NCBI GenBank assembly: GCA_964016885.1 | Contig: OZ024740.1 | Coordinates: forward strand, 180,730,001-180,794,000 | From: Eledone cirrhosa | Lineage: Eukaryota | Direction of reading: 5' to 3' | Length of the DNA: 64,000 bases | Shown here: positions 1 through 64,000 of the stretch, piece after piece | How the letters are laid out: each line of letters begins with the position of its first letter | How positions within the stretch are numbered: position 1 is the stretch's first letter | Position numbers and translations under genes: made by a program | Notes under the pieces: model-generated | What the model was told of the DNA's origin: nothing | The model's input: the letters and a program-made list of their open reading frames with translations, nothing else | The model's database searches: none

Positions 1-903
1 GTTCATAGCAATGATGAATTGTGTTCGAATGAAGTTTGAACCGATGAGAATCTTAAATACTTTTTTGATTAGCAAAATAAATATCTTCAATAACCTACAG
101 CATGCGAAAATAGTTGATGTGTCTAAAATATAAACAACATCATTAAATATTAAAAGAGAAGAATTATAACTTTCCAATTAATTAGATCTACCTCTAGCGC
201 GTTAAATTGATGGTGAACAATCTCTGCTGATTTCATTTGTATAAGTGATGTCAAATAAGCAAGAACAATAAAACCTGGGACATAAACACCAATATTAAGA
301 ATTAAGAGTTAAATATGGAGAAAAATCATCGTAAAAAAAGTATTAATGTATATTAATTAATACAAAAAAAAAGTATTAATATATATTAATTAATATAAAA
401 AAAGCAATAATAAATGGGCTAAGGAATATATGCCATCAAATTCAGCACAATATTTTATTTTGGAATGAAACGCTGCCTGATTTACAATTCGTTACATTAT
501 CAGGATTTCTATGATTGCATTTTATATAATATAATGTAGGGTACACTTTCTCACGTTCGATAGATGCTGTATACAGCCATGAACGATTTTTTATTTTCGT
601 GTGTGAAAAATATACCAGACACAGTTAAAATAAAAAAATATATATATACGGAAAACATGAAAATGCCATTAAGCCTAAAGTATGATGACACAAGTAAATG
701 GTATAGATGAAAACAAGAGATATAAATATGAGCTTGAGTTTAATGAAGATTGTATTGGCTAGACAAAGTTCGACTATATCAATTTATTCTGCTGGAATAC
801 TGATTTAAAAAAAAAAAAATTCATTTACGTATACTATGTACAAATACACACACGCAACAATATTCTCCCACGTGCCTATTCTATCTCTCACCCTTCACCC
901 TCT

Positions 904-1000
<97 letters not shown>

Positions 1001-1444
1001 TGTTTGTGTGTATGTGGTATATGTGTGTATGTGTGTGTATATTATATAGGTACAGTTTTATATGTATATATTATATTTTATTTCAATCATGGTTCATTCT
1101 GAACTCAACAGTGTCCTGATTTTATCACAAACTTTTCATATTTCCATATGCGTTTCAATGTTCAAATCCTAACGTTTCTATAGATTCATAGCTATATTGG
1201 CAGAATGAATGGGCGTTTGTGTGAATTCATGCTTCTTTATGTTCAACATCATTTCCCGACACCAATACGTTATTAATAATTGAAACTATACTCATATAAC
1301 CTTGCAGGTATAATGTTATATCATAGACGAGCTATACTGTCTCCAAAAAACAAACCCCCAAACGCTGAAATATATATTCACGAGTCAAACATTTACATTG
1401 CACTAAGGACTAGTTATCTCACTAATATAATATGTCAACGACAA

Positions 1445-1600
1445 AAGCCATTATTTCAGTATAGTTACGTCCCTTAACGATCTGAGTTCAAATCCCGCTG
1501 AGGTTGACTTTGCCTTTCATCCTTACGGGGACGATAACATAAAGTACCAGTAATGCACTGGTGTAATTGCTGGCCTTGTGCCAAAAAGTAGAAATAATTC
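1445..1600 (+). mobile_element. tRNA-derived SINE, 5'-truncated copy
   Basis: B-box-like GAGTTCAAATCCC followed by the body GAGGTTGACTTTGCCTTTCATCCTTACGGGG...AAAGTACCAG, shared with 8 other copies in the window. Confidence 0.85.
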
Positions 1601-2105
1601 TTAATCCGCTGTGTTATAAAATAAACAATCTAATATAAAAAAGTCGTTCTTGCTTTAGTTGTCAATTCTGAAACAAAAGAAAGATAGATTTACTTTTAGT
1701 AGAAGCAAGGTCGAATACCATATATTTATTTTCCGTGAAAGCGCTTATATTAAGCGCCTAGATAACACCCAAGGATTCATCCGAAAAAAATAGTGGTATT
1801 ATACTGTTATAAGGAACCAATATCAAATTATAACTTTGAGAGGTAGCTGGAAATTTAAAGAATATGTAAATCTATAGGGTATATTGTACTCTCTCTTTTC
1901 ACATTTTGAAATGCTCGATCAAAGTTTCAAGACAAAACTAAATGGCTGTTGTTTTAGAAATTACTGAAGATATTAAAGCTAAAATCTATCTAGAAGTGTT
2001 GATAAATTTTGCTCACAGCGTTTTGCTATCCAAATGTAAAGGGTAACATAACAAATAACAAAAACAGCATAGGATGATGAATCATTATATGTATAGGGTC
2101 TAGAT

Positions 2106-2424
2106 CAGAGTCGTGAAACAGGCGGCCCGGGCGCCACAATCTGACCCGCCAGACCGGTCGGAGTGCCCCACGATTACCGTTTTTTCATTTTTACTTTGTG
2201 GGCTTTTTTATAAATTTTTTCGTAACCGTAATACAATTTTCTGTTAGCTGATCTATACTAAAGGGCTTCACTAATAGGATTGTGTGTTATAATTTCCCAG
2301 TTCCATTTCTATGGAAAGAAATTGTGCTGAATCTTTGGAATAGTGTTTAATAAATATGAATGGCCTTAATAGTTGTTTCAATGTTCAAAAGTGTCCCGCC
2401 AATGGAATATGTTGCACACACCTG
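2106..2424. mobile_element. Non-autonomous hAT (Charlie-like) element/MITE
   Basis: CAG...CTG termini flanked by a perfect 8-bp TSD GTCTAGAT (2098-2105 and 2425-2432), matching the NTCTAGAN target of Charlie-type hATs; GC-rich subterminal GCGGCCC motif. Confidence 0.75.
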
Positions 2425-2805
2425 GTCTAGATGTAATCATACGGTACTCTAACGTATTAAAATGTATATATTTTCGATAATGAATATCTAACATTTAGCA
2501 TAATTTCATTCTAAAAAATATAGTGCCACATGAGATATAACATTTATGAGGCCAAGTAATGGAATTGAATATATATTTTCTATAACGGCATATCAAATTA
2601 TATGAATGAATGTAAAAGAAAAACATTGAGTGAACTTAATCGTCTTTAATATTTAATTATTAATCATCGTAATGTTTTAAAACCTTATTTTTATTTGCTT
2701 CACTTTTTCAGCAATTTGATATAGTTTATATGGTATTTGTTTCTTTAATTTTATAGAAATATTCAGCAATTTCTATGAATTTGTTTGTCAAACATTGACA
2801 AACTT

Positions 2806-2916
2806 ATTGTAAAATTGACTAAGTAATCCCACGCACATTCACACATACAATCACTTACATTTACACTCACACACATGCACACATTCATATATGTATATAT
2901 ATATATATATATTACC

Positions 2917-2978
<62 letters not shown>

Positions 2979-2980
2979 GG

Positions 2981-3053
<73 letters not shown>

Positions 3054-3135
3054 TGAATGTGCGCATGTGTGTGAGTGTAAATGTGCGTGATAGTATGTGT
3101 GAATGTGCGTGGGATTACTTAATCAATTTTACAAT
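2806..3135. repeat. Fold-back inverted repeat around (TA)n, with a nested inner palindrome
   Basis: ATTGTAAAATTGACTAAGTAATCCCACGCACATTCACACATAC is mirrored at about 3093-3135; the inner pair ATTACCCACTA / TAGTGGGTAAT spans 2911-2984. Confidence 0.85.
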
Positions 3136-3507
3136 ATATATATATATATATATATATAGTAGGTAATATATATATATATATAGTGCGTAATAGGAAAATG
3201 TTCAAGACCCCGACGGCTATTTCTGACTAAATTTTTCGGTTGTTTATTACCACGCTAAAAATTCTGATTTAGTCCAAAAATAGCCGTAGAAACGGCTTGA
3301 GCTCTGGCGTCGGGGTATACATATATGTATATATATATATATATTAAATACACAAAATTGATGGAATAATGTGCAACATTTTAAGAGTCTTAGATGTGTA
3401 TAAATATGGGGGAATATCCAATGTAAAAATCGCAAATTGTTCGTTTAAGGTGAAATGTTGTATACAGTAATAAATCCACAAAAAGTGAGCCTGATGTGAA
3501 TTATACA

Positions 3508-3630
3508 ATAATAATAATTGTTTCTAATTTTGGCACAAGGCCAAACATTATTTCGGTGCATTACTGGTACTTTATTTTAGCGGTAAGGATGAAAGGCAAA
3601 GTTAACCTCAGTGGGGTTTGAACTCTATAC
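3508..3630 (-). mobile_element. tRNA-derived SINE, degenerate partial copy
   Basis: Reverse complement of the SINE body (GGCACAAGGCC...GGATGAAAGGCAAAGTTAACCTC...TTTGAACTC). Confidence 0.75.
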
Positions 3631-3719
3631 AATATAAATAATAATAACGATTTATCAGCCACAAAGGGCTCCAATTAAGGAGAAATTTAGGCAAACACAG
3701 GATGATACATGGTGGGTTT

Positions 3720-4680
3720 TTTAGTGTAAAACACAATTTATAACAGAGATTGAGAAAATAAACATTAAGAAAAAAAACAAAACAAATTCTGCAAATGTGA
3801 GGAGACTCCAAATATTACAAAGTTTAACAGAAAAGCCAGGAACACACTGACCTCTTGGGCCAGCACCCTCTCCCAGTTGTCGACCTTCAGGGTAGGCCGA
3901 TTCACATGAGCCATCGTTGACTCTCTCACCCACCGTTCAACAAACTGGCTGCAAAGCAGCACCTCCTGCTCCATCCTGATTTTCCTTTTCAGGTGAAACA
4001 CGAAAAGATAATGAGAGCGTCGTTAGAGAGCAAATTCCCGTTTACAAACCTTTCAGGCATGTCGACCATACGACATCTTTCACCATGTCCATCCGACAGA
4101 AAAAAAAATCTTCCCTGCCCTTTCTGGTTAGAGGAGGGCGGTGGGGAAAGTTTTCATTAATTGTCAAACTAATGCAAGAAAATGAATTCTCCAGTAGGGG
4201 GCGAACGACCCAGGAGTGACTAAGTGATCCCATCAATCCTGAACCTCCTGTCGCTTTGAGGGCGTCCTGAAAGTGCACCATTTTCCTCATCAAAATACAC
4301 TGCCTACACGTGCATGTGCAGAACAGGCCAATTCATACGGGTCATTCTCTCCACATTTACCGACCTTCTAGCATATGTATTGGGGTAAATACTTTTCGCT
4401 CTAACCTCACCTTCCTTTCCAAATGAAACGTGAAATGTTTGATGAGTCCTTTCAAAGTTGTCCATCTCACATACTCTTTCGCTACTTCGACGTAGCCATT
4501 AACTTTGACCACCGAGCATATGTTGCTGTACACTGATGTGATCTAGACCCTGAAAACAGGACTGAAGTTAGCTGCCTATAGCATCTAGCTATCGAAAGCT
4601 TTCGATTGATCTAAATCTATCAGAGCCCAACTGAAAACCGGTTCACACCCTACGCTCTCTATGATGTATCATATGAGGTG
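3720..4680 (-). pseudogene. Degenerate L1/Tx1-clade LINE fragment (RT remnant joined to C-terminal region)
   Basis: Minus-strand translation near 4590-4630 gives ALIDLDQSKAFD (RT motif, Tx1/L1-like) followed by ...SVVKVNG; stops and frameshifts present; C-terminal ORF 3765-4001. Confidence 0.6.
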
Positions 4681-4979
4681 GAGTCAAGGACAACATATAT
4701 GGTGCCCATGAATAAACATCAACATTAATGCAATCACCGAGATGAAACCTTTCTTGTGCTTGCTCTTTTATTTCACTTATCAACGCCACCGTTTCGTCTC
4801 ACGCAAAAACATCCATTCTTTATTTTGATTTAGTTATCCTATAACGTTTCTGATACGGCAGGCGTACCATTTTCATCTTCAAACCAATGGAAATCCGTAC
4901 TTAAGTCACAAACAATGTTAATACAAATACTTTCAACTTTCCCATATGTTGATTGCACTTTTCGTCTTTCTATGGTCAA

Positions 4980-6573
<1,594 letters not shown>

Positions 6574-7198
6574 CCCTTTTCATGTTTTCCAATGGCAATA
6601 TCATTGATTATGGGATTATGGGACTTCTGTAAGAATATTCCATTATTCCGATATTAAGTCGACAATGCATGTGATCATGTAATACTTAGATAGAGTTGGA
6701 CTGTGCGCAACATATTTTTTTTATTCTTTATTCATGAATAATGTATTTAGTTTGAAGCCGGTTTCTATGTATTTTTTTTATAGTTCTTTTTTTTCCATAG
6801 CTTGATGTGGTTACTGCAAGATTCTAGAAAACAGTTATTTCCTTTTTATTAGAAATTGGATATACGAATGATAATTTTTGTATGCGTTAAATGATATTGG
6901 ATAAATTGTAAGATACATTAACGATTGTTTAGTATAGTATATTCGAAATAGGTGCTAAGAGAACGCAAGTTTCATAGGATCACTAAAATATTTTGGTGAT
7001 ATTAATAACGGTATGCCAATATGTTTAAGCCTGATCCCTTAAAGAAATGTTAAATCGCTGTTTGTGACAAATTAAAACTGTTTGAGCATAAAACTACAAT
7101 TCAAAACAATAGTTAATAAAAGTAACAAACGCGATTTCGCCTGCATTTATCGCACATTACACATTGTTTGTGACTGCAACACTGTTTTGAATATATTA

Positions 7199-7384
7199 AT
7201 ATAATTGTTTGGCACAAGACCAGCAATTACCCAGTGCATTACTGGTACTTTATTTCATCGACCCCGTAAGGATGAAAGGCAAAGTTAACCTCGGCGGGAT
7301 TTGAACTCAGTATAGCAAGGGCCGTAACTCTATGCGTCAAATCATGGTCTCCGTCCCTCTACCGATACTAACAATCCACCGCCC
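7199..7384 (-). mobile_element. tRNA-derived SINE, full-length, with 13-bp TSD
   Basis: SINE body on the minus strand; TSD TTTGAATATATTA at 7186-7198 and 7385-7397. Confidence 0.9.
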
Positions 7385-7609
7385 TTTGAATATATTAGTA
7401 TAATGTTCATTTTACTGGTTCGAAATGCGGACGGTTATAAAGTCGCATGTCTTGATGTGCCCCTAACATAATAATTTCTGGTGATCTAATATGGAACATA
7501 ATGAGATATGCATTTCTTAACATTGAATTTAAGAGAGCCTGAAAGGAAAAGCAATTATGTCTTGCATATAATCACCATTGTTAAACTATGATTATACCAT
7601 CATCATAGC

Positions 7610-9470
7610 TTGGTTTCGCGAACGAATATTATGAAGTGGGTGAACCACGTTGACTCATATCTGTTCAGGCCAATGTAGCACAGGCAGGCACGCCATTTGG
7701 AGGTATGTTCAGGTTAAAATGACATGTTGCGGTTCTCCTTCCTGTATCTTCAGTCCTTGAAAGTAGCTCTGGATGTGCTTTCGAAAGGAGGAGATAGGAT
7801 GGGTGATGCTGAGACACCAGACGTCACTGTTCTCAAACAGGTTGGACATCCGGTGATCATCGATGTGACAAGCACAAAGAGATTTTTTTCAAACAATCCT
7901 TGTATCGCTTCCTTCGTGCCTCCTATCACTAATGTAAGTGGAGAGTTCACCCTACAGCGTGATCTTAAGCAGGCGAGGATCCTTCGTTTTAGAGACGTGC
8001 CCTTTGCAGCGTAGTTGTAACTTCAGCAGCTTGGCATCGGTGCTCGTGAGATCGGCCCGTTCAAAATTTCAACATAGGTAACAATGTCTCTCCTGTGAAA
8101 GTTGGGAATGGTTCGAAGGCAATGGTGGTTATGCGCTCGAATAGTCAAAGGTGGTGGGGAAAGGTTACCCATCACTCTAAACCATATATGAGGGTGGTAA
8201 GAACTATGGCTCAGTACACTCAAATCTTTATACCTTTCTTCGGGTGTTTCTTCGTGTGTTTCTACAGTCTCCCAAATGCACTGCTCCCCTTTTCCAGACT
8301 TGCTAAATATCCTGTCGATCTTGACATCTGATGTGATTGTGCACTCAAGGCAGGTGGACCGATGGGCTGTTTTCAGTTCAGTCTTGCCAATGGGGTTATA
8401 TATGGAGGGCGTTACGCTTTCTGGGGTGCAGGCTAATATAGTTTTTCCGTCTTCTTTAGGCTTACTTCTAGCCAAAAGACCTGAGAAGCCTCTGCAAAGC
8501 AAGAAGTGTTGCGCTGCAAAGTTCTTTCCGTGAGGGCAACAAGAGCAGCATCGTCGGCAAAGTGGAGGATTCAGATTGGTTGCTCCAGAAATATCGTGTG
8601 GGCTTGTAGTCGACGAAGATTAAACAGACTGCCATCATGATGGTGTCTGATGTAGATTCTATTCTCTTTATCAAGGTCTTTTGTGGCCTGCTATATTGTG
8701 AAGAGAGTTGGTTTCTTCAATGGTGGGCAACTCATGCAGCTATATCTTTACTAGTTGTTAGGGAATGCAGAGAATTGATTATTTCTGGAGATGTGCGGAT
8801 AGCTTTGAAGAGAGCTTGGAAAGGTTCCGACTAACGGCTTCAGATATGAGGAGGGCATGGCCGTCTGCAGTGCACAAAAGACTCTAGACATGATATGTAG
8901 GGCCACACACCACATTTAAGGCTTCGTAGAATATTTTAATATTTCCACTGTATGTGTGTCTACAGTGTATCCATTGTTTGTGCACAACTGATTTATCTTG
9001 GAGAGATTGGCGCACCATTTGTTCTGGATCTATTGAAGCTTACGCTAGAATTTATTGCATACGAGGCAGAATGCAGATTTATTCAGGCAAAAAGATGGCT
9101 GTTCTAAGAGTGCCGGGTGGGTGGATCTGTTCTTCACCAGCAATTCTTGAATTTTCCTGTTTTCATGAAACCAGTTTTTTGTTCTTATTTGGGGTGAACG
9201 AAATGACTTCGCCAGATGACTGTAAAATTAATATTTTCGTGGCAGCTCTGGTTGACCAAGTGTTTTGCACTCTCAATCTATAATGCAGCTGTTTAATGAC
9301 ACTCAGCTAACGAGGTACTTGTCGACTGTGTCTTTATTGTTATGTCTTCTGTTTCAAGTGTGTCCTTGATTAGGTGCGGTTTGATGGGAATAATTCTTGA
9401 CTTACAGTAAGGCACAACCTATTCTACTGGTACACAATCCGAAGCGAATTGCTAGGAATCCTTGAGTGAA
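7610..9470 (-). pseudogene. Degenerate RTE-clade LINE (3' half of the RT ORF)
   Basis: Frameshifted minus-strand pieces resemble the RTE C-terminal region (for example ...YKDLSVLSHS.., ..KEAIQGLFEK.., a terminal Cys/His knuckle remnant near 7660-7720); GC content is higher than the flanks. Confidence 0.6.
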
Positions 9471-9988
9471 AATACCGTAAATACTAGCAATACTTTGGAG
9501 AAATTATTATTTCAAAAGCAACTTACACGGCAGAATTTTATAAATATTCAATAGTGTTCCCAACTATAATGGTGCATTAAAGAAAGAAGGATAGAGTGGA
9601 AAAATAAAACATTAAAAGATTATAGAAATGACGAGGAATAGAAAAAGCACGTGCAAACATTATACTGCAACTAAACATACACACAAACTTACACAAAACG
9701 ATATATATATAAAAACAAATAACGAAACGCAATTAAATTTCGTTTCGTTTGTAACTCACTTTTGTATGACTGACGCTTAAACAATTAAGTTAAAAATGTA
9801 CATCCACATATGTATACTGAAATACTAGTATGCATATGAATACACACACGTATACATATGTAGATGTACCAAGTTTTTCACTGGTCACTTTACTGTGAGT
9901 GTCCAGCTATTCTGTATGTAAACACACAGACAAACCGGTTTTTAGAGTCATACTGGTTCTTGAGGAAACACCTTTCCTCTATTCTCCA

Positions 9989-10068
9989 GAAAGCCAGACA
10001 AGGAATATTGAACTAGTTTCGTTGTTGTTACAACTCATCAGCAATATTTACCTATCTTCCGGCCTTTC
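9989..10068 (-). ncRNA. Type I hammerhead ribozyme, family A (inverted copy)
   Basis: Reverse complement of the motif at 10512-10591; TCATCAG at 10035-10041. Confidence 0.88.
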
Positions 10069-10511
10069 TGGAGAATCGTAAAAGCACATATCGTTATATG
10101 CTTTTTCTATGAAAATTAGTAGTGGGCAGACTAATTTGCATAGAGTGTGAGTACGTACCGGTTCAACGGAGACGATAAAAACAAATAACGAAACGAAATT
10201 AAATTTCGTTTCGTTTGTAACTCACGTTTGTATGACTGAAGCTTAAACAATTAAGTTAAAAATGTACATCCACATATGTATACTGAAATACTAGTATGCA
10301 TATGAATACACACACGTATACATACTTAATTGTTTAGGCGTCAGTCATACAAAAGTGAGTTACAAACGAAACGAAATTTAATTTCGTTTCGTTATTTGTT
10401 TTTATCGCCTCCGTTGAACCGGTACGTACTCACACTCTATGCAAATTAGTCTGCCCACTACTAATTTTCATAGAAAAAGCATATAACGATATGTGCTTTT
10501 ACGATTCTCCA

Positions 10512-10591
10512 GAAAGGCCGGAAGATAGGTAAATATTGCTGATGAGTTGTAACAACAACGAAACTAGTTCAATATTCCTTGTCTGGCTTTC
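10512..10591 (+). ncRNA. Type I hammerhead ribozyme, family A
   Basis: Stem I AATATTG/CAATATT, extended by GAAAGGCCGGA/TCTGGCTTTC; core CTGATGA (10539-10545); stem II GTTGT-AACA-ACAAC; GAAA; palindromic stem III ACTAGT; GUU cleavage triplet (10567-10569). Confidence 0.9.
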
Positions 10592-10977
10592 TGAAGAATA
10601 GAGGAAAGGTGTTTCCTCAAAAACCAGTATGACTCTAAAAACCGGTTTGTCTGTGTGTTTACATACAGAATAGCTGGACACTCACAGTAAAGTGACCAGT
10701 GAAAAACTTGGTACATCTACATATGTATACGTGTGTGTATTCATATGCATACTAGTATTTCAGTATACATATGTGGATGTACATTTTTAACTTAATTGTT
10801 TAAGCGTCAGTCATACAAAAGTGAGTTACAAACGAAACGAAATTTAATTTCGTTTCGTTATTTGTTTTTATCGTCTCCGTTGAACCGGTACGTACTCACA
10901 CTCTATGCAAATTAGTCTGCCCACTACTAATTTTCATAGAAAAAGCATATAACGATATGTGCTTTTACGATTCTCCA

Positions 10978-11057
10978 GAAAGGCCGGAAGATAGGTAAAT
11001 ATTGCTGATGAGTTGTAACAACAACGAAACTAGTTCAATATTCCTTGTCTGGCTTTC
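10978..11057 (+). ncRNA. Type I hammerhead ribozyme, family A
   Basis: Same motif, CTGATGA at 11005. Confidence 0.9.
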
Positions 11058-11443
11058 TGGAGAATAGAGGAAAGGTGTTTCCTCAAAAACCAGTATGACT
11101 CTAAAAACCGGTTTGTCTGTGTGTTTACATACAGAATAGCTGGACACTCACAGTAAAGTGACCAGTGAAAAATTTGGTACATCTACATATGTATACGTGT
11201 GTGTATTCATATGCATACTAGTATTTCAGTATACATATGTGGATGTACATTTTTAACTTAATTGTTTAAGCGTCAGTCATACACAAGTGAGTTACAAACG
11301 AAACGAAATTTAATTGCGTTTCGTTATTTGTTTCTATCGTCTCCGTTGAACCGGTACGTACTCACACTCTATGCAAATTAGTCTGCCCACTACTAATTTT
11401 CATAGAAAAAGCATATAACGATATGTGCTTTTACGATTCTCCA

Positions 11444-11523
11444 GAAAGGCCGGAAGATAGGTAAATATTGCTGATGAGTTGTAACAACAACGAAACTAGT
11501 TCAATATTCCTTGTCTGGCTTTC
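11444..11523 (+). ncRNA. Type I hammerhead ribozyme, family A
   Basis: Same motif, CTGATGA at 11471. Confidence 0.9.
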
Positions 11524-11730
11524 TGGAGAATAGAGGAAAGGTGTTTCATCAAAAACCAGTATGACTCTAAAAACCGGTTTGTCTGTGTGTTTACATACAG
11601 AATAGCTGGACACTCACAGTAAAGTGACCAGTGAACAATTTGGTACATCTACATATGTATACGTGTGTGTATTCATATGCATACTAGTATTTCAGTATAC
11701 ATATGTGGATGTACATTTTTAACTTAATTG

Positions 11731-11818
<88 letters not shown>

Positions 11819-14009
11819 GCATGTGTGTATGCATAAGCGTGTAAATACAGTGCTGTTCTTAAGAATATGTACACTGCAGATCGTATAGATTTTTAGAGCT
11901 GGACTGTTTTATTACAGATGGTTTTCTATTACATAGCAATAGTACATACACATTCACTTAGCTTTTACTGAATCCATAATTTCATTATACAAATGTAGAT
12001 ATAAGAGCAATTATTTATATCAACATGCTAGGGATAACCATTGTTAATAATTGTGCTTTTAAACGTGCAAATCCATGGCGCATACTTTGGGATTTCTATG
12101 TGTTGGTTTGTTTCAAATGCGACATTTTCAAACGAGGATGATTTTTTTCTGTTTCATCTACATTTGTATATTATTAAGCGGGAATTTATTGTGCATGCAT
12201 ATATATTGCTGATGAAATATATAACCGGTTTCTTATTGCAACGAGAACTAATGTTGAATAAATAGCTTTCACTGTATTATTAATCCTAATATATATTAAA
12301 ATCAGATTAGAATAATATTTTGTAATTCTTTGATAGTTTTAGACAAGTTTCAGGGAGAATGAAAAAGACGCAATTAAAAACATTCAGCTATAAATCCTGA
12401 GCTCTTGAACATATATTCAACAAACATCATATATGCATATCTACAATACAAAGCTAGAAAATATCATCCCAGTTTACTACAGCAGAATTGCAAAACACGG
12501 AAGCCATTTGGAAAGAAAAATATAATTTATCAATTATGTAACATGCCACTTTAAACAAGAGCCAACAATTATCACAAAATTAATGAACGCCACATTATTT
12601 AATTAATTTAGCTGAATCACACTTTTTTTAACAATGATAATGAAGCTCCACAGAAACTTGACAAATTCCCGAAGTCATGAATAATAATCTGAAGATGACA
12701 ATAGAACATTATTTAAGATATGGAATTATGTTTCTGTGAAACCCCAAAATTGTTTTCCCTGTCAATATTTAGGTAAGTCAGAACAACTAACTTCCTGATT
12801 TATTTTAAATAAAAAGAAATACATTGAAACTAAACTAACTCTTTGCTGCTGCGCAGAGGTAAATATCTCATCAACCGCTTGATTTCCTACATATGGTGTT
12901 CAATATTTACCTGAAATTCTATCTCATGAATCAGAGAATTTGAATTACATCTATCAAATACTAGATATAAGATATGTGTGACTATGTAAACATGCTACGT
13001 ATGGCAATTAAACTTATATTTAACGAAAGACATGTTGTATTGAATTAAATGGCATTCTTATTAATTTATATCTCTGTAACATTTACGAAACACCTTCAGA
13101 ATACTTCATTAAGGACTCAAGGCTTAATAGTTAGAAACGAGGGTTGCGGCTTTCGCAAAAATAAGCGGTTGGTGATTTGGGAGAAATAAAATACCATTAG
13201 CGATTCTCTCATTGACCAACGAAAAAAGCAGTATATTACAGAATTTCGGGGTTCTGTGTTATCGTGTAGGTGAAATGTTCTCAACCCATTTCGGCCAAAC
13301 GCCCCCTTTTGCCTCTCGAAATCACGAAACGCCCCTCCCCCCTATTTTTCCATTATTAAATATACTATTGATTTTGATATCAGTAGATTAATGGGCCAAA
13401 AAATCAAGTTATCTTTGAATCTTTAAAAAATACTCGTACGAATTAAATTCAAAAGAGTTTCAGTCCAAAAGAAAAGCAAGATATTTAAAATGATATATTT
13501 TTGAAATAAAAAAAAAAGATTTGATCTCAGTCGAAAATTTATTTTTTTTTTAAATTCTATATTTCACTGTTACCTGTTGTAATATTTTGAGTGGATAGAC
13601 AATTGAAACTGTAAAGTCAAAATACAAAAGATGCAAAATATGAAGAATTTCTTACCTTTCTCTGAAATCACAAACTCAGAGGAAAAATATTAGCTTGCAA
13701 AATAATATACCTCGTAGCGAAATAAAATACTTAGTGGCCACGAATGAATGGAGAAGCTTGGTGACTGAAAAAGCAAGATCTGTGTGCCTTGGTTTTGGTA
13801 CAGGAAGAATGTTGTCTCCAGTTTTTATTGCAGGTCAAAGGTCACTGCTCTTTTCAACAACACCAAATAACAACGCCACATATATATATATATATATTTG
13901 AAGAGAGAATGAGGGGGGAGAGTAAAATAGCTGTGTGTGTTTGGAAAACGTATATCTACCTATCTATCTATCACCAACAGAGGGCTCAAACATGGTAGAC
14001 CAGACAGAA

Positions 14010-14323
14010 AAATAATAATTGTTTCTACTTTAGGCACAAGGCCAGCAAATACCCAGTGCATTACTGGTACTTAATTTTATCGACCCCCGTAAGGATGAAA
14101 GGCAGAGTCAACCTCGGCGGGATTGGAACTCAGATCGTAAAGGGACGTAACTATGCTGGAAAGCATGGCGTCCGACCCTCTACCGATACTGCCAATCCAC
14201 CGCCCTGAAAAATAATTGTTTCTACTTTAGGCACAAGGCCAGCAATTACACCAGTGCAATACTGGTACTTTATTTTATCGACCCCGTAAGGATGAAAGGC
14301 AAAGTCAACCTCGGCGGGATTTG
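14010..14323 (-). mobile_element. Tandem SINE dimer (full copy plus 5'-truncated copy)
   Basis: Two consecutive minus-strand SINE bodies (about 14010-14205 and 14208-14323), each bounded by GAAAAATAAT. Confidence 0.88.
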
Positions 14324-14504
14324 AAAAATAATAATACCCTTTTGTTGTATCTGAACCCTTTTAATTACCCACAAAACCAATACATATATCCCCCTCTTCT
14401 CTCTCATTCCTCTTCTATTTCTTCGTTTTCTTCCTTCCTTCCCTCCCCTTCCAGGCTATCTTTTCTTTTCCTCTTTCTGACCTCCTTCTTTGCTTTTATT
14501 TTTG

Positions 14505-14684
14505 TCAGTATCGGTAGAGGGTCGGACGCCATGCTTTCCAGTATAGTTACGTCCCTTTACGATCTGAGTTCAAATCCCGCCGAGGTTGACTTTGCCTTTC
14601 ATCCTTACGGGGTCGATAAAATAAAGTACCAGTAATGCACTGGATAATTGCTGGCCTTGTGCCTAAAGTAGAAACAATTATTAT
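14505..14684 (+). mobile_element. tRNA-derived SINE
   Basis: CAGTATCGGTAGAGGGTCGGACGCC...GAGTTCAAATCCCGCCGAGG...GTAGAAACAATTATTAT. Confidence 0.9.
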
Positions 14685-15179
14685 CTTCATCTTTATTTTT
14701 TATATATATATGTATCTCTTTATATCTCCCCCCCCTCTCTCCCTCTCCCACTCTATCCATCCCTCCCACTATGATCAAGTTAATTCTCTTTAACTCACTA
14801 CATTCCACGACTTGAAGTCTGCTATCAAAACTGACCAAGGAATCCTTCCACCTCCACCCTCCTTCCATCTCTGTTTGTCACTCTACTTCCTACCTCTACC
14901 CCCTTCCTTTCTCTCTATACTATTCCGTTTGTCCCCTCACCTTCTGAATCCTCTCTCTCTATACTAGTAAATACGATTCCAAATAAATGTTTTTCTCTAT
15001 ATATTAAGAACTATTTCAAGAGTAACTTACTATTTTGAAAATGTGGACTGTGAACAACAATTATAATTGAGTGGCTGCTATTTGCAGTATAACAATATAA
15101 GGTTGCACTTAACAATGAAACGGTCGTAAATACCTGGATAAAAGCCTTCTCTTAATGCATTCCTGTGTTTTCTCGTTTA

Positions 15180-15243
<64 letters not shown>

Positions 15244-15253
15244 ATATATATAA

Positions 15254-15332
<79 letters not shown>

Positions 15333-15577
15333 GATATACAATATATATATATATATACATACATACATACATACATTTACGTATGTATATAGCTATGCAT
15401 TTATACATTTGTATATATACATGTATTTACATTTATGTTTTTTTGGGGGTAAAGAGAAAAATGTCTCCAGATTTTATTATCTAGGGAGATTAAATACTAC
15501 AGCTCTGGTTGAAAGCTGACCAGGTTCTCAACCTCATCTAACACTAACGCAGGCCTGTGTGTGTGTATATATATATA

Positions 15578-15608
<31 letters not shown>

Positions 15609-15655
15609 ATGTATGTATGTATGTATGTATGTATGTATGTATGTATGTATGTATG

Positions 15656-16240
15656 TGTTGGTGCTACTGGTAACATGTATCCCAGTACAACCTGTCTTAT
15701 GGTCGGGTCATTGGCGACGAAACCGGCAACACCAGCAAGGTTTCTTGGTGAGGAGGGTGACTTTGGACATCCTGCAGGACTAAAAACAAAACCTGTCAAA
15801 TGGCAAAGGAGCTCTTAAGAGTCAATGGCCATCCAAATTCACCGGCGGAGATGAGCCCTTAGCCTTTGTCAAGGCAGAATTCTAGGAGAAACAAAACTCT
15901 GATATAACACCTGCAACCCTGATGGTATCCAATGTTCTTCTTTTTGGTAAATATCATCTTGGTTAAGAGAGTGGGACTGGGTTTGGGTACTGCCTTTGCT
16001 CACTATAAAAGCTTCACGGCACAGGCATTGCTTTATATCTGGAGATTTCCCTGCACTTGTCGTCACATGGTACCATGGCCCAGCACTATGTGTCAATAAT
16101 TGTCACAAGTGTAGTGTTTGTACCAGAGTATTCAAGTCGCTGGCTGGACTAAAGCGTCACATTTGTTCAGCGCATCGGTAGGGGTTCTCCTACATGGATA
16201 TAAAGTAGTGGCCGTACTCGAAAACGAGTTGGCAGCCACC
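15656..16240 (+). mobile_element. Internally deleted RTE-like non-autonomous element (5' region plus C-terminal C2H2 knuckle and 3' end) within (TATG)n
   Basis: [22 protein letters not shown] (ORF 15996-16181) resembles the terminal zinc knuckle of RTE ORFs; the 5' part (15660-15830) is homologous to the reverse complement of 25300-25472; microsatellite on both sides. Confidence 0.55.
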
Positions 16241-17810
16241 ATGTATATATGTGTATGTATATATATAAGTATGTATATAATACGTATGTATGTATGTATA
16301 TACATGTATGTATGTATATATGTGTGTATGTATATACATATATATGTATATATATATATGTATGTATATATATGTGTATGTACATACATGTATATGTATG
16401 TATATGTATATATGTATGTATATGTAATATGTATATGTTATATGTATGTATATGTATATGTGTATGTATATGTGTGTATGTATGTGTATGTATATGTATA
16501 TATATATATGTATATATATATGTATATATATGTATGTATGTGTATATATGTATGTATGTGTATGTATATGTATATATGTATGTATATATGTATGTATATG
16601 TGTGTATGTATATATATGTATATGTATGTATTATGAATGTACGTATGCATGTGTGTGTATGTTCGTATGTATGTATATGTATTCACCCACACCTTTCATC
16701 ACCATCGCTTCTGCTTGTCAATTCTGTTGAAGTTGTTGTTGTAACTGTTGTCAAAGTTGACATCCTTATGTTCATTTTCTTTGATTTCTTTCGTTTTTTT
16801 TTTTATCTCCCTATGGAATTCGTTGACAAGCTTCTTTTATTTATTTTATTCGTTTTCGTCATTCAAATGCATTCACACTGGCTGTCTAAGAGACGTACAA
16901 ATATGACTTATAAAACTTAGCAAACTAAACAAACTAAAGGGGCATCTAGCGCCCCCAAAGCTTCAAACTCCCCCCTAACGCTCCCTTGCTCCCAAATGAC
17001 CCCTTGAGCCCCGAACCGCCCCGAGGGGCATATTCCCCCCGTTGAGAACCTTTGTTGTATGTCATGAATATTGTGAAATGTACATTATCCATAACATTAT
17101 ACATATGAGAAGGGTGAGATTGAGGAAATACATAATTTTCCTTCTATGTGTTTGTCTCATTGTTCAACACTAATATTATTGATGGTTAGTATTGATATTG
17201 TGAAATACCAAAACTTGCATTTAAATATATTTATATATATGGATATTTTCTACAAGAGAAAGTTGATTGTATTCTTAAAATGAATTTCAGTTCAATATAT
17301 TCAAGAGTTTTGCGAGTAACGTATTTATCCGTAAGAGGAGATTATTAGAGGGCAACATATTTATTTACATATATAGAATTATATTTGTATAATTGTATTA
17401 TATGACGTATTTCGTATATGCATGCAATATATGTTATAGGTTCCGTTATTTTGTCAAATATTAAGCTATGGATTGTCATTTTCTATTTAGTGAACAAAAT
17501 AAATTATTCACGTATTGACATGCATCCATGTACATTACATTTCATATGCTGCTTCTGATATATATGTGTATATTAGTGTGTGTGTGCATGTGTGTGAGCG
17601 TGTGTCTGTGTATGTGTGTGTGTGTGTATCCCCGGTTTAATCGGGTGTAGCTACAGTAAATAAGTTGCTCAAAACATAGCAAAGTATAAATATTTGATAT
17701 AGAAATCGCTTCTACAGGACTAGAACGATTTAATTCCAAGGAATTCATCAGGAAAGCCCTTCCTGATGATTTGCTTCGAATAAAACAGCCATTCCTATAT
17801 TAAATTAAGT

Positions 17811-17878
<68 letters not shown>

Positions 17879-17882
<4 letters not shown>

Positions 17883-20421
17883 TAACTCGTCCCATGGTCT
17901 GAGGGCTCCACCACTACAGATATTACCTTCCAGTGTTCAACCACTATATACGTCTCCAGCAACGGTCAGCAGATCTTTTCACTACGTAGAAGTTTGGCTT
18001 TTAGCAGATCCTTCACCACGTGCGAGTTTGGCTTCTTACCCTGTGAGCACTCTCTCTATCTTCGTGTCCTACACAAGTTTGTGTCTCATCAACGTCAGTA
18101 TGGATTTATACGAACCGGATTACTCCCTGAAGAACATTCCCACTCACTCCAACCATGTTTACTAAAAGCCTCTCCTACAAAAAGCGTAAGATGTCGTCAG
18201 AAGCTTAAGATGGCGAACCCTAGCCTTTGACGGCAAAGTTACAGGCACCAATAACACCTTCAACCTGAAATCTAGAGCCTACCCTGCTAAGGTAACTCAA
18301 CTTGCTCCTTTCGAGGTGGACCTTCTTGACTTAGTCGCTAACATTTCCTTTCGCAAACACCCTAACACCTTTCAAACTAAACTTAGACATGATATTAAGA
18401 AATGTAGGTCTTCTAATAACACCTTCGTCCTTTCCGACAAATCTAATAATATTTACGAAGTCGTCAACAGCACTTTCCGCCACTTAGCTCATAACGCTAT
18501 TACTCCCAAATATAAGAAAGCTAACCCTATGTCCTACCACGCCATTAATACAGAAGCCAAACAACTTGCCGCCGCCCTTAAGGTAGATAAGAAGCTACAA
18601 TCTCTAGCTAAGCGGGAGGCGTTCCTCACCCTGAAAAATCACAAGGTAGACTTTACTTCTAACCGCACATGTAGACTAATAAACCCGGCACGCACAGATA
18701 TGGGACTAGTCAGTAAGGCCATACCTAGAAACATAGTTTAGACCATTAGGACCAAGTCCAACCTGCCTCAGTGGGAGAACAGCGACTCCGTAATTAACTG
18801 GTTTAACTCCTTCAAATCTAAAATAGCGAAGTTCACACAGTTTGACATTTACCCATCCATCTCAGAGACCCTGTTAAACAAAGCGTTGGACTTTTCTACC
18901 ACTTACACTACAGTCGATGGTTTAGACAGGGAAATCATCGCTCACTTTCGGAAAACCCTCCTCTTCAACAACGGAGTAGCCTGGGAAAAGAAGTCAACAA
19001 CTTCAGACCTATTCGATGTCTCCATGGGATAGATTGACAATGCTGACGTATGCGACTTGGTTGGCCTATTTATTTTAGACATATTACCGATTAGATTTCC
19101 GGACTTCCACACAGGAATATACCGCGACGATGGACTGACCTTATCGAGCCATAAAAGTGATCACGACCTCGACCGGTTTAAAAAAGACTTAGCTTCTACC
19201 TTCAATGTCTAACAGTAGCTACCAACCTCTGTAGCGTAGATTTCTTAGACATTAATTTAGACCTTCGCACAAAAACATACAGACCCTTCCATAAGCTAAA
19301 CGAAAAACTCAATTACATTTACAAGGACTCATGCCACCCTCCCACTGTTTTAAGAAACTTCGTAAATAATATTAGTACTAGAATGTCAAACCTCTCCTCT
19401 AATAAGGCTATATTTGACTGGGCGGCACCCTACTATAACAAGGCGTTAGCTAACAGCGGCTTCTTGCAACCTATCACTTACTCTCCTACTAACAACAACA
19501 GCAATAAGAAAAGAAAGCGTAACTATAGACAAACTATCTGGTGCTCTCCTCCCTTCTCACGCAACGTCAAATCCAATGTAGGCAAAAAATGTCTAGCCCT
19601 CTTAGATAGGCTCTTTCCAATAAGTCATAAATACTGTTCCATCTTTAACCGACACAAAGTAAAACTAGGATACTCCTGCGCTAAGAACATGAAGGCCCAC
19701 ATCACCAACAGCCCTAAGAACAACACCCCCACCAGGGTGCACTTGCCCTAAGCCCGGAGCTTGTCCCCTCCAACAGCAATGCAACACACCCGCTGTAGTT
19801 TATGAAGCTCTGGTCAATTCCAACCGACCAAATCAACCACAGGAGATCAAATCCTATGTGGGTATGGCAGAGGGCCGATTTAAGGAACGCTTCTTGAACC
19901 ATCAGTCGACCTTTAGGTACCCGGACAGACGTTCATCCACGATACTCGCGAGCCACGTATGGTTCCTCAAGGAGTCAAGTATAGACTACACCATTCAATG
20001 GAAAGCCATCACTAAGTCCAAGCCATACGCAAGGGGCAATTTGTTGTGTGGACTATGTATTGATGAACGAATAAATATTCTAAAGAGATTACGCAATAGT
20101 GATTGCCTAAACACGCGAAATGAATTCTTCACACGTTGTCCACACGTCTGGAAACATCTCTTACATAACTACAAAGTTCCGGATTGAATTACAACAACAT
20201 CCTAATTTTCTTATCAATTAGAAACTTTCTGACTTCCGCAGTTATCTCCCTTACACTTCTCGCACGCAATTTAGTATTGCCTGTGAGAAGTGATCTTTTC
20301 TGACCATGCGCGTTCGTACGGTTGTCCTTCCTGTCCGTATAACCATGTCCATTACGAGCTGACGATCCGCTAGGGTGAAACAATTGTTCTCGGTATGGTG
20401 AACTAACTGTTGTGTAACCAC

Positions 20422-20425
<4 letters not shown>
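17879..20425 (+). mobile_element. Penelope-like retroelement (Naiad-like), RT + GIY-YIG, frameshifted, inserted in (TA)n
   Basis: RT pieces CRLINPA, FDI..PSI and GIYRDDGL (about 19114); linker CTCPKPGACPLQQQC; endonuclease VVYEA...SYVGMAEGRFKERFLNHQSTF...CGLCIDE...LNTRNEFFTRCPH; (TA)n on both sides; hammerhead in the 3' pLTR. Confidence 0.9.
20355..20392 (+). ncRNA. Minimal type I hammerhead ribozyme in a PLE pLTR
   Basis: CGAG-CTGACGA-TCC GCTA GGGT-GAAA-CAATTG-TT-CTCG: stem I CGAG/CTCG, palindromic stem III ACAATTGT, GUU triplet. Confidence 0.8.
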
Positions 20426-20452
<27 letters not shown>

Positions 20453-20455
<3 letters not shown>

Positions 20456-20572
20456 GCCTGCCCGCCCAGACAGTGGGGTGGCGTTATCTAATGGCTAAAA
20501 CAGCACGACGTGCTGTGACCAGTGGCGCCGATTGACGCCCGACAGACTGGTCGGTCAAGGTGATCAAGGTGA
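20453..20572 (+). mobile_element. Probable 3' part of a second SINE family
   Basis: Short GC-rich island between (TA)n tracts, ending in the tandem tail GGTCAAGGTGATCAAGGTGAT; family assignment is from recollection only. Confidence 0.4.
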
Positions 20573-20647
20573 TATATATATATATATACGCGCACGCACA
20601 TACACATATACACACTCATACACACAAACATACACACACACACGCAA

Positions 20648-20689
<42 letters not shown>

Positions 20690-21879
20690 TAGATTTCTCT
20701 ATATAGTCTAGTACGGATATAGAAGTAGTGGACATATTAAAAAGGCGTTATGTGATTATGTATAATATGGTAGGAATGTTTATTTGATATATATTATGTT
20801 AGCAATATATACATACATATATATATATATATAAATCATTCATTAATTTGAATATGAAACACGGATATAATACATTTCTTGTTATTTGTGCTTTATTCTT
20901 ATTCAAGAGACTGTATTATAACCTGTCTTTTACCTCAGATATAGCGACTGGTAATTTTGGAATTTCAATATTGTGTAAAGTCACTTCTAAAACAATGTTC
21001 ATCATTAATGTCATCTAAATGGTCGTGAATTATCACTATGTCACATACTTCGCATTCTTTGTATCAGTCATAATATCTGTTGAGCCATACCAGGTATTAG
21101 TATAATTTATTAATATATAGGACAGCTATATTAAGGAAACATCTATATTTTGAAATTGTTGTTAAAATGAACGATGCTATATGATACTGTTTGTAATATA
21201 AAAATAATAGATTCCTTGTTTTCAAAAGTGTTTTTATTTTTAATTCTATGTTCAGTTTTAGACCGAGTGTAGAAAGTGAAGCAATTACACTAAGGAAATA
21301 CCATATTAGCCGTTGACAAAAGTAAAAGCAACTTACACATCTAATTATATGAAGCGTGAAAATAAGAATATAAGACATTTGTGAGTTTTAATTGGTACAA
21401 TGACATTCCATGTTATAATCGTTATATTAATTCGAAATACTATCTCGTTCTACATATAAGTATATGCAAGACAAGGTTCATGGTTTCACCAATAAGCTGC
21501 TTCATTGCTGTTGTTTTTGAACCTTTGGAATAGGCCTGTTATGTAATTACTCCTTTGCCGAAACCATGCTTTGAATATGATTGCTAGTCTGCAACGACAC
21601 ACACAAAGGTTAATCACTCCATGCTCTGGCTCCACGCAGCAATGACGAAATTACGTGAATACATCATATATATTGCACATTCAAATGTCACTGATCAGTG
21701 TGTGCGGGAATTATGTTATTTCATACCGATTCCCAGCTGTAATAACGAGTATTTCGTACTTATTCTAAGGACACTTGCATGCAACCTCGTCTGTTAAAAT
21801 ATTCAGGTAACTTTAATGGAAACAAAGGAATAAAATTAACTTACGAAAAACATATGTTACTACAGGAAAAAATATATAA

Positions 21880-22484
21880 TACTAGCAGTGGTACCCGGCG
21901 TTGCACGGTATAAGGTATGTTGGAACGCGGGCCGCCAACAGACCTGATCATGGAAACACTGCATGCCTGGAGAATATGTAAAGAAAATAAACCGAATAAA
22001 CTGGTGGCTGGATAATCTTTAAAATTTTCCTCGATGAAAAGGAAAAGTGCAGGTTTTCACCTAGATGATCTAGAAAATGAATTCTTTTCATGTGCATAAC
22101 ATGCCTTGAAATTTCAGGAAAATCGGCTAGACGTAACGCCTCAAAAAATCCCCCAAAAGCTGAAAAAGATGAAGTTTTTCACATAATGCGGGCCCTAGGC
22201 CATAAAAAAAGTTGGATTTTCTTTGCTCAGGGTATGAAGAAGAGACTGCCTAATACATAGTTACAATCTCAAAGAAATCGGTCTGACGTAACGCCTCAAA
22301 AATCCCCTAAAAATCTGATAAAACGCAGTTTTGCACCTAATTCAGACCCTAGGGGATCAAAAGGTTGAATACATTTAGGTGCGTAACACTCCCTGAAACA
22401 TAAGTAATACACATGTAAAGTTTAAAAAAGATCCGTTGGGTACTTCTCGAGTTTTAGGAATTCAAACTCACAGACACAGACACA

Positions 22485-22545
<61 letters not shown>

Positions 22546-22566
22546 TCCCGGTTATATATATAGAGA
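21880..22566 (+). mobile_element. Non-autonomous Helentron/DINE-1(HINE)-like element
   Basis: Starts ACTAGC..CCCGGCGTTGCACGG; internal direct repeats (GACGTAACGCCTCAAAA x2); subterminal (CAGA/CA)n; ends TTATATATATAGA; 3' part homologous to 31465-31560. Confidence 0.6.
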
Positions 22567-24970
22567 TTATACATCAATTTCAGCAGAAAGTATATATAAT
22601 TCTCTAGAAACAATGGATGCCCTAAGTAAATATAACGGAGGGGTTGATTATTACAATTAAATATATCTGTTATTGCTAAGAAAATACCGATCCACGAGCA
22701 TAGAATTCGATTACAAGTGAATCGTGTTTTCTCCAGATGTGAATATGTTATGTACAGGGATCATTTTCAAGATTTGCATAATAAATACAGATATCATGAT
22801 ATGTTATAATATGTCTTAATTAAGTTCATTTAATTGTAGAAGTTTTGAGTAGAAATTGGCAAATATCTAAGAAAAGTGTGTCACCATGCATTGTAATACA
22901 TAATAAATGAACATCGCAAAAATATGTGATATAAGTTACAGATTTCGTAGTTTCTTATTGTGAATATAATTTTTTTTTTTTTCTAGAATTTGATTATTTA
23001 TTTTCAGTCAATGATATATTTATAAATAGTGCATTTCGCAAACGGTATCATAGACATATCATTATACTATACGTAATGATATATATATATATTTGTACAT
23101 ATATTTCTCCAAATTATTTGAAATTAACCTAGTCTTGAATATTTGTTAATGATTACGTTAAGAATAGTAAGGAAAGAAATCTTCGTGGCATTTTGAATTA
23201 CGTGTTCGTATAAATTGAAATCAATTTCTGTTTGTATTAAATAAAACCAATAATAGCTTTATTTATATATTCATTTAAGTTTTGTTTCCATATTTCATAC
23301 GAAACACATTTTCTTTTCATGTGAGGTTATAGTGTGAAGATGTGAGATCATTTTATTATCTTAATTTATCATCATTTTTCTCACTTAAAATAATTCGAAT
23401 TTAAAGTGTAAACTTGATCTAAAACCACATGTACAAAAAAAAATGTTTCTAAAAATTGTAAATATACTTTCAAATGAAATTAAGATATTATAATGAAATC
23501 AATATTTGTAAAACTATAAATAGTTTTCGAAAAATTATTTTGAAGTAGTTCAATAAAAATGAACATAAAACTAAAAGTAAAAACACATTTTGAAACAAGA
23601 AATCTCTTATTTTTATATTACCAACAGTATCACATAGCATCGTTCATTCTAACAGTGAAGTATTTACAAAGATTTTTAAAGGAAAAGCAACATCAAACGA
23701 AAATAAACATTACTAAAAATTGAAAACGATTTCCATCAGGATTTTTATTTAATCTAATGAGAATGGCAATGCTAAAAACAAAAGAAAAAAGAACATATCT
23801 GAAAACAATACCTCAATAGTTATAATTTTATCATGTGTTATTTAACGATTTTCAGAAATATATTTTGTTCAATTTTCTGATATTTCTCACTCCTTGATAG
23901 ATGAATGACACTAACAACCATAATACGCATAAAACAGGTTGAATATTGATTTACTGTTTGGAAAACATTTGATTAATTTAAACACTCGTTAGAAAAGAAC
24001 TTTTGTGAAATATCAATATACAATGCTCCTATTTACATATCAATCGAGTACTTTAGATATCATCATTTTCCTTTAATGGATATCATTAACATGACACTTA
24101 ATTGTAGCAATATGCTTCTATTTTCTTGTTTTACACAACATTACGTTATTTCAATGGAACAAAATGAAATTATATGTGTTGTTTTTTGCTCATTTGGTGT
24201 ACTCACAATACAATTTGGACGATAATATATGTTATCATAATAAGGCAATTAGAAAAAAATATTTCAATGCTTTCCAATAATGTTAATAATGTTATTGAAA
24301 CAATGAAACAAATCATTATTAGTTAAATTTGAGTAGAAAATAGAATGTGAAGTTCAATTTACAAACGGCAGGTGTTTTATCACCCCCTTGAAATCCTCCA
24401 GCATATGTTATTGACATTAATTATATTAGTTGCACTATTTTCAGTATACACAATTTGCCGTGGTCGGAAAATCCCACAAGCAATTCCGCATATTGTGTGC
24501 CGTAGCATAATTGAGGCAATGAAGTGAAACATATTCACTAATAAATAATTTGGGTTAAAAATGTAGGAATTAGCAGGACATATATCGTTTATCGAAATCC
24601 ATAGGATTTATGTCTGAACATTAGCAGCACGATAAAGCCCTTTGGATAATTTGGGATCATATTAAACCATATCTCCCGGCATTGCTTGAGAGCTACTGCA
24701 CAGGCTTGTTGGCTTTTGAGGCATATATAATATTGACAATGAGAAGAGTGTGGAGTTATTCATTTGAAGAATAACATGAAAAAACTACCTGGAGAATGTT
24801 GCTCTATAAATATATAAGTAACATTAAGCATTTGATATTTCATCAGAATTATAAATTCTTACAATATTATTTATTTTGACATCATCATAACAATTCAGAG
24901 TTATTATATCAGGTAATATTGATGCGGTGAGGATTCCTAACTATTTTCCCCAATCATTATTTTAGTTTAT

Positions 24971-25160
24971 TTGGGTGGTGGATTGGCAGTATCAGTAGAG
25001 AGTCGGACACCATCCTTTGAAACATAGAGTTACGTCCCTTTATTATCTGAGTTCAAATCCCGCCGAGGTTAACTTTGCTTCTCATCCTTACGGGGTCGAT
25101 AAAATAAAGTACCAGTAAGGGACTGGGTAATTATTGGCCTTGTGCCAAAAAGTAGAAACA
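24971..25160 (+). mobile_element. tRNA-derived SINE, full-length, with 15-bp TSD
   Basis: A-box-like TGGCAGTATCAG and B-box GAGTTCAAATCCC; TSD ATTATTTTAGTTTAT at 24956-24970 and 25161-25175. Confidence 0.9.
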
Positions 25161-25179
25161 ATTATTTTAGTTTATGCAG

Positions 25180-25298
25180 AGGGCGGTGATTTTGGCAGTA
25201 TCGGTAGAGGGTTGGACGCCATGCTTTCTAACATAGTTACGTCCCTTTACGGTATGTGTTCAAATCCCGTCGGGGTTAACTTTGCCTTTCATCCTTAT
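25180..25298 (+). mobile_element. tRNA-derived SINE, 3'-truncated
   Basis: GGGCGGTGATTTTGGCAGTATCGG...GTTCAAATCCCGTCGGGGTTAACTTTGCCTTTCATCCTTA, then an abrupt switch to another repeat. Confidence 0.85.
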
Positions 25299-25475
25299 GG
25301 TGCCGTTGATTCTTATGAGTTCATTCACCATTTGACATGTGTATTTTTTGACCTGCAGGATGTCCAAAATCACCGTTCTCACCAAGGAAACTTGGGGTGA
25401 GGGCTGCCGGATTAATCGCCGACGACCCGACCGTGGGAAAGGTTGAACAGAGTTAGATGTTACCATTAGCACTCA
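25299..25475 (-). mobile_element. Fragment homologous to the 5' region of the RTE-like element at 15656
   Basis: The reverse complement shares GTGCTA.TGGTAACAT, GGTCGGGTC.T.GGCGA, TTGGTGAG and TTTGGACATCCTGCAGG with 15660-15830. Confidence 0.65.
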
Positions 25476-25664
25476 AGAGCCACCCGACACATACCCCCCC
25501 CCCCACATATATGTATATATATAAACATATATATATATATATTAATAAATAAATAAATTCGTCCTCAAAAATAGTTTAAATGCTGTGGAACTAACTTCTA
25601 TATATACATACTAAGATGTTGAAACGATATGCGATCAGCCGTCCAAAATCCTTCATATATATAT

Positions 25665-25727
<63 letters not shown>

Positions 25728-28399
25728 GATATTTAATATATGTTTATGTGTGTATATATATGTATATATGTATATATAAGTGTGTGAGTGTATTTCTGTG
25801 TTAGTATGTATATCCATTTATGTATATGAACGAGTTTGCTTTTTTATACATATGTGTGCTTATATTATATTATCTTCGAATTTCAGAATATTTTTCAAAA
25901 TATCTCTTAAAGACATCATATAAATAAAATTCAAGACATTTGCACTCAAGATTTTTACTCATAGCATTGCATTAAATAAGACTTAATGTTGATAAAAATT
26001 ACTTTCATAACCATTACTATATGTAAGAAAAATAAAATATATAATTTTTTCCTAATAGGAGAAAAAACATGAATGAAACTTAACATATATAATGCTTTCA
26101 GTAGCCTTTAATATACATTATATTTCATGTCATTACTTATTTGTCTATTGTATAAGCAATGATTTCTTTATGTTTTTGAATAAGTTATCCTGTAATGTTT
26201 AGTCAATAACTTTTGATCACACTTGCAAATTCAGAATATTTTCGTTTTTTTCCTGGTAAAATGTCATTCTATAATACAGTAACATTTAAAAAATTAAAAA
26301 TGCTACAAAAAATACAAGCAAATTTTATGTGCATTATCGGAAGGCATTTTTCTTATGAATTGACTTCTGATATCATTTTTTTCATTCTAGAAAATTCTAA
26401 ATGGCAACATAACACAATTGTATTTTACCAAGATATTGAATACAAATTGTAAAGATGTTTAACATATTTTCAATACATTTCAAAACGTAACTGACAATTT
26501 TCTTTTTATATATTTCAAGATATGTTTATTACTAAGTATGTATATATGTATATGTGTAACTATGTTAGTATATATGTATGTTTCTATCCATAAATCTATC
26601 TATCCTTCTATCTATCTCTCTATCTATGTATATACATATGTGTGCGTGCGCGCGCGTGTGTGTGTGCGTAAGTGTGTGAGTGTGTGTATGATTATGTGTG
26701 CGTATGCGTGCATGTAACCGACACACATTTATATAGATATATACGCCTATGCATACATGTTTATGTTGTTTTATTTCTTAAGTTTAACCTTGATTATCCA
26801 TAGGAAGCAATCATCGTTGTCCAATGATTGAAGATTGTTAGCTACTCTATCTTTTTTTTCTTTGCAGCGAGTACCGAGATCCAGAATTCGCCTGAAAACC
26901 AAAATATGTTCATAGAAGTTATATTGCGTTTAGTGTCAACCATGACACGCACACGGACATGTGTATGCCAAAATGAAAACCAAGGAAGGCTAAATGACTG
27001 ATGTTGTACATGCCAGGTACATTTAGGATTTTCGATGGCAACATATCTTGAGGAAGATTACTACATCCACTCCATGTAGTACCTTATTGAGACGGGAGCA
27101 CTTGAACTCCAGTACTTTCAGTATTGATCTAGACGTTGTTAACGGTCATTTTCTACTAAGCTGTGACAACCATCTCGAGAGTTATCACTGCTTTGTATGC
27201 TGATGGTTGAATCTATACTTCCGAGGATTGACTGAGTTTCTATAAATTATAAACAGTACTTGATAGCTTTCCAGAACAGGGATTATCTGCTATCGAAATA
27301 AAACAATATTTACAGGCAGTCCTCAAATTAAATTGTCTATTTACTATCTACTAGTCTATCTCTATCTCCAATCTTCCATTCTATGTTTGGTTTGTACAAA
27401 ATTGTGTTTCATAATTCGGCGAATGAGACCTAATAAAATGGTCTGGTCATGCATCCTCTTCAGAAGCTAGAGGTGGAACATCGAAATATGTATAATGCTT
27501 TCGCAGAATTAAAATTCTAAAGTAAATTTTCCAGTCCGGCCATCTGCTCTTGTTTTAATAAATGCATTACACGGTTCCTGCACTAATCACTGGATACCAC
27601 ATCTACGATGGATGATTTTCATAACGTTGAGTGCTTTAATTAATTTATTTCATTGTGGTTTACCTACACAAGCCACCGGTTCTACCCATTTGTAAATAGC
27701 CTAATAGAAATTATATACATATATTGCTTCTCAGAATGAGAATTAAAGTAGTAATGTTTCACTTACTACACATGATGGAAGTATTGCACACTTTTAAGCA
27801 CGCTGTCAGTAAAAATCTAAAAATAACCAGGGCTGTATTTTCTGCCTGATCGATCAAAACAATCTACATTTTCAAATTAATGAAGACCAGATTAAATAAA
27901 TATAATCCCTCATTTATCATATGTCTGAAACATAATGTTCCTGGAGTCTAAAGTATGTTTCGATACTCATGGCTCATCAGGGCCGTGTTTAACCCAGTTC
28001 ATCTGGCATAAAGCTACTGTGAGTGAAAGGCGCCATCCCAAGACAGAATAACCACAATATTACTATAGTTACATTTAATTAATCAGTGGTGCTGGGTACA
28101 TGGATATGGCTGGACTATCTTTAGTCATTAAGACATTTAATTAAGTATGAGCTGGGGCGAAGAAAAAACAACCAAGTAAGGCAAATAATACACAATTATT
28201 TTTGGTTCTTATTTTATTATAATTCAAAAATAATTCACTCACAGTAATTATTAATTAACTAAATCGATCATAAACATAATTATTCTTTTCATATTTGTAC
28301 ATACTTAAATCATTTATTTGTATAAATCAGTACATTCATTGTCCATTGATTGTTTACGAGCTGGAAATGAGCTAATATGGTTTGTTTTGGTTCTTTGCA

Positions 28400-29000
28400 G
28401 TTCTTTGCAGTTCTTTGCAGTTTTGGTTCTTTGCAGTTCGCTTTATATTGAAGGTGTAGAAGAAGATTTATCCAAAACCTAAATACAAATCAGTTGTATT
28501 ACAAATACTGTTATCGGAAATCTTTAAAAACATTTTACAACAAACGTTAAATCGATAATGGATTCGTCACATCATGCAGAAACACCTAACAAAGATTGAC
28601 ACAAATGAAGAGCAAGACGTTTGACATCACTAGAAATCCTGGATTGAAGAAAAAAGCATTGATCAGCTGTTTTCATTGGGAGATAAGAAAAATAAAGATA
28701 ACAAATATATGTTCGTCAACAGCAGCTGGTTCCATCAACACCAGCTCGGCATTGATATTGCATTGCTCAGGCTTCGTACTGCGACGTTCAATAGGAAATC
28801 TTTATGCCTGAAAGGAAGATGTCAATATCTATTTTGCATTAAATATCAATAGTCCATTCATTGCATTAGATTATACTAGAAGAGAGGAACTTTAAACATA
28901 CATTCTTGATTTATAAATATTGGAAGTGTGCATCTATATGTACATAGGTATTTGGTGAGACACATAGTTGCATCAATAGTAGGATTCATTCATAGTGGCT
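28400..29000 (-). pseudogene. Possible highly degenerate Mutator-like (MULE) transposase remnant
   Basis: Short minus-strand peptides in different frames (IDAT.., ..QLINAF.., ..LHLCQSL) occur in the order expected for MULE DDE motifs; very fragmentary. Confidence 0.3.
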
Positions 29001-29342
29001 CCATGGCTTCAGAAAGGGAAAGGCTGTCATATGATGCCGTGGTCTAAACAAACCATTCCTAACCCTTTCTGGACTGAAAAATGTTCTATTAAAAATAATG
29101 TTGTCGTTACTCACGCTAATATTACGGCGTTTATGAATTAGTTTAACTGCTAGTAAATAGAATAATTCAACCTAAAGGATGAGAAAGAAAATTATAACAA
29201 CAATTTGAACGTAAACGCCTATGAAGCAATGTGAATCATTTAAGGAGATCAAATGAAATAAAATAGATAATTTGCTAACACTAATGGAATCAAGCGTGTT
29301 GTCTAAAACCAAAATCCTTTTACACACGCACAAGTTTTATAA

Positions 29343-29377
<35 letters not shown>

Positions 29378-29457
29378 CAACATGACCCCAGCAAAGCATA
29401 AACATATCGGTTTTAACACACGTTTTCAGATAGAGAATCTTGCTAAACAAATTCAGA

Positions 29458-29505
<48 letters not shown>

Positions 29506-29612
29506 AAGTATGTGTTCCTACGTGTAAAAAAATACATATAGGGAAACAAGTATTATCCAACCGTATGCCAATGTGGTTCAATGCCAGGTTAATAAATTAA
29601 CGAGCCAGAACA

Positions 29613-29782
29613 TATAAAATCAAGGTTTAGCAAATAGAGAAAAAGTTTTCAAATAAACTTTAAAAAGTTCGCTGTACTTACTATAAGGGTACATATAGTA
29701 AAGGTACATATAGTAAGTACAGCGAACTGTTTAAAATACATTTTAAAACGTTTTCTCTATTTGCTAAACCTTGATTTTATAT
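29613..29782. repeat. Short fold-back inverted repeat
   Basis: AAAATCAAGGTTTAGCAAATAGAGAAAA...AGTTCGCTGTACTTACTAT is mirrored by ATAGTAAGTACAGCGAACT...TTTTCTCTATTTGCTAAACCTTGATTTT; central direct repeat GGTACATATAGTAA x2. Confidence 0.85.
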
Positions 29783-29786
29783 ATAT

Positions 29787-30451
29787 ACTAGCAGAATAGC
29801 CCGGCGTTGCTCGGGATTTGCTATAGGGTTCTTATATATTCGATATATATTTATCCTTATCGAACCTCGTGAAATAAATAGGTTTGTTTATATTTCGTTA
29901 TTGTGTATGCAAAAATATCTGTCCATAAATATATAAAAATAACAGACTAAAGTTTAAGCAAAGAATCACTGCTTTCACCCTTAACGGGATATTCTACCTA
30001 AAAGGAGTATGAAGTACATACACTAAGACTAATTGATGTAATCTTTGGCCTTGTTTGTTTATATTTTGTTTTTGTGTATGCAAAAATATCTGTACACGAA
30101 TATCTATATTAAAATAACATATTAATATTTAAGCAAAGAATCGGTGCTCTCAACCTTAACGGGATCTTCTTAAACTAAAAAAAATCAATCTGGAAAACAG
30201 GAAGACGATACTTTGATTCGTGAAGACGTTCCCTGGCATAAGAATATATACACACACACACACTGATCGCGTCATAATGACGTAATGCAGACAGTCAGGC
30301 ATACAGATAGATGTTATGAAGGTGCGACGTCATATCTATGTATCTATCTAAAAAGAGAAAGACTAAGAGAAAGAGAAAGAGACCGCTAACTCATAAGGGA
30401 AGCAGACGACATATACACATGTATATAAATATATAAAATAATAATAATAAA

Positions 30452-30493
<42 letters not shown>

Positions 30494-30919
30494 TGGTAAA
30501 CGGAATAGAACATGCTGACAAATTGTTCACAGTTGAAAAATGGTTTAATTAGGAATAAAAGAGTATTAGCGATTGTATGGGTTAGTACTCAGTTGTGGTT
30601 TTAAGTTATTAAGTTTTTACCGGTTACGCACTTCTAAATGCTTTTCAAAAATAATTTTGAGATAGAGTGTCCGTGCTGTTTGCTCAGATCAGAGCAAACA
30701 GCTCGGACACTCTATCTCAAAATTATTTTTGAAAAGCATTTAGAAATGCGTAACCGGTAAAAACTTAATAACTTAAAACCACAACTGAGTACTAACCCAT
30801 ACAATCACTAATACTCTTTTATTCCTAATTAAACCATTTTTCAACTGTGAACAATTTGTCAGCATGTTCTATTCCGTTTACCAATATATAATAATTTGTG
30901 TGTTACACCTCTATTCTTT

Positions 30920-30980
<61 letters not shown>

Positions 30981-31560
30981 GTGTATACAGATACAGACAC
31001 ATATACATATAGCAAACTCACACACGCATATGTGCACATACACACACTCACATGTTAATAGATTTTACTCTTATTGGAACGCTCACACACAAACACACAC
31101 AAACACACACAAACACACGCACACATGTTAATAGTTATACGTCATGTATCTTTGACAGTATCAAAAGACAGCGTCTTTCACTCTCTCTCTCCCTCCCACT
31201 ATCCCCCTCTTGTAGTATGTCTCTTTCTTTCACTCTCCCTCTCCCTCTCTCTTTGTAAATTACATTCTATCGAAAAACAATGTGACGAATGGGAGAAGGA
31301 GGAAGAGGAGAAAAAAGCCACTTCGTCACTTCGCCTCACCGTTTCTTTCTCTCCCCTCTCACTCCCTCATTATGTAGAGACATTGGTCTCTTCAGTAATT
31401 CGATCCCTAGGACAGAATAATTTGAAATTTCTTTTTGCTCAAAACACTTCCGGGGTCATATTTATTACACGTGTAAAGTTTGAAAAATAACCGTTGGGTA
31501 CTTTTCGAGTTTTAGGGAAACAGACGCAGAGACATCCTCTGTTTTATATATATAGATATA
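29787..31560 (+). mobile_element. Non-autonomous Helentron/DINE-1-like element with a nested PLE-derived palindrome
   Basis: Starts ACTAGCAGAATAGCCCGGCGTTGCTCGGG; internal duplication of about 170 bp (29880-30000 vs 30052-30170); end region ...GTAAAGTTTGAAAAATAACCGTTGGGTACTTTTCGAGTTTTAG...TTTTATATATAGAT shared with 22413-22566. Confidence 0.6.
30490..30923. repeat. Near-perfect palindrome made of the 3' end of the Neptune-like PLE family
   Basis: Arms mirrored about 30688; sequence matches 45810-46030 and 53935-54160; (TA)n on both sides. Confidence 0.9.
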
Positions 31561-31584
31561 TATAGAGAGAGATTTAAATATACA

Positions 31585-32660
31585 CAAACTTTGTCCAAAT
31601 GAGTTTGTTTCCTCATGAGTTCGAAGCTCGAGATTTATCCTTAATAGGATATTTCCGAAAGCTGACGAAACCGTAAGGGTAGAAACGTGATCCTTGTTTG
31701 TGTATATGCATTTTCTCTTCACATTTTAATTTTATACCTAATTGTGTATGGTTGACGGTATATTTAATCGATTTCCACGTGCTATTGAAGTGTTGGGTAA
31801 ATATTCTATAGCGGTTGGTCGCAAAATGATTGCTGTCGTTTATTTATCTAATATTTCTTCATAGGTGGCTTTTAATCTTATAGCCTGGTTTAATTGATTT
31901 TTGTGTGGTTAATTATGCTAATTGGGAGAGGAAATGGTGTATAAATATTATCAAATGATTCTATGGACATACTTTATAGTATATTTCTTTGATTATTTAA
32001 TGTATTAATTTAGCATTGAGCCACATCGTGAATGGTTGCGAAAACATATATCTGTGACTTTGTCTATTTGTGTATATGTATATCTTTATATTTAATCATC
32101 TCCCATAAGGTGAGATGCAATTTGGGCAATATTGGGCTGCGCTTTCTAGCAACCAGCCCACTCACCGTAAACAACCAATAATATTATTTCTGACTTGACC
32201 ACTGCCACGTCACAGTTCTTAGCCATTTTGAATTCGTTTCTGGCGGGGATCACTTAAGAACATTCTCTGTCCAAATGAGTTTGTTTCTCATGAGTTCGAA
32301 GCTCGAGATGTTATCCTTAATAGGATATTTCCGAAAGCGAACGAAACTCTAAGGGTAGAAACGTATCCTGGTATGTGTATATGCATTTTCGTCTTCTAAC
32401 TTTAATTTTATACCTAATTGTGTATGCTTGAAGGTATATTTAATCGATTTCCACGTGCTATTGAAGTGTTGGGTAAATACATTATAGCGGTTGGTCGCGA
32501 ATAGATTGCTGTCGTTTATTTATCTAATATTTCTACATAGGTGCCTTTTAATCTTATTGCCTGGTTTAAATGATTTTTTGTGTGGTAAATTATGCTAATT
32601 GGGAGAGGAAATGGTGTATATATATATTATCAAATGATTCTATGGACATACTTTATAGTA
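31585..32660 (+). mobile_element. Diverged direct repeat of about 395 bp (31585-31982 and 32265-32660), probably a tandem PLE pLTR relic with degenerate hammerheads
   Basis: The two copies align along their length; copy 1 has AAG-CTGACGA-AACCGTAAGGGTA-GAAA-CGTGATC-CTT (31659-31695); the core in copy 2 is mutated. Confidence 0.6.
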
Positions 32661-32679
32661 TATATATATATATATATAT

Positions 32680-35600
32680 ATAAGTTGAAAAAAATGAAAA
32701 CGAAATTTCATTTCTCACTCTTAGTATGGCACTTACTTAAATGTAAGTATGTATGTATACGTACATACATATATGTATACAGACGTACAGTAGCATGCAT
32801 ATATATATATATATATATATACATATATACACATATGCATACAGGTACACATACATATATGCACGCATCAGTTTAGCCGACGTTTATTATAACGCCTGCT
32901 TTGTTCGTTTGTTTGTCAACAAATCGAACAGCCTGAATTTATGCCATACGGTGTTAAGGCAACCACGTCACCTTTTTGTTCAACACTGACACAGGAACGA
33001 TGTACTAGTTTCAAGCTTGTTAGCTATCATCAGCACCGTTTACCCATCTGCCAGATAGTTGAACGTTCGAAAGTATATACTTTCCTTATGAAAATTAACG
33101 GCTGAGCAGCCTAATTTGCATATTGAGTGAGTTAAATCGGTCAGGCATACCGAAAACGATAAGTTGAAAAAAATGAAAACGAAATTTCATTTCTCACTCT
33201 TAGTATGGCACTTACTTAAATGTAAGTATGTATGTATACGTACATACATATATGTATACAGACGTACAGTAGCATGCATATATATATATATATATATATA
33301 CATATATACACATATGCATACAGGTACACATACATATATGCACGCATCAGTTTAGCCGACGTTTATTATAACGCCTGCTTTGTTCGTTTGTTTGTCAACA
33401 AATCGAACAGCCTGAATTTATGCCATACGGTGTTAAGGCAACCACGTCACCTTTTTGTTCAACACTGACACAGGAACGATGTACTAGTTTCAAGCTTGTT
33501 AGCTATCATCAGCACCGTTTACCCATCTGCCAGATAGTTGAACGTTCGAAAGTATATACTTTCCTTATGAAAATTAACGGCTGAGCAGCCTAATTTGCAT
33601 ATTGAGTGAGTTAAATCGGTCAGGCATACCGAAAACGATAAGTTGAAAAAAATGAAAACGAAATTTCATTTCTCACTCTTAGTATGGCACTTACTTAAAT
33701 GTAAGTATGTATGTATACGTACATACATATATGTATACAGACGTACAGTAGCATGCATATATATATATATATATATATACATATATACACATATGCATAC
33801 AGGTACACATACATATATGCACGCATCAGTTTAGCCGACGTTTATTATAACGCCTGCTTTGTTCGTTTGTTTGTCAACAAATCGAACAGCCTGAATTTAT
33901 GCCATACGGTGTTAAGGCAACCACGTCACCTTTTTGTTCAACACTGACACAGGAACGATGTACTAGTTTCAAGCTTGTTAGCTATCATCAGCACCGTTTA
34001 CCCATCTGCCAGATAGTTGAACGTTCGAAAGTATATACTTTCCTTATGAAAATTAACGGCTGAGCAGCCTAATTTGCATATTGAGTGAGTTAAATCGGTC
34101 AGGCATACCGAAAACGATAAGTTGAAAAAAATGAAAACGAAATTTCATTTCTCACTCTTAGTATGGCACTTACTTAAATGTAAGTATGTATGTATACGTA
34201 CATACATATATGTATACAGACGTACAGTAGCATGCATATATATATATATATATATATACATATATACACATATGCATACAGGTACACATACATATATGCA
34301 CGCATCAGTTTAGCCGACGTTTATTATAACGCCTGCTTTGTTCGTTTGTTTGTCAACAAATCGAACAGCCTGAATTTATGCCATACGGTGTTAAGGCAAC
34401 CACGTCACCTTTTTGTTCAACACTGACACAGGAACGATGTACTAGTTTCAAGCTTGTTAGCTATCATCAGCACCGTTTACCCATCTGCCAGATAGTTGAA
34501 CGTTCGAAAGTATATACTTTCCTTATGAAAATTAACGGCTGAGCAGCCTAATTTGCATATTGAGTGAGTTAAATCGGTCAGGCATACCGAAAACGATAAG
34601 TTGAAAAAAATGAAAACGAAATTTCATTTCTCACTCTTAGTATGGCACTTACTTAAATGTAAGTATGTATGTATACGTACATACATATATGTATACAGAC
34701 GTACAGTAGCATGCATATATATATATATATATATATACATATATACACATATGCATACAGGTACACATACATATATGCACGCATCAGTTTAGCCGACGTT
34801 TATTATAACGCCTGCTTTGTTCGTTTGTTTGTCAACAAATCGAACAGCCTGAATTTATGCCATACGGTGTTAAGGCAACCACGTCACCTTTTTGTTCAAC
34901 ACTGACACAGGAACGATGTACTAGTTTCAAGCTTGTTAGCTATCATCAGCACCGTTTACCCATCTGCCAGATAGTTGAACGTTCGAAAGTATATACTTTC
35001 CTTATGAAAATTAACGGCTGAGCAGCCTAATTTGCATATTGAGTGAGTTAAATCGGTCAGGCATACCGAAAACGATAAGTTGAAAAAAATGAAAACGAAA
35101 TTTCATTTCTCACTCTTAGTATGGCACTTACTTAAATGTAAGTATGTATGTATACGTACATACATATATGTATACAGACGTACAGTAGCATGCATATATA
35201 TATATATATATATATACATATATACACATATGCATACAGGTACACATACATATATGCACGCATCAGTTTAGCCGACGTTTATTATAACGCCTGCTTTGTT
35301 CGTTTGTTTGTCAACAAATCGAACAGCCTGAATTTATGCCATACGGTGTTAAGGCAACCACGTCACCTTTTTGTTCAACACTGACACAGGAACGATGTAC
35401 TAGTTTCAAGCTTGTTAGCTATCATCAGCACCGTTTACCCATCTGCCAGATAGTTGAACGTTCGAAAGTATATACTTTCCTTATGAAAATTAACGGCTGA
35501 GCAGCCTAATTTGCATATTGAGTGAGTTAAATCGGTCAGGCATACCGAAAACGATAAGTTGAAAAAAATGAAAACGAAATTTCATTTCTCACTCTTAGTA

Positions 35601-38312
35601 TGGCACTTACTTAAATGTAAGTATGTATGTATACGTACATACATATATGTATACAGACGTACAGTAGCATGCATATATATATATATATATATATACATAT
35701 ATACACATATGCATACAGGTACACATACATATATGCACGCATCAGTTTAGCCGACGTTTATTATAACGCCTGCTTTGTTCGTTTGTTTGTCAACAAATCG
35801 AACAGCCTGAATTTATGCCATACGGTGTTAAGGCAACCACGTCACCTTTTTGTTCAACACTGACACAGGAACGATGTACTAGTTTCAAGCTTGTTAGCTA
35901 TCATCAGCACCGTTTACCCATCTGCCAGATAGTTGAACGTTCGAAAGTATATACTTTCCTTATGAAAATTAACGGCTGAGCAGCCTAATTTGCATATTGA
36001 GTGAGTTAAATCGGTCAGGCATACCGAAAACGATAAGTTGAAAAAAATGAAAACGAAATTTCATTTCTCACTCTTAGTATGGCACTTACTTAAATGTAAG
36101 TATGTATGTATACGTACATACATATATGTATACAGACGTACAGTAGCATGCATATATATATATATATATATATACATATATACACATATGCATACAGGTA
36201 CACATACATATATGCACGCATCAGTTTAGCCGACGTTTATTATAACGCCTGCTTTGTTCGTTTGTTTGTCAACAAATCGAACAGCCTGAATTTATGCCAT
36301 ACGGTGTTAAGGCAACCACGTCACCTTTTTGTTCAACACTGACACAGGAACGATGTACTAGTTTCAAGCTTGTTAGCTATCATCAGCACCGTTTACCCAT
36401 CTGCCAGATAGTTGAACGTTCGAAAGTATATACTTTCCTTATGAAAATTAACGGCTGAGCAGCCTAATTTGCATATTGAGTGAGTTAAATCGGTCAGGCA
36501 TACCGAAAACGATAAGTTGAAAAAAATGAAAACGAAATTTCATTTCTCACTCTTAGTATGGCACTTACTTAAATGTAAGTATGTATGTATACGTACATAC
36601 ATATATGTATACAGACGTACAGTAGCATGCATATATATATATATATATATATACATATATACACATATGCATACAGGTACACATACATATATGCACGCAT
36701 CAGTTTAGCCGACGTTTATTATAACGCCTGCTTTGTTCGTTTGTTTGTCAACAAATCGAACAGCCTGAATTTATGCCATACGGTGTTAAGGCAACCACGT
36801 CACCTTTTTGTTCAACACTGACACAGGAACGATGTACTAGTTTCAAGCTTGTTAGCTATCATCAGCACCGTTTACCCATCTGCCAGATAGTTGAACGTTC
36901 GAAAGTATATACTTTCCTTATGAAAATTAACGGCTGAGCAGCCTAATTTGCATATTGAGTGAGTTAAATCGGTCAGGCATACCGAAAACGATAAGTTGAA
37001 AAAAATGAAAACGAAATTTCATTTCTCACTCTTAGTATGGCACTTACTTAAATGTAAGTATGTATGTATACGTACATACATATATGTATACAGACGTACA
37101 GTAGCATGCATATATATATATATATATACATATATACACATATGCATACAGGTACACATACATATATGCACGCATCAGTTTAGCCGACGTTTATTATAAC
37201 GCCTGCTTTGTTCGTTTGTTTGTCAACAAATCGAACAGCCTGAATTTATGCCATACGGTGTTAAGGCAACCACGTCACCTTTTTGTTCAACACTGACACA
37301 GGAACGATGTACTAGTTTCAAGCTTGTTAGCTATCATCAGCACCGTTTACCCATCTGCCAGATAGTTGAACGTTCGAAAGTATATACTTTCCTTATGAAA
37401 ATTAACGGCTGAGCAGCCTAATTTGCATATTGAGTGAGTTAAATCGGTCAGGCATACCGAAAACGATAAGTTGAAAAAAATGAAAACGAAATTTCATTTC
37501 TCACTCTTAGTATGGCACTTACTTAAATGTAAGTATGTATGTATACGTACATACATATATGTATACAGACGTACAGTAGCATGCATATATATATATATAT
37601 ATATATACATATATACACATATGCATACAGGTACACATACATATATGCACGCATCAGTTTAGCCGACGTTTATTATAACGCCTGCTTTGTTCGTTTGTTT
37701 GTCAACAAATCGAACAGCCTGAATTTATGCCATACGGTGTTAAGGCAACCACGTCACCTTTTTGTTCAACACTGACACAGGAACGATGTACTAGTTTCAA
37801 GCTTGTTAGCTATCATCAGCACCGTTTACCCATCTGCCAGATAGTTGAACGTTCGAAAGTATATACTTTCCTTATGAAAATTAACGGCTGAGCAGCCTAA
37901 TTTGCATATTGAGTGAGTTAAATCGGTCAGGCATACCGAAAACGATAAGTTGAAAAAAATGAAAACGAAATTTCATTTCTCACTCTTAGTATGGCACTTA
38001 CTTAAATGTAAGTATGTATGTATACGTACATACATATGTGTATACAGACGTACAGTAGCATGCATATATATATATATATATATATACATATATACACATA
38101 TGCATACAGGTACACATACATATATGCACGCATCAGTTTAGACAAACAAACGAACAAAGCAGGCGTTATAATAAACGTCGGCTAAACTGATGCGTGCATA
38201 TATGTATGTGTACCTGTATGCATATGTGTATATATGTATATATATATATATATATATATGCATGCTACTGTACGTCTGTATACATATATGTATGTACGTA
38301 TACATACATACT

Positions 38313-38317
<5 letters not shown>
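32680..38317 (-). mobile_element. Retrozyme-like tandem array, family B (479-bp unit, about 11.4 copies), plus an inverted partial unit at 38141-38317, inserted in (TA)n
   Basis: Exact 479-bp period (ORFs at 33164, 33643, 34122 and onward); one unit is 4 bp shorter in its (TA)n; each of the 11 full units has a minus-strand hammerhead. Confidence 0.9.
32986..33054 (-). ncRNA. Type I hammerhead ribozyme, family B (first of 11 copies; the others start at 33465, 33944, 34423, 34902, 35381, 35860, 36339, 36818, 37293, 37772)
   Basis: Minus sense reads CTGGCA GATGGGTA AACGGTG-CTGATGA-T AGCT AACA AGCT T-GAAA-CTAG-TA-CATCGTT CCTG TGTCAG: stem I AACGGTG/CATCGTT, distal stem CTGGCA/TGTCAG, palindromic stem III ACTAGT, GUA triplet. 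Confidence 0.88.
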
Positions 38318-38377
<60 letters not shown>

Positions 38378-38441
38378 TATAAAGTATGTCCATAGAATCA
38401 TTTGATAATATATATATACACCATTTCCTCTCCCAATTAGC

Positions 38442-38446
<5 letters not shown>

Positions 38447-38531
<85 letters not shown>

Positions 38532-38923
38532 TATATTACTTTATAAAGGAAGAAGAAACATTAGACATAAAGAAAACATTATATATACGCAATATCTTTC
38601 TACATCCTCGACTGCGCAGATTTGTGGCTACTATGCAAAAGAATTACATCATAGAGATGCAGTATTTTTATGTGGTTTGCCAACTTATCAAGAGAATACC
38701 TCATTAAAAGTTTCAAAACACGTCCACAAGGCTTGAGAGAGAATCCCGGAAAGGCGCAGAGGGAACTTATCACGTGAAACAGCGGTCAAGAAACTGCCGG
38801 GACATTAATACCCCCTCCGCAATCATAGAGCAACAACAGTTAAGGTTGGCACCACACAAATTCAGGATATATGTGTATATGCATGTATATGTATGTACTC
38901 CTATATATCTGTGTATTTATTTT

Positions 38924-38969
<46 letters not shown>

Positions 38970-39361
38970 AAAATAAATACACAGATATATAGGAGTACAT
39001 ACATATACATGCATATACACATATATCCTGAATTTGTGTGGTGCCAACCTTAACTGTTGTTGCTCTATGATTGCGGAGGGGGTATTAATGTCCCGGCAGT
39101 TTCTTGACCGCTGTTTCACGTGATAAGTTCCCTCTGCGCCTTTCCGGGATTCTCTCTCAAGCCTTGTGGACGTGTTTTGAAACTTTTAATGAGGTATTCT
39201 CTTGATAAGTTGGCAAACCACATAAAAATACTGCATCTCTATGATGTAATTCTTTTGCATAGTAGCCACAAATCTGCGCAGTCGAGGATGTAGAAAGATA
39301 TTGCGTATATATAATGTTTTCTTTATGTCTAATGTTTCTTCTTCCTTTATAAAGTAATATA

Positions 39362-39422
<61 letters not shown>
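38447..39422. repeat. Perfect palindrome with unique arms of about 405 bp, (TA)n at the centre and both ends
   Basis: 38525-38930 is mirrored by 38963-39368 (identical ORFs on opposite strands); axis at about 38946. Confidence 0.95.
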
Positions 39423-39429
<7 letters not shown>

Positions 39430-39516
39430 TTCGTTTCTGAATTTGTTTAGCAAGATTCTTATTGGCAATAAGACCCTCCCAAAGTATAACTATATATATA
39501 TATATAAATATATATA

Positions 39517-40028
39517 TATTGGTAAAAAGGAAAGGAAAATGCTCACATATTGTTCCCAGTGAAAAATAGTTTAATTAGGAATAAGTAAAAATTAGTAATA
39601 GTATTGGTTAGTATTCAGTTTTGGTTTTAAGTTTTTACCGGTTACGCATTTCTAATGCTTTTAAAAATAATGTTGACATAGAGCGCACGTGATGTTTGCT
39701 CTAATCTGATTAGTTTTGGAAATTCTACCTGATTTATGTAAAAAAAGTGGCTCCACATGTATGAAAAAATTCTTGTAGTCAAAACAATTTTAATTGGTCG
39801 GTAGAGGTCATGTGAATGTTAAAAATTGATTTTGCGCCAAATGTAGGTTTGTCTCGACTGATCGAGAAGTCACTGAAAAATAAGTCTTTTAAGACAAATG
39901 TGTGTGTGTAGTAGTAGTAGTAGTAGTAAAGAGGTTCCTTGTTGTGATAATGGTCAGCAGGGATGTGTGTGCGAACCGCAACCTTCTGACAGGTTAACAG
40001 TTCAGATGCCTATTAAGACAAGTGTGTG

Positions 40029-40075
<47 letters not shown>

Positions 40076-40201
40076 CAGAGTAATTCGTGGTAGAAGGATC
40101 GGTCAGTAGGAATGTGTCTGTACGTGTGTGGGGGATATTTTATCATGTTAAAAGATATTTTTCAGCTCTTGTCTTATACGGAGAAGTGTGTGTGTGTGTG
40201 T

Positions 40202-40250
<49 letters not shown>

Positions 40251-41898
40251 TCTCTCTCTTTGTATGTTAATGTACGCATGTGTATGTGTATGTGTATATG
40301 TGTGTCTGTGTGTGTGTGTGAATGTGTGTGTGTGTGTGTGGGTGGACAAGTATTTTTGTGATACTGGTAAAAATGGTGTACATTATTCGATATTTTCAAT
40401 AAAACACGATTCTCTCAATAGAACATCAAAAACCTTAATAATAAAAGGTGTGAAATGATATATAGTATTGGCATAAGCCCCAAGGTATGTGTGCGAGTGT
40501 CCAGATTGTACGTACTGCAAGGGGAATCCATTAGGCCTTACCGTATTGGAATATTTGTGTACAAATATGTATGTGCTCATCAGTGTGCAATGCATGTGTG
40601 CGTATATGTATGTGTGTGTGTCAGCACGTTTATATCTATAGACATCAAAAGGTATTCAAATTTGTGTATATTTGTGTTGCACCATAGAACATGTGTGTTT
40701 ACGTAAGTCATTGTGTTCATATGTGGATAGAGATGTATGTAGGATGTATGCTGATGTAGGTATGTATGTTGACGTGTGTATGATGTGGGTTCGTCTTAGG
40801 TAGAAGTGTTTAGACGGGGTCCGTATTTGTTAATAAAGTGAGATTCCTTGCTGATGAGCTGGGTGTGGGCGGCATTATCTATAAATTTGTAGAGGGGAAA
40901 GATTCTGAAGATGGGATGATTTGAGGCGGCGCGTGTATCAATGTGTTCACTCAGTGGTATTTTCCTGTATTCCCGTATTTTAATTTGGGATCTATGGACT
41001 GTCATGCGTTGGCGGAGGCTGAATTGGTCTGGCCTATGTATTGTTCTCGACAACCTGAGCAAGTTAATACATATATTAGATTTTCTGATGCGCATGTGAA
41101 ATTGTGTTTTATTATAAAACGTTGTCTTTCTTTGAAATAGAATTCCGAACCTTCTATTAGGTTGATGGATATGCCACAGTTGGATCTATCGCATTTTTTT
41201 ACTGTGGGTTTCGTTGTTGTGGTTGACAGTAGTTTGGCATGCGTTAGGATGTTTTTCATTGACTTAGATTGTCTTTTGCTCTTTATGATATCGTGTGTTC
41301 GTAGGATTTGGTTAATTCTATGGTCCTTTTTTAACACATGGAAGTTCTGGAGGATGGTCTCAAAGGCATCATTGTTGAGGGGGTTGTGTGTGGAGATGTA
41401 TGGAAGAGCTTTTAGTTTCGGTTGATTTACTTTAGGGTGTCTAAGGTCCTGGGTACTGAGTTTTAGGGCACGTTGGATTCCATTGTCAATTAGTGATGCA
41501 GGGTAGTCCCTGCCTATTAGTGTGTCCTTTAGTTCTTGTAGCCGTAAGTAACAGGTGTTTTTATTGGAGACTATAGTACAGATTCTCTTGGCTAAGCTGT
41601 AGGGAATATTAATTTTAACGTGTATAGGGTGGAAAGAGTTGAAAGGAAGATATTGCTTTGAGTCTGTGGGCTTGTAGTATATGTTTGTTTCTATTTTTTT
41701 GTTATGAATCTTAATGAGGATGTCGAGGAAGGGGAGTTGTTGATGGCTGTATTCCATCGTGAAGTTAATATTCGTGTTGAGCCCATTTATAAGGGTGTGA
41801 AATTCTTTAAGTTTCTCGATGTTTTCGTGCCAAAGGATGAAGCAGTCATCTAGATATCGCTTCCAGTTCCTTTCTATGTGTGAGTGGAGAGTGTTTCC
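39517..41898 (-). mobile_element. Inverted 3' portion of the Neptune-like Penelope element (RT C-terminus, GIY-YIG, 3' UTR)
   Basis: ORF 41002-41913 (-): WKRYLDDCF, LPFLDILI, YYKPTD, GIY-YIG NLIYVLTCSGCREQYIGQT; mirrors about 43650-46000. Confidence 0.92.
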
Positions 41899-44800
41899 AT
41901 AACAGAACCGCACAACAACTTCGCAAACCCCCAGCCACTAACAAAAGAAGAAGGAAGCACCACACCGAAGATGAACTTCCCAACCTCGCTACCATAAGAA
42001 GGAACAAAAACCCTAGAAATCATCTCCCCCAGAATGACATTTACAACTGTTCCCCTTCAAGGAGACACCATACCAAATCACTCAACTACTACGCGGATGC
42101 CTCAACGTCAAACATAGGGAAAATATACCACCACCATGATAGATGTAACAACTTCCCCGCCTCAAGGGGACAGCAAGGTAATTTCCATGTTCTCAACTCT
42201 CGCTTCCACAATACACAACAAACCCACACCACACGATACAACTAACAACGTAGGCCACCTATAACACCACAATCCAACATGGCACATAGAAACACACATC
42301 CATACTCGCAATACAGGAACACCCCATTCAATCTACAACCATGAACCCGAACCACATTTTACAACAACAAGGAATATAACAAACGCAGGAGACCACTTAA
42401 CATCAGCAGACAACCCCTCTACCCCAACCATTTTTTAGACACAGCACACAGATATAGGCAAACAAAATAACACAAGACAGGGAGGAGAAACCGAGAGTAA
42501 TAAAAATTATCAATCTAACTAGTGCAGAACCAACACCCAACATTATCAACTTACTCTCCAAAGGTCTTAAATTCACACCGACCCTTCTACGTCCTAACTA
42601 CTATGAAATGAAGGAAGACATCACAGACTTTTGTAGAAAGTTACGATTCAGTGAAGAATTATTCGACCAGTATAATGAGGATGAATCATTAGCCAGAAAT
42701 AGAAGCAATTACACCCCATCAAAAGGTAGAAATAAAATCCTGGACGAATTCTGTGAACACATCACAAACTTCCCTTACCAGCACTAGCACAGACAAAACC
42801 AAAAGCCAAACCTCAACAAGAAAGGATGGGAAGAATTAAATAGATTAAAAACCGACAGAACCATTACAATTAAAGAGGCTGATAAAGGGAGTACAGTAGT
42901 CCTAATGGAGACAGAATTCTATATTAACTTAGCGCTCTACACTTTCGAAAAAGAAACATACTACGAAAAGGCTGAACACTACAATCAACAGAAAATTATG
43001 AGAAACCGAAAAGCTCTGATCAACCAATACAAAGAAGGACTCACTAACAAGGAATTCAGCTTCATCACAGACTTCACAAGTAAATCCAGCCTTTTCTACA
43101 GTATCCCTAAAGTACATAAAAGCGAATTAATAAATAAGGCATTCAAGGAAGCCACAGACATAGTCATCAATGTCCCCTCACCCAATGATCTCAACTTAAG
43201 ACCTATAATAGCAGGCCCCGCCTGCGAAACCCACCGCCTTAGCAACTTCATTGATACCTTCTCAAGCCTTTTCTCAAACACATTAAAAGCTATATAAGGG
43301 ACGACCTAGATATGCTCAATCACCTCCCTAATATGCCCCTTTCTGAACAAACCCTACTAGTGACGTTCGATGTAGTCAACCTATACTCCAACATCCCCCA
43401 CAACCTAGGAATAGAAGCTATCGAATTATTGCTGGATAATTACCACAATGAACTCCCACAACGCATCGAAAAAGAAATGGAGATAGAGGGACTCAAATTT
43501 ATCTTGGAGAACAATTACTTCGTTTTCAATAGCAAACCCTACAGGCAGAAATCTGGGACCGTTATGGGAACGAAAACAGCCCCCACTTATGCCAACCTAG
43601 TCATGGGATACTTGGAAATCACCCTCTACACTAAAGTACTAAACAAATTTGGAAACACTCTCCACTTACACATAGAAAGGAACCGGAAGCGATATCTAGA
43701 TGACTGCTTCATCCTTTGGCACGAAAACATCGAGAAACTTAAAGAATTTCACACCCTTATAAATGGGCTCAACACGAATATTAACTTCACGATGGAATAC
43801 AGCCATCAACAACTCCCCTTCCTCGACATCCTCATTAAGATTCATAACAAAAAAATAGAGACAGACATATACTACAAGCCCTCAGACTCAAAGCAATATC
43901 TTCCTTTCAACTATTGCCACCCTAGACACGTTAAAATTAATATTCCCTACAACTTAGCCAAGAGAATCTATACTATAGTCTCCAATAAAAAACACCTGTT
44001 ACTTACGGCTACAAGAATTAAAGGACACACTCATAGGCAAGGACCACCCTGCATCACTAATTGACAATAGAATCCAACGTGCCCTAAAACTCAGTACCCA
44101 GGACCTTAGACACCCTAAAGTAAATCAACCGAAACTAAAAGTTCTTCCATACATCTCCAACAAAAAACCCACTCAACAATGAGGCATTTGACACCATCCT
44201 CCAGATCTTCCCTGTGTTAAAAAAGGACCATAGAATTAACCAAATCCTATGAACACACGATATCATGAAGAGCAAAAGACAATCTAAGTCAATGAAAAAC
44301 ATCCTAACACATGCCAAACTACTGCCAACCACATCAATGAAACCCACAGTAAAAAAATGCGATAGACCCAACTGTGGCATGTGCATCCACCTAACAGAAG
44401 GTTCGGAATTATATTTCAAAGAAGGACAACGTTTTATAATAAAACACAATCTCACATGCGCATCAGAAAATCTAATATATGTATTAACTTGCTCAGGTTG
44501 TCGAGAACAATACATAGGCCAGACCAATTCAGCCTCCGCCAACGTATGGCTGTCCATAGATCCCAAATTAAAATACAGGAATACAGGAAAATACCACTGA
44601 GTGAACACATTTATACCTGTGCGGCCAAAATCATCCCAACTTCAGAATCTTTCCCCTCTACACATTTAAAGATACTGCCACCCACACCCAGCGCATCAGT
44701 AAGAAATTTCACTTTATTAACAAATACGGACCCCGTATAAACACTTCTCCCTAAGACGAACCCTCAACATACACACGTCAACATACATACTTACATCGGC

Positions 44801-45442
44801 ATACATACTTACATCGGCATACATCCTACATAGATCTCTATCCACATATAAACACAATGACATACGTAAACACACATGTTCTATGGTGCAACACAAATAT
44901 ACACAAATGTGCATACCCTTTGATATTTATAGATATAAACGTGCCGACACACGCACATACATATACGTACACATGCATTGCACAGTAATGGGCACATACA
45001 TGGTTGTACACAAGTATTCCAATACGGCAAGGCCTAATGGATTCCCCTATCAGTACGTACAATCTGGACACTCACACACACCTTGGTCTTATGCCAATAC
45101 TATATATCATTCCACACCTTTTATTATTAAGGTTTTTGATGTTCCATTGAGAGAATCGTTTTTACTGAAAATATCGAATAATGTACACCATTATTACCAG
45201 TATCACAAAAATACTGGTCCACCCACACACACACATTCATACACACACACACACATATATATATACACACACATACACACGCGTACATTAACATACAAAT
45301 ATACACACACACACTTCCCCGTATAAGACAAAGGCTGAGAAATATATTTTAACATGTTAAAATATCCCCCACACACGTACAGACACATTCCTACTGACCG
45401 ATCCCTCTACCACGGATTACTCTGCTACACACACACACACAC

Positions 45443-45501
<59 letters not shown>

Positions 45502-46030
45502 TCTTAATAGGCATCTGAACTGTTAACCTGTCAAAAGGTTGCGGTTCGCACACACATCCCTGCTGACCATTATCACAACAAGGAACATCTTTACTACTAC
45601 TACTACTAGTACTACTACACACACACACACACATATTTGTCTTAAAAGACTTATTTTTCAGTGAATTCTCAATCAGCCGAGACAAACCTACATTTGGCGC
45701 AAAATCAATTTTTAACATTCACATGGACCAATCAAAATTGTTTTGACCACAAGAATTTTTTCATACATCTTTTTTTACATAAAACAGGTAGAATTTCCAA
45801 AACTAATCAGATTAGAGCAAACATCACAGGCGCTCTATGTCAAAATTATTTTTGAAAAGCATTAGAAATGCGCAACCGGTGAAAACTTAAAACCAAAACT
45901 GAATACTAAGCAATACTGTTACTAATTTTTACTCATTGCTAATTAAACTATTTTTCACTGGGAACAATTTGTCAGCATTTTCTCTTCCTTTTACCAATAT
46001 GACTCGTGTGTTACACCTCTATTCTTTTAA
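41899..46030 (+). mobile_element. Penelope-like retroelement (Neptune-like), RT + Cys linker + GIY-YIG, frameshifted, with long microsatellite-rich 3' UTR
   Basis: LLSKGLKFTP, IKEADKGS, FYSIPKVHK, LRPIIAG, FDVVNLYSNIP, GTVMGTKTAPTYANLVM, RYLDD, CDRPNCGMC linker, IYVLTCSGCREQYIGQT; ends GTGTTACACCTCTATTCTTTTAA followed by (TA)n. Confidence 0.93.
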
Positions 46031-46049
46031 ATATATATATATATATATA

Positions 46050-46230
46050 AATATATTAAAATAACAGATGAATGTTTAAGCAAGAATCGCTGTTTTCACT
46101 CTTAATGGGATCTTCTGAAACTAAAAAGATAAATCGGTGAACGTAGGAGTAAATATCTCGAAAAACGTTGCAACCGGAAGAAAACAGGAAGACGATACTT
46201 TGGTTCGTGAAGACGTTCCCTGGCAATGAA
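46050..46230 (+). mobile_element. Fragment of the Helentron/DINE-like family at 29787
   Basis: Shares TAAAATAACA..TTTAAGCAA..GAATC and GGAAGACGATACTTTG.TTCGTGAAGACGTTCCCTGGCA with 30110-30238. Confidence 0.6.
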
Positions 46231-46439
46231 TGGAAAAAAGTGAAGATAATACGTCGTTATGTGGAGCGTTGAGAACAATTACATGTAAAGTCAAAACATG
46301 TTTATGGTATAAATGTGGTAGTAGACTAATATTCTGTTTAGGAAACGGCAGGATTCTCGGGTTCAGAGAATAATGTAAATAAATGTGTATAACGAAAATG
46401 ACAGAGGTTATTAATATCATAAATGTAATAATATTTAAA

Positions 46440-47282
46440 TATATACATACACGCATCTATATACGTACATACACGGGCATACGCGAAAACACCCGCCATA
46501 CATTCCTATACATGCATATACATAACAAAACATAAACCCGCGCGACACATGTACGCGCACACATACGAGCGTTTACACGAAATACACATTAAATATATAT
46601 ATATAAACATATATAAAAATATATATAAACGTCTATAAAAATATATATATAAACGTATATAAATATACAGATATAAATACGTATATAACGCACGCACACA
46701 CATACCTACAGGAAAATACACATATGTTCACCACACGACGTCAACCAAAACACAATGTACACAAATACACACCTTACATACGTGCAAACAGACATACACA
46801 CAACAACAAAATACACATATACATAACCATATACACATATACCAGTATAAATAATATAACATATACACCTATAACAAATACAAGACGTAAATTATTCGCG
46901 TATTGTTCGTACTATCCCATGGGGTATAATGTGGGGCTGTAATACAGAAAAGTGTTATGCAATATGTGTTTACAAGTCGAAATTGCCTCAGAATGTTGTT
47001 TAAGATGTGATCATTGGCGTAGAGTGTCCCAGTGTAAACTGTTTTGGGTGTGGCTGTCTTTTAGACTGCAGATATAAGCTGAAAGTGAAGTTACAGTCCT
47101 TCTTAAAAGGTTAAGAAAAATATGTGTGTGCATGTAAATACGGTGTTTGAATCTATTGGCGGTTAACCCTATGTAGGCCCTACTTGACGAGGGTGTTTCG
47201 ACCTTACATTTGTAGACAGTGTTACTGGAAACCCATTTCCCGGATATAGGGCAGTGAACCTGATTCCTACTATTACAGTTAC

Positions 47283-47283
<1 letters not shown>
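46440..47283 (-). pseudogene. 5'-truncated Naiad-like PLE fragment (GIY-YIG and 3' UTR)
   Basis: [25 protein letters not shown]...[17 protein letters not shown]...TSLSAYI in ORF 47011-47475. Confidence 0.8.
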
Positions 47284-47317
<34 letters not shown>

Positions 47318-47332
47318 GTATATATATGTATA

Positions 47333-47397
<65 letters not shown>

Positions 47398-47519
47398 AAG
47401 GTAAGTAGAATCGAAGCTTTGGCTGTGGCCAAGCAAAGTCGACCTACAATAAGGAATGAGTAGAAAAGCGGTCAATAAGGGTAGGTCCTTCGAGTGATAA
47501 CATTACGTTTTAAAAGCTT

Positions 47520-48098
47520 GACAAATTGAACATTGCGGTAGGCAAAAACCAACCATACAATACCAAAAACAACGAAAGACCTAATTAGGTTAACATATAT
47601 ATACGAAGAAACTCGGTCACTTCTCACAGGCAATACTAGACTGCGTGCGAGAGGTGTAAGTGAGATAATTGCGAAAGTCCGGAAAGATTTTAGGTTGAAA
47701 AGAAAATTAAAATAAAATTAAAAATAACATTACAAAGAATCAGTCTGCAATAGTGATTGCCTAAACACGAGAAGTGAATTTTTCACACGTTGTCCACACG
47801 TCACCAAACATCTATTGCATAACTACAAGGCCCCGGACTGATTCTTTGTAATTTTATTTTTAATGTTATTCTAATTTTGTTTTCAACCTAAAAACTTTCC
47901 GGACTTTCGCAGTTATCTCCCTTACACCTCTCGCACGCAGTCTAGTATTGCCTGTGAGAAGTGACCGAGTTTCTGCGCATGCGCGTTCGTACGGTTGTCC
48001 TTCCTGTTCCTATAAACATGCACAACCCGAGCTGAAGATCCGTAAGGGGAAACAATTGTTCTCGGTATGGTGAACTAACTGTTGTGTAACCACTTCTA
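47520..48098 (+). mobile_element. Solo pLTR of the PLE family at 17879, with an inverted partial copy upstream
   Basis: 47746-48098 is similar to 20092-20425 (encodes ..DCLNTRSEFFTRCPHVTKHLLHNYK); 47610-47735 is the reverse complement of about 47850-47972. Confidence 0.85.
48027..48065 (+). ncRNA. Minimal type I hammerhead ribozyme in a PLE pLTR
   Basis: CCGAG-CTGAAGA-TCC GTAA GGG-GAAA-CAATTG-TT-CTCGG: 5-bp stem I, GNRA-capped stem II, palindromic stem III, GUU triplet. Confidence 0.82.
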
Positions 48099-50089
48099 TA
48101 TATTTATATATATATACATATATATATATATAATTATATACTGTGTTTATTTCTACATATATTAATATTATAATGCTCAGTATTTATACTTTGAGCTTGA
48201 TAATTGCAGGGTATCAATATGAGTTAATGATTCTATATTTTATTTGTATTTCGGCTCCCAATCTGGTGAGCTTCTAACATGAGTGTAATTAGGCTATTTC
48301 TTCTAGCATAACCACTCACACCACGTTAAGCTTTCAACCCACGAGGTACATCCTTCGGACCAGAGTATGACTATATGGAAAACGAAGAATCAGTGATGCA
48401 TCGGAACACAATTTATTACATATTACAATTGTTTCTTCGGCGAAACAGTTCGAGGTAAGATCTGTTTCTGGATCGAACCTGACTCTGGATTCGCAAGTTC
48501 CTCATATACGTCTAGTGATTTCGAGCAAATTCTCTTTCTGCTGGACTCCGACACTTCAAATTTTTATTATCTTCCATCATCATGTTTGCGCGGCACTTAG
48601 ATTAGTTGATAGTTTGCGCCGTCATCATAGTGCTTGACCTTTGAAATATGTCACTGACCATTTCCATTCTTGCGTGAGCTGTCACTTCCCCCAATCCCAA
48701 CGCCATAAATGACCGCTCTGTGTAGGATAGTTCTTATGAATTATCATGCCCTTCCCTTACTTGCCTAACTCCCCATACATATACACCCACATGTACATGT
48801 TCTCATACCTATATACAGGCATTCGGAGCCATTAGTTGTACACTTATCTGTGTGGACACACACACACACACACATATATACACACACACACACATACTCT
48901 CATAGAGTTTGCCGACATACGTATATATATTTCACCTCTCTTATGCAGATATACGCACACACGTACATATATGAACCCAGTTATATCCATATAATCCATA
49001 TACACAGAAACACACGCGCACACATATATACATTCTTTCTTACACACATGTGCATACATATGCGCACCCATACATACACACACGTGCTTACATATGCATT
49101 CAGTCAAGCCTACTCTTACACGCACACACATACATATATAGATATGTACACGCACACACACAAACACACATGTACGTGTGTTTACATATACATACACACA
49201 AACACACACATACATATATATATACACACACCTATATACCCACTCACACACAGACAGACATACACACACACAAGTACACACATATATGAGAATAAACAGT
49301 ACAAAAATATGTGGAAAGTGCATATAAGTATGCGTATGATGCTGTGCATCTTTTAGTGCACAACGTAATATTACGTGGGGAAATACGTGAACATTACAAA
49401 AAACGTACAAATGTGGGATACGTCGATGAATGCATGCAGCATCTCACATAACGGTATACACGTATATGCAGACGCACTTTGATGAACATCTTGACTGAGT
49501 TGGCATTATGATGCTAACGTGAACTAATCGAGATAGAGTAATCTTATAAACAAAATTATATATGGGAAGCTCATATGAATAATGTTACGGGTACACGCAA
49601 GACATATATAAAACATATATAAAGACTATATAAAAATATATAAAAAATACATAAAAATATATTTTAAAATATACAAAAGATATATAAACAAATACACATG
49701 GGGTTGTACATGAAAAAATACATGAAGTGTTACATAATGGAATACGTAGAGACAATACACACACTACATAAAAATACATATGTAGGGAGTGCGGAGGAAC
49801 AGCTTATAATGTACTATGTTGCTGTGGCTGAAATAGAGTGCCTTACTGATGTGTGATATTAGATGGATTATACCCATAGTCATTGAGCCCTCATGTCCTG
49901 GCTACTGCGACGGCTGTGTTTAAGATGGGGTGCAGAGTCAAATGTGCAGCATTAATTGTGCCGACCTACCCCACAGGGAATACATAGTCATCAAGTTGAG
50001 GTGTCGGATCCCATGGACCCGCGCTGCCACCCCGACTGACGTCCGCTTCCGCGTATGGCTTTAGCTGGTGTCATCCGGGGGTACCCATT

Positions 50090-51040
50090 GGGAGAGTCGG
50101 CACCTTCGCTGGTATCTACATGTCATGACGATCGCCGATTTCAGGTTGACTGCGTCATTATTTAATCTTACTATCTCCATGGTCTCGGCGAAGCATAGTC
50201 TACACTTGTTCTAGCCGGCCGAATATGAACCGGCACGTTGAACGATACTCCAGTTGAGATCATACGTAGCGCCGGTGTCCTTCAAGTCCGATATTAGGTC
50301 CGCCGGCCTAATGGAGTCTCTCTTGATTAGATCCTTGAAAGAGTTCGTGTGATTGTACATCCTCGACTTAAAGGTTGTGGATGCTGCGCCGATGTATGTG
50401 CGCTTGGTGTGCGTGTTAACCACACATTTATAGACGACGCCCTTCGTTAGGCATCTTCCCTGGAGAGGGCATTGTGTGCCTACTCGGCAGCTGCAGGTCG
50501 GTCTGTATGTTACTAAACCTTATGCTGGGTCCTAGCCTTATTACGGCGTTCTCCCGATTCTCTGGGTGTTGTTCTGCCGGTACGATGGGCTGTTTTCCGT
50601 CTTCAGTACCACCTGGTAGTCGAGTACAGCGTTTTCCGCCGGTATGTCGGCTACTGTGGGAACCAGGCTATAATTGGTAACCCTGCCTTCATGTGGTCCT
50701 TTCGGGATCGTCTGCCGCCTGCCGTAGTTGGCTGTCGAGTTTCCCCAACTTCACCGCATTGGTTTTGGAAATATAATCTGCCATGTTAGTTGCGGTGGAG
50801 AAGGAGAACTTCACTGTTTGGCGGTTGAATATCCTGTGGTACCTGTTCGACGGCGGTATGCACTCGTCCAATGCCCTGAAGAAGAGACCTGGTACATTGC
50901 TCCATACATGATTCGAATACGGCGCGTTAAACCACGTAATAGTCTTAGACCTTGTCCCTATTCCATCGTCTGTGTGTAGTAGTGTGTGGTGGGTCAGGTG
51001 TCCCTCCCGGGTTGTGTCTACCCGTTAGTTCATCCCCTAT
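50090..51040 (-). pseudogene. 5'-truncated Naiad-like PLE (RT thumb, linker, GIY-YIG); a third subfamily, GC-richer
   Basis: TWFNAPYS.., YHRIFNRQTVKFSFS, CSCRVGTQCPLQGRCLTKGVVYKC, TYIGAASTTFKSRMYNHTNSF, CRLCFAE. Confidence 0.85.
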
Positions 51041-53867
51041 GCTACTGATATTCAAATATCTACCATGTGCGTCAGGATTACAACGTTCGCTTACTATAAT
51101 TTAAATAAAATATTCTGTTCTATATTGTTGGCCCTATTGGTAATCCCAGCATTGCTATCTGGTACTACTGTCAGGGCTATGCTTATGCCATTGATCCGGG
51201 AATTCCCTCTATCTGGTTCCACGTATATATATATATACATATATATATACGGAGAGACAGAGTGTGTGTGTTTTTGTATTATCTCAAACAATCTTCCATT
51301 GATTAGAAGTATTTTCAAACGAAACATGCGCCATTTTACGATTTATATAGCAAGTGTAGTCACTTAAAATAAGACATATGCAGCCAATTACAGCTCAATG
51401 AGAAAACCAATATGTGGCACCTCTATTGTTGTTAGATTAAATATCGCTCACGTGTCCCACTGCCGTATATTCTTGGAACTCCAACAAATATATTTCAATA
51501 TAATGTGTATGCCTTTATAAACATAAAACTATTCTCCTGGATTTCAATTAAGTTTCTTGGCAAAACATACAGTTAAAAGTTCTTCCCTGCATACAGTTTT
51601 TCTGATAAGCTTATTTCGCCATGTATATGAAATTATGTGACCTCACATAATATAAAAGTCGGACTGGAATCCGTCAGTGGAAACGTTTTTATGTTAACTC
51701 TTCTTAATGATATTAACACTATGGTAACTATTTCATTTTAAGAAAATTTATGATTACACATAACAATGTCAATACAACATAGTAGCAGAAAAAGCAACCC
51801 GTTAGGTGGTTTTCTGCTGGTATTTGTAGTGTGTATATTGATATTATAAGCAAGTATATATGCATGTAGATATGCTACATCAAATAACATCGTAATTGAC
51901 AATACACATAGACATTGAACGAAGACTGTGTTACACTCTCTTATGTAATCAGTAACGTAGTCCATGATACATTAAAAAAGATAATATTATATATAAACTG
52001 CATTAGGAGAATATTAGTGACGGAAATATATTAATGTTTATTTAAGCGATCACTAACCGGAAGTGTTGACATTTGAAAGTTTTAAAGAAGTGAATCTTTA
52101 AATAAACAAAAAAAAATTAAATCAACAGCTACGAAATTTAGTAGATATAGTATGTTATATTCATTCATTATTTATTCAAAGTAATCCAACTTATTTTACT
52201 AATCGGATAACGAATTATAAACCGTACGCAGTACCGCACCCCTTACTTTATTATAGTTTAGATACGATGTCTTGAACACAAAGGAAGGATGAAAATGAGC
52301 ATTTCTAACATCTGAGTTAGTCTTTTAGTGACTAAAGCAAATGATATTTCAAAAAAAACATTCATATTCTGATTAAAGTATAATTAATATTCTGAATCAA
52401 ATAATTAATATATGCATGAACATCTTAGTTAACTTAATTTTCGGAAAACTGATTTCTTTCTTATAAGGATTAACAAAACATATTACTGGATAGAAGCATG
52501 ATGAATTTGTAAAGAGTGTCTCTCTAGACGACATGACTCTATTTGTCTAAATTTCGTTTTGTTGGGCGTATATCATTTCATATAATCTGCACATGAACTG
52601 CAAAAGATTTCCTGCATTACGCATGTGACTTTTCATATTCTAAGTTAGTCCATTTATCTATTCATACAGACTGATAATAGATTTTGCAGAAGGAGATTGA
52701 AATTAATCAGGTTGCTGAACTTTAGATAACTAGTGATGCTTAGAGTATTGTGATAATGAAATAAACTGTATGAAAGCAACCATTCCATCACAGTTAACGT
52801 AACTAAGATTAGTACTAAGAGAATGTATCAAAATTGGCACGATTAATTGAAAACAGTTGAAAGTTGATGGTATTTATCACAAGCACATTTTATAACCGTC
52901 AGAAGAGAGATATATTCCATTGAAAATATAACCTAACAGTCGCTTTATAAGAAAACAAATCCTCATATAATTACTCTGTTACTAAATTGATATCAATTAG
53001 TAGAATGAAGGGAAAGAGGACAAATAATGTCAATATTTCTGTAGAATATATTCATGTTTTTGATATAACATTCGCTTTCTCAGATACGAAAGCCATGTTA
53101 CATCTGATCGATTTTACATCCATGAACCTAGAGCTAACTGAATTATCGGGAGCATGCCATACAATCAAAAATGTGTTTTATCCTTAATTAAGATTTGGCA
53201 CGAATACTTAATTGAAGATGGCGTGTTTGGCTTTTACAATTACCTACAATCTTTTGATGACAGAATGCTGAAGCTGGCACAATACAGCACCAGCACCTGC
53301 AATTCTTGAACTTAGATCAGTCTACCGTTTTTCATCATTCATGAACATGGGTTCAATGTAGCTAAACTTCTCTAGCTGCATTAGTCGAATAACATGAACA
53401 TGCGTGCACTGAACTAGTCAAATGTCTCGGTCTCCGCAGAACTTATTTTCTTTCCTGCTGAATACTGCACGGCCGGAAACCTATTAATTATATGTCGGAG
53501 ATCCCCTTTTGATTCTGATGTTTGGGGGCCCGTGCTTCGCATTGAAAATATGATTATTTGTCAACCGCATGTAAAAGAGAACAAAACAAATTATAGAACA
53601 TAGAGCACGAGCGAAATTATTACAATGATGGTATCAGAAAGAAGAAAATTGATATGGTATGCATTGGGATGAGGGATGGTCTGTAAATAAAAAAAATATG
53701 ACAGAAATGTCGTGGATTTAATGAAGTGAAAAATCAAACAAGATTCAGTCAATTGGTTTGAGAGAAATTAAATTAATTGGGAAAATAAAGACAATTGTTG
53801 TTGATTTGTCAGCATTTAGACACGATGCTAATCTATATCGCTTATTACATGCATGCATAAATATATA

Positions 53868-53934
<67 letters not shown>

Positions 53935-53941
<7 letters not shown>

Positions 53942-54611
53942 ATAGAGGTGTAACACACAAGTTATTATATATTGGTAAACGGAATAGAAAATGCTGACAA
54001 ATTGTTCACAGTGAAAAATAGTTTAATTAGGAATAAGTGAGAATTAGTAATTGTATTGGTTAGTATTCAGTTTTGGTTTTAAGTTTTACCGGTTGCGCAT
54101 TTCTGATGCTTTTCAAAAATAATTTTGAGATAGAGCGTCCGTGATTTTTGCTCTGATCTGATTAGTTTTGGGAATTCTACCTGTTTTTATGTTAAAAATG
54201 TGGCACCAGCGGTATTAAAATAAGTTTTGCGCCAATTCGTGTTGCAAAAATTATTGTGGTCAAAACAATTTTGATTGGTCGGTAGAGGTCATGTGAATGT
54301 AAAAAATTGATTTTGCGCCAAATGTAGGTTTGTGTCGGCTGACTGAGAAATGACTCTTTCACAACAAATATGTGTGTGTGTGTGTGTGTAGTGGTAGTAG
54401 TAAAGTGTTCGTTGTTGTGATAATGGCCAGCAGGGATGTGTGTACGAACCGCAGCCTGTTGACAGTTCAAATGCCTATTAAGACAAGTGTGTGTGTGTGT
54501 GTAGCAAAGTATTTCGTGGTAGAGGGATGGTCAGTAGGAATGTGTTTGTAAGTGAGTGGGGGATATTTTAACATGTTAAAAGATATTTTTCAGCTCTTGT
54601 CTTATACGGAG

Positions 54612-54693
<82 letters not shown>

Positions 54694-55718
54694 CTCTTTG
54701 TATGTTAATATACGCGTGTGTATGTGTGTGTGTATATATGTGTGCGTGTGTGTGTGTGTGGGTGGGTGGACCAGTATTTTTTTCCTGGTAAAATGTTGTA
54801 CATTATTCGATATTTTCAGTAAAATCGATTCTCATAATAGAACATCAAAAACCTTAATGATATATAGTATTGGCATAATACCAAGGTATGTGTGAGTGTG
54901 TGTGTGTGTGTCCAGATTGTACGTACTGAAAGGGGGATCCCTTAGGCCTTGCCGTATTGGAATACCTGTGCACAAATATGTATATGCAGTGTGTTCAGAA
55001 AGTGTATAACTGTGCACAAATTGTATACTTGTGCGCAAATTGTACACATGTATCTGGAGTGTGTCCAGAAATTGTATACCTGTGCACAAATTGTACACTT
55101 GTGCACAAATTGTACACATGTATCTGGAGTGTGTCCAGAAATTGTATACCTGTGTATAAATATGTATCTGGATATTATTTGTACATATTTGTACACAGGT
55201 ATACAATTTCTGGACACACTCCAGATACATGTGTACAATTTGTGCACAAGTGTACAATATGTTTACAGGTATAAAATTTCTGGACACACTCCAGATACAT
55301 ATTTGTGCCCAGGTATTCCAATACGGCAAGGCCTTACAATCTGGACACACTCCAGATACATATTTGTGCACAGGTATACAATTTCTGGACACACTGCAGA
55401 TACATATTTGTGCACAGGTATTCGAATACGGCAAGGCCTAAGGGATCCCCTTTCAGTACGTACAATCTGGACACACACACACACTCACATATACCTTGGT
55501 ATTATGCCAATACTATATATCATTTCACACCTTTTATTATTAAGGTTTTTGATGTTCTAATATGAGAATCGATTTTACTGAAAATATCGAATAATGTACA
55601 CCATTTTACCAGGAAAAAAAATACTGGTCCACCCACCCACACACACACACACATTCTCACACACACACACATATATATACACACACACATGCACACGCGT
55701 ACATTAACATACAAAGAG

Positions 55719-55783
<65 letters not shown>

Positions 55784-56021
55784 CACACACTTCTCCGTAT
55801 AAGACAAGAGCTGAAAAATATGTTTTAACATGTTAAAATATCCCTCACTCACTTACAGACACATTCCTACTGACCATTCCTCTACCACGAATTACTCTGC
55901 TACACACACACACACACACACACGTGTCTTAATAGGCATTTGAACTGTCAACAGGCTGCGGTTCGCACACACATCCCTGCTGACGATTATCACAACAACG
56001 AACACTTTACTGCTACTACTA

Positions 56022-56081
<60 letters not shown>

Positions 56082-56477
56082 TTGTTGTGAAAGTGTCATT
56101 TCTCAGTCAGCCGACACAAACCTACATTTGGCGTAAAATCAATTTTTTACATTCACATGACCTCTACCGACCAATCAAAATTGTTTTGACCACAATAATT
56201 TTTGCAACACGAATTGGCGCAAAACTTATTTTAATACCGCTGGAGCCACATTTTTAACATAAAAACAGGTAGAATTCCCAAAACTAATCAGATCAGAGCA
56301 AACATCACGGACGCTCTATTTCAAAATTACTTTTGAAAAGCATTAGAAATGCGCAACCGGTAAAACTTAAAACCAAAACTGAATACTAACCAATACAATT
56401 ACTAATTCTCACTTATTCCTAATTAAACTATTTTTCACTGTGAACAATTTGTCAGCATTTTCTATTCCGTTTACCTA
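53935..56477. mobile_element. 2.5-kb fold-back element built from two inverted 3' UTRs of the Neptune-like PLE, non-coding
   Basis: 53970-54975 mirrors 55405-56475; both arms match 45000-46030; the centre (54950-55440) is a mosaic of short repeats; (TA)n at both ends. Confidence 0.9.
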
Positions 56478-57598
56478 TATATATATATATATATGAGGAG
56501 GTGGTGGTGGTGGTGGTGAGCGATGGTTGATGTGAGTTGCTGGGTGTGGTGTTTCAGCTTGTCATAGACATTTCGGCGTGTACGTGATGAGGCGGATGTG
56601 CTGAGTGTTGTGTGGATGTGGTAGGGGTTGCCTGATGGGACATGAAATAGTGCGTTGTTGTACTAGGTGTAGGGTGTTTTCTGCTGGTCATCAATATTTC
56701 ACGAAAGAGTGAGATCAAAGGAATGAGGAGAGACATAAGGGAGGTAGCGTATAAGGGTTGGGTTGTGGCTTATATGTAATCTGTTTAGACATCGTTAATT
56801 GGGATTTTCACTATAATGAATTAATGAAGTGATGACAATGGTATCATGTTAGTGTTTGAAAAAACTATAAAAAATATAAAAAAAGATTATTGAAAAAAAA
56901 AATTGGAAAAGTTGCTAAAGCATTGTGGGTAGAGGCAAGAAACCTGTGCAGTGCGTATGGTTTGAAAATAATATAAAAAGGAAAATAAATATACATGTGT
57001 ACAAACGCACCCAGAGACATACGTGTATGAATGCACATCCACACATGCATCAATATAAATATATATACAGTCATGCATCATCCCACAAAGGCAAACGTGG
57101 AAGATACAAGGAGCCATACGCGCATACATATCTAAATGCGTCTGCTCTTAGAAGGGCATATGGTATGACCATATTGCTCATCCTGCACTGCACCACTTGC
57201 ACAACGAGCTCCCATATATACGAATTATAGGTATTTTCAGACATAGTGTCCCATGCTCACATCGTACATATGTCTGCTTCCCTGCATATGTACATGCTAA
57301 CGAAATATGTGTGCTCATAGCCCGGGTGTCCATACTACTTTATGGCTTAACAAATCGTACTTGAATTATTATATTACACTGTGCGTAGCTGTACACCTCT
57401 GAACCTACAGTAACTTCACGTTACACTCTCCTTATATATATCGAACGCTACGTAAACTCGTACTTTCCAGTTGCTAATACTATCTATCAGTCGCAACTTC
57501 AGGTAAAAGCAACAACGTTAAATATAATGTCTTTCTCAAGGACATAACGCATGGCCAGGTTGTGAATCCAATTATCTAACCACTCAGCCACACTCCTT

Positions 57599-57725
<127 letters not shown>

Positions 57726-57749
57726 CATACATACATAACTACATACATA

Positions 57750-60700
57750 CCATCAGTCAATGCGATCAGTCGCATATTTTGGCGTGGGATACTATTTATT
57801 AAATTTAAGATGAATATTATCCCCGACAGTAATGTAACAACTACAGCCAGGTTGAATAACTGGTTATTCTTCTAACTATCCCTTCCGAAGACACCTTTTA
57901 TTTGAATTCGTAGAGATATCAGACTAAATACATAAGTTATTTTACAAGGATTTGCTACAAACACCATGGCTGAACACAACATCAACAAGAAAATTAAGGA
58001 AGTATCGAAGACAAATAACAAAGAAGGTAATCAAACTTTATTCAGTTGTAGCTACAGAAGAAACCGAAATTATAAATCGCATTTCTCTTGGAGTTGCGAA
58101 CTTAATAATGATTTATTTAATTGTTATAAAATGGCAAAAAACAATCCCTCCACTGGCTATATGAATAGAATGAAGCTACACTGGGCCGAAATGTCGCCAG
58201 AGCTAAATTATTTCACAGCGAAACAATTACGCCAACAAGCGACGTTTGTTGAACGTAAAAATAAGATAAATATTATTAATTGTAAGTCCCCCACAACAAA
58301 CATGGAATCAACAACACGTGCTACAGATCGCCCTGCTACTAGACCTCCTAGCAGCCAGGTCGAACAGCGCCTTGAAACAATTATGCCTGTACCATCTAAG
58401 TCTACCTCGAATGCTGGGGAAAACACTATCGATAATAATAATAATCGAATAAATAATAATAATTGTTTCTACTTTAGGCACAAGGCCAGCAATTACCCAG
58501 TGCATTACTGGTACTTTATTTTATCGACCCCTTAAGGATGAAAGGCAAAGTCAACCTCGGCGGGATTTGAATTCAGATCGTAAAGGGACGTAACTATGCT
58601 GGAAAGCATGGCGTCCGACCCTCTACCGATACTGCCAATCCATAATCGAATAAATGTGACACCACGTATACCATCCGAGTCTACCTCGACTGTTGTGGAA
58701 AATACTATCGATAATGATAATCAAAAGTATAAACAATTGAAAATTTCCCTCAACGAAATCTTCCAGAGAGAAATTAACTCATGTATAAATATCTCTCTGG
58801 CTGAACGTGTTAAAATGACGATGGTGAATAAAAAACCAAATAATGAAATACTATGTGTTATTGACGAAATAGGGGATGAATATTTAGGACGGATAAAAAC
58901 CCCAACATTTTGGCAAATCAACGCCTGTTTATATGCCTTAGCAATGACAGTGAAGCATTATCTTGGTGATAGCAGAGATATTAAAACAGCACCAAAAATA
59001 CTATCATATATAACAGCACCAAAAATACCATCATATATAACTAAAATAGAAAAAAAGAGTGCTGACCTACGAAAAAACATAGGACATGTGATAATGCTCC
59101 TTACATGCAAACAAACACAAACAAACCTCACTCCTCACCAACAAAAAGTGAAAAATAACATAGAGACGATGTTTGGTAACAGTAGAACCAGAACTCTCCA
59201 ATATAAGCTGATCATCCTCAAACAAAAATTGAGAGCTGTTAGCGAAAAACGCCGATACCTGAAGAAGGTAGATGAGAGAAAAATGTTTAATAAAAGATTC
59301 AGACGAAACCAAACATCAGTCTATAGAGATATGAAGGGCAAAATAATAATTGTCACTGAGGCCCCATCCCAGAAAGACATAGATTCCTTTTGCAGAAAAA
59401 TATGGGGTGAAAAGAAGAATTTCAACCAAGATGCAGTGTGGCTAAGAGAAATCCGAAAGAACTATTGCTCCTACACTACAACAAAAACATACGAAATAAG
59501 TGAGGGTACCCTTGAGACTGTGATAGGAAAACTCCAAGATAAGAAAACACCAGGAAGAGACATGATTGTCGGCTACTGGTACAAAAAACTAATATTCTAT
59601 CGGAGGTATCTTACTGACCTCTACCAAGAAGTTCTTAAGGGAGATACACTTATACCAGAATGGTTGACATTAGCACAGCGGTACTGGTCCCCAAGAACAA
59701 AGACACCCACTTGGCAAAAAACTACCGACCCATTGCATGCCAGAACCTGATGTATAAGAAATATACAGCCTGCCTCAACCTATTCCTCCAAGATCACAGT
59801 GAAAATAATAAGATCATCACAGATGAACAAGCAGCTGGAAAGAAAAGGGTTTGGGGATGTGCTGAACAACTCTTAATCAACAAAACTGCGATGTCGGAGG
59901 TGCGACAACTTAGGAGGAATATGACTACAGTCTGGCTGGACTACAAGAAAGCTTTCGATTCTGTTCCCCACTCTTGTATGATAGAGGCCCTCCAACTTGC
60001 TAAAGTCCCAGACATTATTGTCAGAGCCATAGAGAGGCTGTCTTCTTCTTGGGCTATTATCCTAAGGTTAAAGACAGAGAAGGAGGACTCTATTTTCACT
60101 GATAAAATAAAATATTGCAGCGGTATATTTCAGGGGGGAAGTCTCTCTGTGATATTGTTCATCTTGTCATTAAACCCCGTGTCCTTTCTGCTCAAGAAAT
60201 GTGAGGATACATCATTGGCTCACAGGAGGACAGAAATACGAACCTAACCCATAACTTCTTTGTGGACGATCTGAAACTGTATGCCAAGAACATGGATGGG
60301 ATGAAGAAAAATCTTGACCTGGTTACAACGTTCTCAAAGGATATAGGAATGGAGTTTGGCCAAGATAAATGCTCATACATGACTGTAAAGCGGGGAAAAA
60401 CAACAACCCAATCTAGCAACATTGTCATAAATGGTCTAACTGTTTCACCGATATCTGATGAGGACTGCTACAGATACCTGGGGATAGATGAGAACATATC
60501 CTATAATGGTATCTGCAATAAAGAACGCGTAACCAGGGAATACTACACCCGATTAAGAAAGATCAGGTCATCGGAACTCTCTGCGCAAGACAAAACAGTG
60601 GCTCACAATGTGTTTGCTGTGCCTGTCCTAACACGAAAGTTTGGAATACTCAATTGGACGATAGACGAAATCCGAGCAGTTGATGTTGAACTCGAAAAAT

Positions 60701-62061
60701 ACTGAACAACACCGGAAACTTCCACATCAACAGTGACATAGACTGCCTTTACTTGAAACGTAAGCAGGGAGGCAGAGGCCTAACATCAGTCCAGACAGCA
60801 TTTGAATGTCGCATCATATCTCTCCTACAACATCTACGAACCTCGAAGCGTAGGAACCCGCTTCTCGAGCAAGTCTATCTGCATGAAACAGATAAGATCA
60901 TGAGAGTTGGGAAGGAACTCCTTGAGAGATATTCCCTGTGTGATAATCAAAAACTCACACCCAGGGATGTCTCTCAGCAGTATCGCAGTGAATCCATGGA
61001 TGAAAAACTGCATGCCTATCAGCAAAAAATCATGCATGGATATGTTGCCAGGAAGCTCCAGAGTGAGAGTAATATAGATAAGGAAAGTAGTATATCTTGG
61101 ACCAACAACCGCTATATTGGCTCCCACTTTGAAGGATACGCTTTTGCAATCCAAGAACAGGAGATTAGCACGAAATACCTGATTCACAAAAGAGATAGGG
61201 ATGCAGGCAAAACACCTAGATGTAATAACAAGTGCAGACTCTGCAGAACTAACATCGAGGATATCACCCATGTCATCAGCAGCTGCCCAAAGATGTCATC
61301 GCGGTTCTATCTACCTATGTGGAATGATGTAGTGGCCAAAACACTGTACAATGCAGTTCGTAAAAAAGATAGCCCCGGTAATAAACACATTAAAATCTAC
61401 AATAATGTGTAAGACATCCATGTACATATTATGAAAGAGTAGTGGTGGAATGTTCCAGTAAAAACCCCAATAAGATGCAAGCATAACAGACCAGATATTA
61501 TGATATGGGACAGGGAGAAGAAAATATGCACAGTAGTGGAAATTAGCTGCCCAGCAGATGCCAATATAATATCAAAGATTAGTGAAAAGGAGAATATTTA
61601 TGCAGAACTGATGATAAATCTGCAGATACTCCACCCTGATTACACCTTCAGATTTATGCCTGTGATTATTGGGGCACTGGGATATGTTAGTAACTGCCTC
61701 AATACAAATCTTGAGAAGCTCGGCTTCACAGGAACAGAATGAACACAACTAGTTAGGAAATTACAAGTGCAATTCATTAATGGAACAGTAAAAGTATGTA
61801 AAACATTCCAAAAATGTTGAATCTAATAACTGCATATACATATGTACAGATACAAAGCATATACACATGCACACATACAACTCAAAACATACACATCCAC
61901 ACATACAATAACATCCATATCTACACATGCATGCATGCAGACATACATACATATCTACCTAATTGATGTTGTGTAAATTCCAATGAGAGAGTCTTGTGTC
62001 TATGTTAGAAACCGACTCTCTCTCTATTGGTAAAACTTAGTGAAATTATAAAACCAGAAGA
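57750..62061 (+). mobile_element. R4/Dong-like non-LTR retrotransposon (single ORF, RT + CCHC + restriction-like endonuclease), near full length, inactivated
   Basis: KTPGRD, NYRPIAC.NLMYK, WLDYKKAFDSVPH, GIFQGGSLS, FVDDLKLY, YRYLG, RKQGGRGL, CRLC...HVISSC, KHNRPDIMIWD, VEISCP, KENIY; frameshifts and stops; flanked by (TACA)n at 57719-57750 and 62062-62133. Confidence 0.92.
58455..58641 (-). mobile_element. tRNA-derived SINE inserted in the LINE ORF, with 14-bp TSD
   Basis: TSD ATAATCGAATAAAT at 58441-58454 and 58642-58655. Confidence 0.93.
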
Positions 62062-62169
62062 ACATACATACATACATACATACATACATACATACATACA
62101 TACATACATACATACATACATACATACATACATCTGCGTTCTCTAACTAAATCCACTATCTTACTTACT

Positions 62170-62990
62170 TACTCAGGAAACAAGGTCGACAAAGAAGTGG
62201 GTCCAGAAGTATCTCCCATCTTTTCTTTGTTGATGACCTGAAGTTGTACGGGCCAAATACCAATGACATCAAGAAACAATTGGACCTCATTACACAATTT
62301 TCAACATACATCAAAATAAAATTTGGTGAGTCCAAGTGTGCATAGTTGGCAGTAAAACGTGGAAGAGCTGTGCCCTCCTCTAGAAATCTAGAGATGAACG
62401 GCCTGACAATTCAACCTCTACAGTCATGTGACAACTAGAGATATCTTGGACAGGATGAGAATGTCAGACTTGATGGACCCATAAATAAGGAGAGAACCAG
62501 AACTGAATACCTCAGAAGAGTAAAGAAAATATGGTCATCAGAACTGTCAGCGTACAACAAATACATTGCGGATAATACTTATGCTGTGCCAATTCTAACG
62601 CCAACATTTAGCCTGCTGAACAGGTCATTGCAAGAACTAAGTGAGATGGATGTTAGGACTCGCAAACTTCCCAGTGTTACTGGGAATTTTAACATCAATT
62701 GTGATGCGGATAGGCTATACTTCTCACGCAAGGAAGGTGGCTGGGGTCTAAAATCCATATTAACAATATATGGGACCCGGATAGTAACACAGAAGCAACA
62801 CCTGCAACAGAGGAAAAGGGTTGGCAACCATCTTGCCCAGGTTTATGAGCATGAGAATAATATATCATTAGAATAGCGACTGATCTGGAGGAGAGATATG
62901 GAATGAAGCCTGATATAAATCTTTCACCTATAGAAATCGGAAGATCCTATTCAATGTTCAAACAATATGAAAAAATTGACCAATTTACAG
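62170..62990 (+). pseudogene. Second, diverged R4/Dong-like RT fragment
   Basis: ISHLFFVDDLKLYG...KFGESKCA, RYLGQDE, KKIWSSELSAYNK, DRLYFSRKEGGWGL; paralogous to 60240-60900. Confidence 0.85.
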
Positions 62991-63323
62991 AAAATGCATG
63001 TGCGCCCAGCATATATATGTATATCGATCTGTGGAAACCGTTCGGATAATCAACAGCAAATGCATGAAGGACATCTCGATTGCATCGAGAACAGTAGAAA
63101 TAATTATTATGATTAAACGATATATGTAACCTCACCATCTTATTTTATTATTTTTATAAAAATCTCCATCGTAACTAAAACAACGATTGTTGAGAGCTTT
63201 CTCCTCTTTACTCCTGTTTTTACCAAAACAATCTTTTTCGAATATATATATATATATATATATAAGAATGGGTGCTCTGAAAAAGGGATGAATATATATG
63301 TATAGTATATTTGTCAATATACT

Positions 63324-63758
63324 GTATGCTTAATTAAAAACATTTTGAAGACATTGCGCTATTATCTTGTAGTGACTATGTCACTTCATTTTTCAACAAT
63401 CAAAGGGAGATAAGCTGACAGATCTGTTTCATACTGTTGGTAATAATCAGAGTTTAGCACTCGCCGATGCCTGTTGAAAATTATAGATGTTGGATTCTTA
63501 TAGAATTCCAGTAATAATCAGGAACAGAGCACCAATTCTAATTTTTAATTTTTGCTGGACCGGCAATCGCTCTGTATAATCATTCCCTGATTATTACTGG
63601 AATTATATAAGAATCCAACATCTATAATTTTAAACAGGCATCGGCCAGTGCTAAGCTCTGACGATTACCAACAGTATGAAACAGATCTATCAGCTTACCT
63701 CCCTTTGTTTGTTGATATAATAGCGCAAGGTCTTCAAAATGTTTTTAATTAAGCATAC
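63324..63758. repeat. Diverged fold-back/MITE-like inverted repeat
   Basis: GTATGCTTAATTAAAAACATTTTGAAGAC is mirrored at 63730-63758; arms of about 170-200 bp with substitutions and one indel; spacer about 60 bp. Confidence 0.85.
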
Positions 63759-63813
63759 ATTATATTGCCAAATATACTATGTATGTATGTATATATATAT
63801 GTATGCATGTATG

Positions 63814-63925
<112 letters not shown>

Positions 63926-64000
63926 TACATATATATATATATACATTTATATATATACATATATACATATGTATACATATATATATATATATATACATAT

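Follow-up and report, generated by a model that had tools for sequence, protein, structure and literature searches.

How do animal retrozymes, which are non-coding and carry hammerhead ribozymes, insert into the genome? A 64,000-nt stretch of Eledone cirrhosa DNA (contig OZ024740.1, positions 180,730,001 to 180,794,000; hereafter, the window) raises the question because it holds two retrozymes (A and B) close to several relics of Penelope-like elements (PLEs). Animal non-LTR retrozymes have been proposed to depend on PLEs, a link that the accessible parts of the sources base on ribozymes in common, co-occurrence and pLTR homology (PMC7229834; bioRxiv 10.64898/2026.07.22.740005). In vitro, a PLE protein cuts its target on both strands, extends both, and begins at two internal RNA sites that lie next to each other (PMC11167929). 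The spacing of the start sites equals the genomic tail, a feature described as unique to PLEs that does not need the ribozyme (PMC11167929). A first-pass annotation of the window proposed that retrozymes and PLEs leave the same footprint there.

Two related retrozyme families

A and B are arrays of tandem non-coding units (466 nt x 3.0 and 479 nt x 11.4, respectively) with no open reading frame of 120 aa or more and no tblastn match from 120 PLE proteins. Every unit of both arrays carries a predicted type I hammerhead (Table 1). Family A has four cores in total, with further copies at 10987-11058, 11453-11524 and, on the minus strand, 9988-10059; the ribozyme is predicted to cut after position 10569 and to have a minimal palindromic stem III. 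The long arm of B has 11 cores (HH9 E 0.037), and a U-U mismatch closes their stem II. Like animal non-LTR retrozymes, A and B are tandem, non-coding and low in GC, with a single type I hammerhead in each unit and many dispersed copies; the dispersal was counted for family A only, in 1114 contigs of the public run X1. Their units differ in length from the 150-450 bp given in the accessible part of PMC7229834; that of bioRxiv 10.64898/2026.07.22.740005 gives 51-972 bp.

The two families are homologous, with 73% identity (314/429 aligned nt) and a local score of 84 against a mean of 22 and a maximum of 31 for shuffled sequences. The 11 units of B differ by one substitution and one 4-nt loss. The units of A have two derived variants in common and the short arm spans exactly three units plus 9 nt, so either duplication or conversion took place later or the template was a mixture. 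Pattern scans for relatives of A and B found no loci in metagenome contigs and none in viral contigs.

Table 1. Features of the window (positions within the 64,000-nt stretch; L, long-end arm; S, short-end arm).
Feature	Position	Strand	Description
Retrozyme A L arm	9712..10324	-	unit 153 -> 302 of next unit, 615 nt
Retrozyme A S arm	10324..11730	+	3 units x 466 nt + 9 nt, unit 221 -> 229
Type I hammerhead of A (predicted)	10521..10592	+	HH9 37.7 bits, E 2.2e-08, below gathering score 52
Family A tail	10799..10871	+	from S site (unit 228-233) to L site (unit 302)
Broken Hydra-like PLE	18100..20424	+	RWR, DKS, YRDDG, CxCx5C, GIY-YIG-like
Extra inverted pair, 74-bp arms	29503..29777		TA at both ends; left arm ~110 nt longer
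N2, head-to-head Neptune-like 3' ends	30494..30923		S arm left, L arm right, 40-nt tail
Retrozyme B L arm	32683..38141	-	11.4 near-identical 479-nt units, unit 127 -> 323
Retrozyme B S arm	38141..38315	+	unit 86 -> 262; 3' end in (TA)30
Inverted copy of B's own left flank	38377..38444	-	identical to 32591-32658; between two TA runs
Neptune-like PLE N1, S arm	39520..41899	-	5'-truncated inside RT; no tail
Neptune-like PLE N1, L arm	41900..46030	+	1.3-kb 3' region; 34-nt tail
N1 broken RT-GIY-YIG ORF	42458-44748	+	GLKF, DKG, CX4CxxC linker, CCHH
Hydra-like head-to-head (solo) pLTR	47601..48096		right arm ~106-117 nt longer, hammerhead core (48032)
N3, head-to-head Neptune-like 3' regions	53937..56475		L arm left (36-nt tail), S arm right
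Broken LINE (control and rival)	57936..62060	+	RT, zinc motif, restriction-like endonuclease motif
SINE control copy	58455..58642	-	(ATT)n tail, 14-bp TSD, no inversion
Extra head-to-head pLTR-like pair	63265..63789		hammerhead core (63658), TA at both ends

A common head-to-head geometry at (TA)n sites

Self-BLAST and end mapping recovered the head-to-head inversion in all six structures for which the first-pass annotation had claimed it. Polarity, read from the hammerhead cores and the PLE ORF, joined the 5' sides and turned the 3' ends outward in each of the six. The junctions, as known from the assembled sequence alone, are at 10324 in A and 38141 in B (each with a 1-nt overlap) and, for the PLE pairs, at 41899/41900 (N1), ~30684-30688 (N2), ~55175 (N3) and 47745/47746 (solo pLTR).

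The reported association of the outer ends with (TA)n was borne out as well. Eleven of the 12 outer ends lie no more than 10 nt from a (TA)n run of at least 10 nt, a count to be read knowing that the six structures were originally chosen partly by their TA flanks; the sole exception (47601) adjoins a 9-nt AT run. The L and S arms of A end in (TA)5 and (TA)12, respectively, and the L arm of B in (TA)12. Of the non-TA positions in the window, 2.9% are as close to such a run, and none of the 18 ends of nine SINE copies in the same window are (nearest, 17 nt). Including a seventh structure brings the comparison to 13/14 ends versus 0/18 SINE ends (Fisher p=4e-8). Of the five near-full-length SINE copies, four are flanked by repeats of 10-15 nt; fused inversions and abutting TA are absent.

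The lack of a normal TSD, also proposed for these insertions, is not claimable because a duplication within (TA)n would be invisible. A direct repeat of interrupted TA lies on either side of N1 (23 nt), and A has one of 12 nt; both are compatible with hidden TSDs. Nor are (TA)n flanks by themselves specific to PLEs, for the LINE of the window also sits between (TA)n/(ACAT)n tracts, with (TA)n/(CATA)n and (ACAT)18 as its flanks. We also identified mirror palindromes centred on (TA)n (2808-3133 and 38527-39366) that have no tails. Rfam miRNA matches on palindromes were dismissed as hairpin or low-complexity hits below the gathering scores.

Two fixed 3' ends in each family

In each insertion one of the two arms, and only one, runs further at its outer end, by an extension that is fixed for the family. 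A ends at unit positions 229 and 302 and B at 262 and 323, giving L-arm tails of 73 and 61 nt. These ends correspond between the families (260-262 of B maps to 228-230 of A, and 321-323 to 300-302), a match with a chance of ~0.0012 under either null. Both retrozymes in the window thus present an inverted, 5'-truncated head-to-head copy and a one-sided, two-site tail of the PLE type. Their ends are internal to the unit and fall at two sites, unlike those of the SINE control. In all seven insertions of defined polarity, one end is long and the other short, an outcome with a probability of 0.008 if each arm chose at random. Since published work treats such a tail as unique to PLEs, its presence at retrozyme ends is mechanistic evidence.

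Other family A copies stop at the same places. In X1, which may be the sample from which the window came, 12 contigs run into (AT)n at 10871 (unit 302), six at 10802 (unit 233) and two at 10797 (unit 228), so that at least 20 family A contigs end at the two sites (20/24 among the matches listed). These contigs have flanks or positions unlike those of the A locus in the window and no templated tail. Strand-changing joints were absent among the X1 matches listed, including the joint of A itself. The summed depth of X1 halves just beyond the long site, a value that is not a copy number and was given no weight.

The fixed ends are 229-323 nt downstream of the predicted ribozyme cut, a distance that rules out ribozyme cleavage as their origin. 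Priming by the best TA annealing is also disfavoured, as neither end of B uses its internal 23-nt alternating TA tract. The tail of family A contains a 13-bp hairpin, and its short site is predicted to sit in the loop of a small hairpin.

PLE relics and the missing partner

N1 homologs carry RVT_1 and GIY-YIG domains, and N1 itself combines a PLE RT with the C-terminal GIY-YIG, CX2-5CxxC linker and CCHH motif of the Neptune clade. On these motifs, N1-N3 are classed as Neptune-like. All three insertions use the same two sites, with tails (34-40 nt) that match the 30-40 bp published for PLEs (PMC8557442, PMC3846280), and in all three the arms of one insertion are mutual closest relatives. N3 has 70-bp subrepeats in its centre. 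We found no hammerhead core in 39520-46030 and no Rfam hammerhead in 45500-46030; the ribozyme may have decayed or have a variant core in this family.

The PLE at 18100..20424 stops within (TA)14, and the L site that it uses is also that of the solo pLTR (48096). The characters of the Hydra clade (RWK, DKT, CxCX5C linker, hammerhead and (TA)n target) have their counterparts in RWR, DKS, CTCPKPGAC, a hammerhead core and a TA end. As a lead only, this PLE scored 0.94 against an Atlas cluster in which 22% of the members have GIY-YIG. The pair at 63265..63789 has a ~30-37-nt extension on its left arm only. The PLE relics of the window fit fully the pattern of EN+ Neptune and Hydra elements: an inverted, 5'-truncated head-to-head copy, a one-sided tail and (TA)n targets that hide TSDs (PMC8557442, PMC3846280).

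A and B share this pattern with EN+ PLEs but differ in having no protein, in running in tandem around a closed unit and in their longer tails. Their arms are also 99-100% identical, versus about 94-98% for the PLE arms. Unlike the pLTR similarity of published retrozymes, A and B have no pLTR homology to the PLEs of the window, with no match to eight PLE or repeat termini beyond low-complexity TA/CA tracts. Two alignments of B, one with the 3' region of the Neptune-like family (score 54) and one with the palindrome at 38527 (score 41), were set aside as TA/CA-rich low complexity. The PLEs of the window are older, broken by stops and frameshifts, and unrelated in sequence to A and B. The footprint shared by retrozymes and PLEs stands and gains a stronger sign in the two-site tail, whereas the idea that the window shows the autonomous partner is not supported.

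How the arrays may have been inserted

The PLE footprint, the homologous two-site tails and the X1 ends together make it highly likely that PLE machinery mobilised the retrozymes. More specifically, A and B were probably integrated in trans by the RT-endonuclease of a (TA)n-targeting PLE through two-ended priming, one end at the long and the other at the short site. The PLE enzyme, probably a dimer, would open a (TA)n site and use both broken ends, one being extended from the long site and its counterpart from the short site. The template, circular or multimeric retrozyme RNA, would be copied for 0.4 to 11 laps before the two cDNA ends are joined 5' side to 5' side via ~1 nt of microhomology. 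RNA structure, rather than the ribozyme cut or TA annealing, likely sets the start sites: the short site in the predicted loop of a small hairpin and the long site in a U-rich stretch that may follow a long hairpin. Priming on both strands of a cut site, as first proposed for these loci, agrees with the observed polarity and with PLE behaviour in vitro (PMC11167929).

L1 twin priming also generates head-to-head joints with the 3' ends outward. Adjacent parts of one RNA are copied in that reaction, so the 5' end of one arm abuts the 3' end of the other. The geometry of A and B is not of this kind because both arms copy the same sequence, and the offsets (76/81 nt in A and 135/237 nt in B) exclude twin priming of one linear RNA.

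Two-ended priming is the best mechanism, and a fold-back is possible. In the latter, which we consider unlikely though credible, PLE machinery would prime once, and the first cDNA from the long site would fold back or jump; the second arm would be a DNA copy trimmed by the endonuclease at the short site, and tandem units might expand later. As a fold-back predicts, the L arm covers the whole S arm in four of the five cases judged (N1, N2, the Hydra-like pair and B; N3 and 63265 left out), and the starts of the two arms lie 8-90 nt apart in N2 and the Hydra-like pair, as they do, modulo the unit, in A and B. Self-priming (PMC3846280) and endonuclease-mediated tail resolution (PMC8557442) have both been proposed, and the flank of B is present as an inverted copy. 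However, the S arm of A (1407 nt) exceeds its L arm (615 nt), the offset in N1 is 1.75 kb and, in vitro, the RT starts at each boundary of the tail and both strands are extended (PMC11167929). There is little probability that A and B instead belong to an autonomous PLE, as its terminal repeat or its tandem 3' region, and were inserted in cis with 5' truncation and amplified locally by unequal crossing-over. The accessible part of bioRxiv 10.64898/2026.07.22.740005 derives retrozymes from pLTRs and considers local amplification, and the near-uniform units of B and the shared variants of A are in line with it. Yet both arrays hold a complete circular unit, including the sequence 3' of the long site, and lack ORFs and matches to PLE proteins. 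Furthermore, one unit-length contig in X4 and several contigs of X1 run from unit to unit, and two families 27% apart retain the same non-coding unit plan.

Explanations that dispense with PLEs (a microsatellite-targeting LINE, DNA fold-backs at (TA)n cruciforms or assembly chimeras) are very improbable. The LINE between (TA)n/(ACAT)n tracts has a restriction-like endonuclease motif, the junctions are those of the assembly, and the TA-centred mirror palindromes, one of which lies next to B with 402/402 identical arms, show that inversions arise in the window also without tails, a point against PLE-driven two-ended priming. A mirror or chimera, however, would give equal ends running into the flank, and the arms here stop at two family-fixed sites, as do other family A copies with no templated tail. 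The PLE arms have diverged by 2-8%, and the LINE and SINE have simple-repeat tails with no fused inversion, the SINE with TSDs. Also counting against insertion in trans by a PLE are the number of retrozyme insertions seen whole (just two), tails (61-73 nt) that exceed the published 30-40 bp, the absence of strand-changing joints among the X1 matches listed, the duplication, conversion or mixed template evident in A, and the absence of a PLE with a matching pLTR among the window elements compared.

Relation to known systems and significance

The closest experimental parallel is the Poseidon element PAc of Anolis, which in vitro uses two adjacent internal start sites at an AT-rich target, extends both strands and does not take the ribozyme cut as its 3' end (PMC11167929). 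PAc was assayed on its own pLTR-ORF RNA, with no strand difference in start site reported (PMC11167929); in the window, by contrast, the signature is on non-coding RNA and each insertion pairs a long with a short end. A and B also resemble non-autonomous Chlamys elements such as MRC1, non-coding dependants of PLEs that have pLTRs and insert in multiple head-to-tail copies (PMC8557442). The 3' ends of these elements are similar to those of their autonomous partners (PMC8557442), whereas A and B match no PLE of the window and carry canonical hammerheads.

The link between retrozymes and PLEs is already published, and we did not find the footprint evidence in the literature searched (the supplements of PMC7229834 and of the bioRxiv preprint were outside the search). 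The accessible parts of PMC7229834 and bioRxiv 10.64898/2026.07.22.740005 mention neither head-to-head arrays nor insertion into (TA)n nor a two-site tail, and that of PMC12602865 has nothing on insertion structure. The choice between LINEs and PLEs as movers of retrozymes has so far been argued from co-occurrence, shared ribozymes and pLTR similarity only. The two-site tail pinpoints the nucleotides where the RT should start, a prediction testable with the published in vitro PLE system, and the steady pairing of long and short ends bears on how PLEs build inverted structures.

A bolder reading, possible rather than probable, is that a PLE dimer uses the two RNA start sites as an obligate pair, with one site serving each end of one (TA)n double-strand cut. 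Hammerhead retrozymes would have kept a compact RNA signal that loads them (a small hairpin, a long hairpin and a U-rich stretch), with rolling-circle reverse transcription of their circles from both target ends. If true, one mechanism would account for the PLE tail, the inverted pLTR and the retrozyme arrays, and a cis-element of 100 nt would be sufficient for PLE-driven insertion of a foreign RNA.

Head-to-head structures and their (TA)n flanks

Self-BLAST and end mapping recovered all six of the head-to-head structures that the first-pass annotation had placed in the window: two non-coding hammerhead retrozymes (A and B), three Neptune-like insertions of Penelope-like elements (PLEs; N1, N2, and N3), and a Hydra-like PLE pair. 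As that annotation had stated, the 5' sides are joined in every structure and the outer ends lie in or near (TA)n (11 of the 12 within 10 nt of a run; the sole other end, at 47601, adjoins a 9-nt run). The joints of A and of B each have a 1-nt overlap. The hammerhead of B is the weaker match to Rfam HH9 (E 0.037), with a U-U mismatch closing stem II. Neptune/Nematis (linker plus CCHH) and Hydra motifs are as defined in the available text of PMC8557442, and most named homologs of N1 come from molluscan entries or from entries labelled as bivalve gill symbionts.

Inverted pairs and the LINE in the window, with window positions and arm identities
Feature	Position	Description	Arm identity
Retrozyme A	9712-10324 (minus arm) joined to 10324-11730 (plus arm)	466-nt unit; 4 cores of a type I hammerhead; Rfam HH9 match at 37.7 bits (E 2.2e-08), under the gathering score	99.2%
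Retrozyme B	32683-38141 (minus arm) joined to 38141-38315 (plus arm)	479-nt unit; 11 hammerhead cores	100%
N1 PLE	39520-46030	RT-GIY-YIG frame 42458-44748; linker and CCHH motifs of Neptune/Nematis	94.4%
N2	30494-30923	Pair of 3' regions, same family as N1	97.9%
N3	53937-56475	Pair of 3' regions, same family as N1	96.5%
Hydra-like pair	47601-48096	Belongs to Hydra-like PLE at 18100-20424 (assigned by motifs)	93.8%
Extra inverted pair	63265-63789	TA at both ends; hammerhead core	92.1%
Extra inverted pair	29503-29777	TA at both ends; polarity not established	
Broken LINE	57605-62133	Restriction-like endonuclease motif	

The window has a GC content of 34.6% and 131 (TA)n runs of at least 10 nt; as background, 2.9% of its non-TA positions lie within 10 nt of a run. 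A degenerate (TA)n array of 1.6 kb (4983-6570; 791 copies) contains higher-order subrepeats. A SINE family in the window served as the control: none of the 18 ends of its nine copies lies within 10 nt of (TA)n, and 10-15-nt flanking repeats are present in four of five near-full-length copies. With a seventh structure included, (TA)n lies within 10 nt of 13/14 structure ends versus 0/18 SINE ends (p=4e-8), and of 4/4 retrozyme ends taken alone (p=1.4e-4), p values that are inflated because TA flanks helped the structures to be noticed. Furthermore, (TA)n flanks do not by themselves mark PLEs, because the LINE also sits between (TA)n/(CATA)n and (ACAT)18. This element, which we take to be R4/Dong-like, looks microsatellite-targeting; it is interrupted by a SINE with a 14-bp target-site duplication (TSD), after which a second fragment follows (~62200-62876).

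The first-pass claim that normal TSDs are missing is not demonstrable. The longest repeat common to both flanks is pure TA in six of eight insertions tested. It is an interrupted TA of 23 nt in N1 and a G-plus-TA of 12 nt in A, and these two are compatible with hidden duplications. The same difficulty in seeing TSDs is noted for PLEs in the available text of PMC8557442.

A two-site tail shared by retrozymes and PLEs

The outer 3' ends are unequal in every pair, one arm alone carrying an extension (the tail) that separates a long (L) from a short (S) end. The three Neptune-like insertions have a common short site and a common long site. The spacing of the two sites (34, 40, and 36 nt) is the PLE tail of 30-40 bp described in PMC3846280 and PMC8557442. 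Using a purified PLE protein, PMC11167929 showed that the tail equals the spacing of two internal positions at which the RT starts, and called it unique to PLEs. The same work showed cutting and extension of both target strands, with no need for ribozyme cleavage.

The retrozymes, to which the first-pass annotation had ascribed a PLE-like footprint, retain the geometry and (TA)n flanks of that claim and also have a tail that it lacked. Counted from the predicted ribozyme cut, L and S are unit positions 302 and 229 in A and 323 and 262 in B. The two families are homologous (314/429 aligned nt alike; local score 84 versus 22 +/- 2.8 for 300 shuffles, maximum 31), and the aligned B ends fall at A 300-302 and 228-230. 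The chance of such agreement is ~0.0012, whether the null comprises all 479 positions or the 117 ending in TA/AT. Inside B is an alternating TA tract of 23 nt, the place where a (TA)n primer would be expected to anneal best, and neither B end uses it. L is paired with S in 7/7 polarity-defined insertions (0.008 if arms chose at random). The Hydra-like S site and the 63265 pair, a single case each, display the asymmetry but not a fixed site. In the predicted folds of A and B (z -2.6 and -3.0), S lies in the loop of a small hairpin and L follows a long hairpin and a U-rich run; a consensus fold from just these two sequences adds no information.

Other copies of family A

One A unit was compared with 4 of 24 public sequencing runs. 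In one run (X1), possibly from the sample that yielded the window, 1114 contigs matched. Among the 24 contigs listed, from 6 of 43 rows of loose ends, 12 end at 10871 (unit 302), six at 10802 (unit 233), and two at 10797 (unit 228), and each of these continues into (TA)n. Loci other than the one in the window therefore use the same two sites, because neither the consensus flank at 10871 nor an end at 10797 or 10802 agrees with that locus. The S site is less sharp than the L site in this run. None of the matches listed contains a strand-changing joint, the window locus's own included. Before 11037, 12 loose letters of one contig are the reverse complement of A unit 8-19, a single palindromic head-to-head joint centred on the predicted hammerhead cut, which could be a genomic insertion with ribozyme-set 5' ends or a library fold-back. 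Behind 10677, a family A variant alters both sides of a small stem with pairing kept, a hint of selected RNA structure.

Reality and age of the inversions

The observed feature is real. Read chimeras are ruled out for diverged arms, nor would a fold-back chimera end at two sites that are fixed within a family. In all three Neptune-like insertions, each arm's closest match is its partner and the two have private variants in common; thus, each pair arose in a single event.

To the right of B lies a young and unusual stretch. Between TA runs, 38377-38444 is an exact inverted copy of the B left flank (32591-32658); the identity is to this neighbouring copy, and the paralog at 31912-31979 differs. 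A mirror palindrome follows (38527-39366; arms 402/402 identical, centre (TA)18), and another is centred on (TA)n at 2808-3133 (81/86 identical); neither has a tail or a PLE protein match. Such palindromes are a second geometry, perhaps DNA fold-back at (TA)n or, for the perfect one, an assembly artefact. A third non-coding repeat has two copies 92% identical (31589-31984, with a hammerhead-like core at 31662, and 32265-32658, ending in the TA run that received B). The 66-nt piece at 39425-39490, between TA runs, is assembled from two segments of the 87-nt piece at 29375-29461, one inverted, and may be a minimal long-plus-short head-to-head insertion with a tail of ~55 nt. Immediately left of the (TA)32 run preceding the Hydra-like element is a small old inverted repeat (17729-17783), both arms of which contain a degenerate hammerhead half-core. 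At 47011-47502 (minus), part of a second Hydra-like endonuclease frame survives, split by a TA-rich tract of 113 nt.

Proposed priming at both target ends

Under target-primed synthesis, the observed polarity requires the cDNAs of the two arms to start at target 3' ends on opposite strands and to proceed inward. L1-type twin priming is excluded: the 5' end of one arm and the 3' end of the other do not meet (the offsets are 76 and 81 nt for A, 135 and 237 nt for B), and a single sequence is the source of both arms. The best reading, which we consider reasonably probable, is two-ended priming by a PLE enzyme copying circular or multimeric RNA. The enzyme, probably dimeric, would open (TA)n, and one target end would be extended from L and the other from S on a circular or multimeric retrozyme RNA template. 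The 11 units of B differ by one substitution and one 4-nt loss, a uniformity expected from rolling-circle copying of a single circle or from local expansion in the recent past.

We regard the main rival, fold-back with endonuclease trimming at S, as rather unlikely; it fits the finding that the L arm contains the S arm in N1, N2, the Hydra-like pair, and B, which A does not show. The S arm of A begins 8 nt before the short site and spans exactly 3 units plus 9 nt, and derived variants are common to units (unit position 138 in two S-arm units; 281 in one unit per arm), a pattern that suggests conversion or a mixed template; later expansion of A is therefore possible. Two-ended priming and fold-back both need PLE machinery, and that one or the other operated is highly probable.

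The PLEs of the window are broken and older than A and B, and the earlier suggestion that an autonomous partner is present is not supported. A and B have no match beyond low-complexity tracts among eight PLE or repeat termini in the window, and the Neptune-like family yielded no hammerhead.

The PLE-retrozyme partnership is already known as a hypothesis, as is the PLE footprint itself. In its available text, PMC7229834 names PLEs, beside LINEs, as strong candidate retrozyme mobilisers, and a 2026 preprint (10.64898/2026.07.22.740005) argues the link from co-occurrence and pLTR (PLE terminal repeat) homology in the portion accessible; "tail" and "head-to-head" have no occurrences in its main text. 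No retrozyme tail or head-to-head geometry is described in the accessible text of the literature searched, which also took in PMC4209133, PMC11722881, PMC8969392, and PMC12602865, with subscription papers and repeat-database annotations outside its scope. What is new is that hammerhead retrozymes bear the PLE-specific two-site tail, conserved between families A and B, and that long is always paired with short in the cases seen in the window.

What the first reader, a model, noticed from the sequence alone, without database searches (positions are those of the whole stretch)
9712..11729. Second, independent hammerhead array (466-bp unit) with a head-to-head inversion
Seen: four hammerheads (one minus, three plus) with a canonical G-C-closed stem II, AACA loop, AACUAGUU palindromic stem III and GUU triplet. 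The units differ by scattered substitutions, yet the four ribozyme copies appear identical. The array switches orientation at about 10325 and both ends run into (TA)n. Inference: this is an older insertion of a sister retrozyme family.
Basis: partly seen in the sequence, partly recalled or inferred. Interest (0 to 1): 0.85.

Follow-up and report, generated by a model that had tools for sequence, protein, structure and literature searches.

The report
Young retrozyme with Penelope-type twin ends
This is one copy of a non-coding repeat found thousands of times in this animal genome, each unit carrying a predicted self-cutting RNA motif, and its two-armed insertions end exactly like those of a Penelope-like retrotransposon in the same genome, which likely supplies the enzyme that copies it.

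Summary
In detail: four identical type I hammerheads (one minus, three plus) in a 466-bp unit, an orientation switch at 10324, (TA)n at both ends. It is one insertion of a recently spread non-LTR retrozyme family (9,305 ribozyme-core matches, 0 in the control; copies 99-100% identical on many contigs), about 60% identical to the 479-bp array at 32.7-38.3 kb. The inversion is a family rule, not a local accident. Arms have random 5' ends and two fixed 3' ends about 70 nt apart (A, B), 230 and 300 nt past the predicted cut. Of 69 head-to-head insertions with both ends typed, 68 are A+B. An intact, hammerhead-less Neptune-like Penelope element here follows the same rule (22 of 22), and three loci join it directly to retrozyme sequence. 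Best reading: both target ends prime a Penelope-type reverse transcriptase at two internal RNA sites, on a circular or multimeric RNA. Not shown: cleavage, expression, circles, the partner enzyme; no sequence homology to either Penelope family examined. Identity of the four ribozymes is expected by chance (P=0.29). A new member of a known kind, with unusually clean mechanistic footprints.

The parts
9709..11730 (.). Whole insertion: two arms joined at their 5' ends, both 3' ends facing outward into (TA)n
9709..10324 (-). Minus arm, 616 nt, unit positions 153 to 302 through one predicted cut site; ends at site B (long end, carries the tail)
10324..11730 (+). Plus arm, about 3.0 units, unit position 221 to 229; ends at site A (short end)
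10324..10324 (.). Head-to-head junction, one shared base
10004..10048 (-). Type I hammerhead, predicted cut after 10011
10532..10576 (+). Type I hammerhead, predicted cut after 10569
10998..11042 (+). Type I hammerhead, predicted cut after 11035
11464..11508 (+). Type I hammerhead, predicted cut after 11501
10570..11035 (+). First predicted cut-to-cut monomer, 466 nt, strongly self-paired (-158.2 kcal/mol, z=-10.4)
11036..11501 (+). Second predicted cut-to-cut monomer
10798..10871 (+). 'Tail' between the family's two fixed 3' ends (unit positions about 229-302), holding a 13-bp hairpin at 10831-10859; inferred binding and priming region
9701..9711 (.). Left (TA)n target remnant, short
11730..11828 (.). 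Right (TA)n followed by (TG)n

Best explanation
This is one recent insertion of a non-coding, hammerhead-bearing tandem repeat family (a non-LTR retrozyme) whose head-to-head copies end at two fixed internal sites, one at each side, and which is likely copied by the reverse transcriptase-endonuclease of a Penelope-like element. Shown: the anatomy, the copy number, the two fixed 3' ends, the random 5' ends, the A+B rule, and the same rule in an intact Neptune-like element of this genome. Inferred steps: (1) tandem arrays are transcribed; (2) the ribozymes cut, probably as pairs because stem III is one base pair with a palindromic CUAG loop, and monomers are probably closed into 466-nt circles; (3) a Penelope-type protein, probably dimeric, binds the tail region and cuts both strands of a (TA)n target; (4) each target end primes reverse transcription, one at site B (about +300 from the cut) and one at site A (about +230); (5) both cDNAs run through the cut site on a circular or multimeric RNA, giving tandem units at the moment of insertion; (6) the two cDNA ends are joined through a few shared bases. 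If one primer barely extends, the copy looks single-armed with a stub of the other end.
For: A+B in 68 of 69 head-to-head insertions with both ends typed: 53 A+B and 1 A+A among 98 end-selected loci, 11 among 20 best-match loci, 4 among 8 incidental loci, 0 B+B; 12 further junctions had one end off the locus or at another position. Independent choice of ends would give at most half. In 12 of 33 single-arm rows a stub of the opposite arm is present, always of the complementary type. 156 observed 5' ends are spread over the unit, and 122 of 156 arms cross the cut site. Junctions: 41 of 68 overlap by 1-9 nt, 6 blunt, 16 with inserted bases, 5 with longer overlaps. The two arms of an insertion differ by 1.2%, different insertions by 5.0%, so both arms mostly come from one lineage of template. 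The Neptune-like element (784-aa open frame, RVT_1 plus C-terminal GIY-YIG) has two 3' ends about 40 nt apart running into (TA)n, one of each in 8 of 8 (of 12 loci) and 14 of 14 (of 20 loci) head-to-head copies with both ends seen. Direct 5'-side joins between that element and retrozyme sequence at L082, L117 and L166/L233. Selection on the RNA: a U-A/A-U swap in stem II in 37 loci on both sides; shared changes at paired sites keep the pair in 21 of 39 cases against 36 of 151 for private changes (Fisher P=0.0007); N17 varies between U and C. Papers: inverted 5'-truncated copy and a tail at one end are Penelope hallmarks (PMC8557442); a Penelope protein cuts and extends both strands and starts at two internal sites that bound the tail (PMC11167929).
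Against: No sequence likeness between the retrozyme unit and the terminal region of the Neptune-like element (best E=0.07) nor with the second, hammerhead-bearing Penelope family, whereas 24 of 57 Xenopus retrozyme families matched known elements, nearly all Penelope-like (10.64898/2026.07.22.740005). The tail is about 70 nt, not 30-40. One A+A insertion (L245). Two of the three chimeric loci break the one-each rule (L117 long+long, L233 short+short), and all three could instead be joins to Penelope DNA already in place; 20 more retrozyme-side and 20 more Penelope-side loci gave no new chimera (one of them was the extension of L166). 18 of 39 shared changes at paired sites break the predicted pair (9 to A-C, 9 otherwise). 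0 shared changes in 11 core sites is weak alone (about 2 expected). In vitro the Anolis protein showed no strand difference in start site, and 8 of 9 predicted Xenopus retrozyme dimers did not cleave. Loci were chosen by one exact end or by best match, mostly on contig C1.
Confidence: 0.8

Rival explanations
1. Same element, but the two ends come from processing of a DNA intermediate: one cDNA folds back to give an inverted double-stranded copy, and staggered endonuclease cuts at A and B free the ends for integration, rather than two priming events on RNA.
For: PMC8557442 ascribed the tail to endonuclease resolution of an intermediate. It would give a strict one-each rule by itself. Arms are alike within an insertion.
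Against: Junctions are asymmetric (the two arms stop at unrelated unit positions), with short overlaps typical of end joining; in vitro the tail ends coincide with reverse-transcription start sites (PMC11167929).
Confidence: 0.1
2. The unit is a detached terminal repeat of a Penelope element that became a satellite; arrays grew by unequal crossing-over and the inversion arose later by recombination, with the ribozyme a passenger.
For: Proposed as a scenario in 10.64898/2026.07.22.740005. Long arrays carry private variants repeated across units (L064, L118), so some local duplication occurs; units 2 and 3 of this locus share one variant not seen in 78 other loci.
Against: Thousands of dispersed copies with their own fixed 3' ends in (TA)n (563 and 986 forward-strand exact matches); both outer ends are 3' ends, which an inversion in place would not give; shared variants keep RNA pairs.
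Confidence: 0.05
3. The family is copied by a LINE (RTE/CR1-like fragments are common in these loci) with twin priming as known for L1, or is a Helitron-type non-autonomous DNA element.
For: LINE-type reverse transcriptase fragments lie in the window (58.6-61.4 kb; RVT_1 E=2.7e-15). The unit is rich in palindromes.
Against: LINE twin priming (recalled) fixes only one 3' end at an RNA tail and leaves the other flank at a variable internal point; here both outer ends are fixed and internal. Helitron-type elements (recalled) have a fixed 5' end; here 5' ends are random.
Confidence: 0.05

Closest known systems
Animal non-LTR retrozymes (coral, mussel, axolotl; PMC7229834; vertebrate survey 10.64898/2026.07.22.740005)
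   Same: Non-coding tandem units of a few hundred bp, one type I hammerhead each, low GC, strongly self-paired, thousands of copies, Penelope elements in the same genome. The one-pair stem III with a palindromic tetraloop resembles the axolotl HHR_Amex1 type that works best as a dimer.
   Different: Cleavage, expression and circles are not shown here. The parts of those papers that I read do not describe insertion ends; here the ends are mapped and follow a two-site rule. No matching Penelope terminal repeat was found.
Endonuclease-positive Penelope-like elements (Neptune/Nematis type; Poseidon PAc of Anolis, PMC11167929; structure summary PMC8557442)
   Same: Partial tandems, inverted 5'-truncated arm, tail at one end, two internal start sites downstream of the hammerhead cut, AT-rich or (TA)n targets.
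   Different: No open reading frame; tail about 70 nt rather than 30-40; ribozyme with full stem II and extended stem I rather than a minimal one.
Non-autonomous Chlamys elements such as MRC1 (PMC8557442)
   Same: Non-coding, multicopy head-to-tail insertions made by a Penelope-type partner.
   Different: Those generally share 3' sequence with their partner and lack canonical hammerheads; this one has hammerheads and no partner likeness found.
Plant LTR retrozymes
   Same: Non-autonomous, hammerhead-bearing, circular RNA model.
   Different: Type III ribozyme in LTRs, 4-bp target duplications, Gypsy partner; none of these here.

Membership tests
Non-LTR retrozyme | Type I hammerhead in each tandem unit, at least two consecutive | tested here: met
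Non-LTR retrozyme | Short non-coding unit, GC under 50% | tested here: met
   466 bp, GC about 0.35; no open frame of 150 aa or more overlaps it
Non-LTR retrozyme | Strongly self-paired monomer | tested here: met
   z=-10.4, 0 of 100 shuffles as stable; circular fold -153.9 plus, -132.5 minus
Non-LTR retrozyme | Dispersed multicopy family | tested here: met
   9,305 core matches against 0; many contigs
Non-LTR retrozyme | Self-cleavage of the transcript | not testable with these tools
   needs an assay; only sequence signs of selection
Non-LTR retrozyme | Expressed as linear and circular monomers | tested here: inconclusive
   no RNA holder listed
Non-autonomous Penelope-like element | Inverted 5'-truncated arm joined at the 5' end | tested here: met
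   61 head-to-head junctions in 98 end-selected loci
Non-autonomous Penelope-like element | Two fixed internal 3' ends (tail) with the tail at one end only | tested here: met
   68 of 69 A+B; tail longer than the published 30-40 bp
Non-autonomous Penelope-like element | Random 5' truncation | tested here: met
   156 ends spread over the unit
Non-autonomous Penelope-like element | (TA)n or AT-rich targets | tested here: met
   best-match loci, not chosen for flanks, end in (TA)n
Non-autonomous Penelope-like element | Sequence likeness to the terminal repeat of an autonomous partner | tested here: inconclusive
   not found for the two Penelope families examined; the genome holds others that were not examined
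LTR retrozyme | Type III hammerhead in LTRs with 4-bp target duplication | tested here: not met
   type I fold, tandem units, no unique duplication at this locus
Helitron-type non-autonomous element (features recalled) | Fixed 5' end | tested here: not met

The most novel reading that the evidence does not exclude
Animal retrozymes are true trans-substrates of Penelope enzymes, recognised by RNA shape rather than shared sequence: here a hammerhead-less Neptune-like element drives two retrozyme families, its dimer priming both ends of a (TA)n break at two different sites on a circular RNA, strictly one site per end, and sometimes switching between its own RNA and the retrozyme within one insertion. 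The one-each rule would then be the general explanation of the Penelope tail and inverted arm.
Probability: 0.4. Interest if true: 0.72.

Novelty: new member of a known kind. Interest (0 to 1): 0.5.

Why it matters
How Penelope-like elements make their tandem and inverted insertions is named as open in PMC8557442, and the link between animal retrozymes and these elements rests, in what I read, on co-occurrence, shared ribozyme type and terminal-repeat likeness. This family adds insertion-end evidence at scale and offers a short 466-nt RNA, two mapped start sites, a simple target and a young intact candidate enzyme in one genome, so the question becomes testable with a published type of assay. 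As an element it is ordinary for its kind; the value lies in the mechanism it exposes.

Tried and rejected
Expression: no RNA holder listed; the four runs laid are contigs of unknown kind. One holds a single 496-nt contig, which is one unit plus 30 nt; a tandem repeat and a circle give that alike, so it is not used. Footprint of cleavage in 5' ends: 22 ends at unit positions 461-30 against 11.9 expected (P=0.005 for that chosen window), but the best 36-nt window was reached in 38 of 300 permutations and the exact-site window 461-6 gave 7 against 3.8 (P=0.09); not accepted. Circle against linear multimer as template: 375 variable columns within insertions, 244 private to one unit, 100 family-level, 31 private but repeated; several family-level columns (109/111, 216, 231) look like alignment or end artefacts, and a few insertions (L069, L100, L128) mix subfamily alleles; inconclusive. 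Partner by homology: two Penelope families compared, no likeness; a pattern for shorter-stem ribozymes with the same stem III gave 109 matches against 21 control, mostly deletion variants of the two families, and no Penelope frame joined to them among the 30 loci held. L002 and L156 looked chimeric but are 3'-to-3' neighbours through (TA)n and were dropped. L099 duplicates L098 and was dropped from the counts (it is still); L075 and L115 (two insertions each) were left out. Target duplications: none unique at this locus; 4 direct and 2 inverted among 73 loci. Rfam at gathering threshold: nothing. Solved structures for the 784-aa frame: none. Earlier scan notes for this genome or sequence: none. 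Literature searches that found no description of this family or of a counted one-each end rule; the library lacks most subscription papers, so the older Penelope structure papers were not seen.

Full report
What is there. The window lies at G000:C1:180,730,001-180,794,000 in a 3.0-Gb genome rich in (TA)n and (CA)n; I take it for an animal, and my guess of a cephalopod is recalled from such features and untested. A both-strand scan found four hammerheads in the region with a 7-bp stem I, a 5-bp stem II, a palindromic stem III and GUU; the same scan gave one other strict hit in the window, at 48032. Rfam gave nothing at gathering level and HH9 at E=6.3e-08 below it; that alignment keeps the UA bulge in stem I and the A-rich loop II. 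I number the unit from the first base after the predicted cut. The minus arm (9709-10324) runs from position 153 through one cut site to 302; the plus arm (10324-11730) from 221 through three cut sites to 229. The 5' ends meet at one shared base and both 3' ends face outward into (TA)n. The monomer folds at -158.2 kcal/mol, z=-10.4. Closing stem III within one ribozyme costs about 6 kcal/mol, while two palindromes pair at -4.8 to -6.6, so cleavage by paired ribozymes is likely, as shown for the axolotl type (PMC7229834).

Family and age. The unit matches copies at 99-100% on many contigs (137 matches from 40 scored of 501 candidates). This family's ribozyme core occurs 9,305 times against 0 for the control; with the sister family, 23,601. 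Median identity of end-selected copies to the window unit is 96.5%, with subfamilies near 89%. The 479-bp array at 32680-38317 is a homologue, lies on the minus strand, and has the same two-armed form. It is more uniform than this array (0 in 4,786 against 14 in 2,022), so 'older' is fair between the two and misleading otherwise.

Selection. Across 80 loci, private changes fall at the same rate in the core and elsewhere (0.545 and 0.546 per site), as expected for copies that decay after landing. Changes shared by 3 or more loci are absent from the 11 core sites (89 in the 421 non-ribozyme sites), and within the ribozyme are a two-sided swap in stem II (37 loci), an A-U to G-U change in stem I (5 loci), a loop change, U/C at N17 (27 loci), and one break of the last stem I pair (5 loci). 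Over the whole monomer, shared changes keep predicted pairs in 21 of 39 cases, private ones in 36 of 151 (P=0.0007); RNAalifold on 32 monomers found 5 of 137 pairs with two-sided changes. Related copies are not independent, so these numbers are supportive only.

The inversion is a rule. Exact A-end and B-end patterns followed by (TA)n gave 563 and 986 forward-strand matches (reverse counts are inflated by overlaps). In the first 94 Mb of C1, 22 of 23 outward-facing pairs were A+B; the one B+B pair proved to be two insertions. I fetched 80 of the 87 regions so defined and 19 more A-end regions. The final tally is 68 A+B, 1 A+A, 0 B+B, and 12 junctions with one end unseen or elsewhere (these overlap the pairs). 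Of 33 single-arm rows, 12 carry a stub of the other arm, always the complementary end. 5' ends are scattered and 122 of 156 arms pass the cut site, so the template is a circle or an uncut multimer; I could not tell which. Arms of one insertion differ by 1.2%, insertions by 5.0%.

A Penelope element with the same rule. [quoted passage not shown] No canonical hammerhead was found in it. Its copies end at two sites about 40 nt apart, into (TA)n, one of each in all 22 head-to-head copies with both ends seen among 32 loci (read by eye). Among the 232 loci held, five put this element within 40 nt of retrozyme sequence; two are neighbours through (TA)n, three are direct 5'-side joins. At L082 a retrozyme B arm meets 39 nt of inverted retrozyme that runs, over 2 shared bases, into the Penelope frame and on to its short end. 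L117 and L166/L233 are similar but pair long with long and short with short. These fit template switching by one enzyme but could be joins to existing DNA. No sequence likeness links the unit to this element or to a second, hammerhead-bearing family, so the partner is a candidate only.

Mechanism. See Best explanation. Shown are the structure and the counts; transcription, cleavage, circles, binding and two-ended priming are inferred from them and from the Anolis system, where the protein cuts and extends both strands and starts at two internal sites bounding the tail, without needing ribozyme cleavage in vitro and with no strand bias in start site (PMC11167929). The strict one-each pairing seen here is therefore an in vivo constraint that the assay did not show.

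What is known. Non-LTR retrozymes are described (PMC7229834; parts 2-4 of 6 read) and were proposed as non-autonomous Penelope derivatives (10.64898/2026.07.22.740005; parts 1-3 of 5 read; supplements not seen). [quoted passage not shown] For PMC11167929 I read parts 1-2 of 4; its Fig. S2 maps genomic ends and may bear on the pairing rule, and I did not read it. Seven searches found no account of this family or of a counted rule, within a library that misses most subscription papers.

Verdict. Real, a new member of a known kind. It works like a non-autonomous Penelope element; membership by sequence descent from a Penelope terminal repeat is not shown. Interest 0.5; the bolder reading has probability 0.4 and interest 0.72.

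Noticed in passing
window 32680-38317 and flank 38320-38450: The 479-bp sister array (minus strand, GUA triplet, U-U at the base of stem II) also has a short inverted arm from about 38142 and one end of each type; about 75 nt of its left flank recur inverted on the right.
   Followed up: partly
L081, L090, L048-L053: Inverted duplications of flanking DNA around insertions (over 200 matching 14-mers in L081 and L090; L048-L053), unexplained by simple two-ended priming.
   Followed up: no
window 18190-20420: Broken Penelope-like element with a hammerhead at 20359 (palindromic stem III, GUU) ending in (TA)n; a related piece at 47011-48080 with a hammerhead at 48032; large older family (48,087 candidates).
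   Followed up: partly
window 41002-44640: Two opposed broken copies of the Neptune-like family; intact 784-aa relatives exist elsewhere, some in 4,734-bp tandems (L179).
   Followed up: yes
L179 upstream of 1363: About 900 nt of coding-like sequence lies before the 784-aa frame, separated by a stop and a possible splice donor; the true protein may be longer.
   Followed up: no
G000:C1:5738327-5752443 (L054-L060, L064): A 31-unit arm with a short opposite arm, still A+B over 14.6 kb; private variants recur in several units, suggesting later local duplication or a multimeric template.
   Followed up: partly
one search list: Many dispersed sister-family ribozymes share an 8-nt deletion in stem II, so a shortened-ribozyme subfamily appears to have spread.
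   Followed up: no
window 58584-61412: Frameshifted LINE-type element with reverse transcriptase.
   Followed up: no
window 27980 (-), 31662 (+), 63658 (+): Further hammerhead-core-like motifs, probably from other Penelope families.
   Followed up: no
L098 and L099: Identical 6-kb stretches 17.7 kb apart: a segmental duplication or an assembly duplicate.
   Followed up: no

What the first reader, a model, noticed from the sequence alone, without database searches (positions are those of the whole stretch)
10512..33054. Compensatory covariation between the family A and family B ribozymes
Seen: the two units differ in most of their primary sequence but keep the same architecture with changed pairs. 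Stem I is AATATTG/CAATATT vs AACGGTG/CATCGTT; stem II is GTTGT/ACAAC vs AGCT/AGCT; the distal stem is GGCCGGA/TCTGGCT vs CTGGCA/TGTCAG. Loop 2 (AACA), the internal-loop segment AGAT(A/G)GGTAAA and the ACTAGT stem III are conserved. Established: contacts between loop 2 and a stem I bulge give natural hammerheads fast cleavage at low Mg2+. Inference: selection acts on the RNA structure, and AACA with GGUAAA may define a lineage-specific tertiary contact.
Basis: partly seen in the sequence, partly recalled or inferred. Interest (0 to 1): 0.8.

Follow-up and report, generated by a model that had tools for sequence, protein, structure and literature searches.

The report
Hammerhead retrozymes with U6-type promoter element
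These two tandem DNA repeats are related mobile elements whose predicted self-cleaving RNA keeps its base pairing despite heavy sequence change and likely uses the standard loop contact, and each unit carries the same short upstream motif as the host's U6 genes, which likely lets it drive its own transcription.

Summary
The covariation is real but ordinary for hammerheads; the proposed lineage-specific contact is not supported. A (466 bp) and B (479 bp) are homologous tandem units with type I hammerheads, part of a clan with over 41,000 pattern matches in this 3-Gb genome. In 14 subfamily copies, none of the nine helical pairs breaks, and 7 of 9 pass a tree-aware test in 18 copies. Three 'pairs' need correcting: 2.7:1.7 and the loop-2 closing U-A are the canonical Schistosoma-type contact (U1.7 and the last loop A are fixed in 18 of 18), and B has U·U at 10.1:11.1. 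AACA and GGUAAA vary. Helix III stays palindromic (CUAG, CGCG, CAUG), pointing to dimer cleavage. Paired changes also occur in the unit body. Insertions have two fixed 3' ends in (TA)n plus inverted 5'-truncated copies, as Penelope-like elements do. Unexpectedly, a 12-nt block about 90-100 nt upstream of the core is 98% conserved, shows no covariation, and matches the element at -77 to -80 of 7 of 9 U6-type host genes (0 of 14 U1/U2 loci). This is a likely internal promoter, which a 2020 review says metazoan retrozymes seem to lack. No RNA data were available.

The parts
10324..11730 (+). Family A tandem array, 466-bp unit, 3 copies; 3' end at unit position 229 followed by (TA)n
9709..10324 (-). 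Inverted, 5'-truncated family A piece with one hammerhead (core at 10041); 3' end at unit position 302 in (TA)n
10516..10588 (+). Family A type I hammerhead (core 10539; predicted cleavage 10569/10570 after GUU); further copies with cores at 11005 and 11471
   Evidence: (Rfam HH9 37.7 bits, E 1.9e-7, below the gathering score of 52)
10438..10449 (+). Family A conserved block TATGCAAATTAG, same element as at -77 to -80 of U6, U6atac, MRP and tRNA-Sec genes; TATA-like at 10482; repeated at 10904, 11370 and 10142 (-)
32680..38141 (-). Family B tandem array, 479-bp unit, 11 hammerheads; 3' end at unit position 323 in (TA)n
38141..38320 (+). Inverted, 5'-truncated family B piece (unit positions 86-265) ending in (TA)n
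32986..33054 (-). Family B type I hammerhead (core 33033; predicted cleavage 33003/33002 after GUA; U·U at 10.1:11.1); 10 more copies up to core 37819
   Evidence: (HH9 18.5 bits, E 0.16)
33111..33122 (-). Family B conserved block TATGCAAATTAG, with TCAGC at +17 and TATATA at +43; one per unit
17879..20424 (+). Decayed Penelope-like element with Hydra-clade motifs, flanked by (TA)n, minimal hammerhead at 20359; candidate type of mobiliser, not shown to be the partner

Best explanation
A and B are two diverged, homologous families of tandem repeats with type I hammerheads (non-LTR retrozymes) whose helices keep pairing through compensatory changes while the nucleotides of the standard loop contact stay fixed; each unit is likely transcribed from its own snRNA-type promoter element, likely cleaves as a dimer, and is likely copied into (TA)n by Penelope-like machinery. 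Shown from sequence: homology, covariation, the fixed U1.7, bulge UA and last loop-2 A, the palindromic helix III, the insertion layout, and the match of the upstream block to host U6-type genes. Inferred: cleavage, the U1.7 to loop-2 A contact (by correspondence with solved hammerheads), pairing of two neighbouring units through the 6-nt palindrome, circle formation, promoter activity and the mobiliser. The polymerase is open. I lean to Pol II-like read-through, because units contain T5-T7 runs and the TATA spacing is 2-6 nt shorter than in the U6-type genes. Selection acts on the spread of master copies, not on single inserted copies.
For: Homology. Covariation: 14 copies: none of the 6 proximal stem I pairs or 3 stem II pairs is ever broken; score 0.599 against 0.178 shuffled and at most 0.102 slid; 18 copies: 7 of 9 pairs E<0.05; tree events 18 double and paired, 10 single and paired, 4 broken. 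Contact: U1.7, bulge U and A, L2.2, L2.3 and L2.6 are fixed in 18 of 18 while 2.7 is A5/U9/C4; 15,780 genomic matches have U or C at 2.7; canonical description in PMC2632901 and PMC11875169 (passages). Dimer: the two central helix III columns are UA 9, GC 3, AU 2 of 14 and never break, though adjacent bases cannot pair within one molecule; 19,222 matches to a C-R-Y-G helix III pattern, 99 of the first 100 reading CGCG; the axolotl and newt precedent (PMC7229834). Body helices: 11 pairs with double changes outside the ribozyme. Insertion layout: 22 of 22 A ends fall in two classes, 228-234 and 301-303, 21 of them into TA-rich repeat; among the first 100 listed B-type matches, 13 divergent against 1 convergent neighbour pair within 1 kb (my count); this matches the PLE layout in 10.1101/2021.04.23.441226. 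Promoter: block 98% identical between A and B groups against 53-57% for the body; 0 of 9 hairpin pairs there change on both sides; motif at -77 to -80 in U6 x3, U6atac, MRP and tRNA-Sec x2, absent in 14 of 14 U1/U2 loci and 19 of 19 weaker U6/U6atac hits; tRNA-Sec was looked up after the idea was formed; the motif is also in distant families G and I.
Against: No cleavage, transcript or start site was observed. Representatives were hand-picked as intact (18 of 28 candidates), which favours pairing. The tree came from the same 52 columns, and 6 of the top 14 scoring column pairs are not base pairs. Pairs 2.1:1.1 and 2.2:1.2 do not pass (E 0.32, 0.48). Both families score below the Rfam gathering threshold. 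A1/A2 have a GUU triplet and B a U·U at 10.1:11.1, which may slow cleavage. One preprint found cleavage in only 1 of 9 predicted Xenopus retrozymes. The motif-to-TATA distance is 43-46 nt in the repeats against 47-49 in the genes, and A1 and G3 fail the strict TATA pattern. RNase P and the 7SK-like gene lack the motif, as do families D and E. The block is one arm of an imperfect inverted repeat that can fold as a hairpin. No homology was found between the units and the 3' repeat of the window's PLE family beyond TA-rich hits, and Pfam gave that element no hit.
Confidence: 0.7

Rival explanations
1. AACA and GGUAAA form a lineage-specific tertiary contact.
For: Both motifs are identical in the window's A and B copies. 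L2.1 is usually U and 2.7 can be A, so A1 and B1 could close extra Watson-Crick pairs that Schistosoma lacks.
Against: L2.4 is C9/U8/A1, L2.5 is A12/C5/G1 and 2.7 is A5/U9/C4 in 18 copies. 3,129 and 15,780 genomic matches carry other loop or 2.7 states. The fixed positions are the canonical ones.
Confidence: 0.07
2. The conserved 12-nt block is kept as an RNA hairpin or a reverse-transcriptase recognition site, and the units are transcribed only by read-through from outside.
For: It is one arm of an inverted repeat predicted to pair in all 12 aligned units. The TATA spacing differs from the genes, and D and E spread without it. A review states that metazoan retrozymes seem to lack promoters (PMC7761336).
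Against: No double change in 9 hairpin pairs while other helices covary. The variable position follows the same T/G states as the host genes. B and A each match a tRNA-Sec promoter over 14 nt. Chance is about 1e-3 per unit and 6e-5 per gene window.
Confidence: 0.22
3. The units are Pol III transcription units: transcription starts just before the ribozyme and stops at the T-run near the long 3' end, and multimers arise only by terminator read-through, much as described for Schistosoma Sm-alpha.
For: The motif is found only in Pol III-type genes here. Predicted +1 falls 22 nt (A) or 10 nt (B) before the core. T5 at A215 and A296 and T7 at B309 lie just before insertion ends at A228-234, A301-303 and B322-323.
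Against: Arrays of 11 or more full units need templates that cross the T-runs. TCAG-to-TATA is 26-29 nt in B, C and I, overlapping U1/U2 (19-28) and shorter than RNase P and the 7SK-like gene (32-33). D has no T5 run yet has fixed ends. Newt satellite 2 is reported as Pol II.
Confidence: 0.35
4. The ribozymes are kept by selection for a host function of the RNA circles or of particular loci.
For: Very high copy number, and retrozyme circles are abundant in other animals (PMC7229834).
Against: Single copies carry uncompensated breaks (724 matches with a changed 10.4; in the first 100 listed these are mostly one-sided). Successive subfamilies replace each other as in selfish elements.
Confidence: 0.08

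Closest known systems
Metazoan non-LTR retrozymes (Cervera and de la Pena 2020, PMC7229834: coral, mussel, axolotl)
   Same: Non-coding, AT-rich tandem units with one type I hammerhead each; tens of thousands of copies; predicted self-paired circle; co-occurs with PLEs. B's U·U at the base of helix II matches axolotl HHR_Amex2; the one-pair helix III with a palindromic tetraloop matches HHR_Amex1.
   Different: Units of 466-479 bp, slightly above the 150-450 bp quoted there. A conserved promoter-like block and two fixed 3' ends are seen here; a 2020 review says such elements seem to have no promoter and no motif pointing to a mobiliser. Circles and cleavage are not shown here.
Newt satellite 2
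   Same: Tandem unit, palindromic helix III, dimer cleavage, internal snRNA-type promoter (reported second-hand in PMC2220036 and PMC6765202).
   Different: The element here matches the host's U6/U6atac/MRP/tRNA-Sec upstream motif, not its U1/U2 promoters. The original newt paper was not read, so its elements could not be compared.
Schistosoma Sm-alpha hammerhead
   Same: 6-bp proximal stem I, internal loop UCCU:GUAA against UCCA:GUAC, 6-nt loop 2 ending in A; promoter placed upstream of the ribozyme in each unit.
   Different: A and B have a minimal palindromic helix III. The Sm-alpha promoter is Pol III (tRNA-like by my recall), not an upstream-type element.
Penelope-like elements, Hydra clade (10.1101/2021.04.23.441226)
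   Same: Partial tandems, inverted 5'-truncated neighbour, extra tail at one end, (TA)n targets, hammerhead in the repeat.
   Different: No ORF. The hammerheads keep full tertiary loops where the PLE ones are minimal. The end offset is about 60-70 nt in A and B (about 26 in D) against 30-40 for PLEs. No homology to the window's PLE family was found.

Membership tests
Type I hammerhead ribozyme | CUGANGA and GAAA core, NUH site, helices I-III with helix I open | tested here: met
   sites GUU (A) and GUA (B)
Type I hammerhead ribozyme | Helices supported by covariation | tested here: met
Type I hammerhead ribozyme | G10.1-C11.1 pair (recalled consensus) | tested here: inconclusive
   Present in A, U·U in B; a standard pair in 6 of 18 copies; a natural U·U variant is known
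Type I hammerhead ribozyme | Site-specific self-cleavage | not testable with these tools
   needs in vitro transcription
Rfam Hammerhead_HH9 (RF02275) | Score at or above 52 bits | tested here: not met
   37.7 (A) and 18.5 (B); no Rfam match at gathering score in the window
Canonical loop 1-loop 2 contact | U at 1.7 and A at the 3' end of loop 2 | tested here: met
   18 of 18; the contact itself is inferred
Canonical loop 1-loop 2 contact | Extrahelical pyrimidine at 2.7 | tested here: inconclusive
   U or C in 13 of 18, but A in the window's A1 and B1
Non-LTR retrozyme | Short tandem units, each with a type I hammerhead, GC under 50% | tested here: met
Non-LTR retrozyme | No protein coding, no LTR/PBS/PPT | not tested
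   No ORF or PBS scan was run on the units; the layout is tandem rather than LTR-flanked
Non-LTR retrozyme | Expression as linear and circular monomer RNA | not testable with these tools
   no run on record as RNA was listed
Non-LTR retrozyme | Co-occurrence with autonomous PLEs | tested here: met
   150 of 150 scored candidates match the window's PLE endonuclease region
PLE-mobilised element | Inverted 5'-truncated neighbour, two fixed 3' ends, microsatellite target | tested here: met
PLE-mobilised element | Sequence shared with the terminal repeat of an autonomous PLE | tested here: not met
   One PLE family only, 20 loci; other PLE families were not examined
U6-type (type 3 Pol III) promoter of this genome | TATG(C/G)(A/T)AAT(T/G)AG element | tested here: met
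   Matrix scores 24.0 (A) and 20.5 (B) against 13.4-27.8 leave-one-out for the 7 genes
U6-type (type 3 Pol III) promoter of this genome | TATA box 47-49 nt after the element | tested here: not met
   TATA-like at +43 (B, C), +44 (A, TATAAC, fails the strict pattern), +46 (I); none in G3
U6-type (type 3 Pol III) promoter of this genome | Drives initiation about 79 nt downstream | not testable with these tools
   needs 5' end mapping
Hydra-clade PLE (element at 17879-20424) | C-terminal GIY-YIG without CCHH cysteines, CxCX5C linker, DKT-type motif, (TA)n target, hammerhead | tested here: inconclusive

The most novel reading that the evidence does not exclude
This retrozyme clan has captured the host's U6/tRNA-Sec upstream promoter element and placed it just ahead of the ribozyme, so every tandem unit is a self-contained transcription unit: promoter, dimer-dependent hammerhead, structured body, fixed 3' end. 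The shortened spacing may switch it to read-through transcription. Hydra-type Penelope machinery then copies it into (TA)n. That would answer for this lineage the two open points on metazoan retrozymes, how they are transcribed and what moves them.
Probability: 0.5. Interest if true: 0.72.

Novelty: new variant of a known kind. Interest (0 to 1): 0.5.

Why it matters
The covariation itself confirms a textbook fold. What matters more is that a 2020 review (PMC7761336, passages) says metazoan retrozymes seem to have no promoter and no conserved motif that points to their mobiliser. Here a 12-nt block, as conserved as the catalytic core and shared with the host's U6-type genes, gives a testable promoter, and the fixed ends and inverted copies in (TA)n give a testable mobiliser class. 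Precedents in newt and Schistosoma limit the surprise. The clan also offers a natural series of hammerheads with helix III palindromes, U·U, C·A and A·A at 10.1:11.1 and three cleavage triplets for kinetics, and it defines the U6-type promoter motif of this genome.

Tried and rejected
Rfam at gathering score: no match in the window; miRNA-family hits come from TA-rich hairpins and were ignored. Repeat finder output was swamped by microsatellites, as was the first end-mapping script (redone). MAFFT misaligned families E, G and I because helix III lengths differ, so anchored columns were used. Sequencing runs: no RNA holder listed; four runs of unrecorded type hold the A unit as contigs with a head-to-tail joint, which says nothing on expression or circles. 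A 1-nt shorter stem II search (229 matches, 48 in control) gave mostly deletion variants plus leads to families E, G, H. BLAST of the units against 20 PLE loci found no shared terminal repeat. Pfam found nothing in four PLE fragments. In one search, 10 of 36 B rows at unit position 478-479 were alignment breaks at the unit junction and were dropped; of the other 26, 7 end at 261-269, 16 at 313-323 and 3 inside the TA-rich hairpin. A genome-wide count of the motif with a TATA box at fixed distance was not obtained. A possible match between the stem I 3' strand of family D and the TTACCTCCCT element at about -260 of snRNA genes was set aside as probably due to the canonical UCC of loop 1. Earlier scan notes: nothing found. 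Literature searches for a report of these elements or of a U6-type promoter in retrozymes found none; the library lacks most subscription journals, and the supplement of PMC7229834 could not be read and may list this taxon.


Full report
What is in the window. Two tandem arrays carry the ribozymes: family A, 466-bp unit, 10324-11730 (+), and family B, 479-bp unit, 32680-38141 (-). A descriptor scan finds 4 A and 11 B type I hammerheads and two minimal ones at 20359 and 48032. Rfam gives nothing at gathering score; HH9 scores 37.7 bits on A and 18.5 on B. The window lies in a 3.0-Gb genome. My impression of a cephalopod comes from composition only and was not tested. Hammerhead numbering is the standard one, from memory.

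The observation. The quoted stems are present and both regions fold as extended hammerheads. A and B are homologous over the whole unit (60.6% over 827 nt of dimer, E 3e-34; 258 of 432 columns), so differences are substitutions since a common ancestor. In the 10 anchored pairs of proximal stem I and stem II, 14 positions differ and all fall as 7 whole pairs; 6 still pair and one becomes U·U. Under independent sites this is about 1e-4. The caveat is that both were recognised because they pair.

Larger alignment. Pattern searches give 22,024 matches with loop AACA and helix III CUAG (control 0), 3,129 with other loops, 19,222 with a C-R-Y-G helix III, mostly a 310-bp family D, and 1,822 for families E and I with longer helix III. 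Searches are disjoint, so the clan exceeds 41,000. In 14 copies with equal lengths, the six proximal stem I pairs and three stem II pairs are never broken; position 2.3:1.3 occurs as GU, UA, UG and AU; the covariation score is 0.599 against 0.178 shuffled and at most 0.102 slid. An R-scape-like test of my own (G-test with APC, 200 tree-based nulls, 18 of 28 candidate copies chosen as intact) passes 7 of 9 helical pairs at E<0.05; 2.1:1.1 and 2.2:1.2 fail, and 6 of the top 14 column pairs are not base pairs, so the test is rough. Single genomic copies mostly break pairs on one side (first 100 of 724 listed), which fits selection on master copies followed by decay.

The tertiary contact. Pair 2.7:1.7 is unpaired in 13 of 18 copies, yet U1.7 is fixed. 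The bulge U and A and loop positions L2.2, L2.3 and L2.6 are also fixed in 18 of 18, while L2.4 is C9/U8/A1. 15,780 B-type matches have U or C at 2.7. Dufour et al. (PMC2632901, passages) give the Schistosoma loops as UCCA:GUAC and CAAAUA and describe a reverse Hoogsteen pair between loop-1 U and the 3' A of loop 2 as shared by most natural hammerheads; PMC11875169 (passages) places that U at 1.7. Here the loops are UCCU:GUAA and UAACAA. The contact is therefore most likely the canonical one. One difference remains: the window's A1 and B1 have A at 2.7 where a pyrimidine is usual.

Helix III. It is a 6-nt palindrome in A, B, C (ACUAGU), D (ACGCGU) and in G and one B array (ACAUGU). The two central columns covary (UA 9, GC 3, AU 2 of 14) although adjacent bases cannot pair within one molecule. 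This points to pairing between two units. Axolotl ribozymes with the same features, including a U·U at the base of helix II, cleave poorly as monomers and well as dimers (PMC7229834, parts 2-4 of 6 read). The predicted monomer fold pairs the palindrome with the core, which would help keep circles intact; this is a prediction only.

Structure beyond the ribozyme. In 12 A, B and C units, 17 of 75 consensus pairs change on both sides, 11 of them in the body, including a long-range helix (columns 89-96 with 314-321). The structure was derived from this alignment and the 12 units are in effect two groups, so this is suggestive.

Insertion layout. Both window arrays have an inverted, 5'-truncated piece. 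Across fetched loci, 3' ends fall at two places per family: A 228-234 (10 of 22) and 301-303 (12 of 22); B 261-269 (7 of 26) and 313-323 (16 of 26); D 139 (6 of 11) and 164-165 (4 of 11), nearly all into (TA)n (10 B rows dropped as alignment breaks). A302 and B323 are homologous. In the first 100 matches I count 13 divergent and 1 convergent neighbour pair within 1 kb. This is the layout described for Penelope-like elements (10.1101/2021.04.23.441226, passages and section 11). The window holds a decayed PLE with Hydra-clade motifs and (TA)n flanks, and the family is abundant, but it shares no terminal repeat with the units. A 2026 preprint argues for a PLE origin of vertebrate retrozymes and found cleavage in 1 of 9 tested (10.64898/2026.07.22.740005, parts 1-3 of 5).

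The unexpected part. The longest identical run between A1 and B1 is not in the ribozyme but is TATGCAAATTAG, 101 nt (A) and 89 nt (B) before the core. It is 98% identical between the groups against 53-57% for the body. It can form a hairpin with a downstream imperfect copy, but none of those 9 pairs changes on both sides. The same element lies at -77 to -80, with a TATA box 47-49 nt later, in three U6 promoters, U6atac, RNase MRP and two tRNA-Sec genes; it is absent from RNase P, a 7SK-like gene, 14 U1/U2 loci and 19 weaker U6/U6atac hits. A matrix from the 7 genes scores A at 24.0 and B at 20.5, within the leave-one-out range of 13.4-27.8. In 348 kb of background (both strands) the pattern occurred 7 times: 3 in B copies, 3 in one other repeat of the window, 1 elsewhere. 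Families G and I carry it; D and E do not. The TATA-like box in the repeats is at +43 to +46, and B, C, G and I have TCAG at +17, resembling the TCAGT at -57 of U1/U2. So the element looks like a promoter, but the polymerase is unsettled. PMC7761336 (passages) says metazoan retrozymes seem to lack promoters; internal promoters are reported for newt (snRNA type, Pol II) and Schistosoma (Pol III) (PMC2220036 and PMC6765202, passages; originals not read). Searches found no report of these elements or of a U6-type element in retrozymes.

Verdict. Covariation confirmed, with three pairs redrawn; lineage-specific contact not supported; the elements are non-LTR retrozymes by every feature I tested. 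The likely internal promoter and the Penelope-type ends are the new points. No RNA evidence was available.

Noticed in passing
window 17879-20424 (+); 3' fragment near 48032: Decayed Penelope-like element with CxCX5C linker, DKS motif, GIY-YIG without internal cysteines, (TA)n flanks and a minimal hammerhead with an 8-nt palindromic helix III; a large family in the genome.
   Followed up: partly
window 31589-32660 (+), with an inverted piece near 38380-38450: Third repeat in two copies about 670 bp apart with a minimal hammerhead-like motif (core 31662, decayed in the second copy) and a TATGCTAATTGG variant of the upstream motif followed by TATA 25 nt later; the B array sits in the (TA)n at its end.
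   Followed up: no
L159, L142, L157, L020 (family D, 310 bp): Abundant family with helix III ACGCGU, U·U or A-U at 10.1:11.1 and G-A-U-A bulge; it lacks the U6-type motif but shares a different upstream block and TATA with family E.
   Followed up: partly
L174, L191, L193 (family E); L189, L082 (family I); L112, L124, L125 (family G): Older, mostly dispersed families; E and I have longer non-palindromic helix III, and E has a GUAC bulge and CAAACA or CAACCA loop, closest to the Schistosoma form.
   Followed up: partly
L201-L204, L213-L215, L239-L242, L248, L269-L278, L281: Promoter grammar of this genome's small RNA genes: TTACCTCCCT-like element near -260 in most; TCAGT at -57 in U1/U2 and at -63 to -66 in RNase P and the 7SK-like gene; TATGCAAAT(T/G)AG at -77 to -80 in U6, U6atac, MRP and tRNA-Sec. 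Useful for building expression vectors.
   Followed up: partly
L281 (G000:C2:194684573-194684853): Single 7SK-like gene just under the Rfam cut-off (40.6 against 44 bits) with TATA at -30 and a T-run terminator.
   Followed up: no
window 20230-20260: The PLE 3' repeat contains ACTTCCG and TTATCTCCCTT, resembling the distal element of the snRNA promoters.
   Followed up: no
window 14010-14330, 14510-14690, 24985-25300: Several copies of a SINE-like repeat of about 200 bp in both orientations; one copy is also inserted in a U6 promoter (L219).
   Followed up: no
L142-L155: A family D array whose copies all carry a 1-nt insertion in the 3' strand of stem I, amplified with the defect.
   Followed up: no
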